Shown: positions 1 to 64,000 of the stretch, in pieces | Position numbering within the stretch: the stretch's first letter is position 1 | Layout of the letters: the number at the start of each line of letters is the position of its first letter | NCBI GenBank assembly: GCA_963786195.1 | Contig: CAWAYH010000009.1 | Location: 457,011 to 521,010, forward strand | Direction of reading: 5' to 3' | Length of the DNA: 64,000 bases | Origin: an uncultured Acidobacteriota bacterium | GTDB taxonomy: Bacteria > Acidobacteriota > Vicinamibacteria > Vicinamibacterales > 2-12-FULL-66-21 | Program-made: the position numbers and the translations under genes | The notes under the pieces: model-generated | Seen by the model: only the letters and a program-made list of their open reading frames with translations | What the model was told of the DNA's origin: nothing | The model's database searches: none

Positions 1-529
1 TCGGCCGGCGTCGGTGTCGCAATCGGCGAGCGCCACGTCAGAGATGGTCACGCTGGCCGTGAGGCCGTTGACCTCCACCTGGCCCTGGAGGTGATGACGA
101 ACCGCCGGATTGGGTTCGAACGCGTATACATGACCGCGCTCGCCCACGCGGAGCGCGGCCAGGACCGTGAAGTACCCGGTGTTCGCGCCGACGTCCACGA
201 AGATCCCGCCCGGCTCGAGCGCGTCGAGTACGACCCGCGTGGCCCCCGGCTCGTACGGCACATGTGCGAAGTACTGCCCCTTGACGGTGAAGTCGCTGAC
301 ATCGAACAGGGCGGACACGGGCCCGACCTGAATCCGGCGATGCGCCCGCCCGTCGCTGACCAGGCGTCGCGCCAGACGATCGGTCGCCTCGCGGAACACG
401 GTGTTGAGACCAGGCACGCCCCAGAACGCCGCGGCACACCGCGGAGTACGGCCGCTCCATCGCCGGCGCGTGATAGAGCGCCGTCGCGATCACGGCGGAC
501 GCGGCGTCGCGCGCGGTCCTGACCAGCAT
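1..529 (-). CDS. FkbM-family SAM-dependent methyltransferase; C-terminus runs off the window start; internal frameshift near nt ~430
   Basis: Minus-strand translation gives the N-terminus MLVRTARDAASAVIATALYHAPAMERPYSAV, then in a second frame ...GIFVDVGANTGYFTVLAALRVGERGHVYAFEPNPAVRHHLQGQVEVNG. VDVGANxG and YAFEP are FkbM hallmarks. The start codon lies directly after the upstream GT2 stop at 530. Confidence 0.55.
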
Positions 530-1396
530 TTACTCCTTACGTCCCGCTCGCGCCACGATGCGCCAGCCGGTGTTGGCCCAGCCCGTGAGCGAGGCGCGGC
601 GCATCCATGTCCGGCGCGGGCGCGCGTGATCCCGCGCGATGACACGTCCCACCGCGAGTGAAACAGCCGGCCGTTCGCGAGCACGCGTCCTATACGCCGC
701 GCACAGCTCGCCGATCGTGGTGCTGCCGAGATGATCGTAACCGCCGAGCCGCTCGTAGCCGCACGTCGCGACCTTCCAGCCCGCTTCTCGGATGCGGAAC
801 GCCAGGTCCGCTTCGTCCCACTCGGTCGGCACGGAACGCCTCGTCGAGCGAGCCGACGCGATCGAGGCATGCGCGGCGCACGATCCACGGCCGGATCACG
901 GCGTCCACTTCCTGGAGGCGGAACCAGTTGCCCGGTGCCGGACCGATCGTGCTCTGCAGCCGCCGCCAGTCGATCAGATCCTCCCAGCGTCGATCGGCTC
1001 GTCGAGCGGAAGGCAGTTGAGGCCGCGGCTCAGGCTCAGGAGCCCGATGTCCGGGCAGCGTGGAACGTGTCCAGCAGCTCGGGCACCAGCCAGGCGGCGC
1101 GCAGGAACATGTCGTCCTGCCAGGCCATCAGCAGCGGCGCGCGCGCCGCGTCAAGCCCGCGTTCGTGCACCGCAGCTCGTGCGCGTCGTCCTGGTGCATC
1201 CATCGCAGATGGCGCCGGCCCCAGGCGGTCTCGCTTTCGCTCTCGAGAAATGCGCGGTTCCGTCGCGGCAGCCGTCCTCGACGACGATGATCTCGAGTTG
1301 CTGGACGCGGCGGAACCCGCCAGCCGCGAGGCACGCCGCAGCACGGCTTCAGTTGTTGAAGGTCGGCATGACGACGCTGAGCGCCGGGACCGTCAT
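530..1396 (-). CDS. Family 2 glycosyltransferase (GT2), interrupted by several frameshifts; pseudogene or sequence error
   Basis: Pieces in three frames: MTVPALSVVMPTFNN (GT2 N-terminal motif), AVLRRA.., LEIIVVEDGCRD (DxD-region motif), and C-terminal WDEADLAFRIREAGWKVATCGYERLGGYDHLGS. The ATG overlaps the stop of the upstream methyltransferase (ATGA at 1393-1396). Confidence 0.55.
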
Positions 1397-2282
1397 GCGC
1401 GGCCAGCGTTGCGCGCGTAGGCCTGCAGGTTGAACGCGAGCGGAGTATGGACGCCGCCCGGCACGGCGAGCGCGAGGCGGAACACCGCGAGCCGCAGCCA
1501 GTCGATCCCGCGGTGCCGGACGGCAGCTCCGGCGCGGCGACCTCCAACGCGATCTCGTCGAACCCGGCGCGCTCGAGCGCCCGGCGGAGCGCGCCGGCGA
1601 AAAGTGACTGACGTGGACGAGGTTGTCGGCCAGCGTCGCGCGATAGCCGCGCTGCAGACGCGCGCCACGTTTCCTTCACGTCTGCGCCGGCCCGCACGGC
1701 ACCTTGACGGCGATCCACCCGCCGTCGCGAGCGCCGCGCGCACATTCGAGAGGACGGTACCGGCTCCGGCACGTGCTCGAGGACATCGGTCAGCGTGACG
1801 GCGTCGAACCGGCGGCCGAGATCGGGGATCTGTCCGCGTTGATCTGGTGGACGCGCGCGCCGGTGCGACCCGCCGCGTAGGCGGCCGTCTGCGGGTTGAG
1901 CTCGAGGCCTTCGCCTCCCACCCGGCGTCAGCCGCGAGCCGGAGAAACCGCCCGGCGTGCGCGCCGACGTCGAGCAGCGCGTCGCCCGGGAGACACGCGC
2001 CGGCCGAGCGCGTCGAGGATGCGGCGAAAGATCAGATCCTTGTAGGTGGCTTCGTACTCGCCGCGCGATCCAGTCGTCCGACCATCGCTGGTCGTACATG
2101 CGATCGAAGTACCGCGGCAGCGCCGGAAGCGACCGGCTGGGCGAACCCGCATCGACGCAGCGCTCGAGCGAGACGGGCTCCCCGGAGTAGGCGGCCAGCT
2201 CGGGATCCTGCTGCCTTCCACTGGAGAAGTCGAGCACGGCCTCGTGGAACCGGATCCGGACGAACCGCCGCACACCCAGCAC
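1393..2282 (-). CDS. Class I SAM-dependent methyltransferase, frameshifted
   Basis: N-terminal region in the 1128..2282 ORF (RFVRIRFHEAVLDF...). Motif I LPGDALLDVGAHAGRFLRLAADAG is in a second frame. FDAVTLTDVLEHVPEPV and LFAGALRRALERAGFDEIALEV are in further frames. The shift at ~1985 is a 1-nt indel in a cccggg run. Confidence 0.5.
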
Positions 2283-2319
2283 GCGCCCGTCGCATCGAAC
2301 AACGGCCGCTCGTCTCCCA

Positions 2320-3493
2320 CTACGCCGCCCCGCTGGCGATCGCGACGATCTCGCGCGCCATGTCGTCCCACGTGCGCGCGCGCAGCCGCGACGCGAACGG
2401 CAGCACCCGTTCGCGCATCGTCATGTCCGTGCGCCACTGGCGAAGCCTGGCGATCAGCTCCGTCACGCTCTCGGGATCGGTGAGCAGGAGCTGACGAAGA
2501 TCTTCGGGATATCGCTCGGCGACGCCGGCCGTCGCCGACACGATCGCCGGCAGTCCGCGACACAGCGCCTCGTGAACGGCCAGCCCGTAGGCTTCGTAGC
2601 GCGCGGGATGGACCAGGACGTCACCCGCGGCGAGCAGCGCGGGGACGTCCCGGCGAAATCCGAGGAACTGCATGCGACCGGCCGGCAGGTGCTCGACCGC
2701 CCGCGCGCGCCACGACGTCAACTCGCGCGCCGGTGCCCGCCACCAGCGAGATCGACATCCCAGTCCGGCTCGCGACACAGCGCTCGCCACGCCTCGAACA
2801 GCGTGTCGAATCCCTTGCGCCGATCGCCGAGCGCGCCGACGAAGAGCGCCAGCGGACGATCGGGTCGCACGCCAAGGGCGCGGCGGGCCGACTCGCGCTC
2901 CGCCGGATCGATGGGCCCGAATCGCTGGGGATCGGTGCCGTAGTAGACGACGCTCGTGCGATCGCGCGGGACTTCGGTCAGCTGCACGACCGCGTCGGCC
3001 GTTCGATTGCTGTTGCAGATGATCGCCCGGGCGTGCTGCAGCGCCGTTCGCTCCTGGGCGAGGTACCGACGATGACTGGACGCCACGCGTATGCGATTCC
3101 ACACGCCGGCCGCCTCGGGACGGAACGCCGAATGCACGTAGTGCACCCAGTTGAGGTCGCCGGCGTCCGCGTTGCCGCCGTTGGCGATCGTCCGGACGCC
3201 GCGCGACGAGAGACGCTGCTGCCAGCGGCGCGCGCTCAAGCGGAGGATCGGCTCGCCGAGCCGCTCGGCGCCGAGCGGCCTGGGCGCCGTGTGCACGCGC
3301 ACGGTCGAGAGAGCGGCCAGCTCCGGAGACACGTGATGACTGACGAGATGCACTTCGCTGCCGTTGCGAACGTCACCCTCGCCTCCAGAGCCGCCTGGGG
3401 CCGCGCAAGATAGTTCGCCAGCGCGAAGTTGGCCATGTCCATGCCGCCGTGCGGCGCGAAGTCACCCGCAATGAGGAGCCAGCAGGCGCTCAT
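2320..3493 (-). CDS. GT4-family (GT-B fold) glycosyltransferase, frameshifted
   Basis: Start MSACWLLIAGDFAPHGGMDMANFALANYLA (GT4-type N-terminus). Middle piece: ..HLVSHHVSPELAALSTVRVHTAPRPLG...LALFVGALGDRRKGFDTLFEAW. C-terminal piece: FLGFRRDVPALLAAGDVLVHPARYEAYGLAVHEALCRGLPAIVSATAG. The three pieces lie in different frames. Confidence 0.6.
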
Positions 3494-3495
3494 CG

Positions 3496-4851
3496 TGCTG
3501 GTGCGTTGCGCGTCCGCATCGCGGTCCGCGCGAGCGGGGTCGCGATGCCGTGCAGCGCGCCCGCCAGGAACCAGAACTGCAAGCCGATCTGCGTGACGAA
3601 CGGTGTGAAGCTGAAGATCAGCGCCGCGGTGCCCGAGGTTCACGGCCACCACGACGCCGGCGCACGCCCGGACCTTGGCGTCCGGATCGTAGAGCGCAGT
3701 GCGCAACTCGGACGTCAGCGTGACGACGATCGCGCCGACGTACAGGATGAGCAGCGGGATGCCGCCGTCGATCGTCCAGCCCGCGACTTGAATCTCGGCC
3801 CACAGCGGCGCGGAATCAGGCGTCGAGCCGCCGCCGAAGTACCCGCTGACCATCCCCCATCGTCCGAGACCCGCGCCGAGCGGATAGGAGTACAGCAGCT
3901 CGCCGAAGGTGTACTCGAGCTGACCGCCGCGTGACTCCGAGTACAGGCTCACCGGGTTCTGCCCGAACAACGTGAACGTGCGTTCCGCAATGCTCTCGCC
4001 GCCGAGTCCGATCGCAAACGAAAACGTCGCCACGAGAATCACCCCGGCCACGCCGCCGAACAGGATGGCGCGCTGACGCCGGTTCTGGATGATCAGCATC
4101 ACGACGTAGACGGCGAGCATCACCGCGAGAACGACCAGCGAGACGCGAACCTGACTCAGATAGATGGCGGCGACGCCGGCGAACGACGCCGCGATCGCAG
4201 CCGGCGCGTCTCCAGAGCGCGATCGCGCTGATCGCGAAGACGAGGCCGAGCAGCGCGGCGTACATGCCGGGTCCGGCGACGGCGCCGGGATTGTCGAAGA
4301 GGCCGGGTGGACGGATGATCAGGCCGTTCGGTCCCATGTACGAGACGGCGCCGAGCCCGTAGCTCCGACTCGGTCACGAGTCGCGACATCTGGTGCGGCA
4401 TCCACCTGGCGGGGTCGTAGACCTGCAGGACACCGACAACCGAGTTGACGCCGTTGCAGACGAGGAGCAGCGCGACGAGCCGAGCCAGATGATCGGGGCC
4501 GTGGACAACAGACGAGGCCCAGAAGAGTGGCGCCGCGACGGAGAGGTAGAGCACGAGCTGCGCGAGGCCCGCGAACGTGGAATTGCTGAAGGGGTGGACG
4601 ATCATCGCGGCGATGTAGATCAGCGTCGCGACCAGCCAGGGTTGCGCCGGATGTTTTGCGCTGATCTTGGCGTGTCCGAATCCCCACCAGAGGAGGAGCG
4701 CGAGCGAGATCCCGAACGACGCGACGCGGATGTAGAGGCGAAGCGGCTGGGTGCCCGGGAGATACAACAGCGCAGGGATTGCGGTCTGGCTGATCACGAA
4801 GAACTCGGCCAGGCCCCATGGCGTTCGAGATCGCTCAACCGCCGCGCTCAC
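3496..4851 (-). CDS. O-antigen ligase / Wzy-like polymerase family integral membrane protein, frameshifted
   Basis: Multi-TM N-terminus MSAAVERSRTPWGLAEFFVISQTAIPALLYLPG...; later pieces MGPNGLIIRPPGLFDNPGAVAGPGMYAALLGLVF and DSAPLWAEIQVAGWTIDGGIPLLILYVGAIV. The last resembles the O-antigen-ligase H-N-x-Y-L..E.G..G signature. Pieces are spread over three ORF-track frames. Confidence 0.45.
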
Positions 4852-6101
4852 GCCTTTTTGTCCCCAATCAGGCTGGCGCCCGCGCGCGCGGCTGCACCGT
4901 CCGCTGTCAACCCCTCGTACACCGACACGACCTCGGAGGCGAGACGGTCGGGATCGAACAGTCGGCAGGCGGCAACGCGCGCCTGAGTTCCCAGGCGCTG
5001 CCGCAAGCCGACGTCAGCAGAAAGTCGTGCGATGCCGGCCGACAGCGACTCGACGTCGCCCGACCGGTACGTCAGCGCGTCGCTCTCCGGCTCGACGAGC
5101 TCCGCGGCGCCGCCGGTCGCCGGCGTCATCACCGCACGGCCGCAGGCCATGGCCTCGGCAATGACGAGCCCGAACGGCTCAGGCTGCGTGCTCGCGTGCA
5201 CCACGATGTCGAGCGCCCGCAGGGCACGCGCGGCCGGCAGGAAGCCCGTGAAGCCGACGCGCTTGTGAACGCCGAGCGTCCGCGCAAGCCCGCGCAGCTC
5301 TCCTTCCGTGTACTCGCTGCCCTCCGTCGCGTATTGCGGTCCACCAATGATGTAGCCGCGAATCTCACCACGATCGCCAAGCGCCGCCATGGCGCGCAGG
5401 AACAGCTCGTGGCCCTTCCACCTGGCAAAGGTCGCGACGAGACCCACTCGAACGGTCGACGGAGTCGCCGGACCGAGCCCCGCCCGGACGTCGAGGTTCT
5501 CGGCGGGGCCGTCGGGAGCGAACGTGCTGAGGTCGACCGCGTTATGGATCACGTGCATCGGGACGGTCGGCGTGAGCGCGGTCGCGGCGTCATCCGCGAC
5601 GCTCGCCGAGTTCGCAAGGATCGAGGCGACACGCGGCTGAGAGAATCTCAGGAGCGCGCGTGAAATTCTGCGAGGGCTGAGGTATTCGTGCAGATGCCAG
5701 ACGACTTTCACTTCGGGCCCGACGCGGGCGCCCAGCACATGCGCCTTGATCCCGTTGGTGTGGAGGATCGCGGGCCGGCTCGCTCGAACGGCCCGCCGCA
5801 GGCGGCGAAGGTAGGACGGCAGCGCCGCCGCGACGGGTACCAGCCGCGCGCCCATCCTCACGCCGGACACGAGCCCGCCCGGAGCAGTCGATTCGCCGAG
5901 CCGCGTCAGCGACTCCGGAAACGGAACGACGACGCAATCCGCGCCCGCCGCTTCCGCGCGCGCCAGCAGCGGCCCGCGCCCCGGCAGAATCACCTGAAGC
6001 GTCCACGACGATCGGAGACGACGCACGCCCTCGATCATGCTGATGAGCGCGGTCTCCGAGCCGCCGAGGCCGTCCGACACGCTGTAGTACGAGATACGCA
6101 T
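4848..6101 (-). CDS. GT4-family glycosyltransferase (intact, 417 aa)
   Basis: Uninterrupted ORF. MRISYYSVSDGLGGSETALISM... and C-terminal ...FGLVIAEAMACGRAVMTPATGGAAELV are the GT-B / GT4 E-x7-E region. Confidence 0.8.
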   Translation of the reverse strand: MRISYYSVSDGLGGSETALISMIEGVRRLRSSWTLQVILPGRGPLLARAEAAGADCVVVPFPESLTRLGESTAPGGLVSGVRMGARLVPVAAALPSYLRRLRRAVRASRPAILHTNGIKAHVLGARVGPEVKVVWHLHEYLSPRRISRALLRFSQPRVASILANSASVADDAATALTPTVPMHVIHNAVDLSTFAPDGPAENLDVRAGLGPATPSTVRVGLVATFARWKGHELFLRAMAALGDRGEIRGYIIGGPQYATEGSEYTEGELRGLARTLGVHKRVGFTGFLPAARALRALDIVVHASTQPEPFGLVIAEAMACGRAVMTPATGGAAELVEPESDALTYRSGDVESLSAGIARLSADVGLRQRLGTQARVAACRLFDPDRLASEVVSVYEGLTADGAAARAGASLIGDKKA

Positions 6102-6115
6102 TCAGGCCGGAATGC

Positions 6116-7042
6116 TCAGGCGGGAATGCGCTCGCCCGGCGCCGTCCACAGGAAGTGCGGCCAGGCGTCCAGCGTCACGGCTCCCGGATCGATCGGTGCG
6201 AGCATGTCAGCCGGACGGATCGAGCCTGAGGCAGCTCGCCGGTGCATGGACAGCGAATGATCGATGTGCCATCCCTCATAGCCTGCGTCCCTCAACGGTG
6301 CCAGGCACTGGTCGAGGCTCATCCGGGCATCGGTCCACCCCGGCGCGCCCGGATGACACTCGGCTAGCACGAACCGATACCGTTGCCGGTCGAGACCAGC
6401 CGCCATGCCCCGAAGCACGTCCGGTTCGGCGCCCTCGACGTCAATCTTCACGAGATCGACGCGGTCGATGCCGCGCGCATCGATCAACTCATCGAGCGCG
6501 ATCACCTCACACTCGAAGTCGGGCCGCTCCGACCGATCGGCCACTCGCGAGACACCCCAGTTCCCGCCGTGCTCGTCAAATGCGATGAACGACGTCAATC
6601 CGCGCGTCGCGCCCGCACCCAGCCTGAGACACTCGACCTGGCGCAGCCCGTTTCTCGCGACGTTGTCAGCCAGCAGTGTGCACAGCCGCGGATGCGGCTC
6701 GAGCGAGACGACGCGCCCCCGCTCGCCAACGAGGTGCGCGCACACCAGAGAGAAGTAGCCCCAGTTCGCCCCCACGTCCACGGTCGTCTGACCGGGGCGC
6801 AGCAGCCGCCGGATCAGTTCCGTCTCCTGTGGTTCGTAGCGGCCCGTGAAGCAGACCTCGCGCGAGATCGTGTCGCCGAGATCGCACACGAACTCGGCTG
6901 CGCCGAGATCGACCGGCATTCGGGCGAGGAAGGGACGCCGGCTGAACCGACCCAACGTGTCCGACAGGCGGTAGCGGCCGAACGGCAGCCGCCGGATCGC
7001 GGAGGCGGACAGCGTCACCCACAGCGGCGCGGTCTCAACCAT
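6116..7042 (-). CDS. FkbM-family methyltransferase
   Basis: ...QTTVDVGANWGYFSLVCAHLVGERGRVVSLEPHP...IDRVDLVKIDVEGAEPDVL, which are FkbM motifs. The likely start MVETAPLW overlaps the end of the upstream methyltransferase gene. The first ~75 residues of the ORF-track entry are read-through of the neighbour. Confidence 0.7.
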   Translation of the reverse strand: MVETAPLWVTLSASAIRRLPFGRYRLSDTLGRFSRRPFLARMPVDLGAAEFVCDLGDTISREVCFTGRYEPQETELIRRLLRPGQTTVDVGANWGYFSLVCAHLVGERGRVVSLEPHPRLCTLLADNVARNGLRQVECLRLGAGATRGLTSFIAFDEHGGNWGVSRVADRSERPDFECEVIALDELIDARGIDRVDLVKIDVEGAEPDVLRGMAAGLDRQRYRFVLAECHPGAPGWTDARMSLDQCLAPLRDAGYEGWHIDHSLSMHRRAASGSIRPADMLAPIDPGAVTLDAWPHFLWTAPGERIPA

Positions 7043-7697
7043 CCTTGCGTGCGAGGAGCATGACGTTGTCCGACAACGCCTGCGGGAACATCTGCGACAG
7101 CGCCGCCGGGTAGTGCTGGGCCGTCCGCGGTATTCGACCCGAGCACGTGAACGCGAGCTGGGCATTCGACAGATCGCACTCTTTCGCGATTCGGACGAGA
7201 TCGATTGGCAGAAGCGCGGTCCGATGGACCGGGTAGTACGCGTCCTGAAAGGCAACGAAACGTCCACGGACGATCAGGCAGAGCACGCTCAGCAGGCTGA
7301 GCTGGTTGGGCGTCGTGACGACAAGCCAGCCGCCAGGCCTGAGCACGCGCGCCAGCTCCCGGCAGAACGTGCGCGGATTCTCGAGGTGTTCGATCGTCTC
7401 GATCGCCACGACGATGTCCGCCGAGCGATCCGGTACCGGCAGCGGCTCCCGATCGAGATCCGCGCGCAGGAACGTGACGTCCGGCGGAAGACGCGGGTGG
7501 CGGACGACGTCCACGCCGGTATAGCCGGAGGCCAGGTCCCGCGTGAACTCGCGGAAACGGCCGATGCCGCAGCCGACGTCGAGGAGGCTGCCGGCCGCCT
7601 GAGAGCTCCGCAGGATCCCCGCAGCGGCTCGATAAATCGGCTCGTCGCTTTCGCCGTAGCTGCGCAGGCCCCGCTCGACAGCGGCGTCCGTCGTCAT
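7035..7697 (-). CDS. Class I SAM-dependent methyltransferase (intact, 220 aa)
   Basis: LLDVGCGIGRF (motif I), ..ADIVVAIETIEHLENP.. (motif II/III), LRPGGWLVVTTPN (post-II). Confidence 0.75.
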   Translation of the reverse strand: MTTDAAVERGLRSYGESDEPIYRAAAGILRSSQAAGSLLDVGCGIGRFREFTRDLASGYTGVDVVRHPRLPPDVTFLRADLDREPLPVPDRSADIVVAIETIEHLENPRTFCRELARVLRPGGWLVVTTPNQLSLLSVLCLIVRGRFVAFQDAYYPVHRTALLPIDLVRIAKECDLSNAQLAFTCSGRIPRTAQHYPAALSQMFPQALSDNVMLLARKDG

Positions 7698-8818
7698 GCG
7701 GCGGCCGTAGCACCCAGTCCCGCGAGCACGCGGGCGAGCTGTGGCAACACGATCTCGGGCGCGCAGCGCGAAGCGGCGTGCGCGCGGCCGACCGCGCCGA
7801 GGCGCTCCCGCGTGGCCGAATCGACGACGAGCTCGCGCAGCGCCTCCGACAGCGCTTCGAGGTTGCCGGCGCGTACGAGGCGGCCGCAGCTCGCGTCGAC
7901 GATTTCCGGCGCGCCGCCGAGGTTGGTCGTGACGACGGGCACGCCCGAGAGCAAGGCTTCAGCAAAGACGATCCCGAATGGCTCTGGGCCGTCATTCGGC
8001 TGGCAGAACACGTCAGCGGCGGCCATCAGCGCCGGAACATCGCGGCGTTCACCGAGGAACCGCACGCGCCGCTGAACGCCAAGTCGGACGGCTGCCTGCC
8101 GCAGCTCCGCTTCGTACCGCTGCTCGTGCGGACGCCGGGCGGCGCCGGCGATCCAGACCGTCCACGGCACGGAGACCAGCGAGGAGAGACGCGCCGCGGC
8201 CTCGAGGATGTTGATCTGTCCTTTCCACGGCTCCAGCCGTGCGGCGGTGAGAATGACGACGTCGACGGGATCGGTCTCGAGCGCGCGCCGGATCTCGGCT
8301 CGCGCGGTCGATGAGGGCTCGGGAAGACGGACCGGAGGATGCACGACAGACGCGGGAGCGTCAGGCTGGAGCACCGCCGCCGATTGGGCGGTCCAACGGC
8401 TGTTGCAGATCACCCGATCGGCTTCTGTGGCGCGGGCCCACCGCTCGACGAGCGTGCGTCCGGACGCATGGTCGTGCTGCCAGAACACACAGGGCACGCC
8501 CGCGCGTCTGCCGACGGGCGCGAACAGCGCGAACGCCCACGGCGCGTGACACACGAGAACGTTCGGGCGTTCCTGCTCGAGCGCGCGCCGAAGACGGGAT
8601 CGTGCATGAACGACAGTGCCGGGACGGCTCAACCGCACGTCGCCAAGCGCCGTGACCGGCGCGCCGGCAGCCCGAAGCTCGTCCTCCAGCCGGCCTGGCG
8701 CGGCGACCGCAAATGCCGAGTCGAGCATCGGCGCCACGTCGCGACAGCGCGCCATCGTTACGAGCATCTGCTCGACGCCGCCGAAGAGACGGCCGCTTGT
8801 GACGTGAAGGACCTTCAA
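7694..8818 (-). CDS. GT4-family glycosyltransferase
   Basis: Real protein starts at (L)KVLHVTSGRLFGGVEQMLV, probably a TTG start at 8818. C-terminal ..FCQPNDGPEPFGIVFAEALLSGVPVVTTNLGGAPEIV. The upstream part of the ORF-track entry is antisense/read-through of the exporter gene. Confidence 0.65.
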   Translation of the reverse strand: MKVLHVTSGRLFGGVEQMLVTMARCRDVAPMLDSAFAVAAPGRLEDELRAAGAPVTALGDVRLSRPGTVVHARSRLRRALEQERPNVLVCHAPWAFALFAPVGRRAGVPCVFWQHDHASGRTLVERWARATEADRVICNSRWTAQSAAVLQPDAPASVVHPPVRLPEPSSTARAEIRRALETDPVDVVILTAARLEPWKGQINILEAAARLSSLVSVPWTVWIAGAARRPHEQRYEAELRQAAVRLGVQRRVRFLGERRDVPALMAAADVFCQPNDGPEPFGIVFAEALLSGVPVVTTNLGGAPEIVDASCGRLVRAGNLEALSEALRELVVDSATRERLGAVGRAHAASRCAPEIVLPQLARVLAGLGATAAA

Positions 8819-8859
8819 GTCAATTTGCGGACGTACTGCGAATCGCCCAGAGACCTGCC

Positions 8860-9696
8860 TTAGAACAGACGGGAAAGAACCTCGACCGAGTCGCCAGGCA
8901 GCACGGAATCGTCCGGCTTCACGTCCTTGATGACGAGCTGCTTGCCGTTGACGATCCGCGTGATGCGGATGCGATTCCTGGATCCCTTTTCGGTCACGCC
9001 GCCCGCCATCGACAACGCTTTCGCGACCGTCATGCCCGGCTCGTGGATGAACGGGCCGCCGTTGCGCACGTAGCCCGTGACGAAGAACGTCTCGGCCTTG
9101 GGCACGAAGATCGTGTCGCCGTCCGACAGCGTGATGTTCTGCGCGCGGCCGCTCTGAATGTCGGCCATGCTGACGCGCTCGGCTCCGGCCGGCGCCGTGC
9201 CGGGTGCGGTGCCGGACGGCGGATCGGCTGGCGCACTGGAGCCACGAACGCGGCGATTGATTTCGATGTAGGCGCCTGCGTCGGGCGTGGGCGAACCGGC
9301 TCTCGCGAGCGCTTCGGTGACGGTGAGTGTACCCGAGAGCATCACAGCGCCTGGCGTGCGGACCTGGCCCCACACGTAGACGACCTGACTGCGGTACGAC
9401 TCGACCTCCACGGACACCTGCGGATTGCGGAGGAAGTCCTTCTTCAGACGTTCCGTGATGTCCTGCTGGATGGTGCGCAGCGTCAGGCCGCCCGCCTTGA
9501 CGATGCCGATGAACGGATAGTCGAAGGTGCCGTCGCTGCCCACCGTGACGAGCTTCGTCAGTGTCGGCTCATCGAACACCGTGATGGAGAGACGATCCTG
9601 GGGCCCGACCAGGTACTCGGGAGAGGCCTGCGGCTTGGGGACGGTCTGCATCGAGGCCGCGGCCGTCAACGCGATCAGGAGAATCAAGAGAGGCAT
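8860..9696 (-). CDS. Polysaccharide export protein (Wza/GumB/EpsA-like periplasmic exporter)
   Basis: Intact 278-aa ORF with signal peptide MPLLILLIALTAAASMQ. PEYLVGPQDRLSITVF is the Poly_export motif. Two SLBB-like repeats: ...GAVMLSGTLTVTEALARAG and GMTVAKALSMAGGVTEKG. Confidence 0.85.
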   Translation of the reverse strand: MPLLILLIALTAAASMQTVPKPQASPEYLVGPQDRLSITVFDEPTLTKLVTVGSDGTFDYPFIGIVKAGGLTLRTIQQDITERLKKDFLRNPQVSVEVESYRSQVVYVWGQVRTPGAVMLSGTLTVTEALARAGSPTPDAGAYIEINRRVRGSSAPADPPSGTAPGTAPAGAERVSMADIQSGRAQNITLSDGDTIFVPKAETFFVTGYVRNGGPFIHEPGMTVAKALSMAGGVTEKGSRNRIRITRIVNGKQLVIKDVKPDDSVLPGDSVEVLSRLF

Positions 9697-9699
9697 GAA

Positions 9700-10908
9700 T
9701 CACAACCCATACGCCACCGACCCGAAGACCCGGGTTCGATCGTACTGACGCTCCGCTCGATCGCTGGTTCGCTGTGCGTACTCGACGTCCACTCCAACGC
9801 GGAGGTTCGGGCGGAAACGGTAGCCAACGCCGGCACCGAACGTCGTCGCGCGATCGGTGCGGGCTTCCTCGAAAGGTTCGAACGTGCGGTACGCGAGCTG
9901 ATCGAATCCGAGGGTGCCGCGCACGTCGAGGTACTCGTTCAGCTGCTGTGTTACCGTCAGCCGCAGTCCGGTTCCAATGTAGTACGGATCCGCGGGCTCG
10001 AACGAGTATTGCACGTCACGCGAGAGGGTGAGATCGAACTTCGTCCACTCCGCGAGAGTGTAGGTCAGCGAGCCGCGCGCGACCACGCCCGTGTAGCCCG
10101 CCAGCAGCGGGTCGTCCGGTTCGAAACGCCGGTAGCCCACCATGAACGTCCCCTGGATGATCGCCGGGGCGTCGAACTTCAGCGACGGCAGGATCTCGAA
10201 CGAGTCGGCATTGCGCTCCGGTGATTGCTCGAAGCGGTCGCGCACGAACGTACCCGTGACGGTGAGCGTCGTCAGCGGCGTCAGGTAGAACTCGAGCCCG
10301 CCGTCGACGGTGTTCGTCGTCGAGTTCATCGTCTGGCTGATGGGTACACCCTCGAAGATCGAGCCCTCTTCGAAGTCCAGGCGGGAGTGCCGGGCATTGA
10401 AGACGAGACCGGTGCGCGGCGAGACCAGCACGCGCGTGCCCCCGGCCACCGACGTCTGGGTTCGCGGCGCGCGGATGTCGAGCTCCGCGTTGAGCCGATC
10501 GTGGGTATTCAGGTACGACGCGGAGACGTACGGGCGAAACAGGCCCAGCTCGAAGTCGCCGCGCACGTCCGTGTTGAAGTTGATCGAGCGCTCCTCGTCG
10601 AATTCGTGGAAGTACACGAATCCCGTCGCCACCGAGCCACTCAGCTGCACGTACCGTGAGCGCAGCCTCGCGAGCAGCCGCGGGACGATCGTCATCGTGA
10701 AATCGTCACGGGGGTCGACGGCATCGTTGAAGACGTTCGAGTCGACGCCGAACTCGGTGATCGAGAGCGTCGGGCTCAATCCCATGGGGCCGAAGCGAAA
10801 CTGCATCGACTCCAGCGGATCCTGATCGGGAGCGGACGGCTGCGCCCACGCGATAGAGGCTGACAGGTGCATCGCCAGGCCGATCGGCAGAACTCGTCGA
10901 AGCTTCAT
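9700..10908 (-). CDS. Outer-membrane beta-barrel protein associated with the EPS locus
   Basis: Signal peptide MKLRRVLPIGLAMHLSASIAWAQ. Alternating amphipathic beta-strand pattern throughout. C-terminal ...VFGSVAYGL ends in an aromatic residue, typical of OM barrels. Stop overlaps the start of the downstream regulator (ATGA). Confidence 0.6.
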   Translation of the reverse strand: MKLRRVLPIGLAMHLSASIAWAQPSAPDQDPLESMQFRFGPMGLSPTLSITEFGVDSNVFNDAVDPRDDFTMTIVPRLLARLRSRYVQLSGSVATGFVYFHEFDEERSINFNTDVRGDFELGLFRPYVSASYLNTHDRLNAELDIRAPRTQTSVAGGTRVLVSPRTGLVFNARHSRLDFEEGSIFEGVPISQTMNSTTNTVDGGLEFYLTPLTTLTVTGTFVRDRFEQSPERNADSFEILPSLKFDAPAIIQGTFMVGYRRFEPDDPLLAGYTGVVARGSLTYTLAEWTKFDLTLSRDVQYSFEPADPYYIGTGLRLTVTQQLNEYLDVRGTLGFDQLAYRTFEPFEEARTDRATTFGAGVGYRFRPNLRVGVDVEYAQRTSDRAERQYDRTRVFGSVAYGL

Positions 10909-11879
10909 GACACGCGCGACGGTTTGAGCCGGGTGATGCCGAGCTGACGGATCTTGCGATAGAGGTTGGCGCGCTCGATGCCGAGCGTGCGCGCGGCGTC
11001 GCTCATGCGCCAGCCGTGCTCCTGCAGCACGGCCGCGATGTAGTCGCGTTCGAATGACAGGCGCGCCTCTCGAAGCGTGCCGGACGAGACGACGGGGCGC
11101 GGCTGCGGCCGCGGCGGCTGCAGATCGCCGAGGACGTCCTCCTGTCGGATGACTCCTGACGTCACGCCGGTCACGAGCCGCTCGAGTACCCGCCGCAGCT
11201 CGTCAAGGTTCCCCGGCCATGGCAGCGCCGTGAGCGCGGTCAGCGCCGCCGGCGCGAGCGTCCGCTCCGTCTGGTGTTCGCGACACACTTCGTCGAGCAC
11301 CGCGCGGACAATCGCCGGCAGATCGTCGCGGCGTTCGCGCAACGACGGAACATCCACGCGCAGGCGCTGCAGCCGTTCGTAAAGGTCGCGGCGGAACCGC
11401 TGATCGGCGACGTCGTGCTCGAGTCCCGGATGCGCCGCGCCGACCACGCGAACGTTCAGCGCCGTCGTCCGCGAGCCGAGCCGCATTTCGCCGTCACGCA
11501 GGAGCCGCCACAAGCGGAGCTGCGCCGCCGCCGGCAACTGCGCGATGTTGGACAGCAGCAGCGTGCCGCCCCGCGCGCGGGCCAGGAGGCTCCCGCTGTC
11601 GACGGTCTCGAGGTCCGTGCGACGGCCAGGCGTACGCCCGAACAGATCGCGAACGGCGTGGTCCGCGGACCGGTCGGCACAGTCGAACGCGCAGAACGGG
11701 CCCGCGCCGTGGATCGCGCGCGCGATCCGCTCGGCGTTGAACCCGCGCTCGGCCACGATCAGCACGGGATCGTACGAGCGCGCCGCCCGGTGGACCGCGT
11801 CCGCCGCGACGATGACGGCGGGGGATTGTCCGAGGAGCTCGGGGGGCAGCATGGATGACAGCTCCGCCCCGTCAGTCAC
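10905..11879 (-). CDS. Sigma-54-activator-like (NtrC AAA+ family) transcriptional regulator with degenerate ATPase motifs and intact Fis-type HTH; no receiver domain
   Basis: AAA+ sigma-54 interaction-domain architecture ending in HTH_8 (ARTLGIERANLYRKIRQLGI). The Walker-A position reads AERGFNAE instead of GESGTGKE. The GAFTGA loop is replaced by LFGRTPGR. An alternative ATG start is at 11852 (MLPPELLG). Confidence 0.65.
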   Translation of the reverse strand: MTDGAELSSMLPPELLGQSPAVIVAADAVHRAARSYDPVLIVAERGFNAERIARAIHGAGPFCAFDCADRSADHAVRDLFGRTPGRRTDLETVDSGSLLARARGGTLLLSNIAQLPAAAQLRLWRLLRDGEMRLGSRTTALNVRVVGAAHPGLEHDVADQRFRRDLYERLQRLRVDVPSLRERRDDLPAIVRAVLDEVCREHQTERTLAPAALTALTALPWPGNLDELRRVLERLVTGVTSGVIRQEDVLGDLQPPRPQPRPVVSSGTLREARLSFERDYIAAVLQEHGWRMSDAARTLGIERANLYRKIRQLGITRLKPSRVS

Positions 11880-11894
11880 ACGGGGCGACGCACC

Positions 11895-11923
11895 ATCCTC
11901 GCAGGATCGGCCGGGTGTGTCAA
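11895..11923 (-). promoter_or_regulatory. Possible sigma-70-like promoter (TTGACA-17-GAGGAT) for the regulator/OM-protein/exporter operon
   Basis: Minus-strand TTGACA at 11918-11923, 17-nt spacer, GAGGAT at 11895-11900. The -10 element is weak. Confidence 0.2.
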
Positions 11924-11958
11924 TAAGGATACATGGGATGTTGCATCGGCGATACAGC

Positions 11959-12880
11959 CTAACCGCCGCGCAACCGCCGTCCCAGCCACCGGAAGGGGCG
12001 GCCCGCCTGGTGGCGCAGCGTCCGTTGCTGCTTCAAGACGCCGCCGGGAAAACGGTCGTCGAACGTCGCGAGGTCCGCGTCGCGATCGCGGACGATGCCG
12101 ACCGGATGGCGCAGCTCGGCCTCGAGCTGGCCGATCGGGCGATTGGCCAGCGATCCGCCACCCAGCGTGTGTGTCGCGCCCGACCCGAACCCGATGTTCG
12201 AGACCAGGTTGACGGCGGGATGAATGGACAACGCCTGAGTCATGCAGGCGTACATCCACGCGTAGTCCCACACCGGCGTCATCCGGCCATGGTGCATCTG
12301 GTCGAACACGTCGAACCAGTACTCGCGCTCGTCATCTGAGTCGAACAGCTCTCGCGACTCCGGCTGCGATCGAAACGCGGGCCATGTCCTCAGATCGATG
12401 TCGAAGCGTTCCCACGCCCGCTTCCACGTCGCCCATCCCCAGACCAGCGGGTATTTCGAGAACAGGTACGAACGATCGCCGCGTCGAACCGGCTGGTAGC
12501 TTTCGCCGCTGATGTGCATCACGCGGTCGTCGAGTGCAAATCGTTCGAGCAAGGTGTCGCAGAAACCAAAGAACCGCTCAGAAGGCAGGCAGTCGTCTTC
12601 GAGCACGATCGCGCGATCGCAGGAGCCCAACACCCAGTCGAGCGCCGTCGTCACTCGCGCGGTGAGCCCCATGTTCCGCTCGGACAGGTCGTAGGCGACG
12701 TCGGCGCTCCAGTCCACCTGTTTCACGATGTCGCGCACCGCCTCGCAGGACGGCCGCTCGCCTGCGTTCGCGGGACCGTCGGTTGCGACGAAGAGACGCT
12801 GGGGACGGACTCTTGCGATCGCGTCCATGACGCGCTTGGTGGTCTCGGGCCGCCTATACGCGATCAGAAGAACGTTCATT
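11959..12880 (-). CDS. GT-A fold nucleotide-sugar transferase (HlpA-like glycosyltransferase)
   Basis: Real protein starts MNVLLIAYRRPETTKRVMDAIARVRPQRLFVATDGPAN... and carries DDCLP (DxD-like) and ...VWGWATWKRAWERFD. The ORF-track N-terminal 330 aa are antisense/read-through of the next gene. Confidence 0.55.
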
Positions 12881-13883
12881 CTTGAATCAGCGCCATCAGG
12901 CGCGCGGCCACCTGGGACGGATGATACAGACTGCCCACGTGCTGCCGACAGGCTTGCGAGCGCGCGCGCCACTCGGCGTCGTCCTCGAGCAGGCGCGTGA
13001 CGGCCCGCGCAAACGCGCGCTGATACAACCAGCCACCTGGACGACCGGCGATCAGCACACCATGCTCGCCGACGGTGGTTCGCAGCGCAAACGCCCGCGT
13101 CGTGACGGGCACTGCGCCGGCAGCCATGCACTCGGCAGCCGCCAGGCAGAATCCTTCCGGAAAGTGACAGGGATACACCATGACTTTCGCCCGCGCCTGC
13201 TGTTGCACGAGCGCCGGCCGCGGGATGTGCCCGAGGTACTCGATGCCCTGCTGACCCTCGAAGAATCGTTCGAACGCGTGCTGCGCCGAGGGCTTCGCCC
13301 AGAGGCTGAAATCCGAGGTGATCACCAGCCGGGCAGAGGGAACGCGCCGGTGAATACGCGGAAAAATGTCCTTCAGGTAATAGAGCCCGCGATCCGGGAC
13401 CGAGCAATACAGGAGCACGTTGTCGCGGGTTGCAGGTGCTTCGCGATAATCGTCGAGGCCCACCGGCGCACCGACAACGCTGATCGTGCCGCGACCGGTC
13501 GCCCGCTCGATCTGCGCGCGCTGAAAATCGGACAGCGCGCACACGTGATGCGCCCAACGCCGGCAGCGAACGATCGCATCGGGGTCCGGCACGTGAACGT
13601 CGGTCGCGAGGAATACGCGTGTGGCTCCGCCATCCCCGGCTGCGCTCGACCACTGCTTCACCAGCACGACGATTCCAGCGCGCTGCCCAACTGGTGCAAT
13701 CGGTTCGTAACGCACACCGTTCTCGAGCGTGACGGACGGCACTCGGGTCGAGACGATGACCCGCCGGCCCTGGCGTGTCAGCTCCTCGGCGAGGAGGACG
13801 ACGAGCGCCTCGGTCCCACCGACACCGGCGTTGTGGTAGGCGCCACCGGTGAAACCGGGATCGAAGTCGCACAAGAACTGCAC
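12876..13883 (-). CDS. GT4-family glycosyltransferase
   Basis: VQFLCDFDPGFTGGAYHNAGVGGTEALVVLLAEELTRQGRRV (GT4 N-terminus); C-terminal ..YPCHFPEGFCLAAAECMAAGAVPVTT. The probable start is a GTG near 13883, downstream of the ABC-transporter stop. Confidence 0.7.
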   Translation of the reverse strand: MQFLCDFDPGFTGGAYHNAGVGGTEALVVLLAEELTRQGRRVIVSTRVPSVTLENGVRYEPIAPVGQRAGIVVLVKQWSSAAGDGGATRVFLATDVHVPDPDAIVRCRRWAHHVCALSDFQRAQIERATGRGTISVVGAPVGLDDYREAPATRDNVLLYCSVPDRGLYYLKDIFPRIHRRVPSARLVITSDFSLWAKPSAQHAFERFFEGQQGIEYLGHIPRPALVQQQARAKVMVYPCHFPEGFCLAAAECMAAGAVPVTTRAFALRTTVGEHGVLIAGRPGGWLYQRAFARAVTRLLEDDAEWRARSQACRQHVGSLYHPSQVAARLMALIQE

Positions 13884-13906
13884 ATCTGCGGCATCCGATC
13901 CGAGCG

Positions 13907-15727
13907 TCACGGCTCGAGGCCCCGAATCAGCTGTTGGAACACGCCGCCGGCGGTCTCGAGCGTCTCCCATGTGCCCTGCTCGGCTATCCGGCCGCGGTCG
14001 AGCACGATGAGATGATCGGCGTCACGAATCGTCGACAGCCGGTGCGCGATCACGAGCGTCGTACGTCCGCGGGACGCATTGTGCAGCGCCTGCTGAACGA
14101 GCTGCTCCGACACCGCGTCGAGGTGCGACGTCGCCTCGTCCAGGATCAGGATGCTTGGATTGCGAAGGACGGCACGCGCGATCGCAATCCGCTGACGTTC
14201 GCCGCCGGACAACATCGCGCCGCGCTCACCGACCAGCGTATCGAGCCCCTGCGGCAGCGCCTGTGCCACCGCGACGAGATTCGCTGACGCCAGCGCGCGC
14301 TGCAGTGCCTCGTCCGTGACGTTCTGGCAGCCGTAGACGATGTTCTCCCGCAGCGTGCCGTGAAAGAGAAACGCGTCCTGTTCCACGAGCGCGGTCGCGC
14401 GATGCCAGCTCTCGGGAGAGAACTCCCAGCAGTCGCGGCCGTCGACGGTCACGCGGCCCGACGCGGGTGCCCGAAACCGGAGCAGCATGGCCGCAAGCGT
14501 CGACTTGCCCGATCCCGACGGCCCGACGATCGCCGCGGTATGCCCGACCGGAACCGTGAAATCAATGGCGTCCAGCGCCAGCGTGCCATTGGGATACCGG
14601 TACACGACCTGCTCGAAGCGCAGGTCACGCTCGAGCCCCTGGAAGGTCGTCGTGCCAAAGGAGCGTTCCGGGTACCGCGGCGTCTCGAGCCAGGACTGCA
14701 GCTCCCGAATCCCGCCGGCGAGATAGAACAGGTGTCCCTGCAGCCCATACAGCTGATTGAGGAGCGGCAGCAGCCGCAGCAGGATGAACCCGTACGCGAG
14801 CAGATAGCTGCTCAGCATGTGACCGGGCCGCACCAGGAAAATGTACGCGCACGCGACGATGATCATGCCGCCCATGACGGCCAGCGTCTCGGTCATCGGA
14901 AAGAGGAGCGACGACGCCTCCGCGCTGCGCACTTCGGCGGCGGCCTGCGCGGTACTGAGACGATGGAACTGATCGATTTCGCGCTGCTGCGAGTTGGTCG
15001 CTCGCACGATGCGGATGCCGGCAAACGACTGGGTGAGCGCCGCCGCCAGCCGATGGTTGAGGTCCGTCAGCTCGACGCCCGCCTGGCGGAGCCGCCCGTA
15101 GACGAACGAGAGCGTCGCGCCCAGCGTCACGGCCAGCAGCATGACGAGAACGGTCAGCGGCCACGAGAGGAAGAACAGCGCGGCGACGTAGAAGAGCGCG
15201 ATGCTCGACCGCTGGATCAGGGACAGGACGGCTTCAAGCGCGAGCGTGCTCCGATACGTTTCGACGAGAAAGACGTTCGCGATCTCGCCGCCCGGTGAAC
15301 GGTCGAAGACGTCGAGATCCGCCAGGTGGAGCCGACGGAAGAGATCGTCGCGCAGGGTGACGGCGATCCGGCTCTTGAGGGTGGCCGTGAGCACTTGTGA
15401 CGCGTAGCTCGCGACGTTCTTGGCCGCGATCGCGCACACGATGGCGACGCAGATCGCGCCCACGTAGAAGGCCGGTGAATGCCCGGGGAGCGTGCGCTGG
15501 AGCCACTGCAGCGGCCGCATCGGCGCCGCGTTCTCGCCGCCGAGGAGCAGGTTCAGCAGCGGGACGAGCAGGCCCACGCCGACCCCCTCGAAGAGCACCA
15601 CGAGCAGCGCCGCCACGATCACGACGGTCAGGCGCAGCGGATGATGGGCGAGGTAGGGTTTGAGGAATTGAAGGATCTTCCTGAGTTCGGCGAGGTGCTG
15701 GAGCCAGGCTCTCACGGATGGCCGCAA
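13907..15727 (-). CDS. ABC transporter, fused permease/ATP-binding protein (MsbA-like exporter)
   Basis: Intact 606 aa. Six-TM N-domain. Walker A GPSGSGKST. ABC signature LSGGERQRIAIARA. Walker B ILILDEATS. H-loop IAHRLS. Confidence 0.85.
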   Translation of the reverse strand: MRPSVRAWLQHLAELRKILQFLKPYLAHHPLRLTVVIVAALLVVLFEGVGVGLLVPLLNLLLGGENAAPMRPLQWLQRTLPGHSPAFYVGAICVAIVCAIAAKNVASYASQVLTATLKSRIAVTLRDDLFRRLHLADLDVFDRSPGGEIANVFLVETYRSTLALEAVLSLIQRSSIALFYVAALFFLSWPLTVLVMLLAVTLGATLSFVYGRLRQAGVELTDLNHRLAAALTQSFAGIRIVRATNSQQREIDQFHRLSTAQAAAEVRSAEASSLLFPMTETLAVMGGMIIVACAYIFLVRPGHMLSSYLLAYGFILLRLLPLLNQLYGLQGHLFYLAGGIRELQSWLETPRYPERSFGTTTFQGLERDLRFEQVVYRYPNGTLALDAIDFTVPVGHTAAIVGPSGSGKSTLAAMLLRFRAPASGRVTVDGRDCWEFSPESWHRATALVEQDAFLFHGTLRENIVYGCQNVTDEALQRALASANLVAVAQALPQGLDTLVGERGAMLSGGERQRIAIARAVLRNPSILILDEATSHLDAVSEQLVQQALHNASRGRTTLVIAHRLSTIRDADHLIVLDRGRIAEQGTWETLETAGGVFQQLIRGLEP

Positions 15728-15770
15728 GGATACCGCAAGAAAACGGATGCCGCGGAACGGACGCGCGCGC

Positions 15771-16880
15771 TCAGCCCAGCCGCTGAATCCAATTTGCCAG
15801 CTCTCGCGTCTTGTCCTCCGCTCGATAGGTCAACGCGACGGCGTGTGCCGCGTCGCCGAGCCGGCCGCGGAGGGCCGGGTCGCCGTCGAGACGCGCGACC
15901 GCGTCCACGATCGCCGGAGCGTCGCGCTTCCCAACGAGAATCGCGCTCTCCTCGTGCGTCAGCGCGTCGATCGCGACACCGACCTGAGTCGTGACGATCG
16001 GCAGCCGCGCGGCCATGGCTTCGAGCAGCGCCATCCCGAATCCCTCGTAGAGGCTCGGGAACAGGAAAATGTCGGCCTCCCGATACAGCGCAGGCAGCGC
16101 CGCACGTTCGACGCGCGGATGGACGTTAATACGTGAGCGAATGGCGGGAGGAAATGCCGACACGATCGCGGCCGCATCCGTCAGCGTGCCCGCACAGACC
16201 AGCCGCATGTCTGGATGACGCGGCGCCAGCTGGATGAACGCGTCGCGCAGGTACTCCACGCCCTTCATCTCCAGCCACTGCCCCACGTACAACAGCGTGC
16301 GAACAGGCCGAGCCGTTCTGGCTGGGGCGAAGAACTCGTCCGGAACGCCGTGAGCGAATGTCCGGATCCGATCGGATCGGGCCCAACCGTGCTCCAGTAG
16401 ATACGCCTGCTCGGCGCTGTTCAGGCACGCGACCCCGGTTGCGTGCTGACACGAGCGTCGCAGGAACACCGGCATCAATCGCTCCTGGAGCATGCGATAC
16501 CGCCAGCTGAGCCCGGTCGACTTGCGCATCTCCTCGAGCAGCTCCCGATGGTAGAGCGGTTCGAGCCCATGGAACGCGACGACGGTTTTCAGCTCCCCCG
16601 AAGCCGTCGCCGGCCCGGCAAGCCAACCGGCATAGCTGTGAAAGACGACCAGATCCAGGTCGTTCCGGTGCGCACCCACCCAGCGCCGCACCGCCAGCGG
16701 ATACACGAGCGGCGTCCAGCGGCCGCCGGCTCGCCGGGCAAGAAGATCGTCGGGCGTGACCATCGCCACGACGCAGCCACGCTGCGTCAACTCACCCGCC
16801 AGGGTTTGATAGGTCAGGAATACAGAGGACTGCGGATCGCCGGGGGTCTGGAGAACGATTGCTATTCGTCGGTTCAATGG
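15771..16880 (-). CDS. GT4-family glycosyltransferase
   Basis: (L)NRRIAIVLQTPGDPQSSVFLTYQTLAGELTQRG...; C-terminal ..IFLFPSLYEGFGMALLEAMAARLPIVTTQVG. The same reading frame continues upstream into the E1-beta C-terminus without a stop. This is interpreted as a lost stop, not a fusion. Confidence 0.6.
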   Translation of the reverse strand, partial: PLNRRIAIVLQTPGDPQSSVFLTYQTLAGELTQRGCVVAMVTPDDLLARRAGGRWTPLVYPLAVRRWVGAHRNDLDLVVFHSYAGWLAGPATASGELKTVVAFHGLEPLYHRELLEEMRKSTGLSWRYRMLQERLMPVFLRRSCQHATGVACLNSAEQAYLLEHGWARSDRIRTFAHGVPDEFFAPARTARPVRTLLYVGQWLEMKGVEYLRDAFIQLAPRHPDMRLVCAGTLTDAAAIVSAFPPAIRSRINVHPRVERAALPALYREADIFLFPSLYEGFGMALLEAMAARLPIVTTQVGVAIDALTHEESAILVGKRDAPAIVDAVARLDGDPALRGRLGDAAHAVALTYRAEDKTRELANWIQRLG

Positions 16881-19332
16881 TTCAGTAGGCCGACGAGCAG
16901 CCGCGCCGCGCGCTCGATTTCCGCTTCTCCGGGCAGGAACGACTGCCTCGAGCGGCGGCGAGTACGGGACCGGCGTGTCGAGCGCGCCGATGATGCGGAC
17001 CGGCGCGTCGAGCGACTCGAACGCCTCTTCCTGGATGATCGCGGCGAGGCTCTCGCCGATGCCGCCCGTGCGCGTGTCCTCGTGCACGATGAGGACGCGG
17101 TTGCAGTGCCGCGCCACGGCGAGGACGGCGTCGCGGTCGAGCGGCGCGAGCGACCGCAGATCGAGCACGCTCGCCTCGATGCCGTCGGCCGCGAGCCGCT
17201 CGGCGACGCGCATGGCGGCGTGGACGTACGCGCCGTAGGAGATGATCGCGAGATCGTCGCCGGCGCGGCGCAGCGCGGCCTGGCCGATCGGCGATCGGCG
17301 CGGGCGGCTCGCCGTCGAGCTCCTGCTTGATGCGCGGATCGCGGTAGAGCGCGATGTGCTCGTAGTAGAGGACCGGATCCGGATCGGCGACGGCCGCCGC
17401 CATCAGCGCGCGCGCGTCGGCCGGCGTCGACGGGACGACGATCTTCAGCCCGGGCGTGCGATAGAACCACGGCTCGGTGTTCTGGCTGTGGTACGGCCCG
17501 GCGTGCCGCAGACCGCCCCACGGCATGCGCACGACCATCGGGCACCGAGCCGCCCCAGCGGTAGCGGATCTTCGCGGCGTTGTTCACGAGCTGGTTGAAG
17601 CCGGTCGCGACGAAGTCGTTGAACTGCATCTCGCCGATCGGCCGCTGGCCGGCGAGCGCGGCGCCGACGCACACGCCGAGCACCGCGCCCTTCGGCGAGC
17701 GGCGAGTTGAGGATGCGATCGCCGAACGTCTCGAGCAGCGGCCGCAGCAGCAGGAACGCGTTGCCGTACTCGCCGCCGACGTCCTCGCCGTAGACGAAGA
17801 CGCGCGGATCGGCCGCGAGCGCGTCGCGGAGCCCGAGCATGACGCCTTCGAGGAACGTGCTGCCCTTCGGATCGAACGGCGGGCCCGTGTCGAGCGGCGG
17901 CAACGGCGCGGCGAGTCGACCTGCGTCGCGGACCTGCGGTTCGAGCACCTCGACGCGCCCGCGCGGCGGCTCGTCCGGCGAACACACCCCGCCCCGCCTC
18001 GTCCGGCATCGGGCCACGGCGCGTCGATGACCGCCTGCGCCTCGCGCCTCGACCAGCGCCTCGGCCTCGCGCTTGCAAGCGATCGAATCGCCCGCCTCGA
18101 TCAGCCCCTCGCGCTCGAGCCGCGTGCGCGTACGAGCGGAATGCGGATCGCGCGCCGACCAGAAGGCGTAGCAGCTCGGGGTCGGCGTAGCCCGGCGCGA
18201 CGAGCGGCGGATACTCCCACGACGGCTGCGGATCCTTCCCGAGATAGAGCATGTCGTCGTGGTGCGCGTGGCCGCACATGCGCATGCACACGAGCTCGAT
18301 GAGCGCGGGGCCTTGCCCGTCGCGCGCGCGTTCGACCGCCCACGCGAACGCCGCGGCGATCTCGTCGGGATCGGTGCCGTCGATCGTGATGCCCGGAATG
18401 CCGTAGCCGGCCGCCTTGTCGGCGAACACGCGGACGGCGGACTGATCGCGCGACCGGCGTCGACAGCGCCGTCTGGTTGTTCTGCACGCAGAAGACGGCC
18501 GGCAGCCGGCGCGCGGCGCACAGGTTGATCGCTTCGTGCCATTCGCCGAGCGACGAGCCCCCTTCGCCGATGAACGACAGCGCCACGCGGCCGCTTCCCT
18601 CGCGCGCGAACGCCATCGCCATCCCGGCGATCGTCAGCGTGCCGATCGCCAGCGGCGCGGCCGCCGGCAGGATGCCCGAAGTCGAAGTCGCCGATGTGCA
18701 GGTCCTTGCCGTTCATCGGCGGGCCGGCCTTGGCCATCTGCGCCGAGAGCACCATCCGGACGGTCTCGCGGCGCCGGCCGCATCGCCAGCGCGACGCCCA
18801 GATCGCGGATGAGCGGCGCGACGACGTCGCCGCGCCAGCCCGTCGGCGTCGCGGTACGCGTCGCCGCGGCGCAGCCGGATGCCGGCCGCGTAGATCGCTT
18901 CCTGCCCGAGCGATCGGAATCCCTTGCCCTGGAACGGCGCGTCGCCGTAGCGGACCTCGCCGCCGGTGAAGAACGTCTTCAGCCGGTTGTCGGTCGCGCG
19001 CGTCAGGACCATGCCGCGCAGGATCTCGCGGCGCTCGTCGCGGCGTGAGCGACGCGCGGATCGCCGCGCGGCGCAGGAAGCCGTCGCACGCGTCGACGAT
19101 CTCGTCGACGGCCGCCGCGAACCGCTGCGGCGCCTCGACACCCGGGGTCGTTTCGTCGATCGGCGGGGGCGAGCGCCTGCAGTTCGCGGCGCAACGAGGG
19201 TCCGAATGCGTGTCGCAGCCGCTCGAGTGTCGCCTCGTCGGCGTCGTTGCCGATCTGAACGCCGCACGACGCGAGCGCGCCGCGGACGACCTGTAGCGCA
19301 AAGGGGAACCGCTCGATGACGAAAGCCTCGAG
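16877..19332 (-). CDS. 2-oxoacid (pyruvate/branched-chain) dehydrogenase E1 component, alpha and beta fused; heavily frameshifted
   Basis: Alpha pieces: EILRGMVLTRATDNRLKTFF..., ...SFIGEGGSSLGEWHEAINLCAARRLPAVFCVQNNQTA, ...GIPGITIDGTDPDEIAAAFAWAVERARDGQGPALIELVCMRMCGHAHHDD. Beta pieces: KGSTFLEGVMLGLRDALAADPRVFVYGEDVGGEYGNAF, MQFNDFVATGFNQLVNNAAKIRYRWGG, ..RMPWGGLRHAGPYHSQNTEPWFYRTPGLKIVVPSTPADA, C-terminal ..DAPVRIIGALDTPVPYSPPLE. The pieces are scattered over all three frames. Confidence 0.55.
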
Positions 19333-19393
19333 GCGGTGAGCGAGATTCAGTACGTGTCGTAACCGACGCCCGCGACATCGGGCAGATGGTACA

Positions 19394-19858
19394 TCAGGCG
19401 CCAGCGGCCTGACGAATGAACGCCTCGATGTCCGCGGCAGGACGCGCGCCGGCAGTCCGCGCCATTTCGCGGCCGCCAGCAAACACCGCCATCGTCGGAA
19501 TCGATTGGATCCCGAATCGATCGCCGAGCTCCGGCACCGCGTCCGTGTTGACCTTGACCACGGCATAGCGTCCCGCGTTGTTGGCGGCGACACGCGCGAT
19601 CTCCGGCGCGACCATGCGGCAGGGCCGACACCACGGCGCCCAGAAATCGACGACGACCGGAAACTTCGAGGACTTCACCAGCGCGTCGAACGCCTCGGTG
19701 CTCGGCACGTCGATCGGCTCGGCCGGCACGGGCAGCGGAGTTCCACACTTCTTGCACTTCGCGAGGTGCCCCTCCTGCCCGAACGGCAGCCGGTTCCGCT
19801 GCTGGCACGAGCCGCAGGTCACGATGATGCCGCGCGGATCCATCTCGGTGTTCGACAT
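19394..19858 (-). CDS. Thioredoxin with N-terminal zinc-finger (Trx2/TrxC-like)
   Basis: CGSC...CKKCGTPL zinc ribbon followed by WAPWCRPCRMVAP (WCxxC active site). Start taken at the second Met (MSNTEMDPRG). Confidence 0.8.
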   Translation of the reverse strand: MSNTEMDPRGIIVTCGSCQQRNRLPFGQEGHLAKCKKCGTPLPVPAEPIDVPSTEAFDALVKSSKFPVVVDFWAPWCRPCRMVAPEIARVAANNAGRYAVVKVNTDAVPELGDRFGIQSIPTMAVFAGGREMARTAGARPAADIEAFIRQAAGA

Positions 19859-19960
19859 GGGGTCAGGATACAAAATACAGGACACAGAATACAGGACACA
19901 GAGATACAGGAGACAGAATACAAGTCCCCGAGCGCCGAGCCCCGAGCGCCGAGCGCCGAG

Positions 19961-22384
19961 TCAAGTCCGCAGCGTCTCCATGGGCTCGGCACGAAGCGCG
20001 CGGCGGATGGGACCGGCCGATGCCAACCCGACGACGCCGGTGAGTGCGGCTGAGGTGGCGAGGAGGGTGATCGGGTCGAACGGCGAGATGCCGAAGAGGA
20101 CGCCCGAAAGCAGACGCCCGGCCGCCAGCGCCATGAGCGCGCCCGCGGCGGTCCCGAGCATCGCGGCACGCGCGGTCTCGGACGCCGCCGTCCAGATCAG
20201 CGATCGCGCCTGCGCGCCGAGCGCCAGCCGGATCGCCAGCTCTCGCAGACGCTCGGTGACGCCGCACGCCAGCACACCGTAGAGTCCGATGCCCGCGAGC
20301 GCCATGGCGAGTACGCCAAAGGCCGCGCCGAGCGCCGCAGCGGACCGATAGGGGTACAGCATCACGTCGAGATACCCGGCGAGCGTCCGCGCCTCGAAAA
20401 CGGCGACGTTCGGATCCATCTGCCGCACGAGCCGCCGCATCTCATCCACCACCCTGGCTGGATCACCGGTCGACCTCGCGACGATCCGCTGCAAGCTCGT
20501 GTACCCTGACTGCCACGGCAAGTAGACGAAGGGTTGCGGTGACTCCCCGAGGGACTGAACCTTCACATCCGCCGCGACGCCAACGACGACAGCAGACTGC
20601 GCGGCATCGAAACGAACGCGACGACCGATCGGGTCCGCGTCTGGCCAGTACTCTCTCGCCGCCGCCGCACTGACGATCGCGACCGCGGGCCGGCCGGGCT
20701 CGGAATCGGCCGGTTCGAACGCGCGTCCAAGTAGCACTGGAATCCCCAGCGCGGCCAGATAGTCATCTCCGATCCGCGCGACCTGTACCGATCGCCCTTG
20801 CGCCTCGTCGTCGATGGAGACCGTCGCGGACTGATTGCCGTAGAGGTCGAGCGGAAGCCGGCTCGTCGGCGCAGCGACGGTCGCCGTGCCGTTCTGTTCG
20901 AGCGTACGGATGAAGTCCTGATAGAAGCGCACGGCCCGCGCCTCGTCATAGCCGCTCGACCCGAGATTGAGCGCGATGAACGCCGTGCGATGGGCGTCGA
21001 AGCCCGTCTCGACCGCGTCGGCGCGGGCGAGGCTGCGCGCGAGCAGTCCGGCGGCGGTGACCAGCGCCACACCAATCGCGATCTGCGGAACGAGGATAGC
21101 CTCGCGAAGCCCGAAGAGTCTGCGCCTGCCGCGCGACGCGCCAGCCAGCATGGAGCCTTCAGCGGGGGTACGCGAAGAGCGGACCGCGGGCACGATCGCA
21201 AACAGCACGGTCGCAAGCGCGGTGACCGCGATCGTGAAAATCGTCACGCGCAGGTCGACGGCCGGCTCGATGGAAATCGGCACGGGCAGGTCGGGTCGCC
21301 AGGAGGCGAGCAGCGAGGCGCACCACCGCGCGATCACGAGGCCGCCGATTCCGCCGAACAGCGAGAGCACCGCGCCCTCGACGAGCAGTTGCCGGATCAC
21401 GTCCGCGCGTCGTGCTCCGATGGCCAGCCGGATCGCCATTTCACGCCGCCGCGCCAGCCCGCGCGCCAGCATGACGCCCGCAACGTTTGCGCAGGCGACG
21501 ACGAGCACGAGCGCCGAGCCGCTCATGACGACCGCCGCCACCGCGAAGACCGCGCGATCGCCGTCCGGATGAACGATGACGTCCGAGGTTGGAACGATCT
21601 TGAGGCTGCGGCCCGTGTTCGTGTCCGGGTAGTCGCGCTGGAGGCGCGCCGCGATGACGCCCGTTGCGGCTCGAGCCTCCGCGGGCGTGGCGTCAGGCTT
21701 CAACTTCCCCTTCACGAACATCCAGCGCTCGCCGCGATTCGCACGCTGATCGGTCCGCAACGCTCCCATCATCGACACCGGGATCCACACGTCGGCGGAC
21801 ACCGCGCGGAACAGCAGGCCAGGGAAGCCGGCGGGAGCCACGCCCACGATCGTGTACGGACGGCCGTTGACCGGAAGGGCCGCTCCGATTGCGGCTGGAT
21901 CCGCGTTGAATCGCCGGCGCCAGTAGCGATCGCTGATGACGACCACCGGCTCCCGGGCGGACGTGAAGGGTGACGCGGGACTGAAGTCCCGCGCTCCCTG
22001 CAGGCGCACGCCCAGCAGCGAAAAGTAGTTGGGCGTCACGAGCTCGCCGAACACGATCTCGCTGGCGCGTCCGCCGGTGATCGTGGCCATCAGGCCGCTG
22101 TAGCCCAGCGCGTCCTCGAGTACACCCGTGCGTCCGGCCACCAGATCCTCGTAGTCCGGAAACGAGAGGCCGTTGAAGCCGGAACCATCGGCGGCGGAGG
22201 TATAGATGTTGACGAATCGATCGGCGTCGCGAATCGGCAGCGGCGAGAGCAGCGCTGCATTGATCAAGGTGAACAGCGTGCCGTTGGCGCCGATCGCGAG
22301 CGCGAGGGTGAGGATGATGGCGGCGCTCGATCCAGGCTTCAGGCGGATCAGACGCAGCGCGTGAAGGACGTGGCTCAGAGCCAT
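19961..22384 (-). CDS. ADOP-family (MacB-like, FtsX-domain) ABC transporter permease, intact 807 aa
   Basis: N-terminal MALSHVLHALRLIRLKPGSSAAIILTLALAIGANGTLFTLINA. Two FtsX domains (...ACANVAGVMLARGLARRREMAIRLAIGA... and ...TERLRELAIRLALGA...) separated by MacB-type periplasmic domains. Confidence 0.85.
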   Translation of the reverse strand: MALSHVLHALRLIRLKPGSSAAIILTLALAIGANGTLFTLINAALLSPLPIRDADRFVNIYTSAADGSGFNGLSFPDYEDLVAGRTGVLEDALGYSGLMATITGGRASEIVFGELVTPNYFSLLGVRLQGARDFSPASPFTSAREPVVVISDRYWRRRFNADPAAIGAALPVNGRPYTIVGVAPAGFPGLLFRAVSADVWIPVSMMGALRTDQRANRGERWMFVKGKLKPDATPAEARAATGVIAARLQRDYPDTNTGRSLKIVPTSDVIVHPDGDRAVFAVAAVVMSGSALVLVVACANVAGVMLARGLARRREMAIRLAIGARRADVIRQLLVEGAVLSLFGGIGGLVIARWCASLLASWRPDLPVPISIEPAVDLRVTIFTIAVTALATVLFAIVPAVRSSRTPAEGSMLAGASRGRRRLFGLREAILVPQIAIGVALVTAAGLLARSLARADAVETGFDAHRTAFIALNLGSSGYDEARAVRFYQDFIRTLEQNGTATVAAPTSRLPLDLYGNQSATVSIDDEAQGRSVQVARIGDDYLAALGIPVLLGRAFEPADSEPGRPAVAIVSAAAAREYWPDADPIGRRVRFDAAQSAVVVGVAADVKVQSLGESPQPFVYLPWQSGYTSLQRIVARSTGDPARVVDEMRRLVRQMDPNVAVFEARTLAGYLDVMLYPYRSAAALGAAFGVLAMALAGIGLYGVLACGVTERLRELAIRLALGAQARSLIWTAASETARAAMLGTAAGALMALAAGRLLSGVLFGISPFDPITLLATSAALTGVVGLASAGPIRRALRAEPMETLRT

Positions 22385-22416
22385 GCGGCCCTATACGGCC
22401 GAAAGCCGCTGCGCGT

Positions 22417-23073
22417 TCAATCGGATACGGCGAGCTCTCCGGGAACGATGGGACGGGTGCGGGGCAGGAGCCCACGGCGGGCCATGTTGCCGACGTAGAC
22501 CAGGATGCCGACGAAGACGGCCAGCTTGATCGCGTCGGACGCCGGCGTCTGAGGCAGGACTTTCCAGAGCACGCCGATGACCGGCTGCGCGATGCAGACC
22601 GCCCAGACCGAGCCGTAGAAATAGCGGCGTTCGTGCCCTTCGTTCTGGGTGGACGGCCTGACGCGCGGCAGCAGCCCGATCGCGCCGAGCAGCCCAGACG
22701 CCGACGACGATCGGAAAGTACGCGGCGTCGTAGATCTGGCGGAGTCGCCACTCGCCCGTCGCGAGCGCCATGCACCAGGCCGGCGATGTTCGATCACGGC
22801 GAAGGCAATCACCTCGCTCCACGCGAGCGTGTAGCAGACGCGGCGGTAGAGCGGGTTCGGCCGATCTTCGGTGAAGCGGATGATGTAGGGCCGCGGCTCG
22901 ACGCCCGGCAGGCGCCCGCGCAGCCCGGCGATGCCCGTGCCCAGGAGCATGACCGCGCCGAGCCAGAGCGCCATGCGCGGGTCGAAGCCGCGCTCGAACA
23001 GATCGAACGTCAGCGGACCGGGCGCGATGAAGAACACCCAGATCCAGATCGGCCAGTGCGCGAGCCGGTACAA
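22417..23073 (-). CDS. Hypothetical integral membrane protein (2 internal frameshifts)
   Basis: MYRLAHWPIWIWVFFIAPGPLTFDLFERGFDPRMALWLGAVMLLG...; C-terminal RYFYGSVWAVCIAQPVIGVLWKVLPQTPASDAIKLAVFVGILVYVG. The middle segment is in another frame (..LRQIYDAAYFPIVVGVWAA..). Confidence 0.4.
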   Translation of the reverse strand: MYRLAHWPIWIWVFFIAPGPLTFDLFERGFDPRMALWLGAVMLLGTGIAGLRGRLPGVEPRPYIIRFTEDRPNPLYRRVCYTLAWSEVIAFAVIEHRRPGAWRSRRASGDSARSTTPRTFRSSSASGLLGAIGLLPRVRPSTQNEGHERRYFYGSVWAVCIAQPVIGVLWKVLPQTPASDAIKLAVFVGILVYVGNMARRGLLPRTRPIVPGELAVSD

Positions 23074-23271
23074 GGTGTTGTTGCGCTCGCGGATCGGACG
23101 ATCGCTCGCGAGCTCGATCCACTTCGGCCTGCCCGAGCTGACGTCTGTATGAAGGAGGAAGTAGCGGAAAGGTCAACGGTGGGCGAGCGCTCCGGTCTTC
23201 AACTCTAGCACGGGGCCGACTCCTCCGCGGAACCGGGGCCGCGGCCGCCATCGTATACAAGCACAACATCC

Positions 23272-25770
23272 ATGGACACTCTCAGGCAGGACATCCGGCA
23301 CGGCCTTCGTGCGCTCCGCAAGAGCCCGGCCTTCACCCTCACGGTCGTCCTGACGCTCGGCCTGGGCATCGGCGCCAACGCCGCGGTCTTCAGCATCGTC
23401 AACACGCTGCTGCTGCGGCCGCTGCCGGTCTCCGACCCCGACCAATCTCTACGTGCTCGCGTCACGCACCAGGACAACGAGCAGCCGCACCGGTCTCGTG
23501 GACCGACTTCGTCGACTACCGGGACCGCACCGGTCTGTTCTCCGATCTCTGGCCGCCTACGCCATCGGCTTCGCGGGTCTCAGCGCCGACAACCGCGCCG
23601 ACCGCATCAGCCGTCGCGTACGTCACCGGCAACTATTCTTCTCGATGCTCGGGATTACGCCGGCGCTCGGCCGCCTGATTCAGCCCGGCGGAAGGCGACG
23701 ACGTTCGGCGCGGACCCGATTGTCGTCCTCGGACACTCGTACTGGAAGAAGCGCTTCAACGGCGATCCGTCGGTCGTCGGACGCACGGTGCTGGTCAACG
23801 GCCAGCCGTTCACCGTCGCGGGCGTCGTTCCCGAAGCGTTTCTACGGCGTCTACGCGCTCGTCGAGTTCGACGCGTACCTGCCGCTCGGGATGATCTTCC
23901 GCGAGTCGGCGTACAAGGAAATGATCGAGCGGCGCGACAACCACGAGCTGCGCGTGATCGGCCGGCTGAAGCCGGCCGTTTCGCTGGCGCAGGCGCAGGC
24001 GGCGCTCGACGTGCTCGCGCGGTCAGCTCGAGCAGCAGTATCCGGACACGAACAAGACCGTGCGCGCACGCGTCTGATCCCGGAGACGTCTCGCGCGCCC
24101 GGAGCCGAACACCGCGGACAGCAACCCGTTCGTCGCGGGGGTGTTCCTGCTGCTCGTCGGGCTCGTGCTGCTCGTGGCCTGCGTGAACGTCGTCAACCTG
24201 CTGCATGGTCCGCGCGACGGTGCGGCAGCGCGAGCTGGCGCGTGCGCGCCGCGCTCGGCGCGGGCCGGCGCCGGCTCGTGCGGCAGATGCTGACGGAGAG
24301 CCTGCTGCTGGCACGTCGCGGGCGGCCTGGCCGGCGCGGTCATCGGCCGCTGGACTGAGCGGCCTGCTCGCGCGGATCAAGCTGCCGGCCGATCTCCCGA
24401 TCCGCTTCGATCTCGCCGTTCGACTGGCGCGTGTTCGCGTACATCGCGGTGGTCGCGCTCGGCACGGGGCTCGTCGGTCGGCCTGCTGCCGGCGTTGCGC
24501 GCGTCGCGCACGGACCTGAACGAGGTCCTGCGCGAAGGCGGACGCAGCATGGCGGACGGCAGCGAGCCGTCAGCGCCTGCGCAAGCGCGCTCGTCGTCGC
24601 CCAGGTCGCGGTGTCGCTCGTGCTCCTGGTCGCCGCCGGGCCTCTTCGTGCGCAGCGTCCAGCGCGCGCAGTCGATCGATCTCGGGCTTCGACTCCCCAG
24701 CACGTGCTGAACCTCGTCGATGGACGTCTCGCAGCAGGGGTTCGACGAGGCGCGCGGCCGCGCGTTCTATCGGGAGGTCGAGGCGCGCGTCCGGCCGCTC
24801 CCCGGCGTCGAGTCGGTCAGCTACGCGTATTCGGTCCCGTTCGGCTACTACAACTCGAGCGAGAACGTCGAGGTCGAAGAGCATCCGGTGCCGAAGGACC
24901 AGCGGCCAAGCCGAGCGGCCGGCTACAACGTCGTCGGGACCCGACTACTTCCGCACCATGAAGATGCGCGATCGTCCGCGGCCGCGCGTTCACTCCCCGA
25001 AGACGACGAACGGCGCGCTGCGCCGTCGCGATCATCAACGAGCTCATGGCCGACCGGTTCTGGCCGGGGCAGGATCCGATCGGCAAGCGATTCCGCACGA
25101 CAGGCCAACACCACGCAGTGGCTCGAGGTCGTCGGCGTGTCGGGACCGGGCAAGTACAACTACATCTTCGAGGATCCCGGGCGCCTACTTCTTCATCGCC
25201 GATCGCACAGCACGTACCGCGCGCTGCGCGTGCTGCAGCTCCGCACGGCCGGCGCGCCCGAGGCGCTCGCGCCGCGCGGCGCAGCGGGAGATCCGGGCGC
25301 TCAATCCGGATCTGCCGGTGTACGACGTGCGGTCCATGGAGCGAGATGCTTCGAGGGCCGCAACGGGTTCTTCCTGCTGAAAATGGGCGCGCTCTTCGGC
25401 GGCGGCCTCGGCGTGCTCGGCCTGGTGCTGGCGCTCGTCGGCATCTACGGCGTCGTCTCGTACACGGCGAGTCCAGCGAACGCAGGAGATCGGCGTCCGC
25501 ATGGCGCTCGGCGCCCAGCCGCGCGACATCCTGCGCCTCGTCGTCGGCCAGGGGCTCGCGCTCGTCGGCGGCGGCATCGCCCTCGGCCTCTGCGCGGCAT
25601 TCGGCATCTCGCGGCTGCTGGCCAACCTGCTGTTCGGCGATCTCCTCGACCGATCCCGCTGACCTTCGTGCCGCGTCCCGCTGATCCTCGGGTCGATGGC
25701 GCTGCTCGCGTCCTACCTCCCGGCGCTCCGCGCGACGCGCATCGATCCGATGCTGGCCCTGAGGGAGTAA
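23272..25770 (+). pseudogene. ADOP-family FtsX permease paralog, broken by many frameshifts (pseudogene or error-laden region)
   Basis: Recognisable pieces in all three + frames: MDTLRQDIRHGLRALRKSPAFTLTVVLTLGLGIGANAAVFSIVNTLLLRPLPV; FGADPIVVLGHSYWKKRFNGDPSVVGRTVLVNGQPFTVAGVVPEAF; FYGVYALVEFDAYLPLGMIFRE...; VRQMLTESLLLA; [27 protein letters not shown]; ends ..[14 protein letters not shown]. Confidence 0.6.
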
Positions 25771-25850
25771 CGCGGCCAGCCGACCGCTTCCAGACCGCCC
25801 GGGTGACTGTAGTATGCTCTCCCCCGCATGTCTGCCAAGAGAGCGAGTCG

Positions 25851-27600
25851 GTGACGCCGCGCCATGACGTCGTCCTGGTCGGCGGCGGCGGCGCGGGTCT
25901 GCGCGCGGCCATCGCCATCGCGGAGACCAATCCCCGGCTGAGCGTCGCGGTCGTCTCCAAGGTCTACCCGATGCGCAGCCACACCGTCTCCGCCGAGGGC
26001 GGCGCCGCGGGCGTGGCGCGCGCGGACGACAGCCTCGACGAGCACGCCTACGACACCATCTCCGGCGGCGACTGGCTGGCGATCAGGACGCCGTCGAGGC
26101 CTTCGTCAAGGAAGCGCCCGAGGAGCTGCTGCGGCTGGAGCACTGGGGCTGCCCGTGGAGCCGCGAGCCCGACGGCCGCATCGCCGTGCGGCCGTTCGGC
26201 GGCATGAAGAAGATGCGCACGTGGTTCGCCGCCGACAAGACCGGCTTCCACATGCTCCACACGCTGTTCCAGACCTCGCTCAAGTACACGCAGCGTCACC
26301 CGCTACGACGAGTGGTTCGTCACGAAGCTGCTGGTCGACGACGGCCGCGTGCAGGGCGTCGTCGCGATCGAGCTGATGTCGGGCAAGGTCGAGGCGATCA
26401 CGGCCAAGGCGGTCATCCTGTGCACCGGCGGCTGCGGCCGCGTCTTTCCGTTCACGACCAACGCGAACATCAAGACCGGCGACGGCATGGCGCTGGCCTA
26501 CCGCGCCGGCGCGCCGCTCAAGGACATGGAGTTCGTCCAGTACCACCCGACCGGCCTGCCGTTCACCGGCATCCTGATCACCGAGGCGGCGCGCGCCGAG
26601 GGCGGCTACCTGATCAACAAGGACGGCTACCGCTACCTGCAGGACTACGACCTCGGCAAGCCGGAGCCGAAGCCGGTGCTCCGCAGCATGGAGCTCGGGC
26701 CGCGCGATCGGCTGTCGCAGGCGTTCGTGCAGGAGCTGGAGAAGGGCCGCACGATCGACACGCCCGTACGGCCCGGTCGTCCACCTCGACCTGCGGCACC
26801 TGGGCGAGAAGGTGATCAACACGAAGCTCCCGTTCGTGCGCGAGCTGTGCCTGAAGTACGCAGAACATCGATCCGGTCACGGAGCTGATCCCGGTGCGGC
26901 CGGTGGTGCACTACATGATGGGCGGCGTGCACACCGACATCAACGGCGCGACGCCGCTGGCCGGCCTGTACGCCGCCGGCGAAGTGCGCCTGCGTGAGCA
27001 TCAACGGCGCCAACCGGCTGGGCTCGAACTCGCTGCCGGAGCTGCTGGTCTTCGGCGCGCGCGCGGGCATGCGTCGCCGCCGAGTTCGCCTCGACGCACG
27101 GCAGGACGTCAGCCCGGCGATCGCTGGCGCAGGCCGAGGACGAAGAGCGACGTCTGGAGCAGGCTGTTCCAGCCGCAAGACGGCAGCGGCGAGCGCATCG
27201 CGACGCTCCGCGAGCGAGATGCAGAAGACGATGGAGGAGGGCGCCGGGCATCTACCGCACCGGGCGCGTCGCTCGCGCAAGCCGCCGACGAAGCTGCGCG
27301 AGCTGCAGGAGCGCTTCGGCCGACGTCGCCCTCGACGACCACAGCCGCACGTTCAACACCGAGCGCGTCGCCGCGCTCGAGCTGTCGTTCATGCTCGACG
27401 TGGCCGAGAGCGATCGTCGACAGCGCGCTGCAGCGCGAGGAGTCGCGCGGCGCGCACCAGCGCACCGATTTCCCGACGCGCGACGACGCAGCGCTTCCTT
27501 GCCGCATTCGCTGGTCTCACCGCAACGCCGACGGCTCGTGCCGGGTCGAGTACCTGCCGGTGACGATCACCCGCTGGCCGCCCGGCCGAGCGGGTCTACG
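25851..27600 (+). CDS. frdA: Fumarate reductase / succinate dehydrogenase flavoprotein subunit, frameshifted
   Basis: GTG start [22 protein letters not shown] (FAD dinucleotide fold). Further pieces: ..[10 protein letters not shown].. (His FAD attachment), [53 protein letters not shown]. Pieces sit in 3 frames. Confidence 0.7.
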
Positions 27601-27614
27601 GGAGGTAGGACTCG

Positions 27615-28340
27615 CATGGCGGACCGGCATCACGCTGCAGGTCGCGCGCTACCGCCCGGAGAGCGAGACGGCGCGCCGACGTTCCAGGAGTACGAGGTGC
27701 CGCTGCCGCAAGGACTGGGTCGTCCTCGACGCGCTGAACTACATCAAGGACCAGCTCGACGGCACGCTGTCGTTCCGCTGGTCGTGCCGCATGGGCATCT
27801 GCGGCAGCTGCGGCATGACCGTCAACGGCGAGCCGAAGCTGACCTGCGCCACCTTCCTGCACCGACTACGCGCCGGGGCCGGTCCGCGTCGAGCCGCTGC
27901 GCAACTTCCCGGTCATCCGCGATCTCGTCGTCGAGATCGGCGACTTCATGCGGAAGCTGACGCAGCGTCAAGCCGTGGATCATCCGCAAGCGAGGAGAAG
28001 CCGCTCTCCGAGGGCGAGTACCTGCAGACGCCGGAGGAGCTGGACGAGTACAAGCAGTTCAGCATGTGCATCAACTGCATGCTCTGCTACGCGGCCTGCC
28101 CGGTCTACGGGCTCGACCCGAAGTTCCTCGGCCCGGCGGCGATCGCCCTGGCGCAGCGCTACAACCTCGACTCGCGCGACGAGGGCGCGCGACGAGCGGC
28201 ATGGAGGTCCTCTCCGAGCACGAGGGCATCTGGGGCTGCACCTTCGTCGGCGAGTGCACCAAGGTCTGCCCGAAGCACGTCGATCCGGCCGGCGCCATCC
28301 AGCGCTACAAGCTGAAGGCCGCGGCCTGCGACTGGTGTCA
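27615..28340 (+). CDS. frdB: Fumarate reductase iron-sulfur subunit, frameshifted
   Basis: ..[68 protein letters not shown] (2Fe-2S), [12 protein letters not shown] and [17 protein letters not shown] (4Fe-4S / 3Fe-4S Cys clusters). Confidence 0.7.
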
Positions 28341-28369
28341 AGTCGTTCCTCATGCCGCGGGGCGGCGCG

Positions 28370-28800
28370 ATGAGCCACGAGCGCCGGCTACACCGAGTAC
28401 CACCCGCGCTGGTACCGGCCGCGCATGTCCACCTACTGGTGGCTGCGCACGCTGGTCGTACCTGCGTTCATCCTGCGCGAGCTGAGCAGCGTCTTCGTCG
28501 CCTGGTTCGTCGTGTTCCTGCTGCTGCTGGTCCGCGCCGTGGCGCAGGGCGACGGCGGCGTACCACGGCTTCCTGCGACTGGTCCGGCAACCCGCTGCGT
28601 GCTCGCTGCTCAACGTCGTCAGCCTGCTCTTCGTCGTCTTCCACGCGGTCACCTGGTTCAACCTGGCGCCGAAGGCGATGGTGGTGCAGGTGGGCGGCAA
28701 GCGCGTGCCCGGCCGTGCTGCATCGCGGCGTCGCAACTATCGCGGCCTGGGTCGTCGTGTCGGCGCTGTCGTCGCCTGGCTCCTGCCTGGGCGGACTGAT
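28370..28800 (+). CDS. frdC: Fumarate reductase membrane anchor subunit C, frameshifted
   Basis: ..[45 protein letters not shown].. resembles E. coli FrdC ([33 protein letters not shown]). Confidence 0.55.
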
Positions 28801-29158
28801 GGCCGAAAGCGACCGCATCGAGCCGCTCCTGTGGCTGCTGTTCAGCGCCGGCGGCGTGGTGGCGGCGCTGCTGCTCCCGGTCGCTGCTGTCTTCCTGTTC
28901 GGCGCTGGCGTTCCCGCTCGGCTGGCTCTCGCCGCCCAGCTACGAGCACCTGCTCGCCGTGCTGCGCCATCCCGCTCACCCGCGCTGGCGCTGTTCGTCC
29001 TCTGCGTGCTGTCGCTGTTCCACTGGGCGCACCGCTTCCGCTACACGCTCTACGACGGGCTGCAGATCAAGCACCTCAACGAGATGATCAACGCCGTCTG
29101 CTACGGCGGCGCGATCGTCGGCTCGCTGGTGGCCGCCTACCTGCTGCTGACGCTGTAG
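28799..29158 (+). CDS. frdD: Fumarate reductase membrane anchor subunit D, frameshifted
   Basis: [35 protein letters not shown]... and C-terminal LFHWAHRFRYTLYDGLQIKHLNEMINAVCYGGAIVGSLVAAYLLLTL* resemble E. coli FrdD ([27 protein letters not shown]). Confidence 0.55.
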   Translation: MAESDRIEPLLWLLFSAGGVVAALLLPVAAVFLFGAGVPARLALAAQLRAPARRAAPSRSPALALFVLCVLSLFHWAHRFRYTLYDGLQIKHLNEMINAVCYGGAIVGSLVAAYLLLTL

Positions 29159-29210
29159 GGGTCAGATCTCTGCATTTCAACATTATGTTGAAATACAAGA
29201 TCTGACCCCT
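29157..29210. terminator. AT-rich 54-bp near-perfect palindrome between convergent frdD and glycoside hydrolase genes; bidirectional terminator or protein-binding palindrome
   Basis: aggggtcagatct-ctgc-atttcaacat-t-atgttgaaat-acaa-gatctgacccct. Arms of 13 bp and 10 bp with a 4-nt bubble. The core ATTTCAACAT-T-ATGTTGAAAT is a perfect 21-bp palindrome. Local A+T is far above background. Confidence 0.5.
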
Positions 29211-29211
29211 T

Positions 29212-30923
29212 ACTTACCGCACGACGCGGAGGTTGGTGGGCGGCGCGGGCGGCGCCGCACTTCCGCTCGCGGCGATCACGAACAGCGTGATGCTCTGCGC
29301 CGGCAGCGTGGCCGTCGAGGCTCGTGCCGGTGACACGTGAGATTCGGTCAGGCGGGTGATGGTATTCGCTGACGGTCAGCTGCCAGACCTGCGCCGTGCC
29401 GCGGTGCGCGAAGTTGGCGAGGTTGATCGTCACCGGCGTCGTTCCCGACAGGTACTTGCTGATGACCATCACCGTCAGCGCGCCGTCGGACGAACGCTGG
29501 GCGGCAAACGCCGCGACGTTGTCCGGATTGGCGGCCGCGGCGCCGCCACGCTGGTGTCGCCGAACGTCGACTTGTTGCCGTCGTAGTTGCGATACATCTT
29601 CATCGCCTTGTAGGTCGGCGTCGATGCGTCGCGGGCGTCGTCCAGCGCGCGCGCCATGTCCAGCCCTTCGCGGCCGAAGATGCCGTAGATGTCCGCCTGC
29701 GTCGTCGCGCCGTTGATGTGGCTCTCGGCGCCCCAGTTGTATTCGGTGATGCCGATCTGCGTGTCCGGGATAGTAAGTGTTGACCCAGTTCCTGCAGGCG
29801 CGGAATCAGCTGCACGCGGTCGTTGATCCAGGTCTCGTCCACGTAGTTCGGGTCCCACAGCGAGCGCGTCGAGCGGTTGCGCCGCAGCTGCATGGCGCTC
29901 GAGACGTCGTCGCTGAATTCGCCGCCCTGCGGATAGTAGTGGACGGTGAAGACGTCGAGCAGCCGCTGGCCGGTTGCGGTGTTGTTCTGGCGCAGCTGGT
30001 CGAGCAGCCAGGGCAGGTAGTCCGCGCCTGCCGTGATTGTTGCGATCGGGGAGGAAGCCCCAGCCGTTGATGCTCCCGTACTGCTGGTCGTAAGCCGCTG
30101 AAGAGGTAGCCGCTCCAGCCCCACTCCTCCGGCCCGACGACGAGCGCCGACGGATCGACGGCCTTGATCTTCGCGCGCGTAGTCGAGCATCTTGTTCCGG
30201 ATCTCCTCCATCGTCGCGCCCGTCGGATGCACGTCGCGATGCGTGGAGTGCCAGATGCTCGGCTCGTTGTCGAGGATGTAGTAGCGCACGCCGCCGTTCG
30301 CGTCGTGCCCCACCGGTTGACCAGGTGCTGCACCCAGCCCTGCTGGAACGTCGAGTTGGACGGCACGTTGGCGTCGTTCGGATCGTTGCCGGTGACGAAC
30401 TGGCCGTTGGTCCGCACGCCGTTGCCCGCGTCCGGGAACCACTGCCAGTCGTTGCCGGTCTGCGCGCCCGTACTTGGCGATCGAGAAACTCGCCAGCTTG
30501 CTGCGGTTCGGCCCGAGCTTCGCCACCCAGTCGATCATCGGAATGGTCAGCATCGCGCTGGCGCCTGCCGCACGGGCGTTCGAGATGAACGTGTCGCCGC
30601 GCTCACCGGGCGTCGCGCTGGCATCGGCGATGCTCTCGAAGTACCAGTCGTTGCCGCGATTGTCGGCGTTCAGCTGCCAGTTGTAGCGGCGTCGTGTTGT
30701 TGCCGCCGTTGCGGTTGAGCGGGGTGTTCAGATCGTTCAACTGCGCGGTCGTCGCGTGCGCAACGCCGTAGACGTTCGGATCGATCGGATGACGATTGGC
30801 GCTGACGTCGACGGTGACCGTGGCAGCAGGATTCTGCGCGAGAGCAGGCGTCGACGACACGACGAGCGAGGCGACTATGAAGACGGTGAGAGTTGCGCGC
30901 CGGCGAGAGAGCAGTATCGTCAT
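29212..30923 (-). CDS. Secreted glycoside hydrolase, GH44-like, frameshifted
   Basis: Signal peptide MTILLSRRRATLTVFIVASLVVSSTPALAQ. Further pieces: ..NRNGGNNTTRYNWQLNADNRGNDWYFESIAD..MLTIPMIDWVAKLG.., ..YYILDNEPSIWHSTHRDVHPTGATMEEI.., ..NDPNDANVPSNSTFQQGWVQHLV.., ..ITEYNWGAESHINGATTQADIYGIFGREGLDMARALD... Pieces sit in three frames. The family call is from memory of GH44 catalytic-domain motifs. Confidence 0.5.
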
Positions 30924-31054
30924 TTCCTGAGTTTTGAGCGCAGTTGTCCCGGCAGACACTTCGGCGACGCACAATTCGTGCCGCGCAAGACCCTGTGATT
31001 TGTGGGAGTTAGCCGATCCGGCCGACGACAGAAATTGCCTGGACACACGGATTT

Positions 31055-31084
31055 GGTGCTGAGGATGCCAGCACCCTCAGCACC
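31055..31084 (-). terminator. Hairpin downstream of flotillin gene (ggtgctgagg...cctcagcacc), embedded in three tandem 9-mers (c/t)tcagcacc
   Basis: 10-bp stem complementary pair directly 3' of the TGA at 31095-31097 on the minus strand. Followed by a weak AAAUCC tract. Confidence 0.35.
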
Positions 31085-31094
31085 TTCAGCACCT

Positions 31095-32906
31095 TCACCG
31101 ATCAGTTTTTTCACGGCCGCCGTCGTTCGCCAGCATGCGCGCCAGCACGGCGGTCACGAGCCCGTTGCCGCTCTCCCCGGACACCGCAATGTCCGGCACG
31201 AGCTTCACCTTGTTCTCGCCCAGGATCGACGCCAGCTGCATGGCCGTGTAGCCGTTCGTGCCGACGGCGTCGATACCCTGCTTGTAGGCCTCGGCCTTGG
31301 CGGCGCCCACGGCGCGGACGGCTGATGCTTCCGCATCACCGTTCAGCCGCACGGCCGCAGCCTGACCTTCGGCACGCAGGCGCACGGCGTTGGCGTCACC
31401 CTTCGCCGACTCGGCGGCGCCCAGCGCGTTCTGCTGAGCGATGCGCACCATCTGCTCGGAGCGCACGACCTCGCTCTGCAGATTCGCGACGGCGGTTTCG
31501 CGCTCCAGCGACTGACGTTTCACCTGCGCCTCGCGCTGCGCGTCGTACGTCCGCTCGAGCTCCGCGGCGATTTTGCGGTCCGTTTGCGTCTTCATCAGCT
31601 CGGCCGGAGGCGCGATGTCGCCAATCAGCGTGTCGATGCACTCCACGTCATACGCCTCGACAGCCTTCTTGATGTTGTCGAATGCCTCCCTCTGCCGATC
31701 CGAGCGCGCCGACAGGAATTCGAGCACCGAGACCTGTTGGGCCGAGTTGCGGAAGTAGTTGCCAACGGTCGGCTGCAGCACGTGGTCCACCAGGTTCTGC
31801 ATCGACCCGACGCGCGAGATCACGCGCGGCGCGTTCTTCATGCCGATGTGGATGATCTGCGACACGTCCAGGTTGAACGAGAAACCGTCCTTCGATCTGA
31901 CCTGGATCGACGACAGCCGCTGGTCGTACTGATGCGCCTCCGTCCGCTGCGCCCAGTTCAACACGATGTTCGTCGTCGGCACGAGCTCGACCTTCATCAC
32001 GCGGGTGTTGATCGGGTGCTTGCCTGGCAACAGGGCATCGTTCCACACGCCCTTGCGTCCCCGCTCGACGAGATCGCCGTGCGTGAAGTCCTCACCGGAC
32101 AGGTCGAGGTGCTCTCCGCCGACATAACTGACGACCACGCCGACGTAGCCAATCGGAATCTCGGTCAGCGACACCTGTTCGACCTTGACGAACCATGGGT
32201 TGAGGTTCCACGAACCTGACAGCAACACTTCCTCCTGCAACCCGCGGCAGCCGCCGGCGTCGATGAACGCCTGACCCCGCTGGAAGCTGCCGTGGCCATC
32301 GACCACGTGCCCGGCCAGATCGCCGGCGGGAATAGGCCGGCCGTCGAGCACCGTGACAATGCCGACGCGGTCGGGCGGGACCTGCGAGACGTGCAGATCC
32401 TCAACCTTCATGGCGTAGTCGCGCGCCGTCTCGGTCGTCACGACCTTGAAGAGCGCCGGGTTGATCCGGTACGCGCCGGCCGTCAGAAACGACAGCTGAC
32501 GTCCGCGCTCGCCGTGGTTCCGCAGAAACGCCTCCGCGTCCTGGTAGTGGTCGCACGCGATCTGACGTGCGAGCACGCGCTCGGCCGGAATCCCCTCGCC
32601 GTCGGCGGCAACAACCAGCGCGATTTCGCCCGGCCGCACGACGACGAGCGGCACTCTGCGGATCTTGTAGCGCCACCTCCAGTAGCCGAAGTGCCAGCCG
32701 GGCGGCAGCATACGCGCCTGATAGCCGGCCTCGCCGTTGAGCGCGATGACGCGCCCCGAGGCGAGCGGCGGGCCGAAGCGCTTGATGACCAGACCGGACT
32801 GGTTCTCGGCAATGACCCGCATGCCCGAGAGGATCAGCAGGAGCCCGGCCAGCAACGCGAACGTCACCAGCAGGATGTCGAGAATCGGCGACAACGTGAG
32901 CGACAT
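31095..32906 (-). CDS. SPFH/band-7 flotillin-like protein (YqiK family)
   Basis: TM helix MSLTLSPILDILLVTFALLAGLLLILSG, SPFH domain, long C-terminal Ala/Glu/Gln-rich coiled coil (..REAQVKRQSLERETAVANLQSEVVRSEQMVRIAQQNALGAAESAKGDANAVRLRAEGQAAAVRL..). Start taken at Met52 of the ORF-track entry. Confidence 0.8.
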   Translation of the reverse strand: MSLTLSPILDILLVTFALLAGLLLILSGMRVIAENQSGLVIKRFGPPLASGRVIALNGEAGYQARMLPPGWHFGYWRWRYKIRRVPLVVVRPGEIALVVAADGEGIPAERVLARQIACDHYQDAEAFLRNHGERGRQLSFLTAGAYRINPALFKVVTTETARDYAMKVEDLHVSQVPPDRVGIVTVLDGRPIPAGDLAGHVVDGHGSFQRGQAFIDAGGCRGLQEEVLLSGSWNLNPWFVKVEQVSLTEIPIGYVGVVVSYVGGEHLDLSGEDFTHGDLVERGRKGVWNDALLPGKHPINTRVMKVELVPTTNIVLNWAQRTEAHQYDQRLSSIQVRSKDGFSFNLDVSQIIHIGMKNAPRVISRVGSMQNLVDHVLQPTVGNYFRNSAQQVSVLEFLSARSDRQREAFDNIKKAVEAYDVECIDTLIGDIAPPAELMKTQTDRKIAAELERTYDAQREAQVKRQSLERETAVANLQSEVVRSEQMVRIAQQNALGAAESAKGDANAVRLRAEGQAAAVRLNGDAEASAVRAVGAAKAEAYKQGIDAVGTNGYTAMQLASILGENKVKLVPDIAVSGESGNGLVTAVLARMLANDGGREKTDR

Positions 32907-33088
32907 GAATGTCCTTCCTCCGGCGCAGATGCGTGCGCTGCCAGCCGAAGCAGCCCGAACCGCGCTGACGCCCGTTCGTGCATTCGCTGAGCCAGCGCCA
33001 ATTCGAGGCTTTCCGCCGGTTTTTGGGGCCAGGAAGGTGCCAGGCAGACCGAAGATCATGATTCAATTACTGGCATGACGGTGTTTAA

Positions 33089-34448
33089 ATGATGGTCATG
33101 CCCACTGTGACCTGGAGCGGTCCGGCGCCGTCCGCAAGGCTCAATGCCCTCCTGAAAAGGCGCAGGATCGAGGTCAGGCCGACACCGAGCGTCGGCACGA
33201 TCCGGATCGTTCGGACCCGCACGGGGACGCGCGCGCCGCGGGCCCCGCACGAGCCGCGCTGGATCTGGTGGTCGGACGAGCCGGTCACGCAGGACCGCCG
33301 GCTCGACGCGGTGCTGCGGGGCGCGTACGACGTCATCGACGGTCGCCTGGACGACGGCCCCGCCCTGCTGGCATCGCGGATCGAGGAGCTGCTGACGCCC
33401 GAGGCGCCGGTCCCGGCGACGGACACGCTCGTGATGGTGAGCGACGCCTCGCGGCGTGTCGTGACGCAGGTGGCGCGCGTGGCCGCGACCTCCATGCCCG
33501 TGCTCGTCACCGGCGAAACGGGCACCGGCAAGGAGCTCGTGGCCCGGCTGATTCACGCCAGCTCGCCTCGCAAATCGAAGGCCTTCATCCCAATCAATTG
33601 CGCGGCTATTCCGAACGAGCTGATGGAAGCCGAGTTGTTCGGGTACGCGCGCGGTGCGTTTTCCGGCGCGGTGCAGCGCTATGACGGTCAGCTCATGGCG
33701 GCCGCCGGCGGCACGGTGTTTCTGGACGAGATCGACGACACGCCGCGCGGAGACCCAGGTCAAGCTGCTCCGCGTGCTCGAAGACCGCGTCGTCAGCCGC
33801 CTCGGCGAGAACGTCTGGCACGAGATCGACTTCAGGCTCATCGCGGCCACCAACCGCGACCTGCGTCCGCTCGTCGACGCGGGCCTGTTCGGCGCTGACT
33901 TCTACGAGCGGCTCGCCATCGTGTCGATTCATCTGGTGCCGCTGCGGGAGCGCCTGGACGATCTTCCGGACCTCGCGCGCTACTTCATCGCGCGCTTTGG
34001 ACGCGAGCAGGGGCGGCCCGCGGTGACGGGCATCCGGTCCGACGCGATCGATCGACTCCGCGCCTATCCGTGGCCCGGAAACATCCGCGAGCTGCGCAAT
34101 GTCCTCTACGAGACGCTCGTGTACAAGCGCGCGGGCAACGAGATTCTCCTGTCGGATCTGCCGCGGCGAATCCTCAAGGGCGAATGGACGACGGACGCCT
34201 CCGCCGTCGATCGCGGCATCATCGCGGAGCGAATCAAGGGGGGCCGCATGAACCTCCGCGACGAGGTGGCCGGGCTCGAACGCGTCGCGCTCGAGGAGGC
34301 GCTGGCGCGCGCCGGCGGCAATGCGGCCCAGGCGGCGCGGTTGCTGGGCGCGGTCGGCCGTGGCGCCGCCCGTGATCCCGGCGGCACCGTCCGGGCGATG
34401 CTGCGACGACTCGGGCAGAAGAAAAGTGCCCGGCGACCAACCATTTAG
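33089..34448 (+). CDS. Sigma-54-dependent Fis-family transcriptional regulator (one frameshift near 33745); N-terminal domain receiver-like but atypical
   Basis: VLVTGETGTGKELVARLIH (Walker A), INCAAIPNELMEAELFGYARGAFSGA (GAFSGA variant of GAFTGA), GGTVFLDEIDD (Walker B). Continues in the next frame with ..LLRVLEDRVVSRLGENVWHEIDFRLIAATNRDL.. and ends in HTH NAAQAARLLG. Confidence 0.7.
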
Positions 34449-34484
34449 GGGAACAACCCCCCACCTGCTCTCGTCCAGTTCCCT

Positions 34485-36996
34485 GTGCTTCACGACCTCA
34501 AGATCGCTTTTCGTCTGCTGCTGAAAAATCCCGCGTTCACTGCTGTCGCCGTCATCGTTCTGGCGCTCGGCATCGGCGCCAACACGGCGGTATTCAGCCT
34601 GGTCAACGCGATGATGCTCCAGCCCACGGCCGCCGAAGGCCCGGGCATCGTCGGCATCTACTCCAAGGATCGGACACGGCCCGACAGCTATCGCGGGTTC
34701 TCCTGGCCGGACTACGAGCGCGTGCGCGCCAGCCGGGAGCCGTTCGACGCGGTCATGGCCCATAGCGTGACGCTCCTCGGCGCGACTGAAGGCGACACGA
34801 CGAGGCGCTCGTTATGCGCCATCGTGTCAGCGTCGTACTTCACGACGCTCGGCGTGCATCTCGTGGCGGGCCGCGCGTTCACGGCTGACGAAGAACGGCC
34901 GGGCAGCGATCAGCGGGTGCTGATCGTCGGGCACCAGTACGCGCGCAAGGCCGGAGTCGCGCCGGGCGACGTGCTCGGACGGACGGTCCGGCTCAACGCG
35001 CGTGACTACACGATCGTCGGCGTGGCGCCAGAGGGATTCGGTGGCACGACCGCACTCGTCGGAACCGAGTTCTGGGTGCCGCTCGGCGTCTACGACCAAC
35101 GTCACCGATGACATGTTCCGCGACGGCCGCAAGGAGCCGCTGGGCGATCCGCGAGCGCGCGCGCTGATGCTGGTCGGACGCCTCCGGCCCGGCCTCAGCG
35201 AGGAGGCGGCACAGCCACAGCTCGCCGCGTTATCGGCCATCCTCGAGCAGAGCGATCCCGTCGAGAACAAGAACCATGACCTGACCACCCATCGCCTGTC
35301 GCGACAGGCGATCAGCAACTCGCCGCAGGGTGCCGGCCCGACGGTCGTGCTGTCGCTGCTGCTGATGGGCACCGCGGGTCTCGTGCTGCTGATCTCGTGC
35401 CTGAACCTGGCCAACATGCTCCTCGCGCGCGGCTCGGCCCGCCGCAAGGAGATCGCGCTGCGTCTGGCGCTGGGCAGCGGCCGCAGCCGCGTGATCAGGC
35501 AGCTGCTGACCGAGAGCCTGCTGCTCGCCGCGCTCGGAAGTGCGGCTGGCCTGCTGCTCGCCATCTGGGGCACGCGACTGCTCGTCGCCTCGTTCGCCGC
35601 GGCGCTGCCGCTGGTCGTCACGTTCGAGGCACGGCCCGACTTCCGGGTCCTGCTGGCGACGATGTGCTTTGGCGCGGTGAGTACGGTGATCGCGGGTCTC
35701 GGGCCTGCGTGGCGCGTCACCCGTCCCGACGTGCTGCCCGATCTGAAGGAGCAGCCCGCCGATCAGACAGGCGGACGCCGCTTCAGCATGCGCAACGCGC
35801 TGGTCGTCGGGCAGATCGCGCTTTCGCTCGCGCTCCTCACCGCGGCGGGCCTCTTCATGCGCGGCGCGATCAAAGCGGCCATGGCGGATCCCGGATTCCC
35901 GCTCGAAGGCGGCGTCATCGCCAACATCGATCCCGGAATGGCTGGCTACGACGAGGCGCGCGCGCGTGGCGCGATCCGGCGCATCCTCCAGACCGTCCGA
36001 AGCACGCCCGGCGTCCAGTCCGCGAGTCTGGCGAGCCTCGTGCCGTTCGGCGAGTTCCAGGAGGGTGAGCGGGTGCAGAAAGCCGGGACGCCGCCCGCGG
36101 CCGAAGGCCAACCCGAGTCCGGCGTCCAGGCGACCTACACGATCATCGGCGCCGACTACTTCGAGGCGCTGCGGCTGCCGGTCCTGCGAGGCCGCGGCTT
36201 CACCGCGGCTGAAGAGGAATCGGCTGGCGGCGCGCCGGTCGTCGTGATCGACGAGCCCCTTGCCCGTCAGCTCTTCCCGGGCGAGGACGCGCTTGGACAG
36301 ATCGTGCAGTTCGCGCGTCGTGAAACGCCTGACGACACGCACTACACGATCGTCGGCGTCGTCGCGGGCGTCCGCCACGACTTGTTCGACAAGGCGCCGG
36401 TGCCGCACGTGTACGCGCCGCACGGCCAGCGGTTCCGCGCGAACGTCAACATCCACGTGCGTCTGGCCGGCGGCGGCCAGGCGGCCGAGATCGCGATGCT
36501 GGGGACGCTTCGTCAGACGATTCGCGCCCTCGATCCGGCGATCCCCGTGCTGCAGCTCAGAACGCTCGCGCAGCAGCGGGACAAGAGCCTCGCGCTGTGG
36601 GCCGTGAACGCCGGCGCGCAGCTCTTCTCCGTGTTCGGCGGTGTGGCGCTGCTCCTCGCGGTGATTGGCGTCTACGGCGTCAAATCCTATCTGGTCTCGC
36701 GGCGAACGCGCGAGATCGGGATTCGCATGGCGCTCGGCGCGACGCCAACCAACGTGATGTGGCTCGTGCTCCGCGAAGGCCTCGCGCTCACGTCCGTCGG
36801 CGTCCTGATCGGACTGCTGCTCGCCTTTGGCGTGGCGCAGGCGGTTGGCGGCATGCTGTACGAAGTCCGTGCGCTCGATCCGATCGTCTTCATCGCGGCG
36901 CCGATCGTGCTGTCCGCCGCCGCCCTCGCGGCGTCCTGGTTCCCCGCGCGTCGCGCGACACGCGTCCTTCCAATCACGGCATTGCGATCGGAGTAG
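34485..36996 (+). CDS. ADOP-family (MacB-like FtsX) ABC transporter permease; single frameshift near 35095
   Basis: MLHDLKIAFRLLLKNPAFTAVAVIVLALGIGANTAVFSLVNAMMLQP...; frame switch at ..FWVPLGVYD / NVTDDMFRDGRKEPLGD..; FtsX motifs LISCLNLANMLLARGSARRKEIALRLALGS and ..SRRTREIGIRMALGA; ends ITALRSE*. Confidence 0.75.
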
Positions 36997-37020
36997 CCTC
37001 GGCGCGACGGCTGGGCACTT

Positions 37021-38184
37021 GTGGGCCTGGAGCGAAATCCGCAACAATCAGCCATCAGGCACCTTCTCAAGCCCGTCCTCATCTGCTTTCTGATCGCGCT
37101 GGCCGTCTGGGTCTACGTCTACAAAGCGTCGCCTCGCATGCCCGACTTCGAGGTGTACTGGAAGGCCGGCTCGCGCGCCGCCGCCGCTGAGCCGCTCTAT
37201 CGCCCGGACGACGGGCATTTTCAGTTCAAGTATCTGCCGGCATTTGCCGTGCTGGCGATTCCGGTAGGCGTCATGCCGCTCGCGACGGCGGAAGCGCTCT
37301 GGTTCGCAACCTCCGTGGCGTTGCTGGTCGTGCTCATCAGGCTGAGTGTGAGACTCCCACTCGAGAAGAGGGTGAAGACCGGATTCCTCGTCGGCGTCAT
37401 CATCATCGCGCTGGGCAAGTTCTACGTGCACGAGCTCGTGCTCGGCCAGGTGAACATCCTCTTTGCCGTGGTGATCGCGATCGCGCTGCTTGCGATCAAG
37501 GCAGGTCGTGAGGGCCTGGCCGGCGCGCTCGTCGTACTTGGCGTCGTCATCAAGCCGTACGCCGTGCTCTTGCTGCCGTGGATCGTGGGCCGGGCCAGGA
37601 TGGCGTCCATCATGTCCGCCGGCGCTGCCGCGGCCGCCACGTTGCTGCTGCCAGCGCTCGTGTACGGCTTCTCCGGCGCCGCCGCGCTTCATCGCGAGTG
37701 GTGGAGAACCGTCACCGAAACGACCGCGCCTCAGATGACGGTCCTCGACAACGTCTCCCTGGCCGCGATGTTCTTCCGGTGGGCGGGCCCGGGCGCGTTG
37801 TCGGCGCGGCTCGCGCTCGTCACGGGCATCGTGCTGCTCCTGGTTGCAGCAATCGTGTTCCTGGCGCGGCGTGGTGTGCGGTTCCCCGAAGGGCTGGAGG
37901 GCGGCCTGCTGCTGACGTTGATGCCGCTCCTCTCTCCGCAGGGCTGGGACTACGTCTTCCTCATCGCGACGCCGGCGGTCGTGTATGTGGTGAACTACTC
38001 GGATGGCCTGCCTCGCTGGCTTCGGATCGTGACGGCCGTCGCGCTCGTGGCGATCGGATTGAGCCTCTTCGATGTGATGGGCCGGCGTGCGTATTCGATG
38101 TTCATGCGGATGTCGGGCATCAGCCTCTGCTTTTTCGTGGTGATTGGCGCGCTGGCGACCCTGCGCTTCCGGAAGGTCGCCTGA
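37021..38184 (+). CDS. GT87 / DUF2029-family integral membrane glycosyltransferase (alpha-1,2-mannosyltransferase-like)
   Basis: Intact 387 aa, roughly 10 predicted TM segments. ..FQFKYLPAFAVLAIPVGVMPL.. and ..VIKPYAVLLLPWIV.. are typical of the DUF2029/PIM-mannosyltransferase family. Confidence 0.65.
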   Translation: MGLERNPQQSAIRHLLKPVLICFLIALAVWVYVYKASPRMPDFEVYWKAGSRAAAAEPLYRPDDGHFQFKYLPAFAVLAIPVGVMPLATAEALWFATSVALLVVLIRLSVRLPLEKRVKTGFLVGVIIIALGKFYVHELVLGQVNILFAVVIAIALLAIKAGREGLAGALVVLGVVIKPYAVLLLPWIVGRARMASIMSAGAAAAATLLLPALVYGFSGAAALHREWWRTVTETTAPQMTVLDNVSLAAMFFRWAGPGALSARLALVTGIVLLLVAAIVFLARRGVRFPEGLEGGLLLTLMPLLSPQGWDYVFLIATPAVVYVVNYSDGLPRWLRIVTAVALVAIGLSLFDVMGRRAYSMFMRMSGISLCFFVVIGALATLRFRKVA

Positions 38185-38196
38185 TATCATGCCGTC

Positions 38197-40773
38197 ATGA
38201 TCCGCACGGCGGTCGTGACGATCGTGGCCGGATTGACCGGGATCCTTTCCTTCCCGCAGAGCGTGACCAGACCTGCTGACCCCGAACGCGGCATCCCGCT
38301 GACGCTCGCGGAGGAGCGGGCGAGCCGCATCCGCGATCTCGAGTACACCGTTCACTTTTCGATTCCGCCGGCGCAGACGGATGCCGTCACCGGACGCGTC
38401 ACGATGTCGTTCCGCCTGACGGATGCCACGCGTCCCCTGGCGCTCGACTTCGCTCCGCGTGAAGGCTTTCGCGGCGCCCGTTCCGGCACACGGCCCATCA
38501 CCGCCTACGTCGTCCCCGATCACCTCGTGATTCCCGCCGCGGAGCTGCGCGAAGGGCGCAACGAGATCACGATCGATTTCGTGGCGGGCAATGCGCCGCT
38601 CAATCGGAATCCGGAGTTCCTCTACACGATCTTCGTGCCGGCGCGCGCGCACCTCGCGTTCCCGTGCTTCGATCAGCCCGACTTGAAGGGCCGGTGGACG
38701 CTCAGCCTCGAGATTCCCTCGGGGTGGCAGGCGGTCGCCAACGGCGCGGAGGTCGGACGATCGGAAGCGGGCGGCCGCGTCAGCCTGACGTTTGCGAAGA
38801 CCCAGCCGCTGTCGACCTATCTGTTTGCGTTCGGCGCCGGACGCTTCTCGGTCGAGACGGCCGAACGGGCGGGGCGGACGTTCCGGATGTACCACCGCGA
38901 GACCGACGCCGCGAAGGTCGCGCGGAACCGCGACGCGATCTTCGACCTGCATGCGTCGGCGCTCGACTGGCTGGAGCGTTACACAGGGATCGACTATCCC
39001 TTCGGCAAGTTCGATTTCCTGCTCGTGCCCTCGTTTCAGTTCGGCGGCATGGAGCACGCCGGCGCGATCTTCTACAACGCCTCGGGCCTCCTCCTGGATC
39101 CGTCCGCCACGCAGAATCAGAAGCTGGGCCGCGCGAGCGTCATCGCGCACGAGACCGCGCACATGTGGTTCGGCGATCTGGTGACGATGAGGTGGTTCAA
39201 CGATGTGTGGATGAAGGAGGTCTTTGCCAACTTCATGGCGGCAAAGATCGTCAACCCGTCGTTTCCCGAGATCAACCACGATCTGCGGTTCCTGCTCGCG
39301 CACTACCCCTCGGCGTACGACGTCGATCGCACGCCCGGGACGAACGCGATTCGCCAGCGGCTCGACAACCTCAGCGAGGCCGGCACGCTCTACGGCGCCA
39401 TCATTTATCAGAAGGCGCCGATCGTCATGCGTCAGCTCGAAACGCTGCTCGGCGAGGACTCTTTCCGGGCGGGCCTGCAGCAGTACCTCCGCGCGCACCG
39501 GTTCGGCAATGCCTCATGGCCGGACCTCATCACGGTGCTCGACGCCCGCACGCCGGACGACCTCGCGTCATGGAGCCGCGCGTGGGTGGAGGAAGCGGGA
39601 CGGCCCATCGTCCGGACCGAGCTGAAACTGGAAGGCGGACGCATCGCGGGCCTGTCGTTCGTGCAGGCCGATCCCGCCGAATCGCGCGGGCTGGTCTGGA
39701 ACCAGCGGCTGCTGGTCACCGTCGGTCTGCCGGACGGCGTCCGCACGTGGCCGGTGCGGATGACGGGCACACGTGCCGACGTACCCGAAGCGCGCGGGCT
39801 GCCTGCGCCGCTCTACGTCCTGCCCGCGGGCGGCGGCATCGGCTACGCAGGCTTCGAGCTCGATTCCGCAAGCATCGCGTATCTGCTCGACCGACTGCCA
39901 GAGATCGCGGATCCCGTGACGCGCGGCGCCGCGTGGGTGACATTGTGGGATCAGATGCTCGATCGGCGGGCGAAGCCGTCGGCGTTCATTCAGCTGGCGC
40001 TGCGGGCCCTGCCTCGTGAAAGCGACGAGCAGAACGTTCAACAGGTGCTGACGTACACACGCCAGACATACTGGCGGTTCCTCTCCGTTCCGGAACGCGA
40101 CTCGGTGACGGCCGACCTCGAACGCGTGCTGCGTGCCGGCGTCGACGCGGCGAAGACCTCCAGCCTCAAATCGGCGTGGTTCTCCACGCTGCGCGACACC
40201 GCCCGTTCGGCATCCGTGCTGGGGTGGCTCGAACGTGTCTGGCGGAAGACCGAGGACGTCCCTGGATTGATCCTCGCGGAACCGGATTACTCGACGCTGG
40301 CGCTCGAGCTGGCGGTGCGTGAGGTGCCATCCTGGAAGGCGATTCTGGACGAGCAGCTGACCCGGATCGAGAACCCGGACCGCAAGGCACGATTTGCGTT
40401 CGTCCAGCCGGCGCTGTCCCCCGACCAGGCGGTGCGCGACGCGTTTTTCGCGAGCCTGAAGAACGTCGAGAACCGGCGGCGCGAGCCCTGGGTGCTCGAA
40501 GGGCTCAACTATCTCCACCATCCGCTTCGCGCGGCCTCGTCTGAGAAGTACATCCCGGTCAGCCTCGAGATGCTTGCGGAGATTCAACGAACGGGCGACA
40601 TCTTTTTTCCGAAGCGCTGGGCCGATGCGACGCTCGGTGGCCACAACTCCGCGACCGCGTCGGACATGGTGAAGCGTTTTCTGACGAGGCTGCCCGCAGA
40701 CTACCCGGATCGGCTGCGGCGGGTGGTGCTCTCCTCGTCGGACGATCTGTTCCGCGCGAGCGGCGCGCGCTGA
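38197..40773 (+). CDS. M1-family zinc aminopeptidase (aminopeptidase N-like), intact 858 aa
   Basis: GGMEHAGAIFY (GAMEN-like exopeptidase motif), HETAHMWFGDLVTMRWFNDVWMKEVFANF (HExxH-x18-E zinc site). N-terminal signal/anchor present. Confidence 0.85.
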   Translation: MIRTAVVTIVAGLTGILSFPQSVTRPADPERGIPLTLAEERASRIRDLEYTVHFSIPPAQTDAVTGRVTMSFRLTDATRPLALDFAPREGFRGARSGTRPITAYVVPDHLVIPAAELREGRNEITIDFVAGNAPLNRNPEFLYTIFVPARAHLAFPCFDQPDLKGRWTLSLEIPSGWQAVANGAEVGRSEAGGRVSLTFAKTQPLSTYLFAFGAGRFSVETAERAGRTFRMYHRETDAAKVARNRDAIFDLHASALDWLERYTGIDYPFGKFDFLLVPSFQFGGMEHAGAIFYNASGLLLDPSATQNQKLGRASVIAHETAHMWFGDLVTMRWFNDVWMKEVFANFMAAKIVNPSFPEINHDLRFLLAHYPSAYDVDRTPGTNAIRQRLDNLSEAGTLYGAIIYQKAPIVMRQLETLLGEDSFRAGLQQYLRAHRFGNASWPDLITVLDARTPDDLASWSRAWVEEAGRPIVRTELKLEGGRIAGLSFVQADPAESRGLVWNQRLLVTVGLPDGVRTWPVRMTGTRADVPEARGLPAPLYVLPAGGGIGYAGFELDSASIAYLLDRLPEIADPVTRGAAWVTLWDQMLDRRAKPSAFIQLALRALPRESDEQNVQQVLTYTRQTYWRFLSVPERDSVTADLERVLRAGVDAAKTSSLKSAWFSTLRDTARSASVLGWLERVWRKTEDVPGLILAEPDYSTLALELAVREVPSWKAILDEQLTRIENPDRKARFAFVQPALSPDQAVRDAFFASLKNVENRRREPWVLEGLNYLHHPLRAASSEKYIPVSLEMLAEIQRTGDIFFPKRWADATLGGHNSATASDMVKRFLTRLPADYPDRLRRVVLSSSDDLFRASGAR

Positions 40774-40896
40774 TCGGCACGCGTGCGTACAAACGAAAAC
40801 GCGGACGCGCTATACGCGCGCTCCGCGTCTCGTACGGATCCACGGATCTCTCGCGAGATCCGCGTGATCCGCGTCCCGTTGCCTTGGCAAGTGCGC

Positions 40897-40980
40897 TTAC
40901 GCCTGCTTCTTGCGCGAGCGGCGACGCAGCACGTAAACGGTGCCGATGACCCCAATCAGAATCGCAGACAGTCCGAACAT
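40897..40980 (-). CDS. Candidate small membrane protein (27 aa, single TM helix + basic tail)
   Basis: MFGLSAILIGVIGTVYVLRRRSRKKQA, with GGAGGG Shine-Dalgarno 7 nt upstream of the ATG on the minus strand. Located in the 420-bp gap between aminopeptidase and asparaginase-like genes. Confidence 0.3.
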   Translation of the reverse strand: MFGLSAILIGVIGTVYVLRRRSRKKQA

Positions 40981-41194
40981 GGTGATGCCCTCCGAATGGT
41001 ATCGGGGGAGGCAAGCGGAGTGCCGCGACTGCGTCCGGCGCGGCCTCGTCTGGCTAACCCCCGCACGCCCGGTAGTTTCCGAGGGGCGATCGTCGCCGCG
41101 GGGGACCGGCGGCTGCTGACAGATGCCGGGACGCTCGGACAGAATAGGGATTCCGATTTCAGATTTGTCGCGGCCGATTCCCAATATTGCACTC

Positions 41195-41722
41195 ATGAAA
41201 ATCAGAGTCCTGGTCACCGGCGGCACGTTCGACAAACAATACGATGAGCTGAGCGGACGGCTGTTCTTCAAGGACACGCACGTCCCGGAGATGCTGCGGC
41301 GCGGCCGATCCCGGCTCGACATCGACGTCGAGACCGTCATGATGGTCGACAGCCTCGATCTGGACGATGGGGGGAGATCGAAGATCGTCGCCGCCTGTCG
41401 CGCGTGCAGCGAACGGGCGATCGTCATTACGCACGGCACCGACACGATGGTCGAGACGGCGCGCACGCTCGCCACTGCCGGGCTGACCGACCGGACCATC
41501 GTTCTCACGGGCGCGATGATCCCGTTCGCCTTCGGCAGCTCGGACGGCCTCTTCAATCTCGGCAGCGCCTTGTCGTTCGCGCAGATCCTGCCCCCGGGGG
41601 TGTACGTCTCGATGAACGGTCATTACTTCCTTTGGGATCGCGTGCGGAAGAACACGCAAAGCGGAGTCTTCGAACCGCGGACAACCTCCGCGGACAACAC
41701 GGACAACACGGATACCACATGA
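41195..41722 (+). CDS. Asparaginase-family protein (N-terminal asparaginase domain only)
   Basis: MKIRVLVTGGTFDK (TGGTIAG-like threonine motif), ..ERAIVITHGTDTMVETA.. (HGTDT motif). Stop overlaps the aminotransferase start. Confidence 0.65.
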   Translation: MKIRVLVTGGTFDKQYDELSGRLFFKDTHVPEMLRRGRSRLDIDVETVMMVDSLDLDDGGRSKIVAACRACSERAIVITHGTDTMVETARTLATAGLTDRTIVLTGAMIPFAFGSSDGLFNLGSALSFAQILPPGVYVSMNGHYFLWDRVRKNTQSGVFEPRTTSADNTDNTDTT

Positions 41723-42865
41723 TCACGGTGGACTCGAAACTTCCGTCAGTCGGCACGACGATCTTCACGGTCATGTCGCGGCTCGCCGCGGATCTCGGGG
41801 CGATCAACCTGTCGCAGGGTTTTCCGGACTTCGACTGCGATCCGGCGCTCGTGGACGCCGTGGCGCACCACATGCGGAGCGGGAAGAACCAGTACGCGCC
41901 CATGCAGGGCGTGCCGCGGCTGCGCGAGGCGATTGCAGCGAAGTACGAGATGTTCTGTGGCCGTCGGTACGACCCGGAGACCGAAGTGACTGTGACGTCC
42001 GGCGGGACGGAAGCGATCTTCGACGCCGTCGCGGCGTCCGTCCGCCCCGGTGACGAAGTGATCGTCCTCGAGCCCTGCTATGACTCGTACGTGCCTGCGA
42101 TCGAGTTGAGCGGCGGCACGCCGGTCTTCGTTCCGCTGCAGTTTCCGACCTATTCGATCGACTGGGATGGCCTGCGCCGCGCGATCACGCCGCGGACGCG
42201 CATGATCATGCTGAACACGCCGCACAATCCCACCGGCGCGGTCCTCACGCCCGAGGACATCCGCGCAGTTGACGACGGTCGTGGACGGAACGGAGATTCT
42301 CATCCTGTCGGACGAGGTGTACGAGCACATCATCTTCGATGGCCTCCGCCACGAGAGCATGGCCCGCTCCGACGCGCTCGCCCGCCGCAGCTTCATCGTC
42401 GGATCGTTCGGGAAGACGTATCACACGACCGGGTGGAAGGTCGGCTACGCCGTCGCGCCGGCGGCGCTCACGACCGAGTTCCGGAAGGTGCACCAGTTCG
42501 TCACGTTCGCGACGAACACGCCCGTTCAGCACGGGATCGCCGACTTCCTCGAGACGCAGCGCGGGCTGGCCGAGCTCGCGCCCTTCTATCAGGCCAAGCG
42601 CGATCTGTTCCTGAGGCTGATGGAGGGATCGCGCTTCACGCCGCTCGCGTGCCGCGGAAGCTACTTCCAGCTGATGGACTACTCCGCGATCACCAGCGAG
42701 CCCGACGCGGACTTCGCGATCAGGCTGACGAAAGAGCACGGCGTCGCGTCCATCCCCACCTCACCGTTCCTGTACCGGCAGAAGGCCCCGCTCGTCCTCC
42801 GTTTCTGCTTCGCAAAGAAGGACGACACGCTCGAACGCGCGGCGGAGCGCCTGCGGCGGGTGTAG
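41719..42865 (+). CDS. PLP-dependent aminotransferase class I/II (methionine aminotransferase YbdL-like); frameshift near 42265
   Basis: MITVDSKLPSVGTTIFTVMSRLAADLGAINLSQGFPDF..., ..MIMLNTPHNPTGAVL..; second frame ..ILILSDEVYEHIIFDG..., SFGKTYHTTGWKVGY (PLP-Lys region), ..LRFCFAKKDDTLERAAERLRRV*. Confidence 0.7.
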
Positions 42866-42917
42866 ATTGCCTGGTTTCGGGTCGTGGTAGACTCCAGCCG
42901 CCGCGGAGGGCGCTCGA

Positions 42918-43214
42918 ATGACCGACTTCGACCTCTGGTCCATGCTCTTCGTCTTCATGCTCGCGACGTTCGTGGGCTTCCAGGTCATACAGAACGTTTC
43001 GCGCCTGCTTCACACTCCGCTGATGTCACTCACGAACGCGATCTCGGCGATCGCGATTGTCGGTTCCATCATCATCGCCGGTGAGCAGGAGTCCAACATC
43101 ACGACACTGCTCGGCGCCGTCGCGGTCGCCGCCTCCATGACGAACATCGTCAGCGGCTTCCTGATCACCGATCGGATGCTGCGGATGTTCCGTGAGCGGG
43201 AGCGCAAGCCGTGA
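42918..43214 (+). CDS. pntAB: NAD(P) transhydrogenase alpha subunit part 2 (membrane domain)
   Basis: 98-aa protein, 3 TM helices. ..AISAIAIVGSIIIAGE..LLGAVAVAASMTNIVSGFLITDRML. GGAGGG RBS upstream. Stop overlaps the pntB start (ATGA). Confidence 0.85.
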   Translation: MTDFDLWSMLFVFMLATFVGFQVIQNVSRLLHTPLMSLTNAISAIAIVGSIIIAGEQESNITTLLGAVAVAASMTNIVSGFLITDRMLRMFRERERKP

Positions 43215-44602
43215 CGGTGCACGACCTGACGCAGCTCACGTATCTCGTCGGCGCCGTCCTTTTCATCCTTTCGCTGCGGTGGCTCAATTCTCCCAGAACC
43301 GCGCGGCGCGGAGTGGCCGCCGGCGTCGGCGGCATGGCGGCCGCCATCATCGGGACGCTGCTCGCGCCCGAGATCGTCAACTACACCTGGATCGCGCTGG
43401 CGGCGGTCGTCGGGATCGCGCTCGGCGTGCCGCTGTCGTGGGTCCCGCTGACGGCCGTCCCGCAGCGGACCGCGCTCTCGCACGCGTTCGGCGGCCTCGC
43501 CGCGGGCCTGGTCGGAACCGCGAAGTACATGATCTGGCTGCAGCACGGCGAGCTCACGCGGTTTCGCACGGCGGCCATCGCGCTCGAAGTGCTCCTCGGC
43601 TACCTCACGTTCACCGGCAGCCTCATGGCCGCGGGCAAGCTTCAGGAGATCGTCCCGACCCGCCCGATCACGTACCCGAACCAGAACATCGTGAACCTCG
43701 GGCTGCTGGCGATCGCCATCGCCGCCGGGATCTACCTCACGATCAACCCGGCCACGCCCATCGCGTTTGCGATCATCGTGGTGCTCTCGCTCACCTTCGG
43801 CGTGTTGCTCATCCTGCCGATCGGCGGCGCCGACATGCCGACGGTCATCTCCCTCCTCAACTCGTACGCCGGGCTGTCGGCCGTGGCGATGGGATTCGTG
43901 CTCGACAACAAGCTCCTCATCACGGCGGGCGCGCTGGACGGTTCGTCCGGCTTCATCCTGTCCGTCATCATGTGCCGCGCGATGAACCGGTCGTTCACCA
44001 ACGTCCTGTTCGGCGCCTTCGGCCAGGTGCAGGCGGTGCAGGCAGCCGCAGAAGCCAGGACGGCGAAGAGTGCCACGCCCGCCGACGTCGCCGAGATCCT
44101 CCAGACCGCGGACCGCGTTGTCGTCGTGCCGGGATACGGCATGGCCGTCGCGCAGGCGCAGCACCGGATTCGCGAGCTCTACGATCAGCTCACCAAACGG
44201 GGCGTGGACGTCAAGTTCGCGATTCACCCCGTGGCCGGCCGCATGCCCGGCCACATGAACGTGCTGCTCGCCGAGGCCGAGATTCCGTACGAGGCGCTCG
44301 TCGAGATGGACGACATCAACCCCGAGCTCCCGCAGACCGACGTCGCTCTCGTCGTCGGCGCCAACGACGTCGTCAATCCCGCCGCGCGCCACGAGAAGGG
44401 CAGCCCGATTTACGGCATGCCGATCATCGACGCCGATCGGGCGCGGACCGTCATCGCCATCAAGCGATCGATGAACCCGGGGTTTGCCGGTATCGACAAC
44501 GAGCTCTACTACCTCGATCAGACGCTGATGGCGTTCGGCGACGCCAAGCAGGTCCTCGGCGACGTCGTCAAGGCGCTGTCGGGTGACGGCGCCGGGCACT
44601 GA
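43211..44602 (+). CDS. pntB: NAD(P) transhydrogenase beta subunit, intact 463 aa
   Basis: N-terminal multi-TM domain. C-terminal NADP(H)-binding domain ..VVVVPGYGMAVAQAQH..., ..ALVVGANDVVNPAAR.... Confidence 0.9.
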   Translation: MTVHDLTQLTYLVGAVLFILSLRWLNSPRTARRGVAAGVGGMAAAIIGTLLAPEIVNYTWIALAAVVGIALGVPLSWVPLTAVPQRTALSHAFGGLAAGLVGTAKYMIWLQHGELTRFRTAAIALEVLLGYLTFTGSLMAAGKLQEIVPTRPITYPNQNIVNLGLLAIAIAAGIYLTINPATPIAFAIIVVLSLTFGVLLILPIGGADMPTVISLLNSYAGLSAVAMGFVLDNKLLITAGALDGSSGFILSVIMCRAMNRSFTNVLFGAFGQVQAVQAAAEARTAKSATPADVAEILQTADRVVVVPGYGMAVAQAQHRIRELYDQLTKRGVDVKFAIHPVAGRMPGHMNVLLAEAEIPYEALVEMDDINPELPQTDVALVVGANDVVNPAARHEKGSPIYGMPIIDADRARTVIAIKRSMNPGFAGIDNELYYLDQTLMAFGDAKQVLGDVVKALSGDGAGH

Positions 44603-44608
44603 CGGGCG

Positions 44609-45967
44609 TCACGGGACTTTCGCGATCGCTCCCCGTTCGAAGAGATCGAAGTTCTGCGGGCTTCGGTCGGCCTCGAACACCCGTCGGATCTGCGTGTCGC
44701 GGAGGTCCCACAGCCGCTCGTGATGGCGGTCGACGTCCTCCGGCATCGTGTTCCAGCGCTCGTTCGGGTAGACGAACGCGCCCATGCCGGCGACCGCGAT
44801 TGACCAGAGCAGCAGCAGCGATCCCACGAAGCGGCCCACCGCGAGCTTCATCATCGACTCCATGCCGAACGCCGCGAACGGCGTGAGCGGGATCAACACG
44901 TCGAGCATGTATCGCGGACCGTAGGTGTGTCCGCCCCACCACACCGAGTAGGCCGAGTAGCCAAGAAACTGGACGAACGCTCCAGCCATCAGCCACCAGC
45001 AGGCATACCCGGGCGGGCTCTTCCTGATCGCTATCAGACCCGGAAGAACGACGAGGACGATCGGGCTGAAGACGAGCAGGCCGCGGTTCGGCGACACGAG
45101 CAAACCGGCAGCGCCAACCCACGGGCGCGGATTGACCGAACTGTTCACAGCGTGGATCGCGGGATGCAGCGCTTCGAGACGCGGGAGCGCGCCGAACGGG
45201 CTGCCGAACCACAGCTGGTTCGTGCCGATGACGAGCCCCGCGGCGGCAAGCAGAATGCCCGCGGGCAGCGCCGCGCGCCTGACGTCGGTCCGTCCAGCCA
45301 ACCAGATCAGCATGAGCAGCACGAGCGGCGACACCTGGGGGCGCGCCGCTCCCGCCATCGCCAGCCCGACGCCACCCGCCACGAGATGCACGAGACGGAT
45401 GTTCGCGGGCGATCTGAGCCAGGCCCAGAGTGCCAGCGCGAGACCGAAGGCAACCGTCTCGTGCTGCCACAGGGTTCGACTGACGAGCGGCCAGAAACTG
45501 GTGCCGAGACCGAAGCTGATGGCCGTCAGCATCGCGGCTCCGGGTGACGTCAGTCGCGCGGTCGCCAGGAAGACGAGGACCATGGCCGACGCGGTCAGCA
45601 GCGATGCGGTCACGGCGGCGATCAGATTGGGCGCGAGCGGGGCGTCGAGATCCACCACGCCGCTGCGATGCAGCACGGTCGCGACGCCGCCCGCGATGAG
45701 CGCGGGCAGTATCGGATACGCCGATCGCCAGTGTCCGCCGCGATCGCGCGCGAAGGCGGACCGCTCGGCGAGGCCCGGCCGTTCCGCGATCACGCGGTCG
45801 AGCGTCAGCGTGCCGGTCACCGCCAGCTCGCGCGCGGTGAACTTCGCGGGTTGGGAATCGAACGTGCCGACCTCGCGGCCGTTGAGGTTGTAGATCGCAA
45901 GGAGGCCGAGCAACAGCAGCAGCGCCTCACGACCACGGCCGCGCGGCGAATCAGGAGGCTGACGCAA
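44609..45967 (-). CDS. GT-C fold membrane glycosyltransferase (ArnT/PMT/GT39-like), intact 452 aa
   Basis: Roughly 11 predicted TM helices. Early periplasmic-loop motif ..NGREVGTFDSQPAKF.. around a conserved acidic residue. General architecture of undecaprenyl/dolichyl-phosphate-sugar-dependent transferases. Family call is tentative. Confidence 0.5.
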   Translation of the reverse strand: MRQPPDSPRGRGREALLLLLGLLAIYNLNGREVGTFDSQPAKFTARELAVTGTLTLDRVIAERPGLAERSAFARDRGGHWRSAYPILPALIAGGVATVLHRSGVVDLDAPLAPNLIAAVTASLLTASAMVLVFLATARLTSPGAAMLTAISFGLGTSFWPLVSRTLWQHETVAFGLALALWAWLRSPANIRLVHLVAGGVGLAMAGAARPQVSPLVLLMLIWLAGRTDVRRAALPAGILLAAAGLVIGTNQLWFGSPFGALPRLEALHPAIHAVNSSVNPRPWVGAAGLLVSPNRGLLVFSPIVLVVLPGLIAIRKSPPGYACWWLMAGAFVQFLGYSAYSVWWGGHTYGPRYMLDVLIPLTPFAAFGMESMMKLAVGRFVGSLLLLWSIAVAGMGAFVYPNERWNTMPEDVDRHHERLWDLRDTQIRRVFEADRSPQNFDLFERGAIAKVP

Positions 45968-46037
45968 GCCCTAGGAGTATAGGCGCTCCGTGCGGGCGCG
46001 TCACTTCGTCCACGTCGAGTCGCGATAGACTCAACGC

Positions 46038-47565
46038 GTGCGTGCCCCGGGCGTCCTCGGACGCGTCGACGATCTGCTCGATCGTCATCGCCTTATCGTC
46101 ATCCTGATTTTCACGATCCTCTATTTCTCCCGAACGGCGATCATGGCGACGGCCAAGCCGTTCTGGCACGACGAAATCTTCACGATCCTCCTGTCGAACC
46201 TCCCGTCGACGTCAGCGATCTGGGCGGCGTCGCTCGATGGCGTGGATCTCTCGCCGCCGCTCAACACCTGGCTGACGCGCGCGGTGCACCGGACGATCGG
46301 CGTCGGCCACGTGACGACCAGGCTGCCCGCGATGCTCGGCTTCTGGACGATGAGCGTGGTCGTGTTCCACATCGTGCGGAAGCGCGCGAACGCGACGACA
46401 GCCGTCGCCGCCCTGTTCCTGCCGTGCTATACCGCTGCCTATCGCTACTCGGTACGAAGCGCGCGGGTACGGGTTGATGGTCGGGCTCTTCGCAGTCGTG
46501 CTGCTCGCCTGGTCGGAAGCCGCGCGTGGACACCGGCGTCGGTTCTTCCTGCCCCTGCTGACGCTTGCCCTCGTTGCCGCCTTCTGGACCCACTACTACT
46601 CGGTCGTCATGCTGACCGTTCTGGCGGCAGGTGAGCTCGTGCGCCTGCTGCAGAACCGGCGGCCGGACTGGGGTGTCTGCGCGGCCACGGCGCTTGCGCT
46701 ACTGGCGGCGACTCCATTGAGGGCGCTCATGGCCGTCGCTTCAGGACAGAAGACAACCTTCTGGTCGGCTCCCGACGGCTCCGATGTCGGTGCCATCTAC
46801 GCGTTCATCTTCGCACCGCTGCTCGAGCAGGATTTCATCCGCACGATGATCGCGGTGGCAATGTGCCTGATTGGCGCATTCCTCTTCACTCGCAACCGCG
46901 TGGACCCGCGCGATGCGGAACGACTACCGGCTCACGAGATCGTCGCGGGCGTAGCCAGTCTGCTGATTCCCGTCGCCGGCCTGCTGCTCGGCATCCTGGT
47001 CACGGGTGCGTTCGTGCCGAGGTACGCACTGCCGGCGGTCGTCGGCGTCGCGATCGTCCTGCCGCTGGTCGTCCACCGGCTCAACCGGTACCGCGGGCCC
47101 GCCGAAGTCGTGCTCGCCGGCGTACTCGCCGGCCTGTTCACGCAATCGGTCGTGAGCGTGGTGGTAAATCGTCCGGTGATCCAGAACCCCATCGCCTTCC
47201 GGACCGTGCTGCTCGGGGCGCTGCGGTCTCCGGGCCAGGTGGCGATCGGGAGCAGCATCCACTTCCTCGAGTTCTGGTACTACGCGCCGACGGAGCTGAA
47301 GCCGCGGCTGATCTATCTGCTCGATCCCGCCTCGGCCGTCCGCTATCGGAAGAGCGACACGATCGATCGCGGATACGCCGCGCTCGCGCGATGGACCACG
47401 CTGCCCGTCGAGCCGTACGAGCGGTTCACCAGCGTGCACCGCAACTTCAAAGCGTACTCGGACGGCTCAGGCTGGCTGCTCGACAAGATCGTGGACGATG
47501 GGGCCGATGTGCAGGAAATCGGCCGTGAGCACGGGAGTCAACTGCTGGTCGTGTGGCTGCAGTAG
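46038..47565 (+). CDS. GT-C fold membrane glycosyltransferase (ArnT/PMT-like); frameshift near 46460
   Basis: ..TAIMATAKPFWHDEIFTILLS.. (DE-containing first loop typical of GT-C), many TM helices, soluble C-terminal domain ..YYAPTELKPRLIYLLDP... The ORF is split between two frames (46038..46634 and 46474..47565). Confidence 0.5.
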
Positions 47566-47582
47566 CCTCAAGGCGAACATTT

Positions 47583-49560
47583 CTAGCCCGTGACGCGGAA
47601 CCGTATCAACTCACGCACGGTGCCGCCCTCGCTGGTCGCTGCGATCTCGAGCGAATAATCCCCGGGCGCGATCCAGGACAGAGGGAGATCGAACTGCGGC
47701 AGCGTCACGACCGCGGCGCCGAGTGCATCACCCGCAGCGGGCGCAGCCATGGGAACGAGCTCGCGAAGCGGCTGGCCCACGCGGTTCTTCAGGGTGACTG
47801 ATACCTTTACCTCGGCGGCCGCGTACGCGGGGACGCGGATCAGGAGCCGCTCGGTGCGCCGGAACTCGCGCGATGGCACAGGCGCCGCGGCCGGATCGAC
47901 GCTGTTCTCGCGGAACTCGCGTGCGGACGACGTGCGGAACAACTGCGGCGGGAGGATCACCGGCCCCACACCTTTCAGTGGCGGCGTGTCCTGATCCTGC
48001 GCGGCGAAGTCGATCCGTGTGCCGTCCGCCTGAAGGATGACCATGTCGAGCTGGATGCGTCCGGCCGGCACGTCGAAGACGGCGAGAGCGGCGCGCCCGG
48101 ACGACACGGTGCTGCCATGAACGGCTGCGATCTCACCCTCGAAGAGGGGCTTGCCGTTTGGCGAGCTCACCTTCAGCTGCACGAGCTCGGGACGGCCGAG
48201 GACCTTGGCCCGCACGGGCAGCGTGGACGGCGACCACGTGAAGATGGCGCGCCGCTGCTTGTCCGGACCCACGGTGTAGCCGAGCCAGTAGTCGATCAGC
48301 GGGCTGCGTTTCAGCCCGCGGAGCGGCAGCGCGGGCGTGTCGTTCGCACGTCTCGTCAGGGAGTCCGCGGCAAGCGGTGACCAGTAGCCCGATCGCGCCC
48401 GCACCTGGGCGTCACGCCGCGTCGACGTGACCTGCACGTCGTAGAAGCGGCCGTCGCCGGCGTTCGTCGATGTGTAGCTCAGCACGTAGTAGGTGTCGAG
48501 ATCGCGCGAGACTCGTCGCAGAGCGGGAACGAGATCGCTGCCGGCCAGGACGGCTTCGCCGCCGGTCTGCTTGGCCACGCTCTGCAACGGCCCCATCGAC
48601 GAATCATCAGGATCCGCCGGTGGCCGTCACGGTCGTCGTCTCGCGCGTCGCCGGGTCGAATGCGTACAAGAGCACGCGATAGCGGCTGGTCGCGCGCACC
48701 AGGCCCTGGAGCTCGGGCACCCGGCGTTCGCGGCCGCGCGGCACGTCCGTCGTGAACCCTTCGCTGATCAGGACGACCGCGGCGAGCCCGCTCTCGAGCT
48801 CGCCCATCCGGAGCGTCAGCGCGCGCAAGCCGGACAGCACGATCTGCGCGCGGGCGGCGCGAACGGCCTCCGGCGAGGTGCCGAGGTACTGCTGCTCGAA
48901 CGGCGTGCGCGGTGTGTAGTCGTCCTTCCGGCCGGTGAAGCTGCCCATGACCTCACGCGCCCGGTCGCGATCGCGCGTGAAACGGATCTCCGTCACGCGA
49001 TCGAGCGGCTTCATGACGATGATGAGGTCGCTCGGCCGGAGCTGCTCGTCCGAGAAACCGCAGCGCATCCTGGCGGACGCGCTCGGTGCTTGCGCCGGCA
49101 CTCACGTGAAACTCGTCGAGATACAACGCGATGACGCGCGTGCCCGGCTCTCGCGCGGCGCGCACTTCGTCTTCGGTAGACTCGACGCGATCGCTCGCGC
49201 CCGCCGCAGACGATCGCGTCTTCAGCTCGACGTTGTCGATCTTCTGCACGACACCGTTCTCGCGAATCTCGAACTCACCCGGTTTGAGATTGACGATCGG
49301 CTTTCCTTGCTTGTCGGTGACGATGGCGTCGATCTGAACGGCGCGGGCCCTGGGTTCAGAGACCGACGGCGGAGATGCTGCCGCGAGCGCCTCGCCCGGG
49401 ATGGGTTGGCGTTGCGCGGTGGCAGACTGCTGAACTCCGGCGCCGAATGCCAGGGTGAGTGAGACGATCAGGGCCGAGGAGCGTCTGGCCAGGGGAACTC
49501 CGGATTCCGCTAGTGTACATCGGGCGTCCCGTCGCGCACCCTGGCTCCGATCGGGGAACG
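47583..49560 (-). CDS. VWA-domain protein of the Acidobacterial VWFA-related family; frameshifted near the N-terminus
   Basis: Signal peptide ..ARRSSALIVSLTLAFGAG..; ..IVNLKPGEFEIRENGVVQKIDNVELK..; VWA region ..TRVIALYLDEFHVSAG.. and ..AAVVLISEGF..; long beta-rich C-terminal domain (47583..48596 intact). The family name is recalled, not searched. Confidence 0.5.
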
Positions 49561-49580
49561 CCGCACCTCGGGACGCGGAC

Positions 49581-50423
49581 TTATTGCGGCAACGAATCGG
49601 CCGGCATACCCAGAAGCGGCGCGATTTCGCGCAGCTTGGCCTGAATCATCTTCACGTTCCGCGGGCCCATCCGCAGGAACTGCCGCTGAACGGGAGACAT
49701 GGCCTGAAGCCTCGCATCCGCGAATTCGTACGCGACGCTCTTCGAGCGCAGCGCGACCCGCCCCTCGACCACCGGCGTCTTCAGCAGCTCGACGATGGCG
49801 CGCTGGACAACCGTATCGAAATTGCCGTCGGGATAACCCTGCTCGCGATAAGAGTCCTGAATGCGCGGCTTGAGCGTGGCATAGAGCCGCGCAGCGCCGC
49901 GCGCGTCGATCGCCGCCACGGCGTCCGCGTAAGCGTCGTATCGCTGATAGCTCCTCGGATCGATGGACGTGTCGGTGCCGCGTTCGATGGTCTCGAACTT
50001 CCCTGCCGGCCTGACGCGACCCAGATGCCGTGACGGCGTGCGGCCGCTCGCGATCGTCATGGTGACCAGCGTGAAATTGCGAACGAGCTGGTCCGTCGTG
50101 AGCCACGCCGCAACCTTCGGGTGTGATGACAGACGGCCGACCAGCTCGCGGACGACCGGATCGCTCTGCTCGAGCGGCGGGACCTCGATGCTCTCACCAG
50201 GCTCGGCGACCGGTTTCGGTGCGGCCGGCGCGACCGCCTGCTCGGTCGACACGCGCACGTTTGACGCCGCCGGCGCACGCTTTCGCCACAGCAGGAAATA
50301 GCCGCTGGTGCCGAGCGCAAGCAGCACGACGACGATGATGGCGACCCGCCAGCCAAAGCGGCGGCGCCCGTGGTCATCGTACTCGTCCCATTTGTCGAGC
50401 TTGAAGTCGCCGAGCTCAGTCAT
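49581..50423 (-). CDS. DUF3014-like membrane-anchored protein, intact 280 aa
   Basis: N-terminal TM anchor RRRFGWRVAIIVVVLLALGTSGYFLLW, then a soluble domain. No catalytic motifs recognised. The DUF assignment is from memory. Confidence 0.5.
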   Translation of the reverse strand: MTELGDFKLDKWDEYDDHGRRRFGWRVAIIVVVLLALGTSGYFLLWRKRAPAASNVRVSTEQAVAPAAPKPVAEPGESIEVPPLEQSDPVVRELVGRLSSHPKVAAWLTTDQLVRNFTLVTMTIASGRTPSRHLGRVRPAGKFETIERGTDTSIDPRSYQRYDAYADAVAAIDARGAARLYATLKPRIQDSYREQGYPDGNFDTVVQRAIVELLKTPVVEGRVALRSKSVAYEFADARLQAMSPVQRQFLRMGPRNVKMIQAKLREIAPLLGMPADSLPQ

Positions 50424-50440
50424 GAGTCCAGTCTACGTTA

Positions 50441-50523
50441 TCCGAGGGGCTTCGCCCCTCGGACTCCCCTGCACGCTCTCTCGCCCTTCGACGTCGCTCA
50501 GGGCGACCCTGAGCCTGTCGAAG
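50441..50523. repeat. Cluster of GC-rich hairpins / nested palindromes in the TMEM175-DUF3014 intergenic region
   Basis: ccgaggggcttcgcccctcgg (8-bp stem, 50441-50461). cccttcgac-gtc-gctcaggg-cga-ccctgagc-ct-gtcgaaggg (nested 9-bp + 8-bp stems, 50483-50523). Further ggcgag-acc-tcgcc (ctcgcc on the far side) at ~50570. Confidence 0.5.
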
Positions 50524-50678
50524 GGTCGCGCGCCGCTTTGCCGGCGCGCTTCCGCCTACGCTAAAGCTCCGGCGAGACCTCGCCGAAGCGCCTACGACGC
50601 GAAGGCGGGCCGGTCGCGTGGCTCGCTCGCCATGCTCGCTCGCTCCTTGCAACGAGCGTCAGGTTTATGAGACAGCTG

Positions 50679-51533
50679 CTACTCTTCTGACTCGGCACGC
50701 AGGTGGCCGGCTTGCCTGGACGTCTGAAATTGGCGACGACGCCGGTCGGTCTGGCTGAGCGACGTCACGACCCATCCGAATGCGACCAGCGCCGCGACTC
50801 CCGCAGCAAGCTGGATGCCCCGCGGCGTCCAGAAGCGATCCTCGATCGCGTTGAAGGCCTGCAGACCGCCGGCGATGAAGCCTATCGACATGACGAGACG
50901 CCAGCGACGGATGCTCTCTTCGGTTTCGAACACCTCGGCGTCGGTCAGGCCGAGGTTTTCGGCCTGCGCGCGGGCGTGCGCGTACATCAGGGTGAAGAGC
51001 GCGAACACACCGATGAAACCGATCCCGTACAGCAGCCAGAGAATGTCCTCGTGCTGCGGGAGGATGGCCGGGACGACCGAGCCGTCCGCGAGCTTGACGT
51101 CGGTGTTCATGCCCAGCAGACGCGCGACGGCGTGCGTGAACATGAACTTCAGCGGATACACGAACTCCAGCACGACGAACAGCAGGCACGCGTTCAGCCA
51201 GAACGTCCAGTCATCGTCCAGACCGTAGCGACGGAAGAACAGATACTGCGTGTGCCAGATCGAAATCAGCACACCGAACGTCAGGCCGAACGCGACGAAG
51301 CCGCGCATGGCATCGAGGATCTCGGTGGACGTTTTGGGCACTTCGAGCGACACGACCAGCAGCGTAATCGCGAACCCGAAGACGGCGTCCGACAGGCCTT
51401 CGATCCTGGAGACCTCGCGGCCTCGCCAGCGAACGCGCTCCGAGTCGCGTACGGGCTTCCGGGCGATCAGCAGCTTCCGGAGCATTCGGCGCCAGTATAC
51501 GCGCGACGTGACAGTCCGGCTGAAGCCGGACAC
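50679..51533 (-). CDS. TMEM175-family potassium channel (DUF1211), intact 284 aa
   Basis: RIEGLSDAVFGFAITLLVVSLEVP matches the TMEM175 helix-1 signature (RxxxFSDGVFAIAITLLVL). Six TM helices. Confidence 0.75.
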   Translation of the reverse strand: MSGFSRTVTSRVYWRRMLRKLLIARKPVRDSERVRWRGREVSRIEGLSDAVFGFAITLLVVSLEVPKTSTEILDAMRGFVAFGLTFGVLISIWHTQYLFFRRYGLDDDWTFWLNACLLFVVLEFVYPLKFMFTHAVARLLGMNTDVKLADGSVVPAILPQHEDILWLLYGIGFIGVFALFTLMYAHARAQAENLGLTDAEVFETEESIRRWRLVMSIGFIAGGLQAFNAIEDRFWTPRGIQLAAGVAALVAFGWVVTSLSQTDRRRRQFQTSRQAGHLRAESEE

Positions 51534-52535
51534 TACATGTCAGCGTCAGGGAGCTCCGCCGCCGGCAGCGTCGTCAGCCATCGCGCGAGCCAGCCGACGG
51601 GCCCCGGCGCCTGGAGTGCGCGCGCGAGCCGCAAGTCCATGCCGGCGAGCGGCACGAGGTCGCGCTCGAGGAATGCGGTGAAGAGCCATCTCGTCATGCG
51701 CGCACGGGCCGCGTCCAGAGCCCTGAACCCCGTTCGCGGCACGGCAAAGATCGGGACGACCTCGACACCCTCCGCCTTCGGCGTCGCGCACAACATCAGG
51801 CGGCTCCGGATCGCCCCGACGTCGCTGCGCACGACGATGACCGTCCCGCCCCAGCAGCGGATCGTCGCGCGAATGCAGTCGCCCGACAGCCACTTGATCA
51901 TTCGATCGGACAGGCCGTGGCCCGTCACGCGCGACTCGTAGGCGAGCTCGAGGCCGTCGGTGCCGAGCAACCGCACGTCCGGTTCCTGCCGCAGGGCACG
52001 TTTATGGACCGCCTGCATGTGGGCGATGTCGAACCCGTTCGTTGCGACGGAACCCCAGGAGGTCTCGACGAGCGCCGGTCGACCGACGATCACGTGGAGC
52101 TGGGGATCTCCTGTGTCGCCGATCGAGGGGAATTCGAAAGTGGCTTCACGCCCGGCAAAGACAAAGACCGCGCCGGACCGTTCGACCACCGGATACACGG
52201 GCTGCGACAGGCAGGCGTTGCCGGCCGGGGCGTGACACACGCCTGCAGGATCGTGGGTCCAGTGGTGCAGCGCGCACTGGAGGTTGTCCCCCACGACGGT
52301 CCCGCGTCCCAGGTGCGCGCCCATGTGCGCGCAGCGGGCATCCAGTGCCACCAGGGCACCGCCGCGGCCGCGGTAGACGACCAGCGCGTGGCCGAGGAGC
52401 GTCCATGTGACGACGCGGCCCGGCGGGAGCTCACGGGATCGACAGACGAAATACCAGGAACGCGGCGCAGCCGGCAGCGTGGTCGCGGAAACAGGCTCCG
52501 GACGGATCGATTGCCGTGCAATCACACGCGCTCCG
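51533..52535 (-). CDS. Rieske [2Fe-2S] domain protein (oxygenase-type, PAO/ring-hydroxylating-like)
   Basis: CAHMGAHLGRG...-CALHHW (CxH...CxxH Rieske ligands). Probable start VIARQSIRPEPV.. near 52535. The upstream half of the ORF-track entry is read-through into the desaturase gene. Confidence 0.6.
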
Positions 52536-53457
52536 ATTCTGGAGACGGCAGGGGCCGGGGTCCCCGCCACATGCTGAGATACATCCGCAGGAACGACGGC
52601 CGTGGCGCCTCGAAGTCCACGTACTCGCCGAGATGAATCCACGGCACCTCCGGGTGCTGGTGATGCGCCCGATGGTGGTGATAGTTGAGAAAGACGTATT
52701 GAGTCGCGCGGCTCACTTTCAGATTCCAGGCGCCGTCGCGCGTGTCGAGCTCCGACCACGCGTGGTCGGCGTACTGAAGAGCGCTCCAGTTGATCGCGAA
52801 CGCGGCGTAGCAGGCCGCCCACCCGGCGATCGAGAGATCGAGCAGCATCCACAGCAGGATCTGGATCGCCGCCGACGCCAGAATCTCCACCCGCATCCGG
52901 TTCCAGCCGGCTGACTGGATGCCGTCCAGCATCGCCTCGACGCCGACGTGCTCCAGGACCTTCGAGCCGCGCGTGTCGATCGCTCGCGCCAGGACACGCT
53001 TCGGCACGCACAGGACGAGCAGGCATCCGAGCGGCGGCACCAACCAGTAGAGCCCCGTCAGGATCCCGTACCACTGCACGAACTTCAGCAGCTTACTGTC
53101 CTCGGGCGCGTAGTAGTCGAACCGTTCGACCTCGGTCCGGTTGCGCCGGTGATGTCCGAGGTGGCACATCCGATGGAACGTGAATCCGGTGGGAAACGAC
53201 GCGGCGAGCAGCCGGCCCGACCACTCGTTGACGCGAGGGTCCGGATGGAACTTGCGGTGGACGCACTCGTGCAGCAGCGAGTACATCGTGTTGTTCGTGA
53301 ACGAAAACGCACAGGCCGCCAGCAGGACGCCGGTCCAGGAGCTGGCATGGGACGCGAGGTACAGCAAGGCCGCGTTCGCGGACAACACGACGATCCCGAG
53401 TGCGACGTTGAGTGCGCGTGGGATCCCGAGTATCTCCCGCGCGTGACGTGCTTTCAT
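52522..53457 (-). CDS. Membrane fatty-acid desaturase family protein (three His boxes)
   Basis: MKARHAREILG... with HECVH, HLGHHR, HHHRAHH histidine boxes and 4 TM helices. Confidence 0.8.
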   Translation of the reverse strand: MKARHAREILGIPRALNVALGIVVLSANAALLYLASHASSWTGVLLAACAFSFTNNTMYSLLHECVHRKFHPDPRVNEWSGRLLAASFPTGFTFHRMCHLGHHRRNRTEVERFDYYAPEDSKLLKFVQWYGILTGLYWLVPPLGCLLVLCVPKRVLARAIDTRGSKVLEHVGVEAMLDGIQSAGWNRMRVEILASAAIQILLWMLLDLSIAGWAACYAAFAINWSALQYADHAWSELDTRDGAWNLKVSRATQYVFLNYHHHRAHHQHPEVPWIHLGEYVDFEAPRPSFLRMYLSMWRGPRPLPSPESERV

Positions 53458-54051
53458 CGTGTCCCCCCGGCGCGTTTCGGAGATCGACTCAGGAGCATGC
53501 CGACGAGAATCCCGGCGACGGCTGCGGCAGCCCCCACGCCCCACAGGTTCCGCCGGGCTGCTGTCAGGAGCGGGTTGTCGAACAGGTTGACCGACGCGTG
53601 AAAGGCCGCAATCTTCCATCGACCGTCGTGCCGCACGACCGTCGCCGTCCAGCGGCTGTTGACGTCGAGCGAGAGGCCGCTGGTCAGCTTGAAGTGGTCG
53701 CGCGAGCTGCCGAATGCCACGCCCGTGTCCGGCTCCGTGAAGGATCGTGAGCTCGTCCACGGTTGGCGCGGCGGTGAATTCGTCGACGAGCCGGTTGGGA
53801 CCTTCCGTCATGCGAGAGATGTAAGCGCGGACGCCTTCCGGCTTTCTGCTGACCTCGGCGTTCTGCCACGTGACGACCACGTCGGGATGGAGGTGCTGAA
53901 GCAGCCGCGTCAGGTCACGCTTGTTCAGGCTGTCGACGAGATCGTCGCGCAGCGCGCGAAGCTCCGCGTGCGCCGGGTCTTCCGCAGGTTGTCCATTCGA
54001 CGCGCCCACCAGCGTCATCAGCACCACGGCCAAGAACGGCACACGAATCAT
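53454..54051 (-). CDS. Secreted NTF2-like / SnoaL-like small protein (DUF4440-like); one frameshift
   Basis: Signal peptide MIRVPFLAVVLMTLVGASNGQ, ..LHPDVVVTWQNAEV..; second frame ..WTATVVRHDGRWKIAAFHASVN.., which is the NTF2-fold C-terminus. Confidence 0.45.
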
Positions 54052-55106
54052 CCTCGTCCTCCACTCAGCTTTTCAGCTCTCAGCTTGTGCCCCATTGGCT
54101 GAGAGCTGACCGCTGACAGCTGACCGCTAAAAACAAATGTGATGAGCCGCCGCATCAGCTCCGGTACGCGAGGCGTCCGGAAGTAGTGATCCGTCCCCCA
54201 CACCGGATACACGAGACCCGGCTCGACGATCGCGTCGCGCAGCAGCGTGAGTCCATCGTTGGGCCCGAGGTGCGCCATCTGCTGGTGGCGCATCCGGCCG
54301 AACCGAGTCGTGAGGTGATGCGAGAGCGGACAGCCGATCAGGTTCACCACGGGGAGACCGGCAGGAGCGGACGCCCGCCGGCTGAGGGCCGACTGCGTGG
54401 TGAACTCCTCAGCCAGTGCAGGGCGAGCGCCGCCGCGCGCGAGAAGATATCGAAGCGCCAGACGCCGCCACCAGCGTGCGAGCATCCAGTCGATGGCCGG
54501 TGTCCCGTGCACCAGGCCGCTGACGATGACCCACGCGCGCAACCCCCGGGGAAGCGAGGACATCGACTCCAACGCAAGCCGCGTATCGGCCGCTCCCTTG
54601 CTCAGCGAGACCACGACGGTCGATTCAGTCACGTAATCCGGAAGCATGGTTCGCAGAACAGCCGCATTTTCGTGCGCGGTGCCGGCGCTCCGTGTCGGCA
54701 GCACCTCGACGTCGAGTCCCGCTTCGAGGGCCGCACGCTGCACGACCGCGCCATCGCCGCCGATGTCCGGACGCTCGCGGTAGAAAAGCGCGGGAACGAT
54801 GAGGACCCTGCCCCGCGCGCGGCCGATCGTCGGCGCCGACGCGGCGCCATCCAGCGCGTCAACGAGCGCGCGATTCTGCGGAGCGCGCCGGATCCGGTCA
54901 TAGAACAAGGTGGTCGCGAAGTCGATGCCGTGACGGACGGCGAGGTCGCCGAGCCGCTCGCGGTTGCAGTGCTCGTAGTCGACGTCAGGGTAAGCCGCAC
55001 GTACGCGCGCCAGCAGCTCGGCCTCGCGTCCGGCCATCACGGCGTCGGCCCGCGCGCCGGCGCCGGGCAGAGCGTGATCGAACTGAGGCCGCGCCGCCGT
55101 CAGCAT
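54048..55106 (-). CDS. Hypothetical protein (no family recognised), intact from MLTAARPQ
   Basis: Coding-like composition; sits co-directionally between the NTF2-like and GH3 genes. Start taken at Met40 of the ORF-track entry. The overlap with the GH3 stop is 7 nt. Confidence 0.45.
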   Translation of the reverse strand: MLTAARPQFDHALPGAGARADAVMAGREAELLARVRAAYPDVDYEHCNRERLGDLAVRHGIDFATTLFYDRIRRAPQNRALVDALDGAASAPTIGRARGRVLIVPALFYRERPDIGGDGAVVQRAALEAGLDVEVLPTRSAGTAHENAAVLRTMLPDYVTESTVVVSLSKGAADTRLALESMSSLPRGLRAWVIVSGLVHGTPAIDWMLARWWRRLALRYLLARGGARPALAEEFTTQSALSRRASAPAGLPVVNLIGCPLSHHLTTRFGRMRHQQMAHLGPNDGLTLLRDAIVEPGLVYPVWGTDHYFRTPRVPELMRRLITFVFSGQLSAVSSQPMGHKLRAEKLSGGRG

Positions 55107-56821
55107 GAAAGTTCTCGTTCGGGGGACGCGCCGGACGGAACACGCAGCACGCCTTCCCACCCGCTTTCCCGATGCAGCGACACCGGCTTGACGTCGCCCA
55201 GCCGCTGACCCTTCGCGACGCACGCGTCCACGTACGCGCGATCGGCGTCAGGACCGACGGACACGACGCGCGCCGGGCGAAGCTGACCGAGGTCGACGCA
55301 CCACGAGTAGTGCGGGTTGCGCCGGAGCTCGCGCTCCAGCGACGTCGCAAGGCCTGGGGGCAGCGCCCCGTCGGGCTCCGGAGGCTCAACGAGCAGCGTG
55401 TACGAGGTCGCGCCGCCGGAGGATTCGGGCGCAAGCATCGCAAACCTCGGCGCAGCCCAACCCTCGAACAGCCTGGCAAGCACGCCGGCCACGAATCCAT
55501 CGCTCAGCTTCTCGCCAAAGCGATCCGACACGCGGTCGGCCCGGCCGACGAACCGTAGCGATGGCGTGGCATCGATCCAGCCGTTCACGCGCACGTTGTC
55601 CCCCAACCGATAGCGATACAGGCCGCCGCCGGTCGTCACCACAACGGAGTAATCGACGTCGCGCTCCAGCTCGTGCGCGAGGAGCGCCTGGCCCGCGGGG
55701 TCGAGGAACTCGAAGAAGTGCGATCGGATCGCAAGCGGATGGAGGCCGCCAAAGGGAATCGACACGATCGCTTCGGTTGCGATCAGGCCCTTGGGCTGGA
55801 CTGGAACACCCTTCAGCTCGTGCGTCAGCTTCTGCGCGTAGGATTGTGCCGGACCGTCTCCCCAACAGCTCACGAGACCGAGGTCAGGCCACAAGTTCTC
55901 GGGACGAAGATCATCAATCTGCCGCAGGGCCGCCGCGCGACGCGCATCGGGCGTCAGCCGGCGCAGGAGTCGACCGCGCACGTCGCTCGAGATGGATCCC
56001 GGCGGCGTGAGCGAGCCGCGCTCGACGTCCGCAATCAGGCGATCGCGCCACGCCGGCAGCCCGTCGATCAGCCTGGAAAGAAACGACGGATGCCAGACCG
56101 AAATCAGCCGCAGCGCGCGTGCTCGGATCAGGAACAACAGCGTGACGTAGTGGAACGCATCGGGATCGGTGACGAAACGGATGTCATCCGGCACCGCCAC
56201 GACCGCACGGATCAGCGCGCGGCGCGCGGCGCCCAGGTACGCCGAGTCGTCTTCGAACCCAACCGGGACCACGTGATCGCTGCCAAGCCGCGCGGAGGCA
56301 AGCGTGTCGGCCGAGAGCGCCGGGGTGATCGACCAGTACGCGGGCCCGCCAGCCAGGCTCGGCCTGCTGCGGAACAGATCGACGACCCAGGCGTCGATGG
56401 CCCGGCTGAATTCGCGCTGCAGCCCGATCGTGCTCGGCAGCAGCTTCGCCGCCGCAGTCGAGCCGCTGGACGGCGCGAGGCGTCTGACGGTCTCCTGCGT
56501 CATCACGCCCGGCTCGCCCCGGGCAACCCGTCGAACGAGCGGCTCGAGATCGTCGTACGTCGCGATCGGCACCTGATCCCGATAGCGTTCGACGACGTCC
56601 TGCCAGGTTGCGCGCCCCGCGTCCGCCAGCTGCAGCGTTTTCACGATTCGTGAAAACCGGCACGCGCGACCGACGACCGTCTCGCCGTTGTTCTGCAGGT
56701 ACGCAGCCAGGACGTCGAGCTGCGCACGCGCCGGGTCGCGCAGCGCCACACGGAACCGCTGCCACGCTCGCGCGCTTGCTCCCGCCCAGAGCAGATTCAC
56801 CGCACTGCAGCGAACATCCAC
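55100..56821 (-). CDS. GH3 (auxin-responsive promoter) family acyl-acid amido synthetase homolog, intact 573 aa
   Basis: Adenylate-forming-fold signature ..YSVVVTTGGGLYRYRLGDNVRV.. characteristic of GH3/JAR1 family. ..SSGSTAAAKLLPST.. is the P-loop-like region. Confidence 0.7.
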   Translation of the reverse strand: MDVRCSAVNLLWAGASARAWQRFRVALRDPARAQLDVLAAYLQNNGETVVGRACRFSRIVKTLQLADAGRATWQDVVERYRDQVPIATYDDLEPLVRRVARGEPGVMTQETVRRLAPSSGSTAAAKLLPSTIGLQREFSRAIDAWVVDLFRSRPSLAGGPAYWSITPALSADTLASARLGSDHVVPVGFEDDSAYLGAARRALIRAVVAVPDDIRFVTDPDAFHYVTLLFLIRARALRLISVWHPSFLSRLIDGLPAWRDRLIADVERGSLTPPGSISSDVRGRLLRRLTPDARRAAALRQIDDLRPENLWPDLGLVSCWGDGPAQSYAQKLTHELKGVPVQPKGLIATEAIVSIPFGGLHPLAIRSHFFEFLDPAGQALLAHELERDVDYSVVVTTGGGLYRYRLGDNVRVNGWIDATPSLRFVGRADRVSDRFGEKLSDGFVAGVLARLFEGWAAPRFAMLAPESSGGATSYTLLVEPPEPDGALPPGLATSLERELRRNPHYSWCVDLGQLRPARVVSVGPDADRAYVDACVAKGQRLGDVKPVSLHRESGWEGVLRVPSGASPERELSC

Positions 56822-56826
56822 GATCG

Positions 56827-57555
56827 TCAGCCCTTCAGGCTCCTCGCAATCCGCGTCCCCGCCCGGGTCAGGTTGTCTTCGTGAACGCGCGTCAGGCAGA
56901 CGAGCTCGTCGCCGTGGATGTACCCGGGATTGCGCTCGAGAAAGAACGTGACGTGGGCGTCATGAGTGCGCCCGAGGGGTACGTCGAGCAGCTCCGGCAC
57001 GAGTACCTGAGGTCGATCGAACCGCACGATCCCGCGCTCCGAATCGTAGAGATCCCCGAACCGCTCGCGAGCCAGGGTGTCGAGCAGCGAGCCCGCAACG
57101 CCGTCCGAGTCGTAGCGGGGATGGAACTCGCGGAAGAACACGGGCAGAAAGCGGTACGTTCGAAACCCCGACGTCAGCAGAAGCCAATACAGGTCGCCGC
57201 CGTCCGGGCCGGCGAGCTGTTTGACGGCCCGCAGCCATGTCAGCGGAAGCGCCGAGCTTCCCCACCAGCGCGGATCGACGATAGTGTCGCCGGAATAGAC
57301 GATGGTCGCGTCGACGTTCGTCGCCTGGCTGCGATAAACCTGCAGCGTCGAGAAACCATGAACCGATCCGGAATCGTCTTCGAGGAGGATCACCCGGTTC
57401 TTCCCCGCGAGATCCGACTCGAACGTGTCTCGATCGACGCCCGTGAAGGACGTCGACAACAAGGCGAACATCGCGTCACGGTCGCCGTCCCCGAGCGACG
57501 TGCGCTCGACGATGCGGCCGGCAAGTCGTGTCGGTGCAGAGGTGATTGGGGTCAT
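56827..57555 (-). CDS. GNAT-fold acyltransferase-like protein
   Basis: Real start MTPITSAPTRLAGRIVERTSLGDGDRDAMFALL.. (ATG overlaps the stop of the upstream gene, ATGA at 57552-57555). Fold assignment is tentative. Confidence 0.45.
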   Translation of the reverse strand: MTPITSAPTRLAGRIVERTSLGDGDRDAMFALLSTSFTGVDRDTFESDLAGKNRVILLEDDSGSVHGFSTLQVYRSQATNVDATIVYSGDTIVDPRWWGSSALPLTWLRAVKQLAGPDGGDLYWLLLTSGFRTYRFLPVFFREFHPRYDSDGVAGSLLDTLARERFGDLYDSERGIVRFDRPQVLVPELLDVPLGRTHDAHVTFFLERNPGYIHGDELVCLTRVHEDNLTRAGTRIARSLKG

Positions 57556-58865
57556 AGGATTGCCAACTCCGGCTGTGACGGTCGGGGATCGACCGATCGG
57601 GCCAGTGCTTCGCCGTCCGGCCAGAACGCGAGGTACACGACGCTCTCGTAGGCCCGGTGTCGAAAGCGCCGGCGGATCCCGCGCAGCAGCGTGCTCCGCT
57701 CCGAGAGTCCAAGTGCCACGTAGTCGAGCCCGTCCAGCCGTGCGCGCGCGCACGCGTCGGCCACCAGCGCTCCCAGCACGTCCTCATCGTCGTCGTCCAC
57801 GGCGACGTGCGACAGGTAAGCAAACGCGAGCGAGGTGCCGACCGCGGGCAGCGTTGGAATTCCGGTCCAGGGGGCCGCGAGATTGATCACGTGCCGCCAG
57901 TGCGCGAGCCGGCGGCAGTAGCCGCGGACGACGACCTGCTTGAACGCTCGTTGATCCCAACGGGCGAGGCAGCCGACGATGCGCCCCTGTCGCGTCGCGA
58001 CGAGGAAGTCGTCCATGCTCAACCCTCGCGTTCGGAGCGTCGAGAGCAGGTCGTGTGCGGTCCAGCGTGGATGCAGCTGATAGCGTCGGCCGTTCCGGTG
58101 CAGGCACTCGACGATTGCATCGATGGCCGTCAGCGAACCTCGTTGAATGCGAACGTCACCCGGCGTGGCGGGCCGCCGCGGGGCGCGAGCCGGAATCGCC
58201 AGCGTGACGAGCCGATCGAGCGGCTCGAAGCGGGGCCATCCGGGCGAACCGCGCGTCAGCAGCCGCGCGGCGCCGGCGTTGTCTGCCACGATCGAGGCCA
58301 GATACATGCGCGCATCGCCGGCGAGGTGCAGCTGGCGGCAGAAGTGGAAGCCCGCATCCATCAGGCCGCGACGGCTTCGGAAGGCGGGATCGATGCGAAG
58401 CTGGCCGAGGTAGCCGAGCCGGTCCGGCTTTCCGTTGATGAACGCGTCGCGCACGCTGCGGCTGGCAACGGCGGCGAGCTTCCCGGTGGCGCGCTGGCGG
58501 GCGACGATCAACTGGTGCACGTCTCCTTCGATGGAGGCGGCAGCGAGGCTGTCCGGCTCGCGCTCGAGCGAGAGGCTGACGTCACCGGGGAACGCTGTCT
58601 CACGCAGCAGCGTGCGTATCGCGGAATCGTCGTCCCGCGAGGCGAGCTCGAGGGTGTACGACGCCGACCAGCGACGCGCGGCCGCGCGCGCCCGCTCGTC
58701 GCGGTCGGGAACGACCGGCAGAGGCGCCGTCAGTGCGCGCGCAGCAGCGAGCCCGTTCCACGATTCGTCTCCCAGCGGAAAACCGTCGCGCCGCTTCGTG
58801 TCGACCCGCAGCATGCTGTTGATCGGGAAGAAGTTGCGAAACATGAACGCGTCCGCGCGATTCAC
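57552..58865 (-). CDS. CelD/FemAB-like (tandem GNAT) acyltransferase, intact 437 aa
   Basis: Two GNAT-like halves. Family assignment from overall architecture only. Confidence 0.45.
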   Translation of the reverse strand: MNRADAFMFRNFFPINSMLRVDTKRRDGFPLGDESWNGLAAARALTAPLPVVPDRDERARAAARRWSASYTLELASRDDDSAIRTLLRETAFPGDVSLSLEREPDSLAAASIEGDVHQLIVARQRATGKLAAVASRSVRDAFINGKPDRLGYLGQLRIDPAFRSRRGLMDAGFHFCRQLHLAGDARMYLASIVADNAGAARLLTRGSPGWPRFEPLDRLVTLAIPARAPRRPATPGDVRIQRGSLTAIDAIVECLHRNGRRYQLHPRWTAHDLLSTLRTRGLSMDDFLVATRQGRIVGCLARWDQRAFKQVVVRGYCRRLAHWRHVINLAAPWTGIPTLPAVGTSLAFAYLSHVAVDDDDEDVLGALVADACARARLDGLDYVALGLSERSTLLRGIRRRFRHRAYESVVYLAFWPDGEALARSVDPRPSQPELAIL

Positions 58866-60102
58866 CTCATCGAACCCCCGGCGGACGATGCTCGACCAGC
58901 CGTAGAAAGAGCGGCGGGCTCGCAGGCAGTGACTGCTGGAGCTCCTCGGGACTCATCGGGGACGGCGGAACGGCACCATGTTGTAGCGGTACGCGCTCGT
59001 CGAGCCACCACGCGTTCGTAACAGCAGCCGGCTTGTCGGACTTCGAGGCGCGTGTACAAGGGCGTACCGGGAAACGGCGTCAGGTGATTGAACGCGGCGA
59101 TGTAGAAGCTGTGCGCCTTGGCGAATTCCGTCGCGTGCGCGAAGCTCTCGGCCGTGTCGGCGTCGTAGCCAAAGATGAACGTCGCGTAGAGCCGGAGCCG
59201 GTGTCGCCGCAGGTTGGCGAGCGCCGCCTCGTAGCCGCCGCGCATCGTGTTGAAGCTCTTGTTCATCGCCGGCGAGGGCGACCGGGTTGAGGCTCTCGAA
59301 GCCGATCAGCACGCCCTGGCAGCCGCTGCTGCGCGAGCAGATCGAGGAACTCTTCGTCGTGCGCGGCGTTGATGCTCGACTGGCTGACCCAGCGGATGCC
59401 GAGCGGACGCGAGCGCGCGGAAGAACTCCTTCGCCTCCGCCAGGTTCGACGTGATGTTGTCGTCGACGAAGAAGAACAGCTTCTTGCTGTCGCGTGATCG
59501 AGCGCGACCTCGGCGATGACCTCATCGAGCGGCCGACGCGTCTGGGTGTTGCGCGAACATCGATCTGCACGGCGCAGAACTCGCAGCGGAAGTGACAGCC
59601 GCGCCCGGCCTCGACGAGACCGATCGGCAGATAGCGCTTGCCGCGAAAGATCCGGCGGTCCGGCCGCAAGCCGCGCAGCGAGGGCCGCCGTTCGGCGCGA
59701 TAGAACGGCTCCAGCTGCCGTGACGGAAGTCGTCGATCGAGCCGCGGCCAGATCTCCTCCGCCTCGCCGATGACGACCGCTTCGGCGTACCGCGAGACCT
59801 CGTCGGGGCAGAGCGTCGCGTGAAAGCCGCCCATGACGACCGGCATGCCGCGGCGCGCGATACTCGCTGGCGATCTGATACGGCGCGCCGCGCCGTGTAG
59901 GTCTCGACGCTGATGGCCACGAGGTCCGTCGGCTCGTCGAACGGAATCTGTCTCCATCCGATCGTCGTAGAACCGGATCGTCGACATCTGATGGCGTCAG
60001 TCCGGCGATCGTGGCCGGCGGCAGCGGCTCCATCTCCCAGGAGCGGATGTAGCGCTGCCCCGCGCGGCGGCCGATGCACGGATGAATGAGCGTGAGCCTC
60101 AT
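58862..60102 (-). CDS. B12-binding radical SAM protein, paralog 1; at least 10 frame switches
   Basis: MRLTLIHPCIGRR...; ..DLVAISVETYTARRA / YQIASEYR / GMPVVMGGFHATLCPDEV (B12-binding domain); KRYLPIGLVEAGRGCHFRCEFCAVQ (CxxxCxxC); ..TRRPLDEVIAEV..; LGIRWVSQSSINAAHDEEFLDLLAQ; SGCQGVLIGFESLNP; C-terminal NKSFNTMRGGYEAALANLRRHRLRLYATFIFGYDADTAESF...TPFPGTPLYTRL. Pieces alternate among all three frames. Confidence 0.6.
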
Positions 60103-60136
60103 CGCGTGCCGCCATCGCGACGACCGGTCGCGGACG

Positions 60137-61490
60137 TCAGCGCCGGCCCGCCCGGCCCGATGATCCAGTCGCAGTTGTAGAACCGGTGCAGGTTGTGGGC
60201 GTAATGCCGGTAGCCGAGGTTCGTGCCGAGATGGCAACCCACGGCGATGCCGGGACGGCGCGAAGCCGTCGCGCGATCGACGGCAGCGAATACACGTAGC
60301 GCCACGCCTCCTCCGTGCCCTCGCTGCAGCTGCTGCGACGCTCATGCGCAGCCGGCTCGAACACGACGTGCTGACCGTCGTAGAGCTCCCAGTTTCTCGT
60401 CAGGATCCGTCCCTCGCGCTCGAGGCGCTGATAGAGCGCGCGTGCCCGGGAACGGCGTGACGATCGGCGAATCGCGGCAGATCGATGCGCGCGTCCACGG
60501 CGAATCGCGCGGTCTCGAGGAACACATCCGGCGTGTCGTGATCCATGCCGAACACGAAGCAGCCATAGACCGCGATGCCGTGCGCGTGCAGCAACGCGAC
60601 GACTGTCCTTGAACCTCGATCCGGCTGGTTGAAGCTCTTGCTCGAGCCGCGCAGGTTGTCCGCACGGATCGATTCGAATCCCATGAGCAGACCGCGGCAG
60701 CCGCTCCGCGCCGCGAGCTTCAGCAGCGGCAGATCGTCTGCCAGCAGCACCGTCGAGAGGCCGTACCACTGGACCTTCAAGCGGAATCAGCGCTTCGAAC
60801 AGCCGCTCGGCGTACTGCGCGTCGGCGATGAGGTTCAGGTCGACGAAGATCAGCTTGCGCGCGCCGTGCTGACGCGGATGTCCGCGACGACGTCTTCGCA
60901 CGGGCTTCTGGAACGGCTTGCGTCCCCAGGCGGCGGGCACGACGCAGAACTCGCAGTTGTGGATGCAGCGCGCGCGTCGCTTCGAACACGTTGTTGGTCA
61001 GGAAATCGCGCGCTCCGGCAGCAGGTCGCGGCGCGGGAACGGACGTCCGGCCAGCGAGAGATCCGGCGCCTGCGCGTAGCGCGGCCGCATGCCGGTCCCC
61101 GCGACGAAGTCCCGCAGCAGCTCGCGGCCACGTGTCTTCGGCGTAGCCGACGACGATCGGCGTCCGCGTGCGGCTGCGCGTCGTCAGGGACGAGCGTGAC
61201 GTGAGGACCGCCGAGCACGACGGTGATACCGCGCGCGCGGAACGGCCGCGGACAGCTCGTAGGCGCGCGGCGCCGTGCCCGTGATGACGGTGATGCCGAC
61301 GAGATCGACCTGCAGTCTGCGGATCGACGTCTTCGATGCCTTCGTCGATGAGCGTGCAGATCGGCGTCGAGCTCCGGCGGGCACGAGCGACGCAAGCGTC
61401 GTCAGCGTGAGCGGTGCGTAGCGAAGCGATCGGCGGAAGATGCCGCCGCGATGACGATAGAGCGGTCCCTTTGGCGAGAATCAGCGCAAT
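60137..61490 (-). CDS. B12-binding radical SAM protein, paralog 2; heavily frameshifted
   Basis: ..GITVVLGGPHVTLVPDDAQPHADA.. (B12 domain); ..TNNVFEATRGCIHNCEFC.. reconstructed across a frame switch; ..RQHGARKLIFVDLNLIADAQYAERLFEALIPL..; ..WYGLSTVLLADDLPLLKLAARSGCRGLLMGFESI..; C-terminal ..IAVYGCFVFGMDHDTPDVF...LYQRLEREGRILTRNWELYDGQHVVFEP. Same domain order as paralog 1. Confidence 0.55.
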
Positions 61491-61679
61491 TTTCACGAGA
61501 AGCCACCCCCGATGGAATGAAGCTACGTGGCGAGCGTGCCGTGACCGTGAGCGGCAGGCTGAAAAAAGGCTGAGAAAGGGTGATCCCCGGGGTGTTTGTC
61601 AACCTGCTGGGGAGAGCAGGTTACGAAAGACGCGGCCGGGAACGGCGAGTTGGCCATCCGTCCCGGCACGGCTTTGGGA

Positions 61680-61860
61680 GGAGAGGCTGACACTTAGGAC
61701 AACGACGGCTCGGCGGCGAGCGAAAGTCCCGCTGACGGTAATGCGGAGGGTTGCCCGGTAGTCGACGGTTGGGAGGGCCGGAAGTGGACGGACACGGGCC
61801 ACTCCTCCGAGAAATCGTCAGGCCGTCGTGACCTGCTGCGGGACCTCACGACGTGCAGTT
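61680..61860 (+). ncRNA. Candidate cobalamin (B12) riboswitch aptamer
   Basis: Ordered matches to the B12-element core, shown as ours ~ E. coli btuB leader. ACUUAGGACAAC ~ AAUAGGGAA. GGCGGCGAGCGAAAGUCC ~ GGUGCGAAUCC. CCCGCUGACGGUAAUGCGG ~ CGCAGCGGUAAGG. GGACACGGGCCACUC ~ GGACACUGCCAUUC. GAGAAAUCGUCAGG ~ GGGAAGUCAUCAUC. GACCUGCUGC ~ GACCUGCCGG (B12-box end). P1 candidates GGCUGAC (61685-61691) / GUCAGGCC (61819-61826). Sits in a ~700-bp gap with no credible ORF on either strand. The reverse complement shows none of these elements. Confidence 0.4.
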
Positions 61861-62191
61861 CGTAGTACTGACGCGTGCCGCGGTCGGGAACGACCTCGAT
61901 CACGACCACGGCGTCGGCCCGATGCAGAGGGCCGTCGCAGATAGCGACGTCAGGACCGTGTCAAAGCGAACGCTGAGCGAGGCAGCGCGCACCGTCGTGG
62001 TCTGCCGGGTGCGAGGACAATCGCAGGTCCACAGGCGTCGCTGCGGGGTTCCCCCACTCGCCGCCATCGCGATCCCAGACCGAGGAAAGGGACCAAGGCG
62101 CATCGCCGAACTCCCAAACGGCCTCAGTCCCACGTTCGAGAGTCTCCGTGTTTAGGGGGTTGGCACCTTTTCGGCAGGTGGGAGTTCACGT

Positions 62192-64000
62192 CTACTCGTC
62201 TCGCAGCGCCACCATCGGATCCAGACGCGCGGCGCGGAGGGCGGGGACGCCGCAGGCGACGAGCGGCGATGACGAGGAAGCACGGCAGCCATCGACGACG
62301 AAGGTGCGGGATCGGTCGGCTCGACACCGACGAGCATGGTTCGCATGACGCCCGTCAGCGCGAACGCGGCGAGCAGACCGCCGCCGCAATGCCCGCGGCG
62401 CTCAGCCAGAGGCCCTGCCCGACCATCATGCGGAAGATGCGCCGGTGCTCGGCGCCGAACGCCATGCGCACGCCGATCTCCGCGTGTCCGCTGCCGCACC
62501 GACGGTCGACAGCACGCTGTAGAGACCGACAGCCGCGAGCACCAGCGCGATGGCGGCGAAAATCGCGATCAGGACGAGCGCGAACTTCGTCTGCGCCTGC
62601 GCGCGCCCGATGAACGTCGTCATCGGCTGGACTTCGATGACGCCGGCGCGCGGGTTCAGCTCGGCCACGGCCGCCTTGACCGGTCGATGCGAGTCGCGAG
62701 CGGATCGCCGCTCGTCCGCACTGCCCAGCGATTGGCCGCGCCGAAGCCCCATGTACGCATCGGGGACGAAGATCGCTTCGCGACCGTCACGCGCGAGCGA
62801 TCGCGTGCCGCTGATGGTCGACGACGCCGATGACCTGGAAACGCTCCGGCTCCGGCGTGCGCAGGCGCGCGAGGAGGGTACGGCCGACGGCCGACTGTCC
62901 GGGGAAGGCCTTCGACGCGAGCACGCGATCGATGACGATCGACCGCGACGTCGGGCGTTGTCGGCGTCCGTGAACGTCCGCCCTTCGATCGACCCGTCGT
63001 TCGCATGGCTTCGAAGTAACCAGGCAGGACGGAGTGCGCCGTCGCCTGCTGAAACTTCGACGGATCCGCTCAGCGCCTCTTCGGTCCCCCATCGCGCGAG
63101 GCCCTCGCGCGCCTCGAGCGGGAAGGGGCTCGCCGCGGTCACCGCCTGCACGCCCGGCATGCCGCGAGCCGCGGCGGAGATCGCGCACGAACGCCTGACG
63201 CGCCTGTCGGATCCGGCAGTCGCAGATTCGGGATCAGGAACGTCAGGACGCCGTTGGGATCGTAGCCGGGCTGCGCGCGCTGCAGCGCGATGAAGCTGCG
63301 GATCATCAGTCCAGAACCGACGAGCAGCACGAACGACAGCGCGACCTCCGCCACGACGACCGGTTGCGCAACCAGTTGCCTGACGACAGCCCGCTCGTGC
63401 GCCCGGCGCGCCTGAGCAGATCCATGACGTCGGGACGCGATGCGCGCAGCGCCGGAACCAGCCCGAAGACGATCGCCGACACGACGGCCGGCAGCCGCGG
63501 CAAACGTCAGCACGCGCGGATCGATCGCCACGCGCTCGAGGCGCGGCAGATTCGCCGGCCCGAGCGCCAGTCAGCAGCCGGATCCCGAGCCATGCCAGCC
63601 CGATGCCGGCAATTGCCGCGAGCCCCGACAAGCACCAGGCTCTCGGCGAGCATCTGCCGCACGAGACGCGCACGGCTGCTGCCGAGCGCGGCGCGAACCG
63701 CCAGCTCGCGCTCGCGCGACGCCGCACGCACGAGCAGCAGGTTCGCCACGTTCGCGCACGCGATCAGCAGCACGAACGACACGGCACCCATGAGCGCGAG
63801 GATCGCCGGTCGTACGTCGGCGACGAGATCCGTGTGCATCGGCTCGATGCGGAAGTACACGCCCGCGGTCTGCTTGATGGGGAATTGCGATCGCAGATCC
63901 GCGGCAAGCGCGTCGACGTCTGCTGCTGCGCCTCGCCCGACCGCGACACGCCGTCCTTCAGGCGGCCGATGACGCGCAGGAACACGTTGATGCGGGAGCC
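62192..64000 (-). CDS. ADOP-family FtsX permease, 3' portion (N-terminus beyond window end); multiple frameshifts
   Basis: ..[58 protein letters not shown] (FtsX); ..[33 protein letters not shown] (MacB periplasmic domain); ..[28 protein letters not shown]..; ends ..[14 protein letters not shown]. Pieces sit in three frames. Confidence 0.6.

Follow-up and report, generated by a model that had tools for sequence, protein, structure and literature searches.

Frameshift-rich gene blocks of a soil Vicinamibacterales contig probably reflect consensus errors of two kinds

The frameshifts that disrupt blocks of genes in a 64-kb stretch of soil metagenome DNA (the window, i.e. the whole stretch analysed) are, as judged from sequence comparison, very probably consensus errors of a long metagenome-assembled contig, produced in two regimes, rather than mutations carried by the organism itself. 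The indels occur in the window only, being absent in DNA alignments from up to four independent sister contigs and from more distant relatives, and they carry a signature of base composition and codon position that is described below. Such errors would most likely have arisen from read pile-ups of mixed populations in combination with poorly polished stretches.

The window is part of a 594,322-bp soil Vicinamibacterales (Acidobacteriota) metagenome contig (NCBI/ENA). The comparison set comprised a sister population that is ~93-95% identical and is represented by Illumina-assembled contigs from several JGI metagenomes, with up to four JGI sister contigs per region at 89-95% nucleotide identity, together with the gene tables of a 25.5-kb and a 16.1-kb contig. 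This sister population was assembled independently in at least six JGI samples, and its genes are uninterrupted, such as those encoding E1 (826 aa), MacB (818 aa), PMT_2 (508 aa) and sigma54 (451 aa), and likewise the genes of 250, 452, 390, 292 and 513 aa. The frdABCD genes are uninterrupted in two relatives that are ~81% identical.

When the coding frame was traced along the window by a codon-usage Viterbi HMM, with switches coinciding with stop codons left out of the shift counts, 77 frame shifts were found over the 20.4 kb of the four blocks that the sequence-only reading had marked as frameshifted, at essentially the boundaries it had given, as compared to seven in the remaining 43.6 kb. 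This corresponds to ~1 shift per 265 nt within the blocks, which is a lower bound, and ~1 per 6.2 kb elsewhere. In 1-4360, 17287-19350, 22463-30890 and 59037-64000 the frame switches on one strand every 50-500 nt, and outside the four blocks the HMM segments represent whole genes. Clean and error-rich blocks alternate at a scale of 2-12 kb, and the shifts, when counted in 2-kb bins, have an index of dispersion of 3.6 (p = 5e-11), in agreement with the earlier assertion that this is not uniform sequencing error. The blocks regarded as intact were upheld insofar as their HMM segments are whole genes, except that the one at 49,581-58,865 hides a +1 shift near 53740. Frame-merged translations recover full-length Pfam domains across the junctions (FAD_binding_2 at 1-414/414 and Glyco_hydro_44 at 2-222/223) as well as E1_dh, Transket_pyr and Transketolase_C, full-length domains being thereby restored for frdABCD, E1 dehydrogenase, GH44 and MacB/FtsX.

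Table 1. Blocks, genes and fusion ORFs of the window, with strand and basis of assignment
Positions	Strand	Feature	Basis
1..2300	-	Block 1, left part: raw-like error zone; glycosyltransferase and methyltransferase genes	Sister alignment; 1-1128 HMM only
2301..4362	-	Block 1, right part: genes for 390-aa glycosyltransferase and 452-aa membrane protein, with sparse single insertions of G/C	L022/L023 alignment
4363..16877	-	Clean block: exopolysaccharide-type gene cluster and ABC transporter	Sister alignment and HMM
15771-17213		Artefactual fusion ORF (480 aa): E1 C-terminus and next gene (glycosyltransferase)	
16878..16891	.	Block 2 edge: ~107 nt of E1-to-glycosyltransferase spacer missing	Sister/relative comparison
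16892..19372	-	Block 2: ~23 indels; spans exactly the gene for the fused E1 alpha/beta 2-oxoacid dehydrogenase	Sister alignment
19373..22400	-	Clean block: thioredoxin and 807-aa MacB-like permease	Sister alignment
22463..30890	.	Block 3	HMM, Pfam, relatives' DNA
	-	Block 3: 250-aa membrane protein gene	
	+	Block 3: 818-aa MacB-like permease gene	
25839-29158	+	Block 3: frdABCD	
29268-30890	-	Block 3: GH44 gene	
30891..58950	.	Mostly clean zone: seven isolated insertions, all +1	Sister contigs, HMM, Pfam
52522..54051	-	Artefactual fusion ORF (509 aa): 198-aa DUF4440/SnoaL gene and 311-aa desaturase	Sister gene lengths, HMM
59037..64000	-	Block 4: B12-binding/radical-SAM-like genes and MacB/FtsX permease, mixed-sign shifts	HMM, Pfam, tblastn

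Alignment of the E1 gene (16946-19346) with up to four sister contigs revealed 20 one-nt insertions, one two-nt insertion and two deletions (insertion:deletion ratio 21:2), the insertions being seen identically against L001 and L002, and an open frame of 816 codons is obtained once the insertions are removed. The distance of E1 to its sister is 10.8% as compared to 4-8% for the flanking genes, with 67% of the differences located at codon position 3, where 81 changes are AT>GC and eight are GC>AT; for block 2 overall these numbers are 117:35. GC3 of E1 amounts to 0.93 in the window and 0.84 in the sister, whereas the flanking genes are equal between both. Identity to three outgroups is 0.79-0.81 for the window E1, 0.76-0.78 for the sister E1 and 0.74-0.76 among the outgroups themselves, and outgroup support is split 145:71, 143:85 and 156:72 in E1 but 45:32, 26:23 and 55:43 in intact genes, a relative-rate asymmetry of ~2:1 in E1 and ~1:1 in the flanking genes. 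On these comparisons the window E1 looks averaged, lying closer to the centre than any of its real relatives, and block 2 is probably not the real allele of any organism but an average of several. This averaged signature applies to E1 only, frd having been compared with the relatives that are ~81% identical. The higher divergence, but not the indels, could alternatively come from a natural recombinant E1 allele. Sister contig L058 contains 20 + 87 extra nt at the edge of block 2, and the spacer between E1 and the glycosyltransferase gene measures ~14 nt in the window and 112-149 nt in all relatives. The 480-aa fusion product falls in a 33-member protein cluster with both E1 fragments and glycosyltransferases. 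Beyond the other end of block 2, the clean block exhibits no coding indel against sister contigs L058-L061, and its proteins cluster with the JGI sister at an identity of at least 90%.

Block 3 contains 33 frame shifts according to the HMM, and its frd genes, compared with the relatives L019 and L057, harbor 33 one-nt and five two-nt private insertions with only three deletions (38:3). In the GH44 gene, comparison with sister contig L063 places one deletion at 30302 and two insertions, at 30465 and 30691. The lesions in blocks 2 and 3 are almost all private one-nt insertions. The high GC3 of frd (0.90-0.99) could be partly natural, as for a highly expressed gene. Relaxed selection was sought in E1 and FrdA and none was seen, since the corrected E1 has one mismatch at 370 conserved columns (homologue median 2) and the corrected FrdA one at 341 (homologue median 1).

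In the left part of block 1 deletions dominate, as 12 one-nt, three two-nt and one three-nt deletions are present over 1149-2256 against sister contigs L022 and L023, with two insertions. The deleted bases occupy codon positions 1, 2 and 3 in five, four and four cases, and surplus substitutions occur at all codon positions, with a mismatch of 11% over 1129-2300 versus the 6% baseline, 64 AT>GC against 28 GC>AT changes, and a GC content over 1129-2628 of 0.713 in the window and 0.686 in the sister. An extra G previously proposed at ~1985 was not found; the window lacks an 'AT' at 1979/1980 that both sister contigs have, and the gcccggg run near 1985 is the product of a T>C change in the window relative to both. 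The consequence for the frame at this site is the same as that of an extra G. Against the same contigs, the right part of block 1 has insertions at 2726, 2748, 3632, 4203 and 4362 as well as a single deletion at 3393, every insertion adjoining codon position 3 and the mismatch of 6.1% equalling the baseline, and the sister versions of its genes are intact. Error density in block 1 is graded from dense to sparse to none with no sharp switch. In the adjoining clean block, no frame-disrupting indel was found over 4401-8547 against L022, and no gaps over 13289-16880 against sister contig L062 at 94% identity.

The isolated +1 sites of the mostly clean zone lie at 33747, ~35095, 42264, ~46450, 48621, 49050 and ~53740, some of them placed against sister contigs and ~35095, ~46450 and ~53740 by the HMM. 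Single shifts had been ascribed to four genes from sequence alone, and each was recovered: Sigma54_activat is split into 3-104 and 108-168 at ~33740 (gene 33,089-34,448), MacB_PCD is separated from FtsX at ~35095 by Pfam (34,485-36,996), a one-nt insertion is located at 42264 (41,719-42,865), and an HMM shift at ~46450 (46,038-47,565) falls where the sister has its intact 508-aa PMT_2 gene, the fragments flanking this site giving weak Pfam matches only. The gene at 47586-49477, with insertions at both 48621 and 49050, was missing from that list. The hidden +1 shift corresponds to a frame change near 53735-53740 within the 509-aa ORF, at whose place the sister has separate 198-aa and 311-aa genes; the fused product is recorded in a public protein collection. 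Block 4 has 24 frame shifts of both signs (HMM), gives only weak B12-binding, Radical_SAM and FtsX matches after frame merging (Pfam), and its tblastn matches to permease homologues change frame. Read from the HMM, Pfam and tblastn, it is the least documented block.

Statistics of the signature were taken over 62 located one-nt insertions. The inserted base is G or C in 54 (87%, p = 4e-4) and makes a 5'-GC-3' dinucleotide with the base beside it in 37 (p = 2e-6), and 50 out of 54 adjoin codon position 3 (p = 7e-6), an association possibly inflated by aligner gap placement. By inspection, no common motif beyond the GC dinucleotide bias was evident at the inspected insertion contexts, and no programmed frameshift site shared with orthologues was found in L001, L002, L019, L057 and L058. 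Classical homopolymer-length error, whether of nanopore, 454 or Ion Torrent, was rejected, as run lengths of 1, 2 and 3, the inserted base being counted, were found in 47, 11 and 4 insertions and never of 4 or more. Homopolymer deletions are the classical consensus error of nanopore data (PMC8486125, PMC9262707), and this is not the pattern of blocks 2 and 3.

Blocks 2 and 3 would belong to regime (a), as would, at lower density, the isolated sites and the right part of block 1. Here the building or polishing of the consensus probably drew on a pile-up in which reads of this population were mixed with those of related Vicinamibacterales. Wherever a wobble position varies, the majority base (G or C) would be taken, giving an averaged, GC3-inflated sequence, and in places both alleles would be emitted, with the addition of one base, often as a GC dinucleotide beside codon position 3. 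It is proposed that the protein stays perfect because all reads agree at conserved residues. Coincidence of block 2 with one highly conserved gene, E1, counts for such a mixed pile-up. Block 3 includes less conserved genes (GH44 and the 250-aa protein), for which cross-mapping is less obviously expected. Regime (b), to which the left part of block 1 is assigned and block 4 probably belongs, would represent near-unpolished long-read quality, every codon position being subject to deletions and substitutions, and the clean blocks would reflect a deep, homogeneous pile-up. In long-read assemblies of soil metagenomes of this order, coverage-dependent indels are reported to persist through polishing with Racon, Medaka and Pilon (PMC8692599, PMC9262707). 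Uneven polishing or coverage, a strain mixture or low-quality long reads had been suggested earlier, and the private indels support this group of causes; we infer the choice among them, as we do the read-mixing mechanism and the responsible sequencing platform or polisher.

Genuine pseudogene blocks, i.e. recent inactivation of several operons in the lineage, are a very improbable reading that is already close to refuted. The frameshifts are present in the deposited sequence, and garbled ORFs are found in public protein collections; however, ~23 frameshifts in E1 coexist with a single mismatch at conserved columns and no stop after removal of insertions, the sister population at 93% identity has all of the genes uninterrupted, and the targets include frdABCD and the E1 dehydrogenase. 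An accumulation of stop codons and nonsynonymous changes and an AT- or deletion-biased spectrum were looked for as marks of pseudogenes and not found. The bacterial mutation spectrum is AT-biased and deletion-biased, and the G/C insertions and AT>GC changes seen here run opposite to it, which, with the lack of substitution damage, bears out the earlier view that this is not genuine decay. That the extra bases are real and are bypassed, in certain operons only, by dense +1 recoding or by deletional RNA editing has a negligible likelihood: E1 and fumarate reductase are otherwise perfectly conserved and there is a mild preference for a GC dinucleotide beside the wobble position, yet the insertion contexts that were inspected showed no slippery or stimulatory motif in common, no orthologue has the insertion sites, only some operons are affected with adjoining genes clean, and deletions and substitutions elsewhere are not repairable by such a mechanism.

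Among technical causes, plain low coverage or unpolished long-read stretches in the absence of population mixing, with shifted blocks where short-read or long-read polishing failed and clean ones where it worked, is possible although doubtful. The left part of block 1 fits it, with deletions at all codon positions and surplus substitutions at positions 1 and 2, as do the shifts of both signs in block 4, and truncation of ORFs as a function of coverage has been documented in assemblies of this type (PMC8692599). However, random read errors would hurt conserved residues, and E1 and FrdA are without such damage; low coverage also gives no reason for the concentration of insertions at wobble positions, would not render E1 more central than its sister, and would not be expected to yield a near insertion-only pattern (E1 21:2, frd 38:3). 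A hybrid scaffold, in which accurate short-read contigs (clean) are joined by lightly corrected long-read gap fills (shifted), is unlikely: the 2-12 kb alternation and the ~107 nt missing exactly at the block 2 edge agree with it, but the grading of errors in block 1, lone single insertions within long clean stretches and again the lack of random damage in E1 and FrdA do not.

As the frameshifts are very probably assembly or polishing errors, the affected genes are to be read as intact, and there is no new biology in the frameshift blocks. Regions 1-4362, 16892-19372, 22463-30890 and 59037-64000 should hence be annotated from frame-corrected translations, and their genes, including frdABCD, E1 dehydrogenase, GH44, MacB-type permeases and glycosyltransferases, treated as functional. 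Clean-looking ORFs may mislead, as do the two fusions of 509 and 480 aa, and public protein collections already contain garbled products, as singletons. The averaged sequence of block 2 matters for phylogeny and ANI besides gene calling.

The window resembles the 'IDEEL-type' truncation of ORFs in long-read (nanopore or PacBio) assemblies, in which one-nt indels split ORFs of an uncultured soil bacterium that are intact in independent short-read assemblies of its lineage, as described for a soil rich in Vicinamibacterales after assembly by Flye, Racon, Medaka and Pilon (PMC8692599) and more generally (PMC9262707). It differs in that 47 of the 62 indels lie outside homopolymers, the affected blocks are kilobase-sized and not contig-wide, and blocks 2 and 3 are nearly insertion-only, at wobble positions. 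Block 2 also resembles a collapsed or chimeric strain consensus, being central, with the majority G/C at variable sites and conserved sites unchanged. No description of single-base insertions at polymorphic wobble sites as a by-product of collapsed consensus was found in the literature, and it is we who infer this link. Mycobacterium leprae has a pseudogene-rich genome under reductive evolution, and with genomes of this type the window shares many recognisable genes broken by frameshifts. Unlike them, it is free of stop codons, of an excess of amino acid changes, of AT or deletion bias and of sharing with relatives, and it accumulates many lesions in a single gene with the neighbours untouched.

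In four stretches (1-4360, 17287-19350, 22463-30890 and 59037-64000; blocks 1 to 4), a seven-state codon-usage HMM trained on long ORFs changes frame at intervals of 50-500 nt while staying on one strand; outside them, its path matches whole genes. With switches at stop codons set aside, the HMM counts 77 shifts in the 20.4 kb of the blocks versus 7 in the remaining 43.6 kb, with strong clustering (dispersion index 3.6, p = 5e-11). Joining the frames yields full-length Pfam matches over many junctions, such as FAD_binding_2 (1-414/414) and Glyco_hydro_44 (2-222/223), and also restores the domains Succ_DH_flav_C, Fer2_3, Fumarate_red_C and D, E1_dh, Transket_pyr, Transketolase_C and MacB_PCD/FtsX. 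Thus, the alternation of frameshifted blocks with clean stretches, as put forward by a sequence-only reading, is real and far from chance, and the single shifts which that reading assigned to a few genes agree with split domains or with alignments to a related population. Its extra G near position 1985 turns out to be the absence of 'AT' at 1979/1980 together with a T>C change, and the stretch 49,581-58,865 was wrongly considered intact, as ORF 52522-54051 is a fusion of genes of 198 aa and 311 aa, brought about by a concealed +1 shift near 53740. Gene 47586-49477 carries two insertions.

The G+C content of the window is 66-71%, and tRNA and Rfam scans of the window gave no match. The closest relatives of the 858-aa aminopeptidase N and of other genes are found in Vicinamibacterales (Acidobacteriota) soil MAGs. 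Exact look-ups revealed that the window ORFs, including the garbled ones, are present in the public protein collection and all derive from a single 594,322-bp NCBI/ENA contig. A genome-contig search gave no match above 62% aa identity, and a single scan of metagenome contigs gave only relatives at 38% or less or short partial matches. A sister population with 89-95% DNA identity is present in several JGI metagenomes (contigs L017, L018, L022-L026 and L058-L064), whose 25.5-kb and 16.1-kb contigs were compared by gene tables. All genes with shifts in the window are single intact ORFs in this population, and the farther syntenic relatives L001, L002, L019 and L057 are likewise intact, except for one private insertion in L002 (MFD05442 MAG). 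This 1-nt insertion lies in its own E1 gene, equivalent to window position 18088, and leaves two ORFs, of 909 aa and 403 aa, that differ in frame; since L002 is itself a MAG, the same type of error is present in another public MAG. The Rieske and DUF3014 genes lie only about 200 nt apart in L024 and in the 16.1-kb contig of the sister population; the segment of about 1 kb between them in the window is absent from both and is probably a strain-specific insertion. The length difference in the spacer between the PMT_2 and VWFA-related genes is probably natural variation.

Lesions and other features of the window, with strand in brackets
Feature	Position	Description	Compared with
E1 gene (fused alpha/beta 2-oxoacid dehydrogenase; block 2)	16892-19372	20 one-nt and one two-nt insertions, two deletions, within 16946-19346	four sister contigs
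frdABCD (block 3)		33 one-nt and 5 two-nt private insertions, 3 deletions; lower bound, automatic insertion removal having left one mis-framed stretch	two relatives
GH44 (block 3)		two insertions and one deletion in 710 nt	sister alignment
Isolated insertions	33747, 42264, 48621, 49050		sister alignments
Isolated +1 sites	~35095, 46450, 53740		HMM only
Block 1, left	1149-2256	12 one-nt, 3 two-nt and 1 three-nt deletions; 2 insertions	
Block 1, right	2726-4362	5 insertions, 1 deletion	
E1-glycosyltransferase spacer	16878-16891	~14 nt, versus 112-149 nt	all relatives
PMT_2 to VWFA-related gene spacer	47566-47582	lacks 19 + 8 nt	three sister contigs
Rieske-DUF3014 segment	50436-51434	ORF 50679-51533 (-), roughly 263-284 aa	
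480-aa ORF	15771-17213 (-)	E1 C-terminus in shifted frame, fused to glycosyltransferase	
304-aa ORF	23272-24186 (+)	garbled	
473-aa ORF	26894-28315 (+)	garbled	
317-aa ORF	29600-30553 (-)	garbled	
MacB_PCD/FtsX-type permease genes	19961-22384 (-), 23287-25650 (+), 34470-36957 (+), 62195-64000 (-)	four paralogues	

The E1 insertions are identical in comparison with L001 and L002, and the genes flanking E1 (thioredoxin, permease and glycosyltransferase) contain no such indels relative to the sister contigs. The 62 located insertions comprise 27 G, 27 C, 6 T and 2 A, hence 87% G/C versus 68% expected (p = 4e-4); 47 of them lie outside any homopolymer run and none in runs of four or more. A 5'-GC-3' is created with the neighbouring base by 37 of the 62 (background 30%, p = 2e-6), and 50 of 54 adjoin a third codon position, where two thirds would be expected (p = 7e-6). 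Homopolymer-length errors were discarded as a source because the insertions avoid such runs, and a coding-strand preference for inserted C, hinted at by the first alignments, disappeared in the full catalogue with its equal numbers of G and C. Upon removal of the insertions, E1 becomes an open frame of 816 codons with a mismatch at only one of 370 columns with a conservation of 97% or more, as compared to the consensus of 120 homologues (homologue median 2), and FrdA has a mismatch at one of 341 conserved columns (homologue median 1). Such sparing of conserved positions fits neither random read errors nor decay. Random substitution errors were similarly dismissed for blocks 2 and 3, where conserved residues are intact and the differences fall mainly at wobble positions.

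The frameshifts are very probably consensus errors rather than a biological feature; with conserved positions spared, genuine pseudogenes are highly improbable, and recoding is so improbable as to be negligible. For blocks 2 and 3 as well as for the scattered insertions, we lean, judging from the E1 sequence, towards a pile-up of mixed populations during consensus or polishing as the most probable cause. All reads would agree at conserved positions, the majority G/C would prevail at wobble positions, and at some sites both alleles would be emitted, leaving one extra base. E1 differs from its counterpart in sister contig L058 at 10.8% of sites versus 3.9-7.9% for the flanking genes; codon position 3 holds 67% of these differences, and AT>GC changes there outnumber GC>AT by 81 to 8. 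The GC3 of E1 is 0.93 in the window and 0.84 in the sister, while flanking genes are equal. E1 of the window is 0.79-0.81 identical to three mutually distant outgroups, as compared to 0.76-0.78 for the sister and 0.74-0.76 between outgroups. Where window and sister differ in E1, an outgroup supports the window about 2:1 (145:71, 143:85 and 156:72), whereas the same test in three intact genes gives about 1:1 (45:32, 26:23 and 55:43). A majority-rule consensus drawn from several related populations would be expected to be, like this E1, more central than any real relative and enriched in majority wobble alleles, and by these comparisons the E1 block appears to be more than a correct sequence with added insertions. 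Block 2 coincides in extent with this single highly conserved gene. GC3 reaches 0.91 in block 2 and 0.90 in block 3 against 0.83-0.85 elsewhere, without a rise in blocks 1 and 4. Illumina GC-bias dropout was rejected as the reason for the higher GC of the blocks, since GC in the corresponding sister sequence is normal and the excess hence belongs to the erroneous consensus itself. Cross-mapping of reads between the MacB/FtsX paralogues is possible; two of the four genes adjoin sigma-54 activator genes, and related loci also occur in many copies.

Although plain low coverage without any mixing of populations accounts well for the left part of block 1, it is a less likely cause, since neither the intact state of conserved residues nor the bias towards wobble sites nor the centrality of E1 follows from it. 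The lesion make-up of block 1 is unlike that of other blocks: in its left part, mismatch to the sister reaches 11% and is raised at every codon position, each AT>GC class is increased two- to three-fold, G+C is 0.713 versus 0.686 in the sister, and deletions are spread evenly among codon positions. This part looks like a poorly polished long-read consensus, and block 4, whose shifts are of both signs, may belong to the same regime. A hybrid gap-fill scaffold would match the alternation of blocks and the deletion at a block edge, where about 107 nt of the E1-glycosyltransferase spacer are absent exactly at the edge of block 2, an indication that the assembly was joined or switched path at this point; the hybrid explanation is nevertheless improbable, being at odds with the graded error density and the isolated insertions.

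Frames need to be corrected ahead of any functional inference, even some uninterrupted ORFs are unreliable, and the sequence of block 2 is unfit for use as a real allele. The 480-aa artefact ORF is deposited in the public protein collection. It falls into a cluster of 33 members at 90% identity, in which fragments of the E1 beta subunit stand alongside glycosyltransferases, and it may be a false link between families that are unrelated. The 304-, 473- and 317-aa mixed-frame products of the same 594-kb contig, each in a singleton cluster, are spurious 'orphan' proteins.

Residual coverage-dependent indels that fragment ORFs are well known from long-read metagenomes of soil and sludge, among them an Antarctic soil rich in Vicinamibacterales whose assembly used Flye, Racon, Medaka and Pilon (PMC8692599), and are treated more generally in PMC9262707. 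In the literature consulted on such assembly errors, we found no description of insertions at wobble sites as a by-product. The window shares with these metagenomes the outcome of fragmented ORFs. However, nanopore errors have been characterised as mostly deletions in homopolymers (PMC8486125), while those in the window are insertions that come in blocks, at wobble sites and away from homopolymers.

Follow-up and report, generated by a model that had tools for sequence, protein, structure and literature searches.

The minus strand of the 64-kb window (the whole 64,000-nucleotide stretch of DNA analysed) carries a gene for an atypical, catalytically dead EBP, here called the regulator, followed by genes for an outer-membrane beta-barrel protein and a Wza/EpsE-like polysaccharide export protein, after which come GT4 glycosyltransferases (Table 1). 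In front of the regulator gene lie an ops-like leader element, a putative sigma-70-type promoter and two candidate operator sites.

The regulator gene and its operon

The stop codon of the regulator (TGA, 10907-10905) and the start codon of the barrel gene (ATG, 10908-10906) overlap as ATGA on the minus strand, and the regulator therefore lies upstream of the barrel gene. The first-pass annotation had reported an overlap and coexpression with the exporter operon, and the regulator is indeed cotranscribed with the barrel and Wza genes, but the order was given in reverse: the regulator comes first. The ORF listing of the window gives a GTG-started frame of 324 aa at 10905..11879, minus strand, whose first nine codons overlap the conserved noncoding ops-like element. 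A public database copy, P0001, is 315 aa long, 100% identical and begins at the ATG at 11852. Because of this start and the overlap of the nine codons with the element, the ATG at 11852, not the GTG at 11879, is probably the true start.

A Pfam search of the 324-aa ORF identified Sigma54_activat (PF00158; 89.7 bits, residues 16-175), AAA_lid_14 (residues 181-259) and HTH_8 (residues 276-312), with no domain N-terminal to the AAA+ domain, which begins at residue 16 of this ORF or residue 7 from the ATG. Together with the alignments described below, these domains bear out the earlier description of a bEBP-derived AAA+/HTH protein lacking a sensor domain. AF2 models the protein with confidence (pLDDT 90.1); the top structural matches of the model in Foldseek are NtrX, ZraR and VpsR, with NtrC1 and PspF also found. 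The best NCBIfam model is NtrX (NF051870), but the match covers profile positions 137-452 only and its score, 180.3 bits, is so far under the cut-off of 600 that the regulator is not an NtrX ortholog. IMG labels it NtrX all the same. Conservation is highest in the HTH, which is almost unchanging among homologs (GWRM..AAR.LGI.RANLYRK.RQLGI).

We found 61 species-level Vicinamibacterales/Acidobacteriota loci with an ortholog of the regulator and compared about 13 kb per genome. Approximately 55 of the 61 have their genes arranged as regulator, barrel, Wza, GT4, and the genes upstream of the regulator differ from locus to locus. In Vicinamibacterales, which are soil Acidobacteria, the regulator has a conserved place at the head of a long polysaccharide-export operon and, as judged from these sequence comparisons, the gene is under purifying selection in a conserved context.

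Table 1. Positions of genes, domains, motif remnants and regulatory features in the window
Feature	Position	Strand	Basis or remark
Regulator CDS (atypical, catalytically dead EBP)	10905..11852	minus	315 aa; ATG 11852, stop TGA 10907-10905
Outer-membrane beta-barrel (BBP2_2, EpsL-like), second operon gene	9700..10908	minus	domain search, synteny
Wza/EpsE-like polysaccharide export protein (Poly_export + SLBB), third operon gene	8860..9696	minus	domain search, synteny
AAA+ sigma-54-interaction-type domain, degenerate	11355..11834	minus	Pfam PF00158, AF2, Foldseek
Fis-type helix-turn-helix (HTH_8)	10944..11054	minus	Pfam, homolog alignment
Walker A remnant AERGFNAE (GxxGxGK[ED]; reference GESGTGKE)	11730..11753	minus	alignments
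Former L1/GAFTGA loop region LFGRTPGRRTDLE	11607..11645	minus	alignments, AF2
Walker B remnant GGTLLLSNI (reference GGTLFLDEI; Asp-Glu to Ser-Asn)	11544..11570	minus	alignments
Sensor II region WPGNLDEL (GNxRE to GNLDE; Arg to Asp)	11196..11219	minus	alignments
Ops-like leader element GTGTGACTGACGGGGCGGAGCTG	11859..11881	minus	ends 6 nt before ATG 11852
Inferred extended -10, TGcGAGGAT	11895..11903	minus	ortholog comparison
Candidate proximal palindromic operator GTATCCTTATTGACAC, GTRTC-N6-GACAC	11917..11932	minus	conservation, co-occurrence
Candidate distal site GTATCGCCGATGCAAC	11940..11955	minus	conservation, 39/43 loci

Loss of ATPase and sigma-54-contact motifs

Motifs were called from residue-by-residue alignments of the regulator with NifA, NtrX, ZraR and CapR/DmpR, and counted across the family in an alignment of 41 full-length homologs of 53-71% identity. 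The Walker A Lys is missing in all 41, its place being taken by Ala here and by P, A, S, L or V in the homologs, and the Walker B Asp-Glu pair is kept by none (0/41). Where canonical bEBPs have GHEKGAFTGA in the L1 loop, the regulator reads GRTPGRRTDL; this region varies within the family and has the lowest pLDDT of the AAA+ core. The sensor II Arg has become Asp in 34 of the 41 sequences. The arginine fingers (RFRxDLYxRL) are retained, with R163 and R169 conserved in 40-41 of 41 homologs.

Two losses claimed in the first-pass annotation, the replaced Walker A Lys motif and the missing GAFTGA loop, are thus confirmed, the former in every homolog and the latter by the alignments to all four references. 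Its wider supposition, that Walker A, Walker B, arginine fingers and GAFTGA had all been lost, holds for Walker A, Walker B and GAFTGA but not for the fingers. The loss of Walker B was not in its list of features, and the sensor II Arg is replaced as well. Because the losses are conserved across the family, the regulator cannot be a conventional sigma-54 activator, as had been argued from the single sequence. The AAA+ fold is predicted to be intact and without canonical ATP binding, hydrolysis or sigma-54 contact. The retained arginine fingers could be a hint of mixed oligomers with an active ATPase.

Putative promoter, candidate operators and the ops-like leader element

A simple sigma-70 consensus scan of positions 11600-12200 called no promoter, and our assignment of a sigma-70-type promoter is therefore a purely comparative one. 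The sequence TTGACAC was found in 42 of 45 orthologous loci, and in 42 of 43 it is preceded, at a distance of exactly 9 nt, by GTRTC. After a 17-nt spacer follows a -10-like nAnnAT, extended by TG in 23/43 loci. In the window this hexamer is GAGGAT, a weak -10 (3/6); orthologs carry CACAAT, GACAAT, GATAAT or CAGGAT behind a spacer that is likewise 17 nt long. The -35 hexamer TTGACA (11918-11923) falls within the right arm of the proximal palindrome and its TT is conserved, whereas the symmetry-related positions of the palindrome show no such conservation, which indicates that a genuine -35 box and a candidate operator are overlaid at 11917-11932. Farther upstream, the left arm of the distal site, again GTRTC, is conserved 21-24 bp from the proximal left arm in 39/43 loci; its right arm is weakly conserved, leaving a half-palindrome only.

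The leader element lies on the coding strand of the long polysaccharide operon, in the interval from the putative promoter to the first gene, and contains a GCGGAGC mini-hairpin at 11861-11867. It is unique in the window, and a single copy on the same strand precedes the regulator ortholog in 47 loci. GCGRAGC is invariant in these 47 loci; the same motif belonged to the search pattern that retrieved 115 metagenome copies, and a UpxY-family ORF follows it in 40 of 109 metagenome loci. The conserved block is a distinct 21-nt sequence, TGTRACYSASRGGGCGRAGCT, and occurs on contigs spanning 32-71% G+C. The motif matches the published consensus of the Bacteroides opsX non-template-strand hairpin, YGCGNAGCR (PMC11685472; see also PMC13037366), and resembles GCGGTAGC of Escherichia coli ops. 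The placement of the element, after a promoter and ahead of the first gene in a polysaccharide operon, is likewise that of the UpxY-opsX and RfaH-ops systems (PMC11685472). The element differs from them in its distinct 21-nt block, in having no adjacent UpxY gene in Vicinamibacterales (tblastn and HMM searches that covered the window and 6 kb around each of the 61 orthologous loci found no NusG/UpxY gene) and in having no conserved pause hairpin upstream.

Other identities were considered for the element. As a structured RNA or riboswitch it gave no Rfam matches, showed no covariation with its flanks, and lay in leaders folding no better than shuffled sequences (mean z -0.75); a DNA-level ops site is the interpretation that we prefer. 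A coding N-terminal extension is contradicted by the distance and frame to the start codon, both of which vary between loci. The 23-nt element superficially fits the TG..AC-N7-GC spacing of a variant sigma-54 or ECF promoter, but 43/47 copies have T at the essential -24 GG, and the conservation runs through the would-be spacer.

Regulatory models for the export operon

Among characterised EBPs, PspF of E. coli consists of AAA+ and HTH domains without an N-terminal regulatory domain, as does the regulator, and autoregulates its own promoter. It differs in being a fully active sigma-54 activator, with intact Walker A, Walker B and GAFTGA, that is controlled in trans by PspA. FleQ of Pseudomonas aeruginosa is a bEBP that regulates the pel and psl exopolysaccharide genes independently of sigma-54, binding palindromic boxes around a sigma-70 promoter and acting as repressor or activator. 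It differs from the regulator in its full set of catalytic motifs, its N-terminal domain, its partner FleN and its sensing of c-di-GMP. The action of FleQ at exopolysaccharide promoters is cited in PMC6158489. That work describes TyrR, HupR, HsfA, PhhR, NtrX and VpsR as atypical EBPs working with sigma-70 or as repressors, and under its definition, an EBP-type AAA+ domain and a C-terminal HTH with degenerate GAFTGA, the regulator belongs with them; we regard it as an extreme, new subfamily of these sigma-54-independent proteins. NtrX of Brucella abortus, which provides the best NCBIfam model and the best structural match, shares the degenerate GAFTGA and represses at its own promoter (PMC6158489), but it still binds ATP and ADP (titles of PDB entries 5m7n and 5m7p) and, like TyrR, PhhR, HupR and HsfA, has an N-terminal sensory or receiver domain.

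With moderate confidence, we favour the reading that the regulator is a sigma-54-independent EBP derivative that autoregulates, and probably represses, the EPS export operon through the sigma-70-type promoter. Conservation and co-occurrence suggest that it binds the candidate palindrome. A dimer, or a larger oligomer assembled through the pseudo-ATPase domain, would occupy two sites on the same helical face, namely GTRTC-N6-GACAC, with its centre near -36.5, and a weaker site approximately 22 bp upstream. As the proximal site covers the consensus -35 hexamer, binding would result in negative autoregulation of the promoter and set the expression of the operon. After initiation, the UpxY/RfaH-type ops element may recruit a NusG paralog encoded elsewhere, and RNA polymerase would then read through the long operon; this part of the scheme takes the element to act as it does in Bacteroides or E. 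coli. Repression is probable over activation solely on account of the position of the site and the quality of the promoter. Of the two roles proposed in the first-pass annotation, repressor agrees with the conserved palindrome over the regulator's own -35 box; the anti-activator role finds no support.

Possible, though in our view doubtful, is activation in the manner of VpsR of Vibrio cholerae, in which the regulator would use the same sites and sigma-70 RNA polymerase, perhaps only with a ligand (c-di-GMP or a nucleotide) in its remodelled AAA+ domain, to turn EPS export on. VpsR has an EBP-type AAA+ domain and HTH, lacks GAFTGA and the Walker B Asp-Glu, and activates the exopolysaccharide (vps) operon with sigma-70 from the -35 region of its promoter (PMC6158489); it is also among the best structural matches of the regulator (7v2b). 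The weak -10 of the window means that an activator could be needed, and the strong conservation of the AAA+ domain despite its dead motifs suggests a remaining role. Yet a site near -36.5 that fully covers a consensus TTGACA is in a position typical of repressors, and the window showed no signature of a diguanylate cyclase or a phosphodiesterase. VpsR, moreover, has a receiver domain, Walker A and a requirement for c-di-GMP, whereas the regulator has no N-terminal domain, receiver included, and has also lost the Walker A Lys and the sensor II Arg.

We consider it improbable that the regulator is an anti-activator, that is, a dead subunit that poisons sigma-54-dependent EPS transcription, either by joining an active bEBP in a mixed assembly or by competing for the enhancer of that bEBP. 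In favour of this idea, the arginine fingers, which work in trans from one AAA+ subunit to another, are kept in 40-41/41 homologs; GAFTGA-bearing bEBPs adjoin ops-UpxY-Wza operons in some other acidobacterial contigs; and a canonical bEBP (GETGTGKE, GAFSGA, DE) is encoded 21 kb from the regulator. However, this gene, at 33,089-34,448 and described as intact in the first-pass annotation, is split between two reading frames in the window sequence and is not syntenic with the regulator. The conserved promoter appears to be of sigma-70 type, and the sigma-54 promoter envisaged earlier did not materialise: the window has 18 matches to the -24/-12 consensus where 18.5 would be expected by chance, and only 4 of 44 orthologous upstream regions contain one, at scattered positions, so that none is conserved upstream of the operon. 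Near the regulator there is a single such match, TGGGACGGCGGTTGCG at 11969-11984, which is not conserved and falls within the upstream gene, at its 3' end. The window does not contain rpoN.

It is similarly unlikely that the palindromes serve another transcription factor and that the regulator acts on other promoters or as a non-DNA-binding export scaffold. Our comparison took in about 13 kb per genome, and other sites or regulators may lie beyond. As the upstream genes vary between loci, however, the regulator is the only transcription factor consistently tied to the palindrome, and the HTH is the part of it that has changed least. The palindrome also tracks the regulator family: among more than 100 ops-bearing metagenome loci, it was present in 5/5 followed by a member of the family and in 0 of about 100 without one, a co-occurrence that could reflect the shared ancestry of one clade's promoter. 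In the 64-kb window, the proximal palindrome is the only perfect match to GTRTC-N6-GACAC; allowing up to one mismatch gave seven matches against 5.35 expected, and the idea of a regulon of further operator copies in the window was rejected.

An artefact, whether a pseudogene in decay or normal motifs masked by an error of frame or sequencing, might be suspected from the frame disruptions elsewhere in the window but is refuted by the identical database protein, the same replacements in 41/41 full-length homologs, the confident AF2 model and the conserved synteny.

A more speculative reading, to which we give little credence as yet, is that the dead nucleotide pocket of the AAA+ domain has been repurposed as a small-molecule sensor (of, for example, c-di-GMP, a nucleotide sugar or (p)ppGpp), making the regulator a one-component switch that only looks sensor-less. 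The way it oligomerises on the two operators would gate a sigma-70 promoter, and the ops site, with its NusG paralog, would then license full-length transcription. If true, this would be a two-checkpoint circuit for EPS export, undescribed for Acidobacteria.

Public pipelines call the family "NtrX" or "NtrC-family response regulator", or sigma-54-dependent. The regulator has no receiver, catalytic or sigma-54-contact motifs, and any regulon prediction that treats it as a sigma-54 activator is therefore mistaken. It provides a clean natural case in which an AAA+ transcription activator has been pared down to a scaffold and DNA reader, conserved throughout an order of abundant soil bacteria. The arrangement of operator, promoter and ops element gives a directly testable model for the control of EPS export in Vicinamibacterales, a trait that bears on soil aggregation and biofilm formation.

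The regulator and its family

The minus-strand gene at 10905–11879 is listed as a 324-aa ORF with a GTG start, and public databases hold an identical 315-aa protein that begins at the ATG at 11852. Pfam assigns a sigma-54 activator domain, an AAA+ lid, and a Fis-type HTH (Table) and no domain N-terminal of the first, in agreement with the first-pass annotation, which had described an AAA+ protein with a C-terminal HTH and no sensor domain. Full-length equivalogs of bacterial enhancer-binding proteins (bEBPs) in NCBIfam were matched below threshold only. The best model, NtrX, scored 180 bits, where the cut-off is 600, and covered the AAA+ and HTH part only; the protein is thus not an NtrX ortholog, despite bearing that name in IMG. 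In lacking an N-terminal domain, its architecture resembles that of PspF.

We used HMMER to align the protein with NifA, NtrX, ZraR, and CapR/DmpR, for which structures are solved, and compared the motifs residue by residue. The replacement of Walker A and the absence of GAFTGA, both claimed earlier, were borne out, and the loss is wider than first listed, including Walker B and Sensor II as well; the arginine fingers, whose loss had also been anticipated, are retained. Among more than 1,600 scored homologs, the best 120 show 53–71% identity, lengths of 286–386 aa, and an unchanged domain set. In an alignment of 41 sequences, the Walker A lysine position is P, A, S, L, or V in all 41, the Walker B DE is found in none, Sensor II has Asp in 34, and the L1 region is variable, while both arginine fingers are present in 40–41. 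The degenerate P-loop is conserved in a form of its own, VAExGF[S/C][P/A]E, and the HTH is the best-conserved part of the protein. The AlphaFold2 model built from this alignment has a mean pLDDT of 90.1, with dips only at residues 81–90 (the former GAFTGA loop) and in the linker preceding the HTH, and its best PDB matches are NtrX, ZraR, VpsR, NtrC1, PspF, and FleQ. Sequencing error or gene decay can be rejected given the identical database protein, the family-wide motif replacements, and the confident model. The regulator represents a stable family in which the AAA+ fold is intact and the catalytic and sigma-54-contact motifs are gone.

Features of the regulator and its leader region (residues for protein features, window positions for DNA features)
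Feature	Position	Strand	Detail
Sigma54_activat (PF00158)	residues 16–175		Pfam, 89.7 bits
AAA_lid_14	residues 181–259		Pfam
HTH_8	residues 276–312		Pfam
Walker A			canonical GESGTGKE, regulator AERGFNAE
L1 loop			canonical GHEKGAFTGA, regulator GRTPGRRTDL
Walker B			canonical GGTLFLDEI, regulator GGTLLLSNI
Sensor II			canonical GNxRE, regulator GNLDE
Arginine fingers			FRxDLYxRL, retained
Ops-like 23-nt block	11859–11881	minus	GTGTGACTGACGGGGCGGAGCTG; sharply bounded, just before the start codon
Predicted extended -10	11895–11903	minus	TGcGAGGAT
Predicted -35	11918–11923	minus	TTGACA
Proximal palindrome	11917–11932	minus	GTRTC-N6-GACAC; sole perfect match in 64 kb
Distal site	11940–11955	minus	window copy of the second GTRTC

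Operon, predicted promoter, and putative operator

A scan with one genome per species gave 61 orthologous loci, all but three with record titles naming Vicinamibacterales or Acidobacteriota; the exceptions were one titled Actinomycetes and the two weakest matches, titled unclassified bacterium and Desulfobacteraceae. Using the proteins neighboring the regulator in the window as tblastn queries, we recovered the order regulator, BBP2_2/EpsL-like beta-barrel, Wza/EpsE-like exporter, GT4 (in some cases followed by an FkbM methyltransferase), and GT4 in approximately 55 of the 61. Upstream, some loci carry an ABC exporter, a glycosyltransferase, and an unknown 308-aa protein, and others pyruvate dehydrogenase genes. 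As the downstream order is kept while the upstream genes vary, the regulator is the first gene of a conserved cassette. The overlap with the barrel gene noted earlier exists in the reverse order: in the window (68% G+C), the regulator stop TGA (10907–10905) overlaps the barrel ATG (10908–10906). The two genes are 24–110 nt apart in orthologous loci, so the overlap is particular to the window genome, although co-orientation is still conserved.

Two neighboring ORFs deserve mention. The 308-aa protein just upstream of the regulator (11962–12885, minus) has no Pfam or NCBIfam match; in many Vicinamibacterales loci it is conserved at 54–62% identity beside an ABC exporter and a glycosyltransferase. 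The minus-strand ORF at 15771–17213 begins with approximately 90 residues of Transketolase_C, the C terminus of pyruvate dehydrogenase E1-beta (76–95% identical between loci), in frame with a GT4, and probably reflects either a wrongly placed start or read-through between two neighboring genes.

Comparison of the orthologous loci showed the 106-nt intergenic region at 11853–11958 to be packed with conserved elements. TTGACAC precedes the regulator in 42 of 45 loci, followed in orthologs by a 17-nt spacer and an nAnnAT hexamer (CACAAT, GACAAT, GATAAT, or CAGGAT), with TG at -15/-14 in 23 of 43. The -10 of the window is weak (3/6 consensus) and a simple consensus scan reported no sigma-70 promoter in the region upstream of the regulator, so the predicted sigma-70-type promoter rests on comparative conservation. 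Exactly 9 nt ahead of TTGACAC, GTRTC is found in 42 of 43 loci, completing the palindrome; a second GTRTC lies 21–24 bp farther upstream in 39 of 43, its right arm being poorly conserved. Conservation of the TT of TTGACA, but not of the mirror positions beside the left arm, indicates a putative operator superimposed on a real -35 box. In most orthologs (e.g., L009, L012, and L038), a C-rich box, cTCCCC, is located ~10–15 nt past the -10 element, near the predicted transcription start. Its window counterpart, CGCCCCG, is complementary to CGGGGCG of the ops-like element, but such pairing was not consistent across loci.

Among the ops-bearing metagenome loci listed, all 5 occurrences of the palindrome upstream of the ops element were followed by a gene of the regulator's own family (the target family), against none in ~100 other loci, and in the orthologous loci the site has no consistent association with any other regulator gene. 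A dimer bound at the proximal site, whose center falls near -36.5, would hide the -35 hexamer. From this co-occurrence, the lack of another linked regulator, the HTH conservation, and the site position, we infer, as the most economical reading, that the regulator negatively autoregulates its own operon. A dimer would bind the proximal palindrome and occlude the -35 hexamer, and the pseudo-ATPase domain would aid cooperative occupancy of both sites, which are separated by about two helical turns. The regulator could equally be a VpsR-like activator (PMC6158489), and the co-occurrence of palindrome and target family may be due to shared ancestry.

The ops-like leader element

The 23-nt block is single in the window even at three mismatches, and 47 loci have one same-strand copy ahead of the ortholog, the invariant positions being TG.T.AC..A..GGGCG.AGC. 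A coding role was rejected as the distance and frame to the ATG differ between loci, and so was a known RNA family, the longer block being absent from Rfam. We found no covariation with the flanks, and the predicted folds of the leaders were not more stable than those of shuffled sequences (mean z -0.75). The 21-nt motif TGTRACYSASRGGGCGRAGCT occurs in at least 120 metagenome contigs of 32–71% G+C, and among the matches listed, the ORF opening at the motif is a UpxY-family NusG paralog in 40 of 109 (NCBIfam NF033644, 118–122 bits, cut-off 100); other genes in that position include Wza-like exporters, sugar epimerases/dehydrogenases, and asparagine synthase-like and Cps4B-like genes. At the core of the block, the invariant GCGRAGC equals YGCGNAGCR, the hairpin of the non-template DNA strand at Bacteroides opsX sites (PMC11685472), and resembles the Escherichia coli ops sequence GCGGTAGC (PMC11685472); GCGNAGC has been called an "extraordinarily stable mini-hairpin DNA" (PMC13037366). 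Because UpxY genes follow the motif and the core equals the opsX hairpin, we read the block as a candidate ops-type site for recruiting a NusG paralog or for pausing, and the 21-nt motif looks like an ops class widely shared across phyla. Neither the window nor the sequence up to 6 kb from the 61 loci was found to encode a NusG paralog. In three contigs (L121, L147, and L155), the motif is followed by a 114-aa protein that is essentially HTH_8 alone, and a bare HTH_8 regulator is thus able to hold the first position of ops-led operons.

Sigma-54 and the atypical enhancer-binding proteins

The first-pass annotation had suggested, as one option, that the dead regulator could heterooligomerize with an active bEBP and act as an anti-activator, a role for which the retained arginine fingers are the one positive point. 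Its suggested search for sigma-54 promoters at the EPS locus returned matches at chance level: TGGCAC-N5-TTGCW with up to two mismatches occurs 18 times in the window against 18.5 expected, the match nearest the regulator (11969–11984) lies inside the 3' end of the upstream gene, and of the 44 upstream regions compared from orthologous loci, no more than 4 contain the pattern, at scattered positions. The window contains no rpoN, and the proposed partner at 33,089–34,448 (plus strand; GETGTGKE, GAFSGA, Walker B DE, and HTH_8 present), 21 kb from the regulator, is not intact as supposed but split over two frames just past Walker B, near 33750, either by an assembly indel or as a pseudogene. Its N-terminal ~115 residues have no Pfam match. 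The succinate dehydrogenase/fumarate reductase genes at 24720–28315 (plus) also look frame-disrupted or fused, with FAD_binding_2 over two ORFs and the flavoprotein C terminus and Fe-S subunit (Fer2_3) in one, which, added to the frameshift in the bEBP gene, is suggestive of assembly indel errors.

The observation that started the analysis was confirmed and its interpretation partly right. Atypical EBPs without GAFTGA that act with sigma-70 or as repressors (TyrR, PhhR, HupR, HsfA, NtrX, and VpsR) are an established category (PMC6158489), and by its sequence the target family fits functionally among them, differing in having no N-terminal domain and in the joint loss of Walker A, Walker B, and Sensor II. 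Intermediate motif forms in related contigs, including a GEPGTGRG with Walker B RN and, beside ops-UpxY-Wza operons, receiver-containing EBPs that are GAFTGA-less yet ATPase-competent by motif, suggest that EPS-linked EBPs may have degenerated stepwise. One contig, L110, carries a tandem pair of ops-like motif, palindrome, and target-family gene (1837–2874 and 5208–5891) with a half-degenerate P-loop (GEPGTGRG) and Walker B RN, and its copies may be evolutionary intermediates. In other acidobacterial-type contigs, the EBPs beside ops-UpxY-Wza operons take three forms, receiver-containing and GAFTGA-less (L079 and L117), sensor-less with DAFAGA (L082 and L153), or fully canonical (L128), suggesting a broader tie between EBP-type regulators and ops-led EPS operons. 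Judged from its motifs, the target family is a new, extreme variant of the atypical, sigma-54-independent EBPs, and its conserved architecture is now defined as a putative operator over a predicted sigma-70 promoter, an ops-like leader, and an EPS export operon.

Follow-up and report, generated by a model that had tools for sequence, protein, structure and literature searches.

Results

The 64-kb stretch of DNA analyzed here (the window) carries two adjacent class B (B12-binding) radical SAM genes on the minus strand, rSAM1 (60099 to 61496) and rSAM2 (58730 to 60102), whose orthologs encode proteins of 460 and 451 amino acids, respectively. Both are interrupted by frameshifts, 21 in rSAM1 (19 of +1 and 2 of −1) and at least 18 in rSAM2 (16 of +1 and 2 of −1). 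The TGA stop codon of rSAM1 overlaps the start codon of rSAM2 as ATGA (4-nt overlap), and the true stop of rSAM2 is the TGA at 58732-58730. After frame correction, both proteins passed the Pfam gathering scores for PF02310 (B12-binding; 49.9 bits for rSAM1 and 37.4 bits for rSAM2, cutoff 32.1) and for PF04055 (Radical_SAM; 31.2 and 56.6 bits, cutoff 29.5). We located the motifs CIHNCEFC (60967-60944), FGMDHDT (60552-60532), and VTPFPGT (60461-60441) in rSAM1 and CHFRCEFC (59597-59574), FGYDADT (59173-59153), and LTPFPGT (59083-59063) in rSAM2, in agreement with the original prediction that both genes keep the expected motif blocks in the right order.

The best matches of rSAM2 were 90% identical and were found among thousands of intact 451-aa homologs. 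NCBIfam gave weak matches of the pair to BchE, HpnJ, PhpK, and rSAM_ladder_B12, and none of the equivalogs BchE, HpnJ, HpnR, PhpK, and rSAM_ladder_B12 came near its cutoff (65 to 78 bits versus 360 to 650). The pair belongs to an uncharacterized subfamily of class B radical SAM enzymes. The two genes lie beside GH3, desaturase, and Rieske genes, an arrangement conserved in Vicinamibacterales-type contigs, and gene order, gene lengths, and the 4-nt rSAM1/rSAM2 overlap are colinear with those of four relatives. An Rfam search of the spacer at 61300-62400 returned no match and, in particular, no cobalamin riboswitch.

To count the frame corrections, we aligned each gene with its intact ortholog from the syntenic relative L001, using a custom frameshift-aware dynamic-programming aligner. 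Plain tblastn of the orthologs was unsuited to this, since the frame changes outpace the formation of HSPs. The indel count against an intact homolog that had been proposed as a check came to 21 for rSAM1 and 18 for rSAM2, which is accurate to within a few events, as some nearby paired events may be genuine in-frame differences. The frame does change constantly, as originally described; the spacing of 100 to 150 nt given at that time was however too wide, with one shift found per ~71 nt. In the rSAM pair, 35 of the 39 events were single-base insertions and 4 were deletions. Together with an upstream MacB-type permease gene (19 insertions and 4 deletions) and a distant FrdA gene (16 and 1), the four genes contained 70 insertions versus 9 deletions in 6.3 kb.

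This spectrum was also seen at the DNA level. In a nucleotide alignment of the rSAM region (2.8 kb) with three syntenic relatives, 38 insertions versus 2 deletions were private to the window, while each of the relatives had only 1 to 3 private insertions and 1 to 3 private deletions of its own. The relatives compared by blastn and multiple alignment are short-contig and probably short-read sequences. Their orthologs are plain uninterrupted open reading frames (ORFs). The comparison with syntenic relatives that had been suggested shows the insertions to be private to the window. Inspection of the bases around the insertions revealed neither a homopolymer association nor a clear motif; only 7 of 31 insertions adjoined an identical base, versus 15.7 expected (P of about 0.001).

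The affected region is larger than the rSAM pair. Frameshifts occur throughout a dense stretch from 58752 to the window end at 64000 (stretch D), with ~1 extra base per 70 to 80 nt, frame segments with a median length of 148 nt in a codon-model Viterbi path, and 62 frameshifts in three genes (MacB, rSAM1, and rSAM2). It crosses the boundaries between MacB, the intergenic region, rSAM1, and rSAM2 and then stops abruptly, its last event being a GG-to-GGG change at 58752-58754, inside the overlap of rSAM2 and the next gene. The MacB/FtsX-type ABC permease gene, of which the 3' part lies in the window (62195 to 64000, minus strand), is upstream of the pair and has 23 frameshifts (19 of +1 and 4 of −1). 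The original prediction that the adjacent genes are intact therefore holds on the downstream side, where the two nearest genes gave no shifts, but fails on the upstream side.

Downstream of the dense stretch, seven genes on the minus strand (Rieske, fatty acid desaturase, DUF4440, ~330-aa, GH3, 242-aa, and ~389-aa genes; 51557 to 58751) form a nearly clean control block, with one frameshift in 7.2 kb. This is a +1 event at 53730 in the DUF4440 gene, the other six genes having none. By the same frameshift-aware alignment, the two genes directly downstream of rSAM2 gave 0 shifts, as did each of the GH3, ~330-aa, desaturase, and Rieske genes; the GH3 gene, aligned with its ortholog, is uninterrupted as originally stated. 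With these downstream genes free of shifts under identical treatment, the frameshift signal in the rSAM genes is not due to chance. At the rSAM rate, the event-free run of 5 kb from 58753 to 53731 would have a probability of exp(−70).

The 437-aa ORF called downstream of rSAM2 (57552 to 58865, minus strand) had been described as an intact gene. It is uninterrupted but chimeric, because the GG-to-GGG insertion at 58752-58754 fuses the rSAM2 C terminus to the next gene, and the junction can be read in the sequence. Its first ~37 residues, encoded from 58865 to ~58755, belong to rSAM2: the N-terminal sequence VNRADAFMFRNFFPINSMLRVDTKRRDGFPLGDESWNG is the C terminus of the 451-aa rSAM2 orthologs. 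The real start of the next gene, of ~389 aa, is a GTG at about 58762, and this gene showed 0 frameshifts versus its ortholog from 58658 down to 57555. The "CelD-like" label given to this protein was not borne out, the ~389-aa gene having no Pfam or NCBIfam match.

Contrary to the original framing, the defect is not peculiar to the rSAM pair, since the same pattern was found in three further stretches of the window. Stretch A (about 435 to 4818, minus strand) contains glycosyltransferase, methyltransferase, and O-antigen-type membrane protein genes and is denser below about 2300; its Viterbi path has 19 segments (median, 161 nt), and the Pfam matches to Glycos_transf_1 and Methyltransf_23 cross frame junctions. 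Stretch B (16863 to 19407, minus strand) contains a 2-oxoacid dehydrogenase E1 alpha/beta gene with 13 Viterbi segments (median, 177 nt), in which E1_dh, Transket_pyr, and Transketolase_C are each one continuous Pfam match over the frame junctions. Stretch C (22391 to 30888) contains genes for a membrane protein, a MacB paralog with ~27 frameshifts, frdABCD-like proteins, and a GH44 hydrolase, the Pfam GH44 domain being a single match through 5 frame junctions; its Viterbi path has 48 segments (median, 144 nt). Stretches A to C were delimited partly from this custom codon-usage Viterbi path, which is noisy for single junctions. Median frame segments were 144 to 177 nt in the four dense stretches, versus 791 to 2,983 nt in the clean blocks. 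The frameshift-dense stretches add up to roughly 20 kb, about a third of the 64-kb window, and unrelated genes with the same signature lie 32 to 60 kb from the rSAM pair.

As an independent test gene within stretch C, we took FrdA/SdhA, the flavoprotein gene of fumarate reductase/succinate dehydrogenase (25851 to 27605, plus strand). It has 17 frameshifts (16 of +1 and 1 of −1), and the corrected protein was 87% identical to an intact 579-aa homolog (P0122), with 0 in-frame stops.

We next asked whether the corrected genes bear marks of relaxed selection. Once corrected, the frames of rSAM1, rSAM2, MacB, and FrdA contained no nonsense codon. Compared with the L001 orthologs, the corrected proteins were 89.8% (rSAM1), 90.4% (rSAM2), and 88% (MacB) identical, each with 0 in-frame stops; identity ranged from 87 to 90% across the four tested genes, and the 89 to 90% of the rSAM proteins equals the level between L001 and another relative, L003. 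The dN/dS ratio was 0.155 for rSAM1 and 0.170 for rSAM2 and ranged from 0.15 to 0.20 overall. Amino acid changes private to the window numbered 11 in rSAM1 and 7 in rSAM2, similar to those private to L001 (7 and 5) and L003 (12 and 11). The branch leading to the window carried nearly as many frameshifting indels (39) as substitutions (44).

The dS of the MacB/rSAM block was 0.31 to 0.40, versus 1.2 for its neighbors. We considered a chimeric contig and judged it less likely, as the relatives show a similar contrast at the amino acid level (L001-L003 identity of 89 to 90% for the rSAM proteins versus 60 to 74% for the neighbors). Judging from this amino acid contrast, the low dS most likely reflects ordinary rate heterogeneity.

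We also searched for an in-frame copy from the same population that would allow a base-by-base comparison. None was found, the best relatives being 79 to 87% identical at the DNA level. A scan of genome contigs with the intact downstream protein returned only a locus of a Polyangiaceae MAG (47% identity), and a scan of metagenome contigs gave at best 61% identity. Exact-protein look-ups of six window ORFs matched for the 242-aa protein only, which is recorded in identical form on a contig of the 0.2- to 1-Mb class and on a 1,872-nt Logan contig (run ERR15459712). Extrapolated from gene coordinates, the Logan contig would start near window position 58653. A search with a 217-aa corrected MacB segment for near-identical in-frame fragments gave a best match of 79%. 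Among the ten closest rSAM2 clusters, the nearest member (P0258) reached 95% identity in a local alignment of 345 aa; it was rejected as a copy from the window population, since the contig that carries it (L005) comes from the population of L001. L005, a close relative on the 1.43-Mb "contig_27206," has one truncated rSAM2 (406 aa).

Discussion

The rSAM pair sits in one of several kilobase-sized blocks of single-base insertions that disregard gene borders, and its corrected frames carry no evolutionary signature of decay. The original prediction had left open whether this reflects decayed pseudogenes, a localized assembly or consensus problem, or reads from mixed strains. Because 35 of the 39 events are insertions, in-frame stops are absent, the corrected proteins have ortholog-level identity, and dN/dS is 0.15 to 0.17, the frameshifts are very probably uncorrected consensus errors, mostly spurious extra bases, the rSAM genes being intact in the organism. 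The consensus option is thus the one that the insertion-heavy spectrum, the lack of relaxed selection, the sharp edges of blocks that ignore gene borders, and the damage to unrelated genes all support. Indeed, the corrected proteins are at ortholog level, and the blocks follow neither the function nor the borders of genes and include conserved genes of central metabolism, as would be expected of such an artifact. That the extra bases are errors is nevertheless deduced from the sequence comparisons, and we likewise infer the sequencing platform and the reason why some stretches were left uncorrected.

Real, recently decayed pseudogenes, in which the pair was inactivated and then accumulated indels, would account for the genuine disruption of the ORFs in the sequence as deposited, next to open downstream genes of the same cluster. 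However, the disrupted frame is the only hallmark of pseudogenes that we observed: relaxed selection, nonsense codons, a deletion-rich spectrum, and damage confined to the genes themselves are all lacking. Bacterial pseudogenes have at least as many deletions as insertions (PMC6054270), versus 35 insertions and 4 deletions here. About 20 indels per gene without an in-frame stop, with a dN/dS of 0.15 to 0.17 and without a surplus of private amino acid changes, fit poorly with decay, as does the near parity of indels and substitutions on the private branch. Furthermore, the MacB permease, FrdA, E1 dehydrogenase, GH44, and glycosyltransferase genes are damaged too, in blocks cutting across genes. 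Pseudogenes are therefore very unlikely. It is extremely unlikely that the extra bases are real in another sense, namely, that an unknown process very recently sprinkled single-base insertions over kilobase tracts of conserved genes. In that case, an error-prone, insertion-biased polymerase acting in patch repair or recombination would be a candidate, and blocks of genes would have been silenced together, ahead of any build-up of substitutions.

The artifact could also be of another kind. Micro-diverse reads of mixed strains may have been merged into one consensus, the caller adding spurious bases where strains differ; the source is of the metagenome type, many samples contain abundant close relatives, and the patchiness could track patches of strain divergence. 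Single-nucleotide polymorphisms would however yield substitutions rather than a 9:1 excess of 1-nt insertions, and rSAM and FrdA, highly conserved genes in which strains would differ least, are affected as much as fast-evolving genes, which makes this variant unlikely. An assembly that collapsed or wrongly joined the tandem paralogs, the example given with the original prediction, might be suspected from their adjacency and identical domain order, but it can be practically excluded because rSAM1 and rSAM2 are only about 37% identical. At 36 to 38% amino acid identity and with a single weak DNA match (65% over 379 nt), they are too divergent to collapse; besides, the locus is colinear with the relatives, the defect consists of single-base insertions with no rearrangement, and unrelated single-copy genes elsewhere are affected equally. 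Least credible of all is recoding, in which programmed ribosomal frameshifting or transcriptional slippage would restore the frame. Every segment is indeed open in the "right" frame, but the 39 sites in 2.8 kb share no slippery motif and are mostly outside homopolymers, and the orthologs are uninterrupted. To our knowledge, no recoding system tolerates 39 shift sites in 2.8 kb.

If the frameshifts are consensus errors, rSAM1 and rSAM2 would be intact, selected, and translationally coupled class B radical SAM genes belonging to a conserved Vicinamibacterales-type gene cluster. The window would be a mosaic in which accurate blocks alternate with stretches of 2.5 to 8.5 kb at about 1.2 to 1.4% indels, and the pair would merely happen to sit in one of these (58752 to beyond 64000). 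The cause is most likely a long-read-type metagenome assembly with some stretches at low read depth or unpolished, so that these under-corrected stretches would keep raw-read-like insertion errors in the consensus. For a soil acidobacterium, the 0.2- to 1-Mb contig class is consistent with an incompletely polished long-read assembly, and the truncated rSAM2 of L005 on its 1.43-Mb contig points the same way.

The rSAM pair is thus best treated as intact, and its interruptions carry little biological weight. In the dense stretches, gene calls (including the fused 437-aa and 509-aa ORFs), pseudogene counts, completeness estimates, and claims of "novel short ORFs" are unreliable. Outside the clean blocks, findings on the same contig should be discounted where they depend on genes that are broken or unusually short. 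If, against the evidence, the insertions were real, a mutational phenomenon of a new kind, insertion mutagenesis acting tract by tract, would be at work.

Like BchE, HpnJ/HpnR, PhpK, and the B12 radical SAM protein of the ladderane cluster, the rSAM pair combines an N-terminal B12-binding domain with a radical SAM core containing CxxxCxxC, but unlike them, it scores far below the equivalog cutoffs. With regard to the interruptions, the pair resembles pseudogenes of Burkholderia leaf-nodule symbionts in having multiple frameshifts in recognizable genes beside intact ones (PMC6054270). In that study, 151 curated pseudogenes contained 696 indels, an average of about 4.6 each, with deletions (396) outnumbering insertions (300) (PMC6054270). 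Pseudogenes of reductive genomes have few indels each, plus substitutions, stops, and relaxed dN/dS, whereas the rSAM genes have about 20 insertions each, no stops, and a dN/dS of 0.15 to 0.17.

The similarity to indel errors of long-read assemblies is closer. As in the window, these are indel dominated, split genes into short ORFs, leave corrected proteins that are nearly identical to homologs, and vary in density along very long contigs. Indel errors that fragment genes in unpolished or low-coverage long-read assemblies are indeed the target of IDEEL-type checks and of Kastor (PMC12007338). Unlike typical long-read indel errors, those in the window are about 89% insertions and mostly lie outside homopolymers.

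Homopolymer errors are typical of nanopore, 454, and Ion Torrent data, with which the position of the inserted bases disagrees. Nanopore errors are typically deletions and homopolymer errors, while those of PacBio continuous long reads are stochastic insertions. By this analogy, the presumed errors in the window resemble the PacBio continuous-long-read pattern more than the nanopore pattern.

Structure and conservation of the rSAM locus

Two adjacent genes for B12-binding radical SAM proteins lie on the reverse strand of the window (G+C content of ~68%) between 61496 and 58730 (rSAM1, 61496-60099; rSAM2, 60102-58730), their pieces being spread across all three frames. A hand-stitched translation of rSAM2 has thousands of intact homologs, mostly of ~451 aa, the best being 90% identical; the names given by the sources include Vicinamibacterales radical SAM proteins. 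One intact homolog is found on L001, a syntenic ENA contig encoding in order a MacB-type permease, a 387-aa protein, a 460-aa rSAM protein, a 451-aa rSAM protein (their genes overlapping by 4 nt), a 389-aa protein, and a 242-aa protein. The same pair occurs at three other syntenic loci (L003, L004, and L005) and on one contig without DNA sequence.

After frame correction, both proteins exceed the Pfam cutoffs for B12-binding and Radical_SAM, and all the motif blocks reported in the original prediction were found in the expected order. rSAM1 and rSAM2 are unremarkable representatives of the class-B cobalamin-dependent radical SAM superfamily. Because their best scores against NCBIfam equivalogs were 65 to 78 bits, versus cutoffs of 360 to 650, we placed them in an uncharacterized subfamily.

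In the loci reaching far enough, the pair is followed by genes for GH3, a ~340-aa protein, DUF4440, a fatty-acid desaturase, and a Rieske protein, with a PAP2 gene additionally present in two of them. Including the family-less ~389-aa and 242-aa proteins, this conserved cluster (~51557-61496, reverse strand; also in L001, L003, L004, and L005) has no assigned function. Its GH3 protein weakly matches (38 bits; cutoff, 620) the model of OlsH, a GH3-like lyso-ornithine-lipid synthetase recently described from planctomycetes (PMC12493201). A role in tailoring an amino-lipid or some other membrane lipid is possible for the cluster.

Density and extent of the frameshifts

Since ordinary tblastn with an intact homolog lost the frame changes, we wrote a protein-to-DNA dynamic programming aligner with explicit +1 and -1 states and used the L001 proteins as reference. 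It yielded 21 frameshifts in rSAM1 (19 +1 and 2 -1 over 1382 nt; 89.8% amino acid identity to L001) and 18 in rSAM2 (16 +1 and 2 -1 over 1370 nt; 90.4%), counts that depend on the aligner penalties and on orthologs 79 to 87% identical in DNA and are good within a few events. The constant frame change originally described was thus borne out, while its proposed spacing of 100 to 150 nt was too wide, there being one event per 71 nt in the pair. Residue-level alignments to L001 were continuous through every frame junction, and the corrected frames of the genes aligned with L001 proteins contained no stop codon.

On the upstream side, the dense stretch carries on through the spacer and the MacB permease gene (62195-64000; 1806 nt), which showed 23 frameshifts (19 +1 and 4 -1; 88% amino acid identity to L001), up to the window end. 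The ~730-nt spacer between permease and rSAM1 (61461-62192) is apparently noncoding, has a strong positive GC skew, and gave no Rfam match, including to a cobalamin riboswitch. Its position is occupied in relatives by a 387-aa hypothetical gene (L001 and L005), an FA_hydroxylase gene (L003), or a 120-aa ORF (L004).

On the downstream side, the final event is GG->GGG at 58752-58754. The genes of the 389-aa and 242-aa neighbors have no frameshift relative to L001, and the next one, an isolated +1 at 53730, lies 5 kb further downstream; a clean run of that length would have a probability of exp(-70) at the rSAM event rate. This +1 splits a DUF4440/SnoaL-like gene in an otherwise clean block, giving rise to a 509-aa ORF in which it is fused with the fatty-acid desaturase gene (52522-54051, reverse strand).

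With the insertion at 58752-58754, the rSAM2 stop codon (TGA, 58732-58730) is lost from the frame, and translation reads on into the next gene. The 437-aa ORF at 57552-58865 (reverse strand), whose first ~37 residues (VNRADAFMFRNFFPINSMLRVDTKRRDGFPLGDESWNG) are the C terminus of rSAM2, is therefore a fusion artifact with the ~389-aa downstream gene. Of the two downstream genes described as uninterrupted, GH3 is indeed intact, while the "437-aa CelD-like" one is this fusion. The ~389-aa protein had no match in Pfam or NCBIfam; one relative (L004) gave no more than a faint Acetyltransf_1 signal.

Error versus decay

The frameshifts of the rSAM pair are very probably an artifact and not a real feature, a judgment based on evolutionary and spatial arguments rather than on read pileups; searches for an in-frame copy from the same population returned none. 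A gene that has drifted until it carries ~20 indels is expected to show many substitutions, some stop codons, and an inflated dN, none of which was found in the corrected rSAM genes. Codon-level dN/dS against L001 was 0.155 for rSAM1, 0.170 for rSAM2, and 0.196 for MacB. When four sequences were compared, private amino acid changes in rSAM1 and rSAM2 numbered 11 and 7 in the window, 7 and 5 in L001, and 12 and 11 in L003, i.e., no excess in the window. The identity of the corrected proteins to L001 (89 to 90%) matches that between L001 and L003 (89 to 90%). When the window was aligned at the nucleotide level with L001, L003, and L004, it alone carried 38 insertions and 2 deletions within 2.8 kb, versus only 1 to 3 private events of either kind in each relative; window-private substitutions (44) and frameshifting indels (39) were about equal in number. 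These relatives are metagenome contigs of 13 to 22 kb and probably short-read assemblies, the platform being absent from their records. On every evolutionary criterion, the pattern fails to resemble that of a pseudogene.

A consensus error caused by collapsed tandem paralogs, which had been listed as an example, is excluded: rSAM1 and rSAM2 are 36 to 38% identical in amino acids, their DNA shows a single weak match, and four relatives are colinear with the locus. Nor is the damage peculiar to the pair, since the upstream permease gene and three further stretches with unrelated genes are also affected.

Across 56836-64000, dS against L001 is 0.31 to 0.40 for MacB, rSAM1, and rSAM2 versus ~1.2 for the two immediate downstream neighbors. 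Relatives display a similar contrast between these genes at the level of amino acids; its source is therefore probably rate heterogeneity rather than a chimeric contig.

Further dense stretches in the window

Tracing the whole window with a codon-usage Viterbi path delineated three further dense stretches with median frame segments of 144 to 177 nt, separated by blocks with medians of 791 to 2983 nt. They cover glycosyltransferase and methyltransferase genes (about 435-4818), a 2-oxoacid dehydrogenase E1 gene (16863-19407), and a MacB paralog, frdABCD-like genes, and a GH44 hydrolase gene (22391-30888). At the level of translated sequence, all three are confirmed by homology. In stitched translations, the Pfam families E1_dh, Transket_pyr, Glyco_hydro_44, Glycos_transf_1, and Methyltransf_23 each gave one continuous match over several frame junctions. 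The fumarate reductase flavoprotein gene (25851-27605) had to be corrected at 17 sites (+1 at 16) when aligned with an intact 579-aa homolog and had no stop codon; the MacB paralog at 23272-25767 needed ~27 corrections, and that at 19967-22360 needed none. Because these 2.5- to 8.5-kb blocks ignore gene borders and affect conserved central-metabolism genes, they indicate a technical cause. Roughly 20 kb of the 64-kb window cannot be trusted for gene calling.

In a clean block, an apparent single +1 near 35103 breaks a MacB/FtsX paralog (34485-36996, forward strand) into ORFs of 208 and 664 aa; its position is approximate owing to alignment with a 35%-identical paralog.

Comparison with known error and decay patterns

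For a soil-type acidobacterium, a contig of several hundred kilobases suggests a long-read assembly, in which case dense stretches of read-like length would reflect very low depth or regions missed by polishing. An identical copy of the 242-aa neighbor protein is on record in one 0.2- to 1-Mb contig and in one 1872-nt Logan contig (run ERR15459712). If colinear with the window, the latter would appear, by extrapolation from gene coordinates, to start at ~58653, ~100 nt from the dense-stretch edge, which is a hint.

The inserted bases were C (13), G (10), T (4), and A (4). They adjoined an identical base more rarely than expected (7 of 31 versus 15.7) and are thus not classic homopolymer errors; a stochastic error profile dominated by insertions typifies PacBio continuous long reads more than nanopore reads. 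In L005, a long contig of a related population (ENA ERZ25039469 contig_27206, 1.43 Mb), the rSAM2 ortholog (10001-11221) has a called length of 406 aa, as against 451 aa, and may carry one technical frameshift like those described here.

Gene-fragmenting indels are a well-known problem of long-read assemblies, addressed for example by PMC12007338, and the frameshift pattern of the window is very probably an instance of it. In 151 curated bacterial pseudogenes, 696 indels comprised 396 deletions and 300 insertions (PMC6054270), i.e., a few indels per gene and no insertion excess, whereas the window harbors ~9 insertions per deletion.
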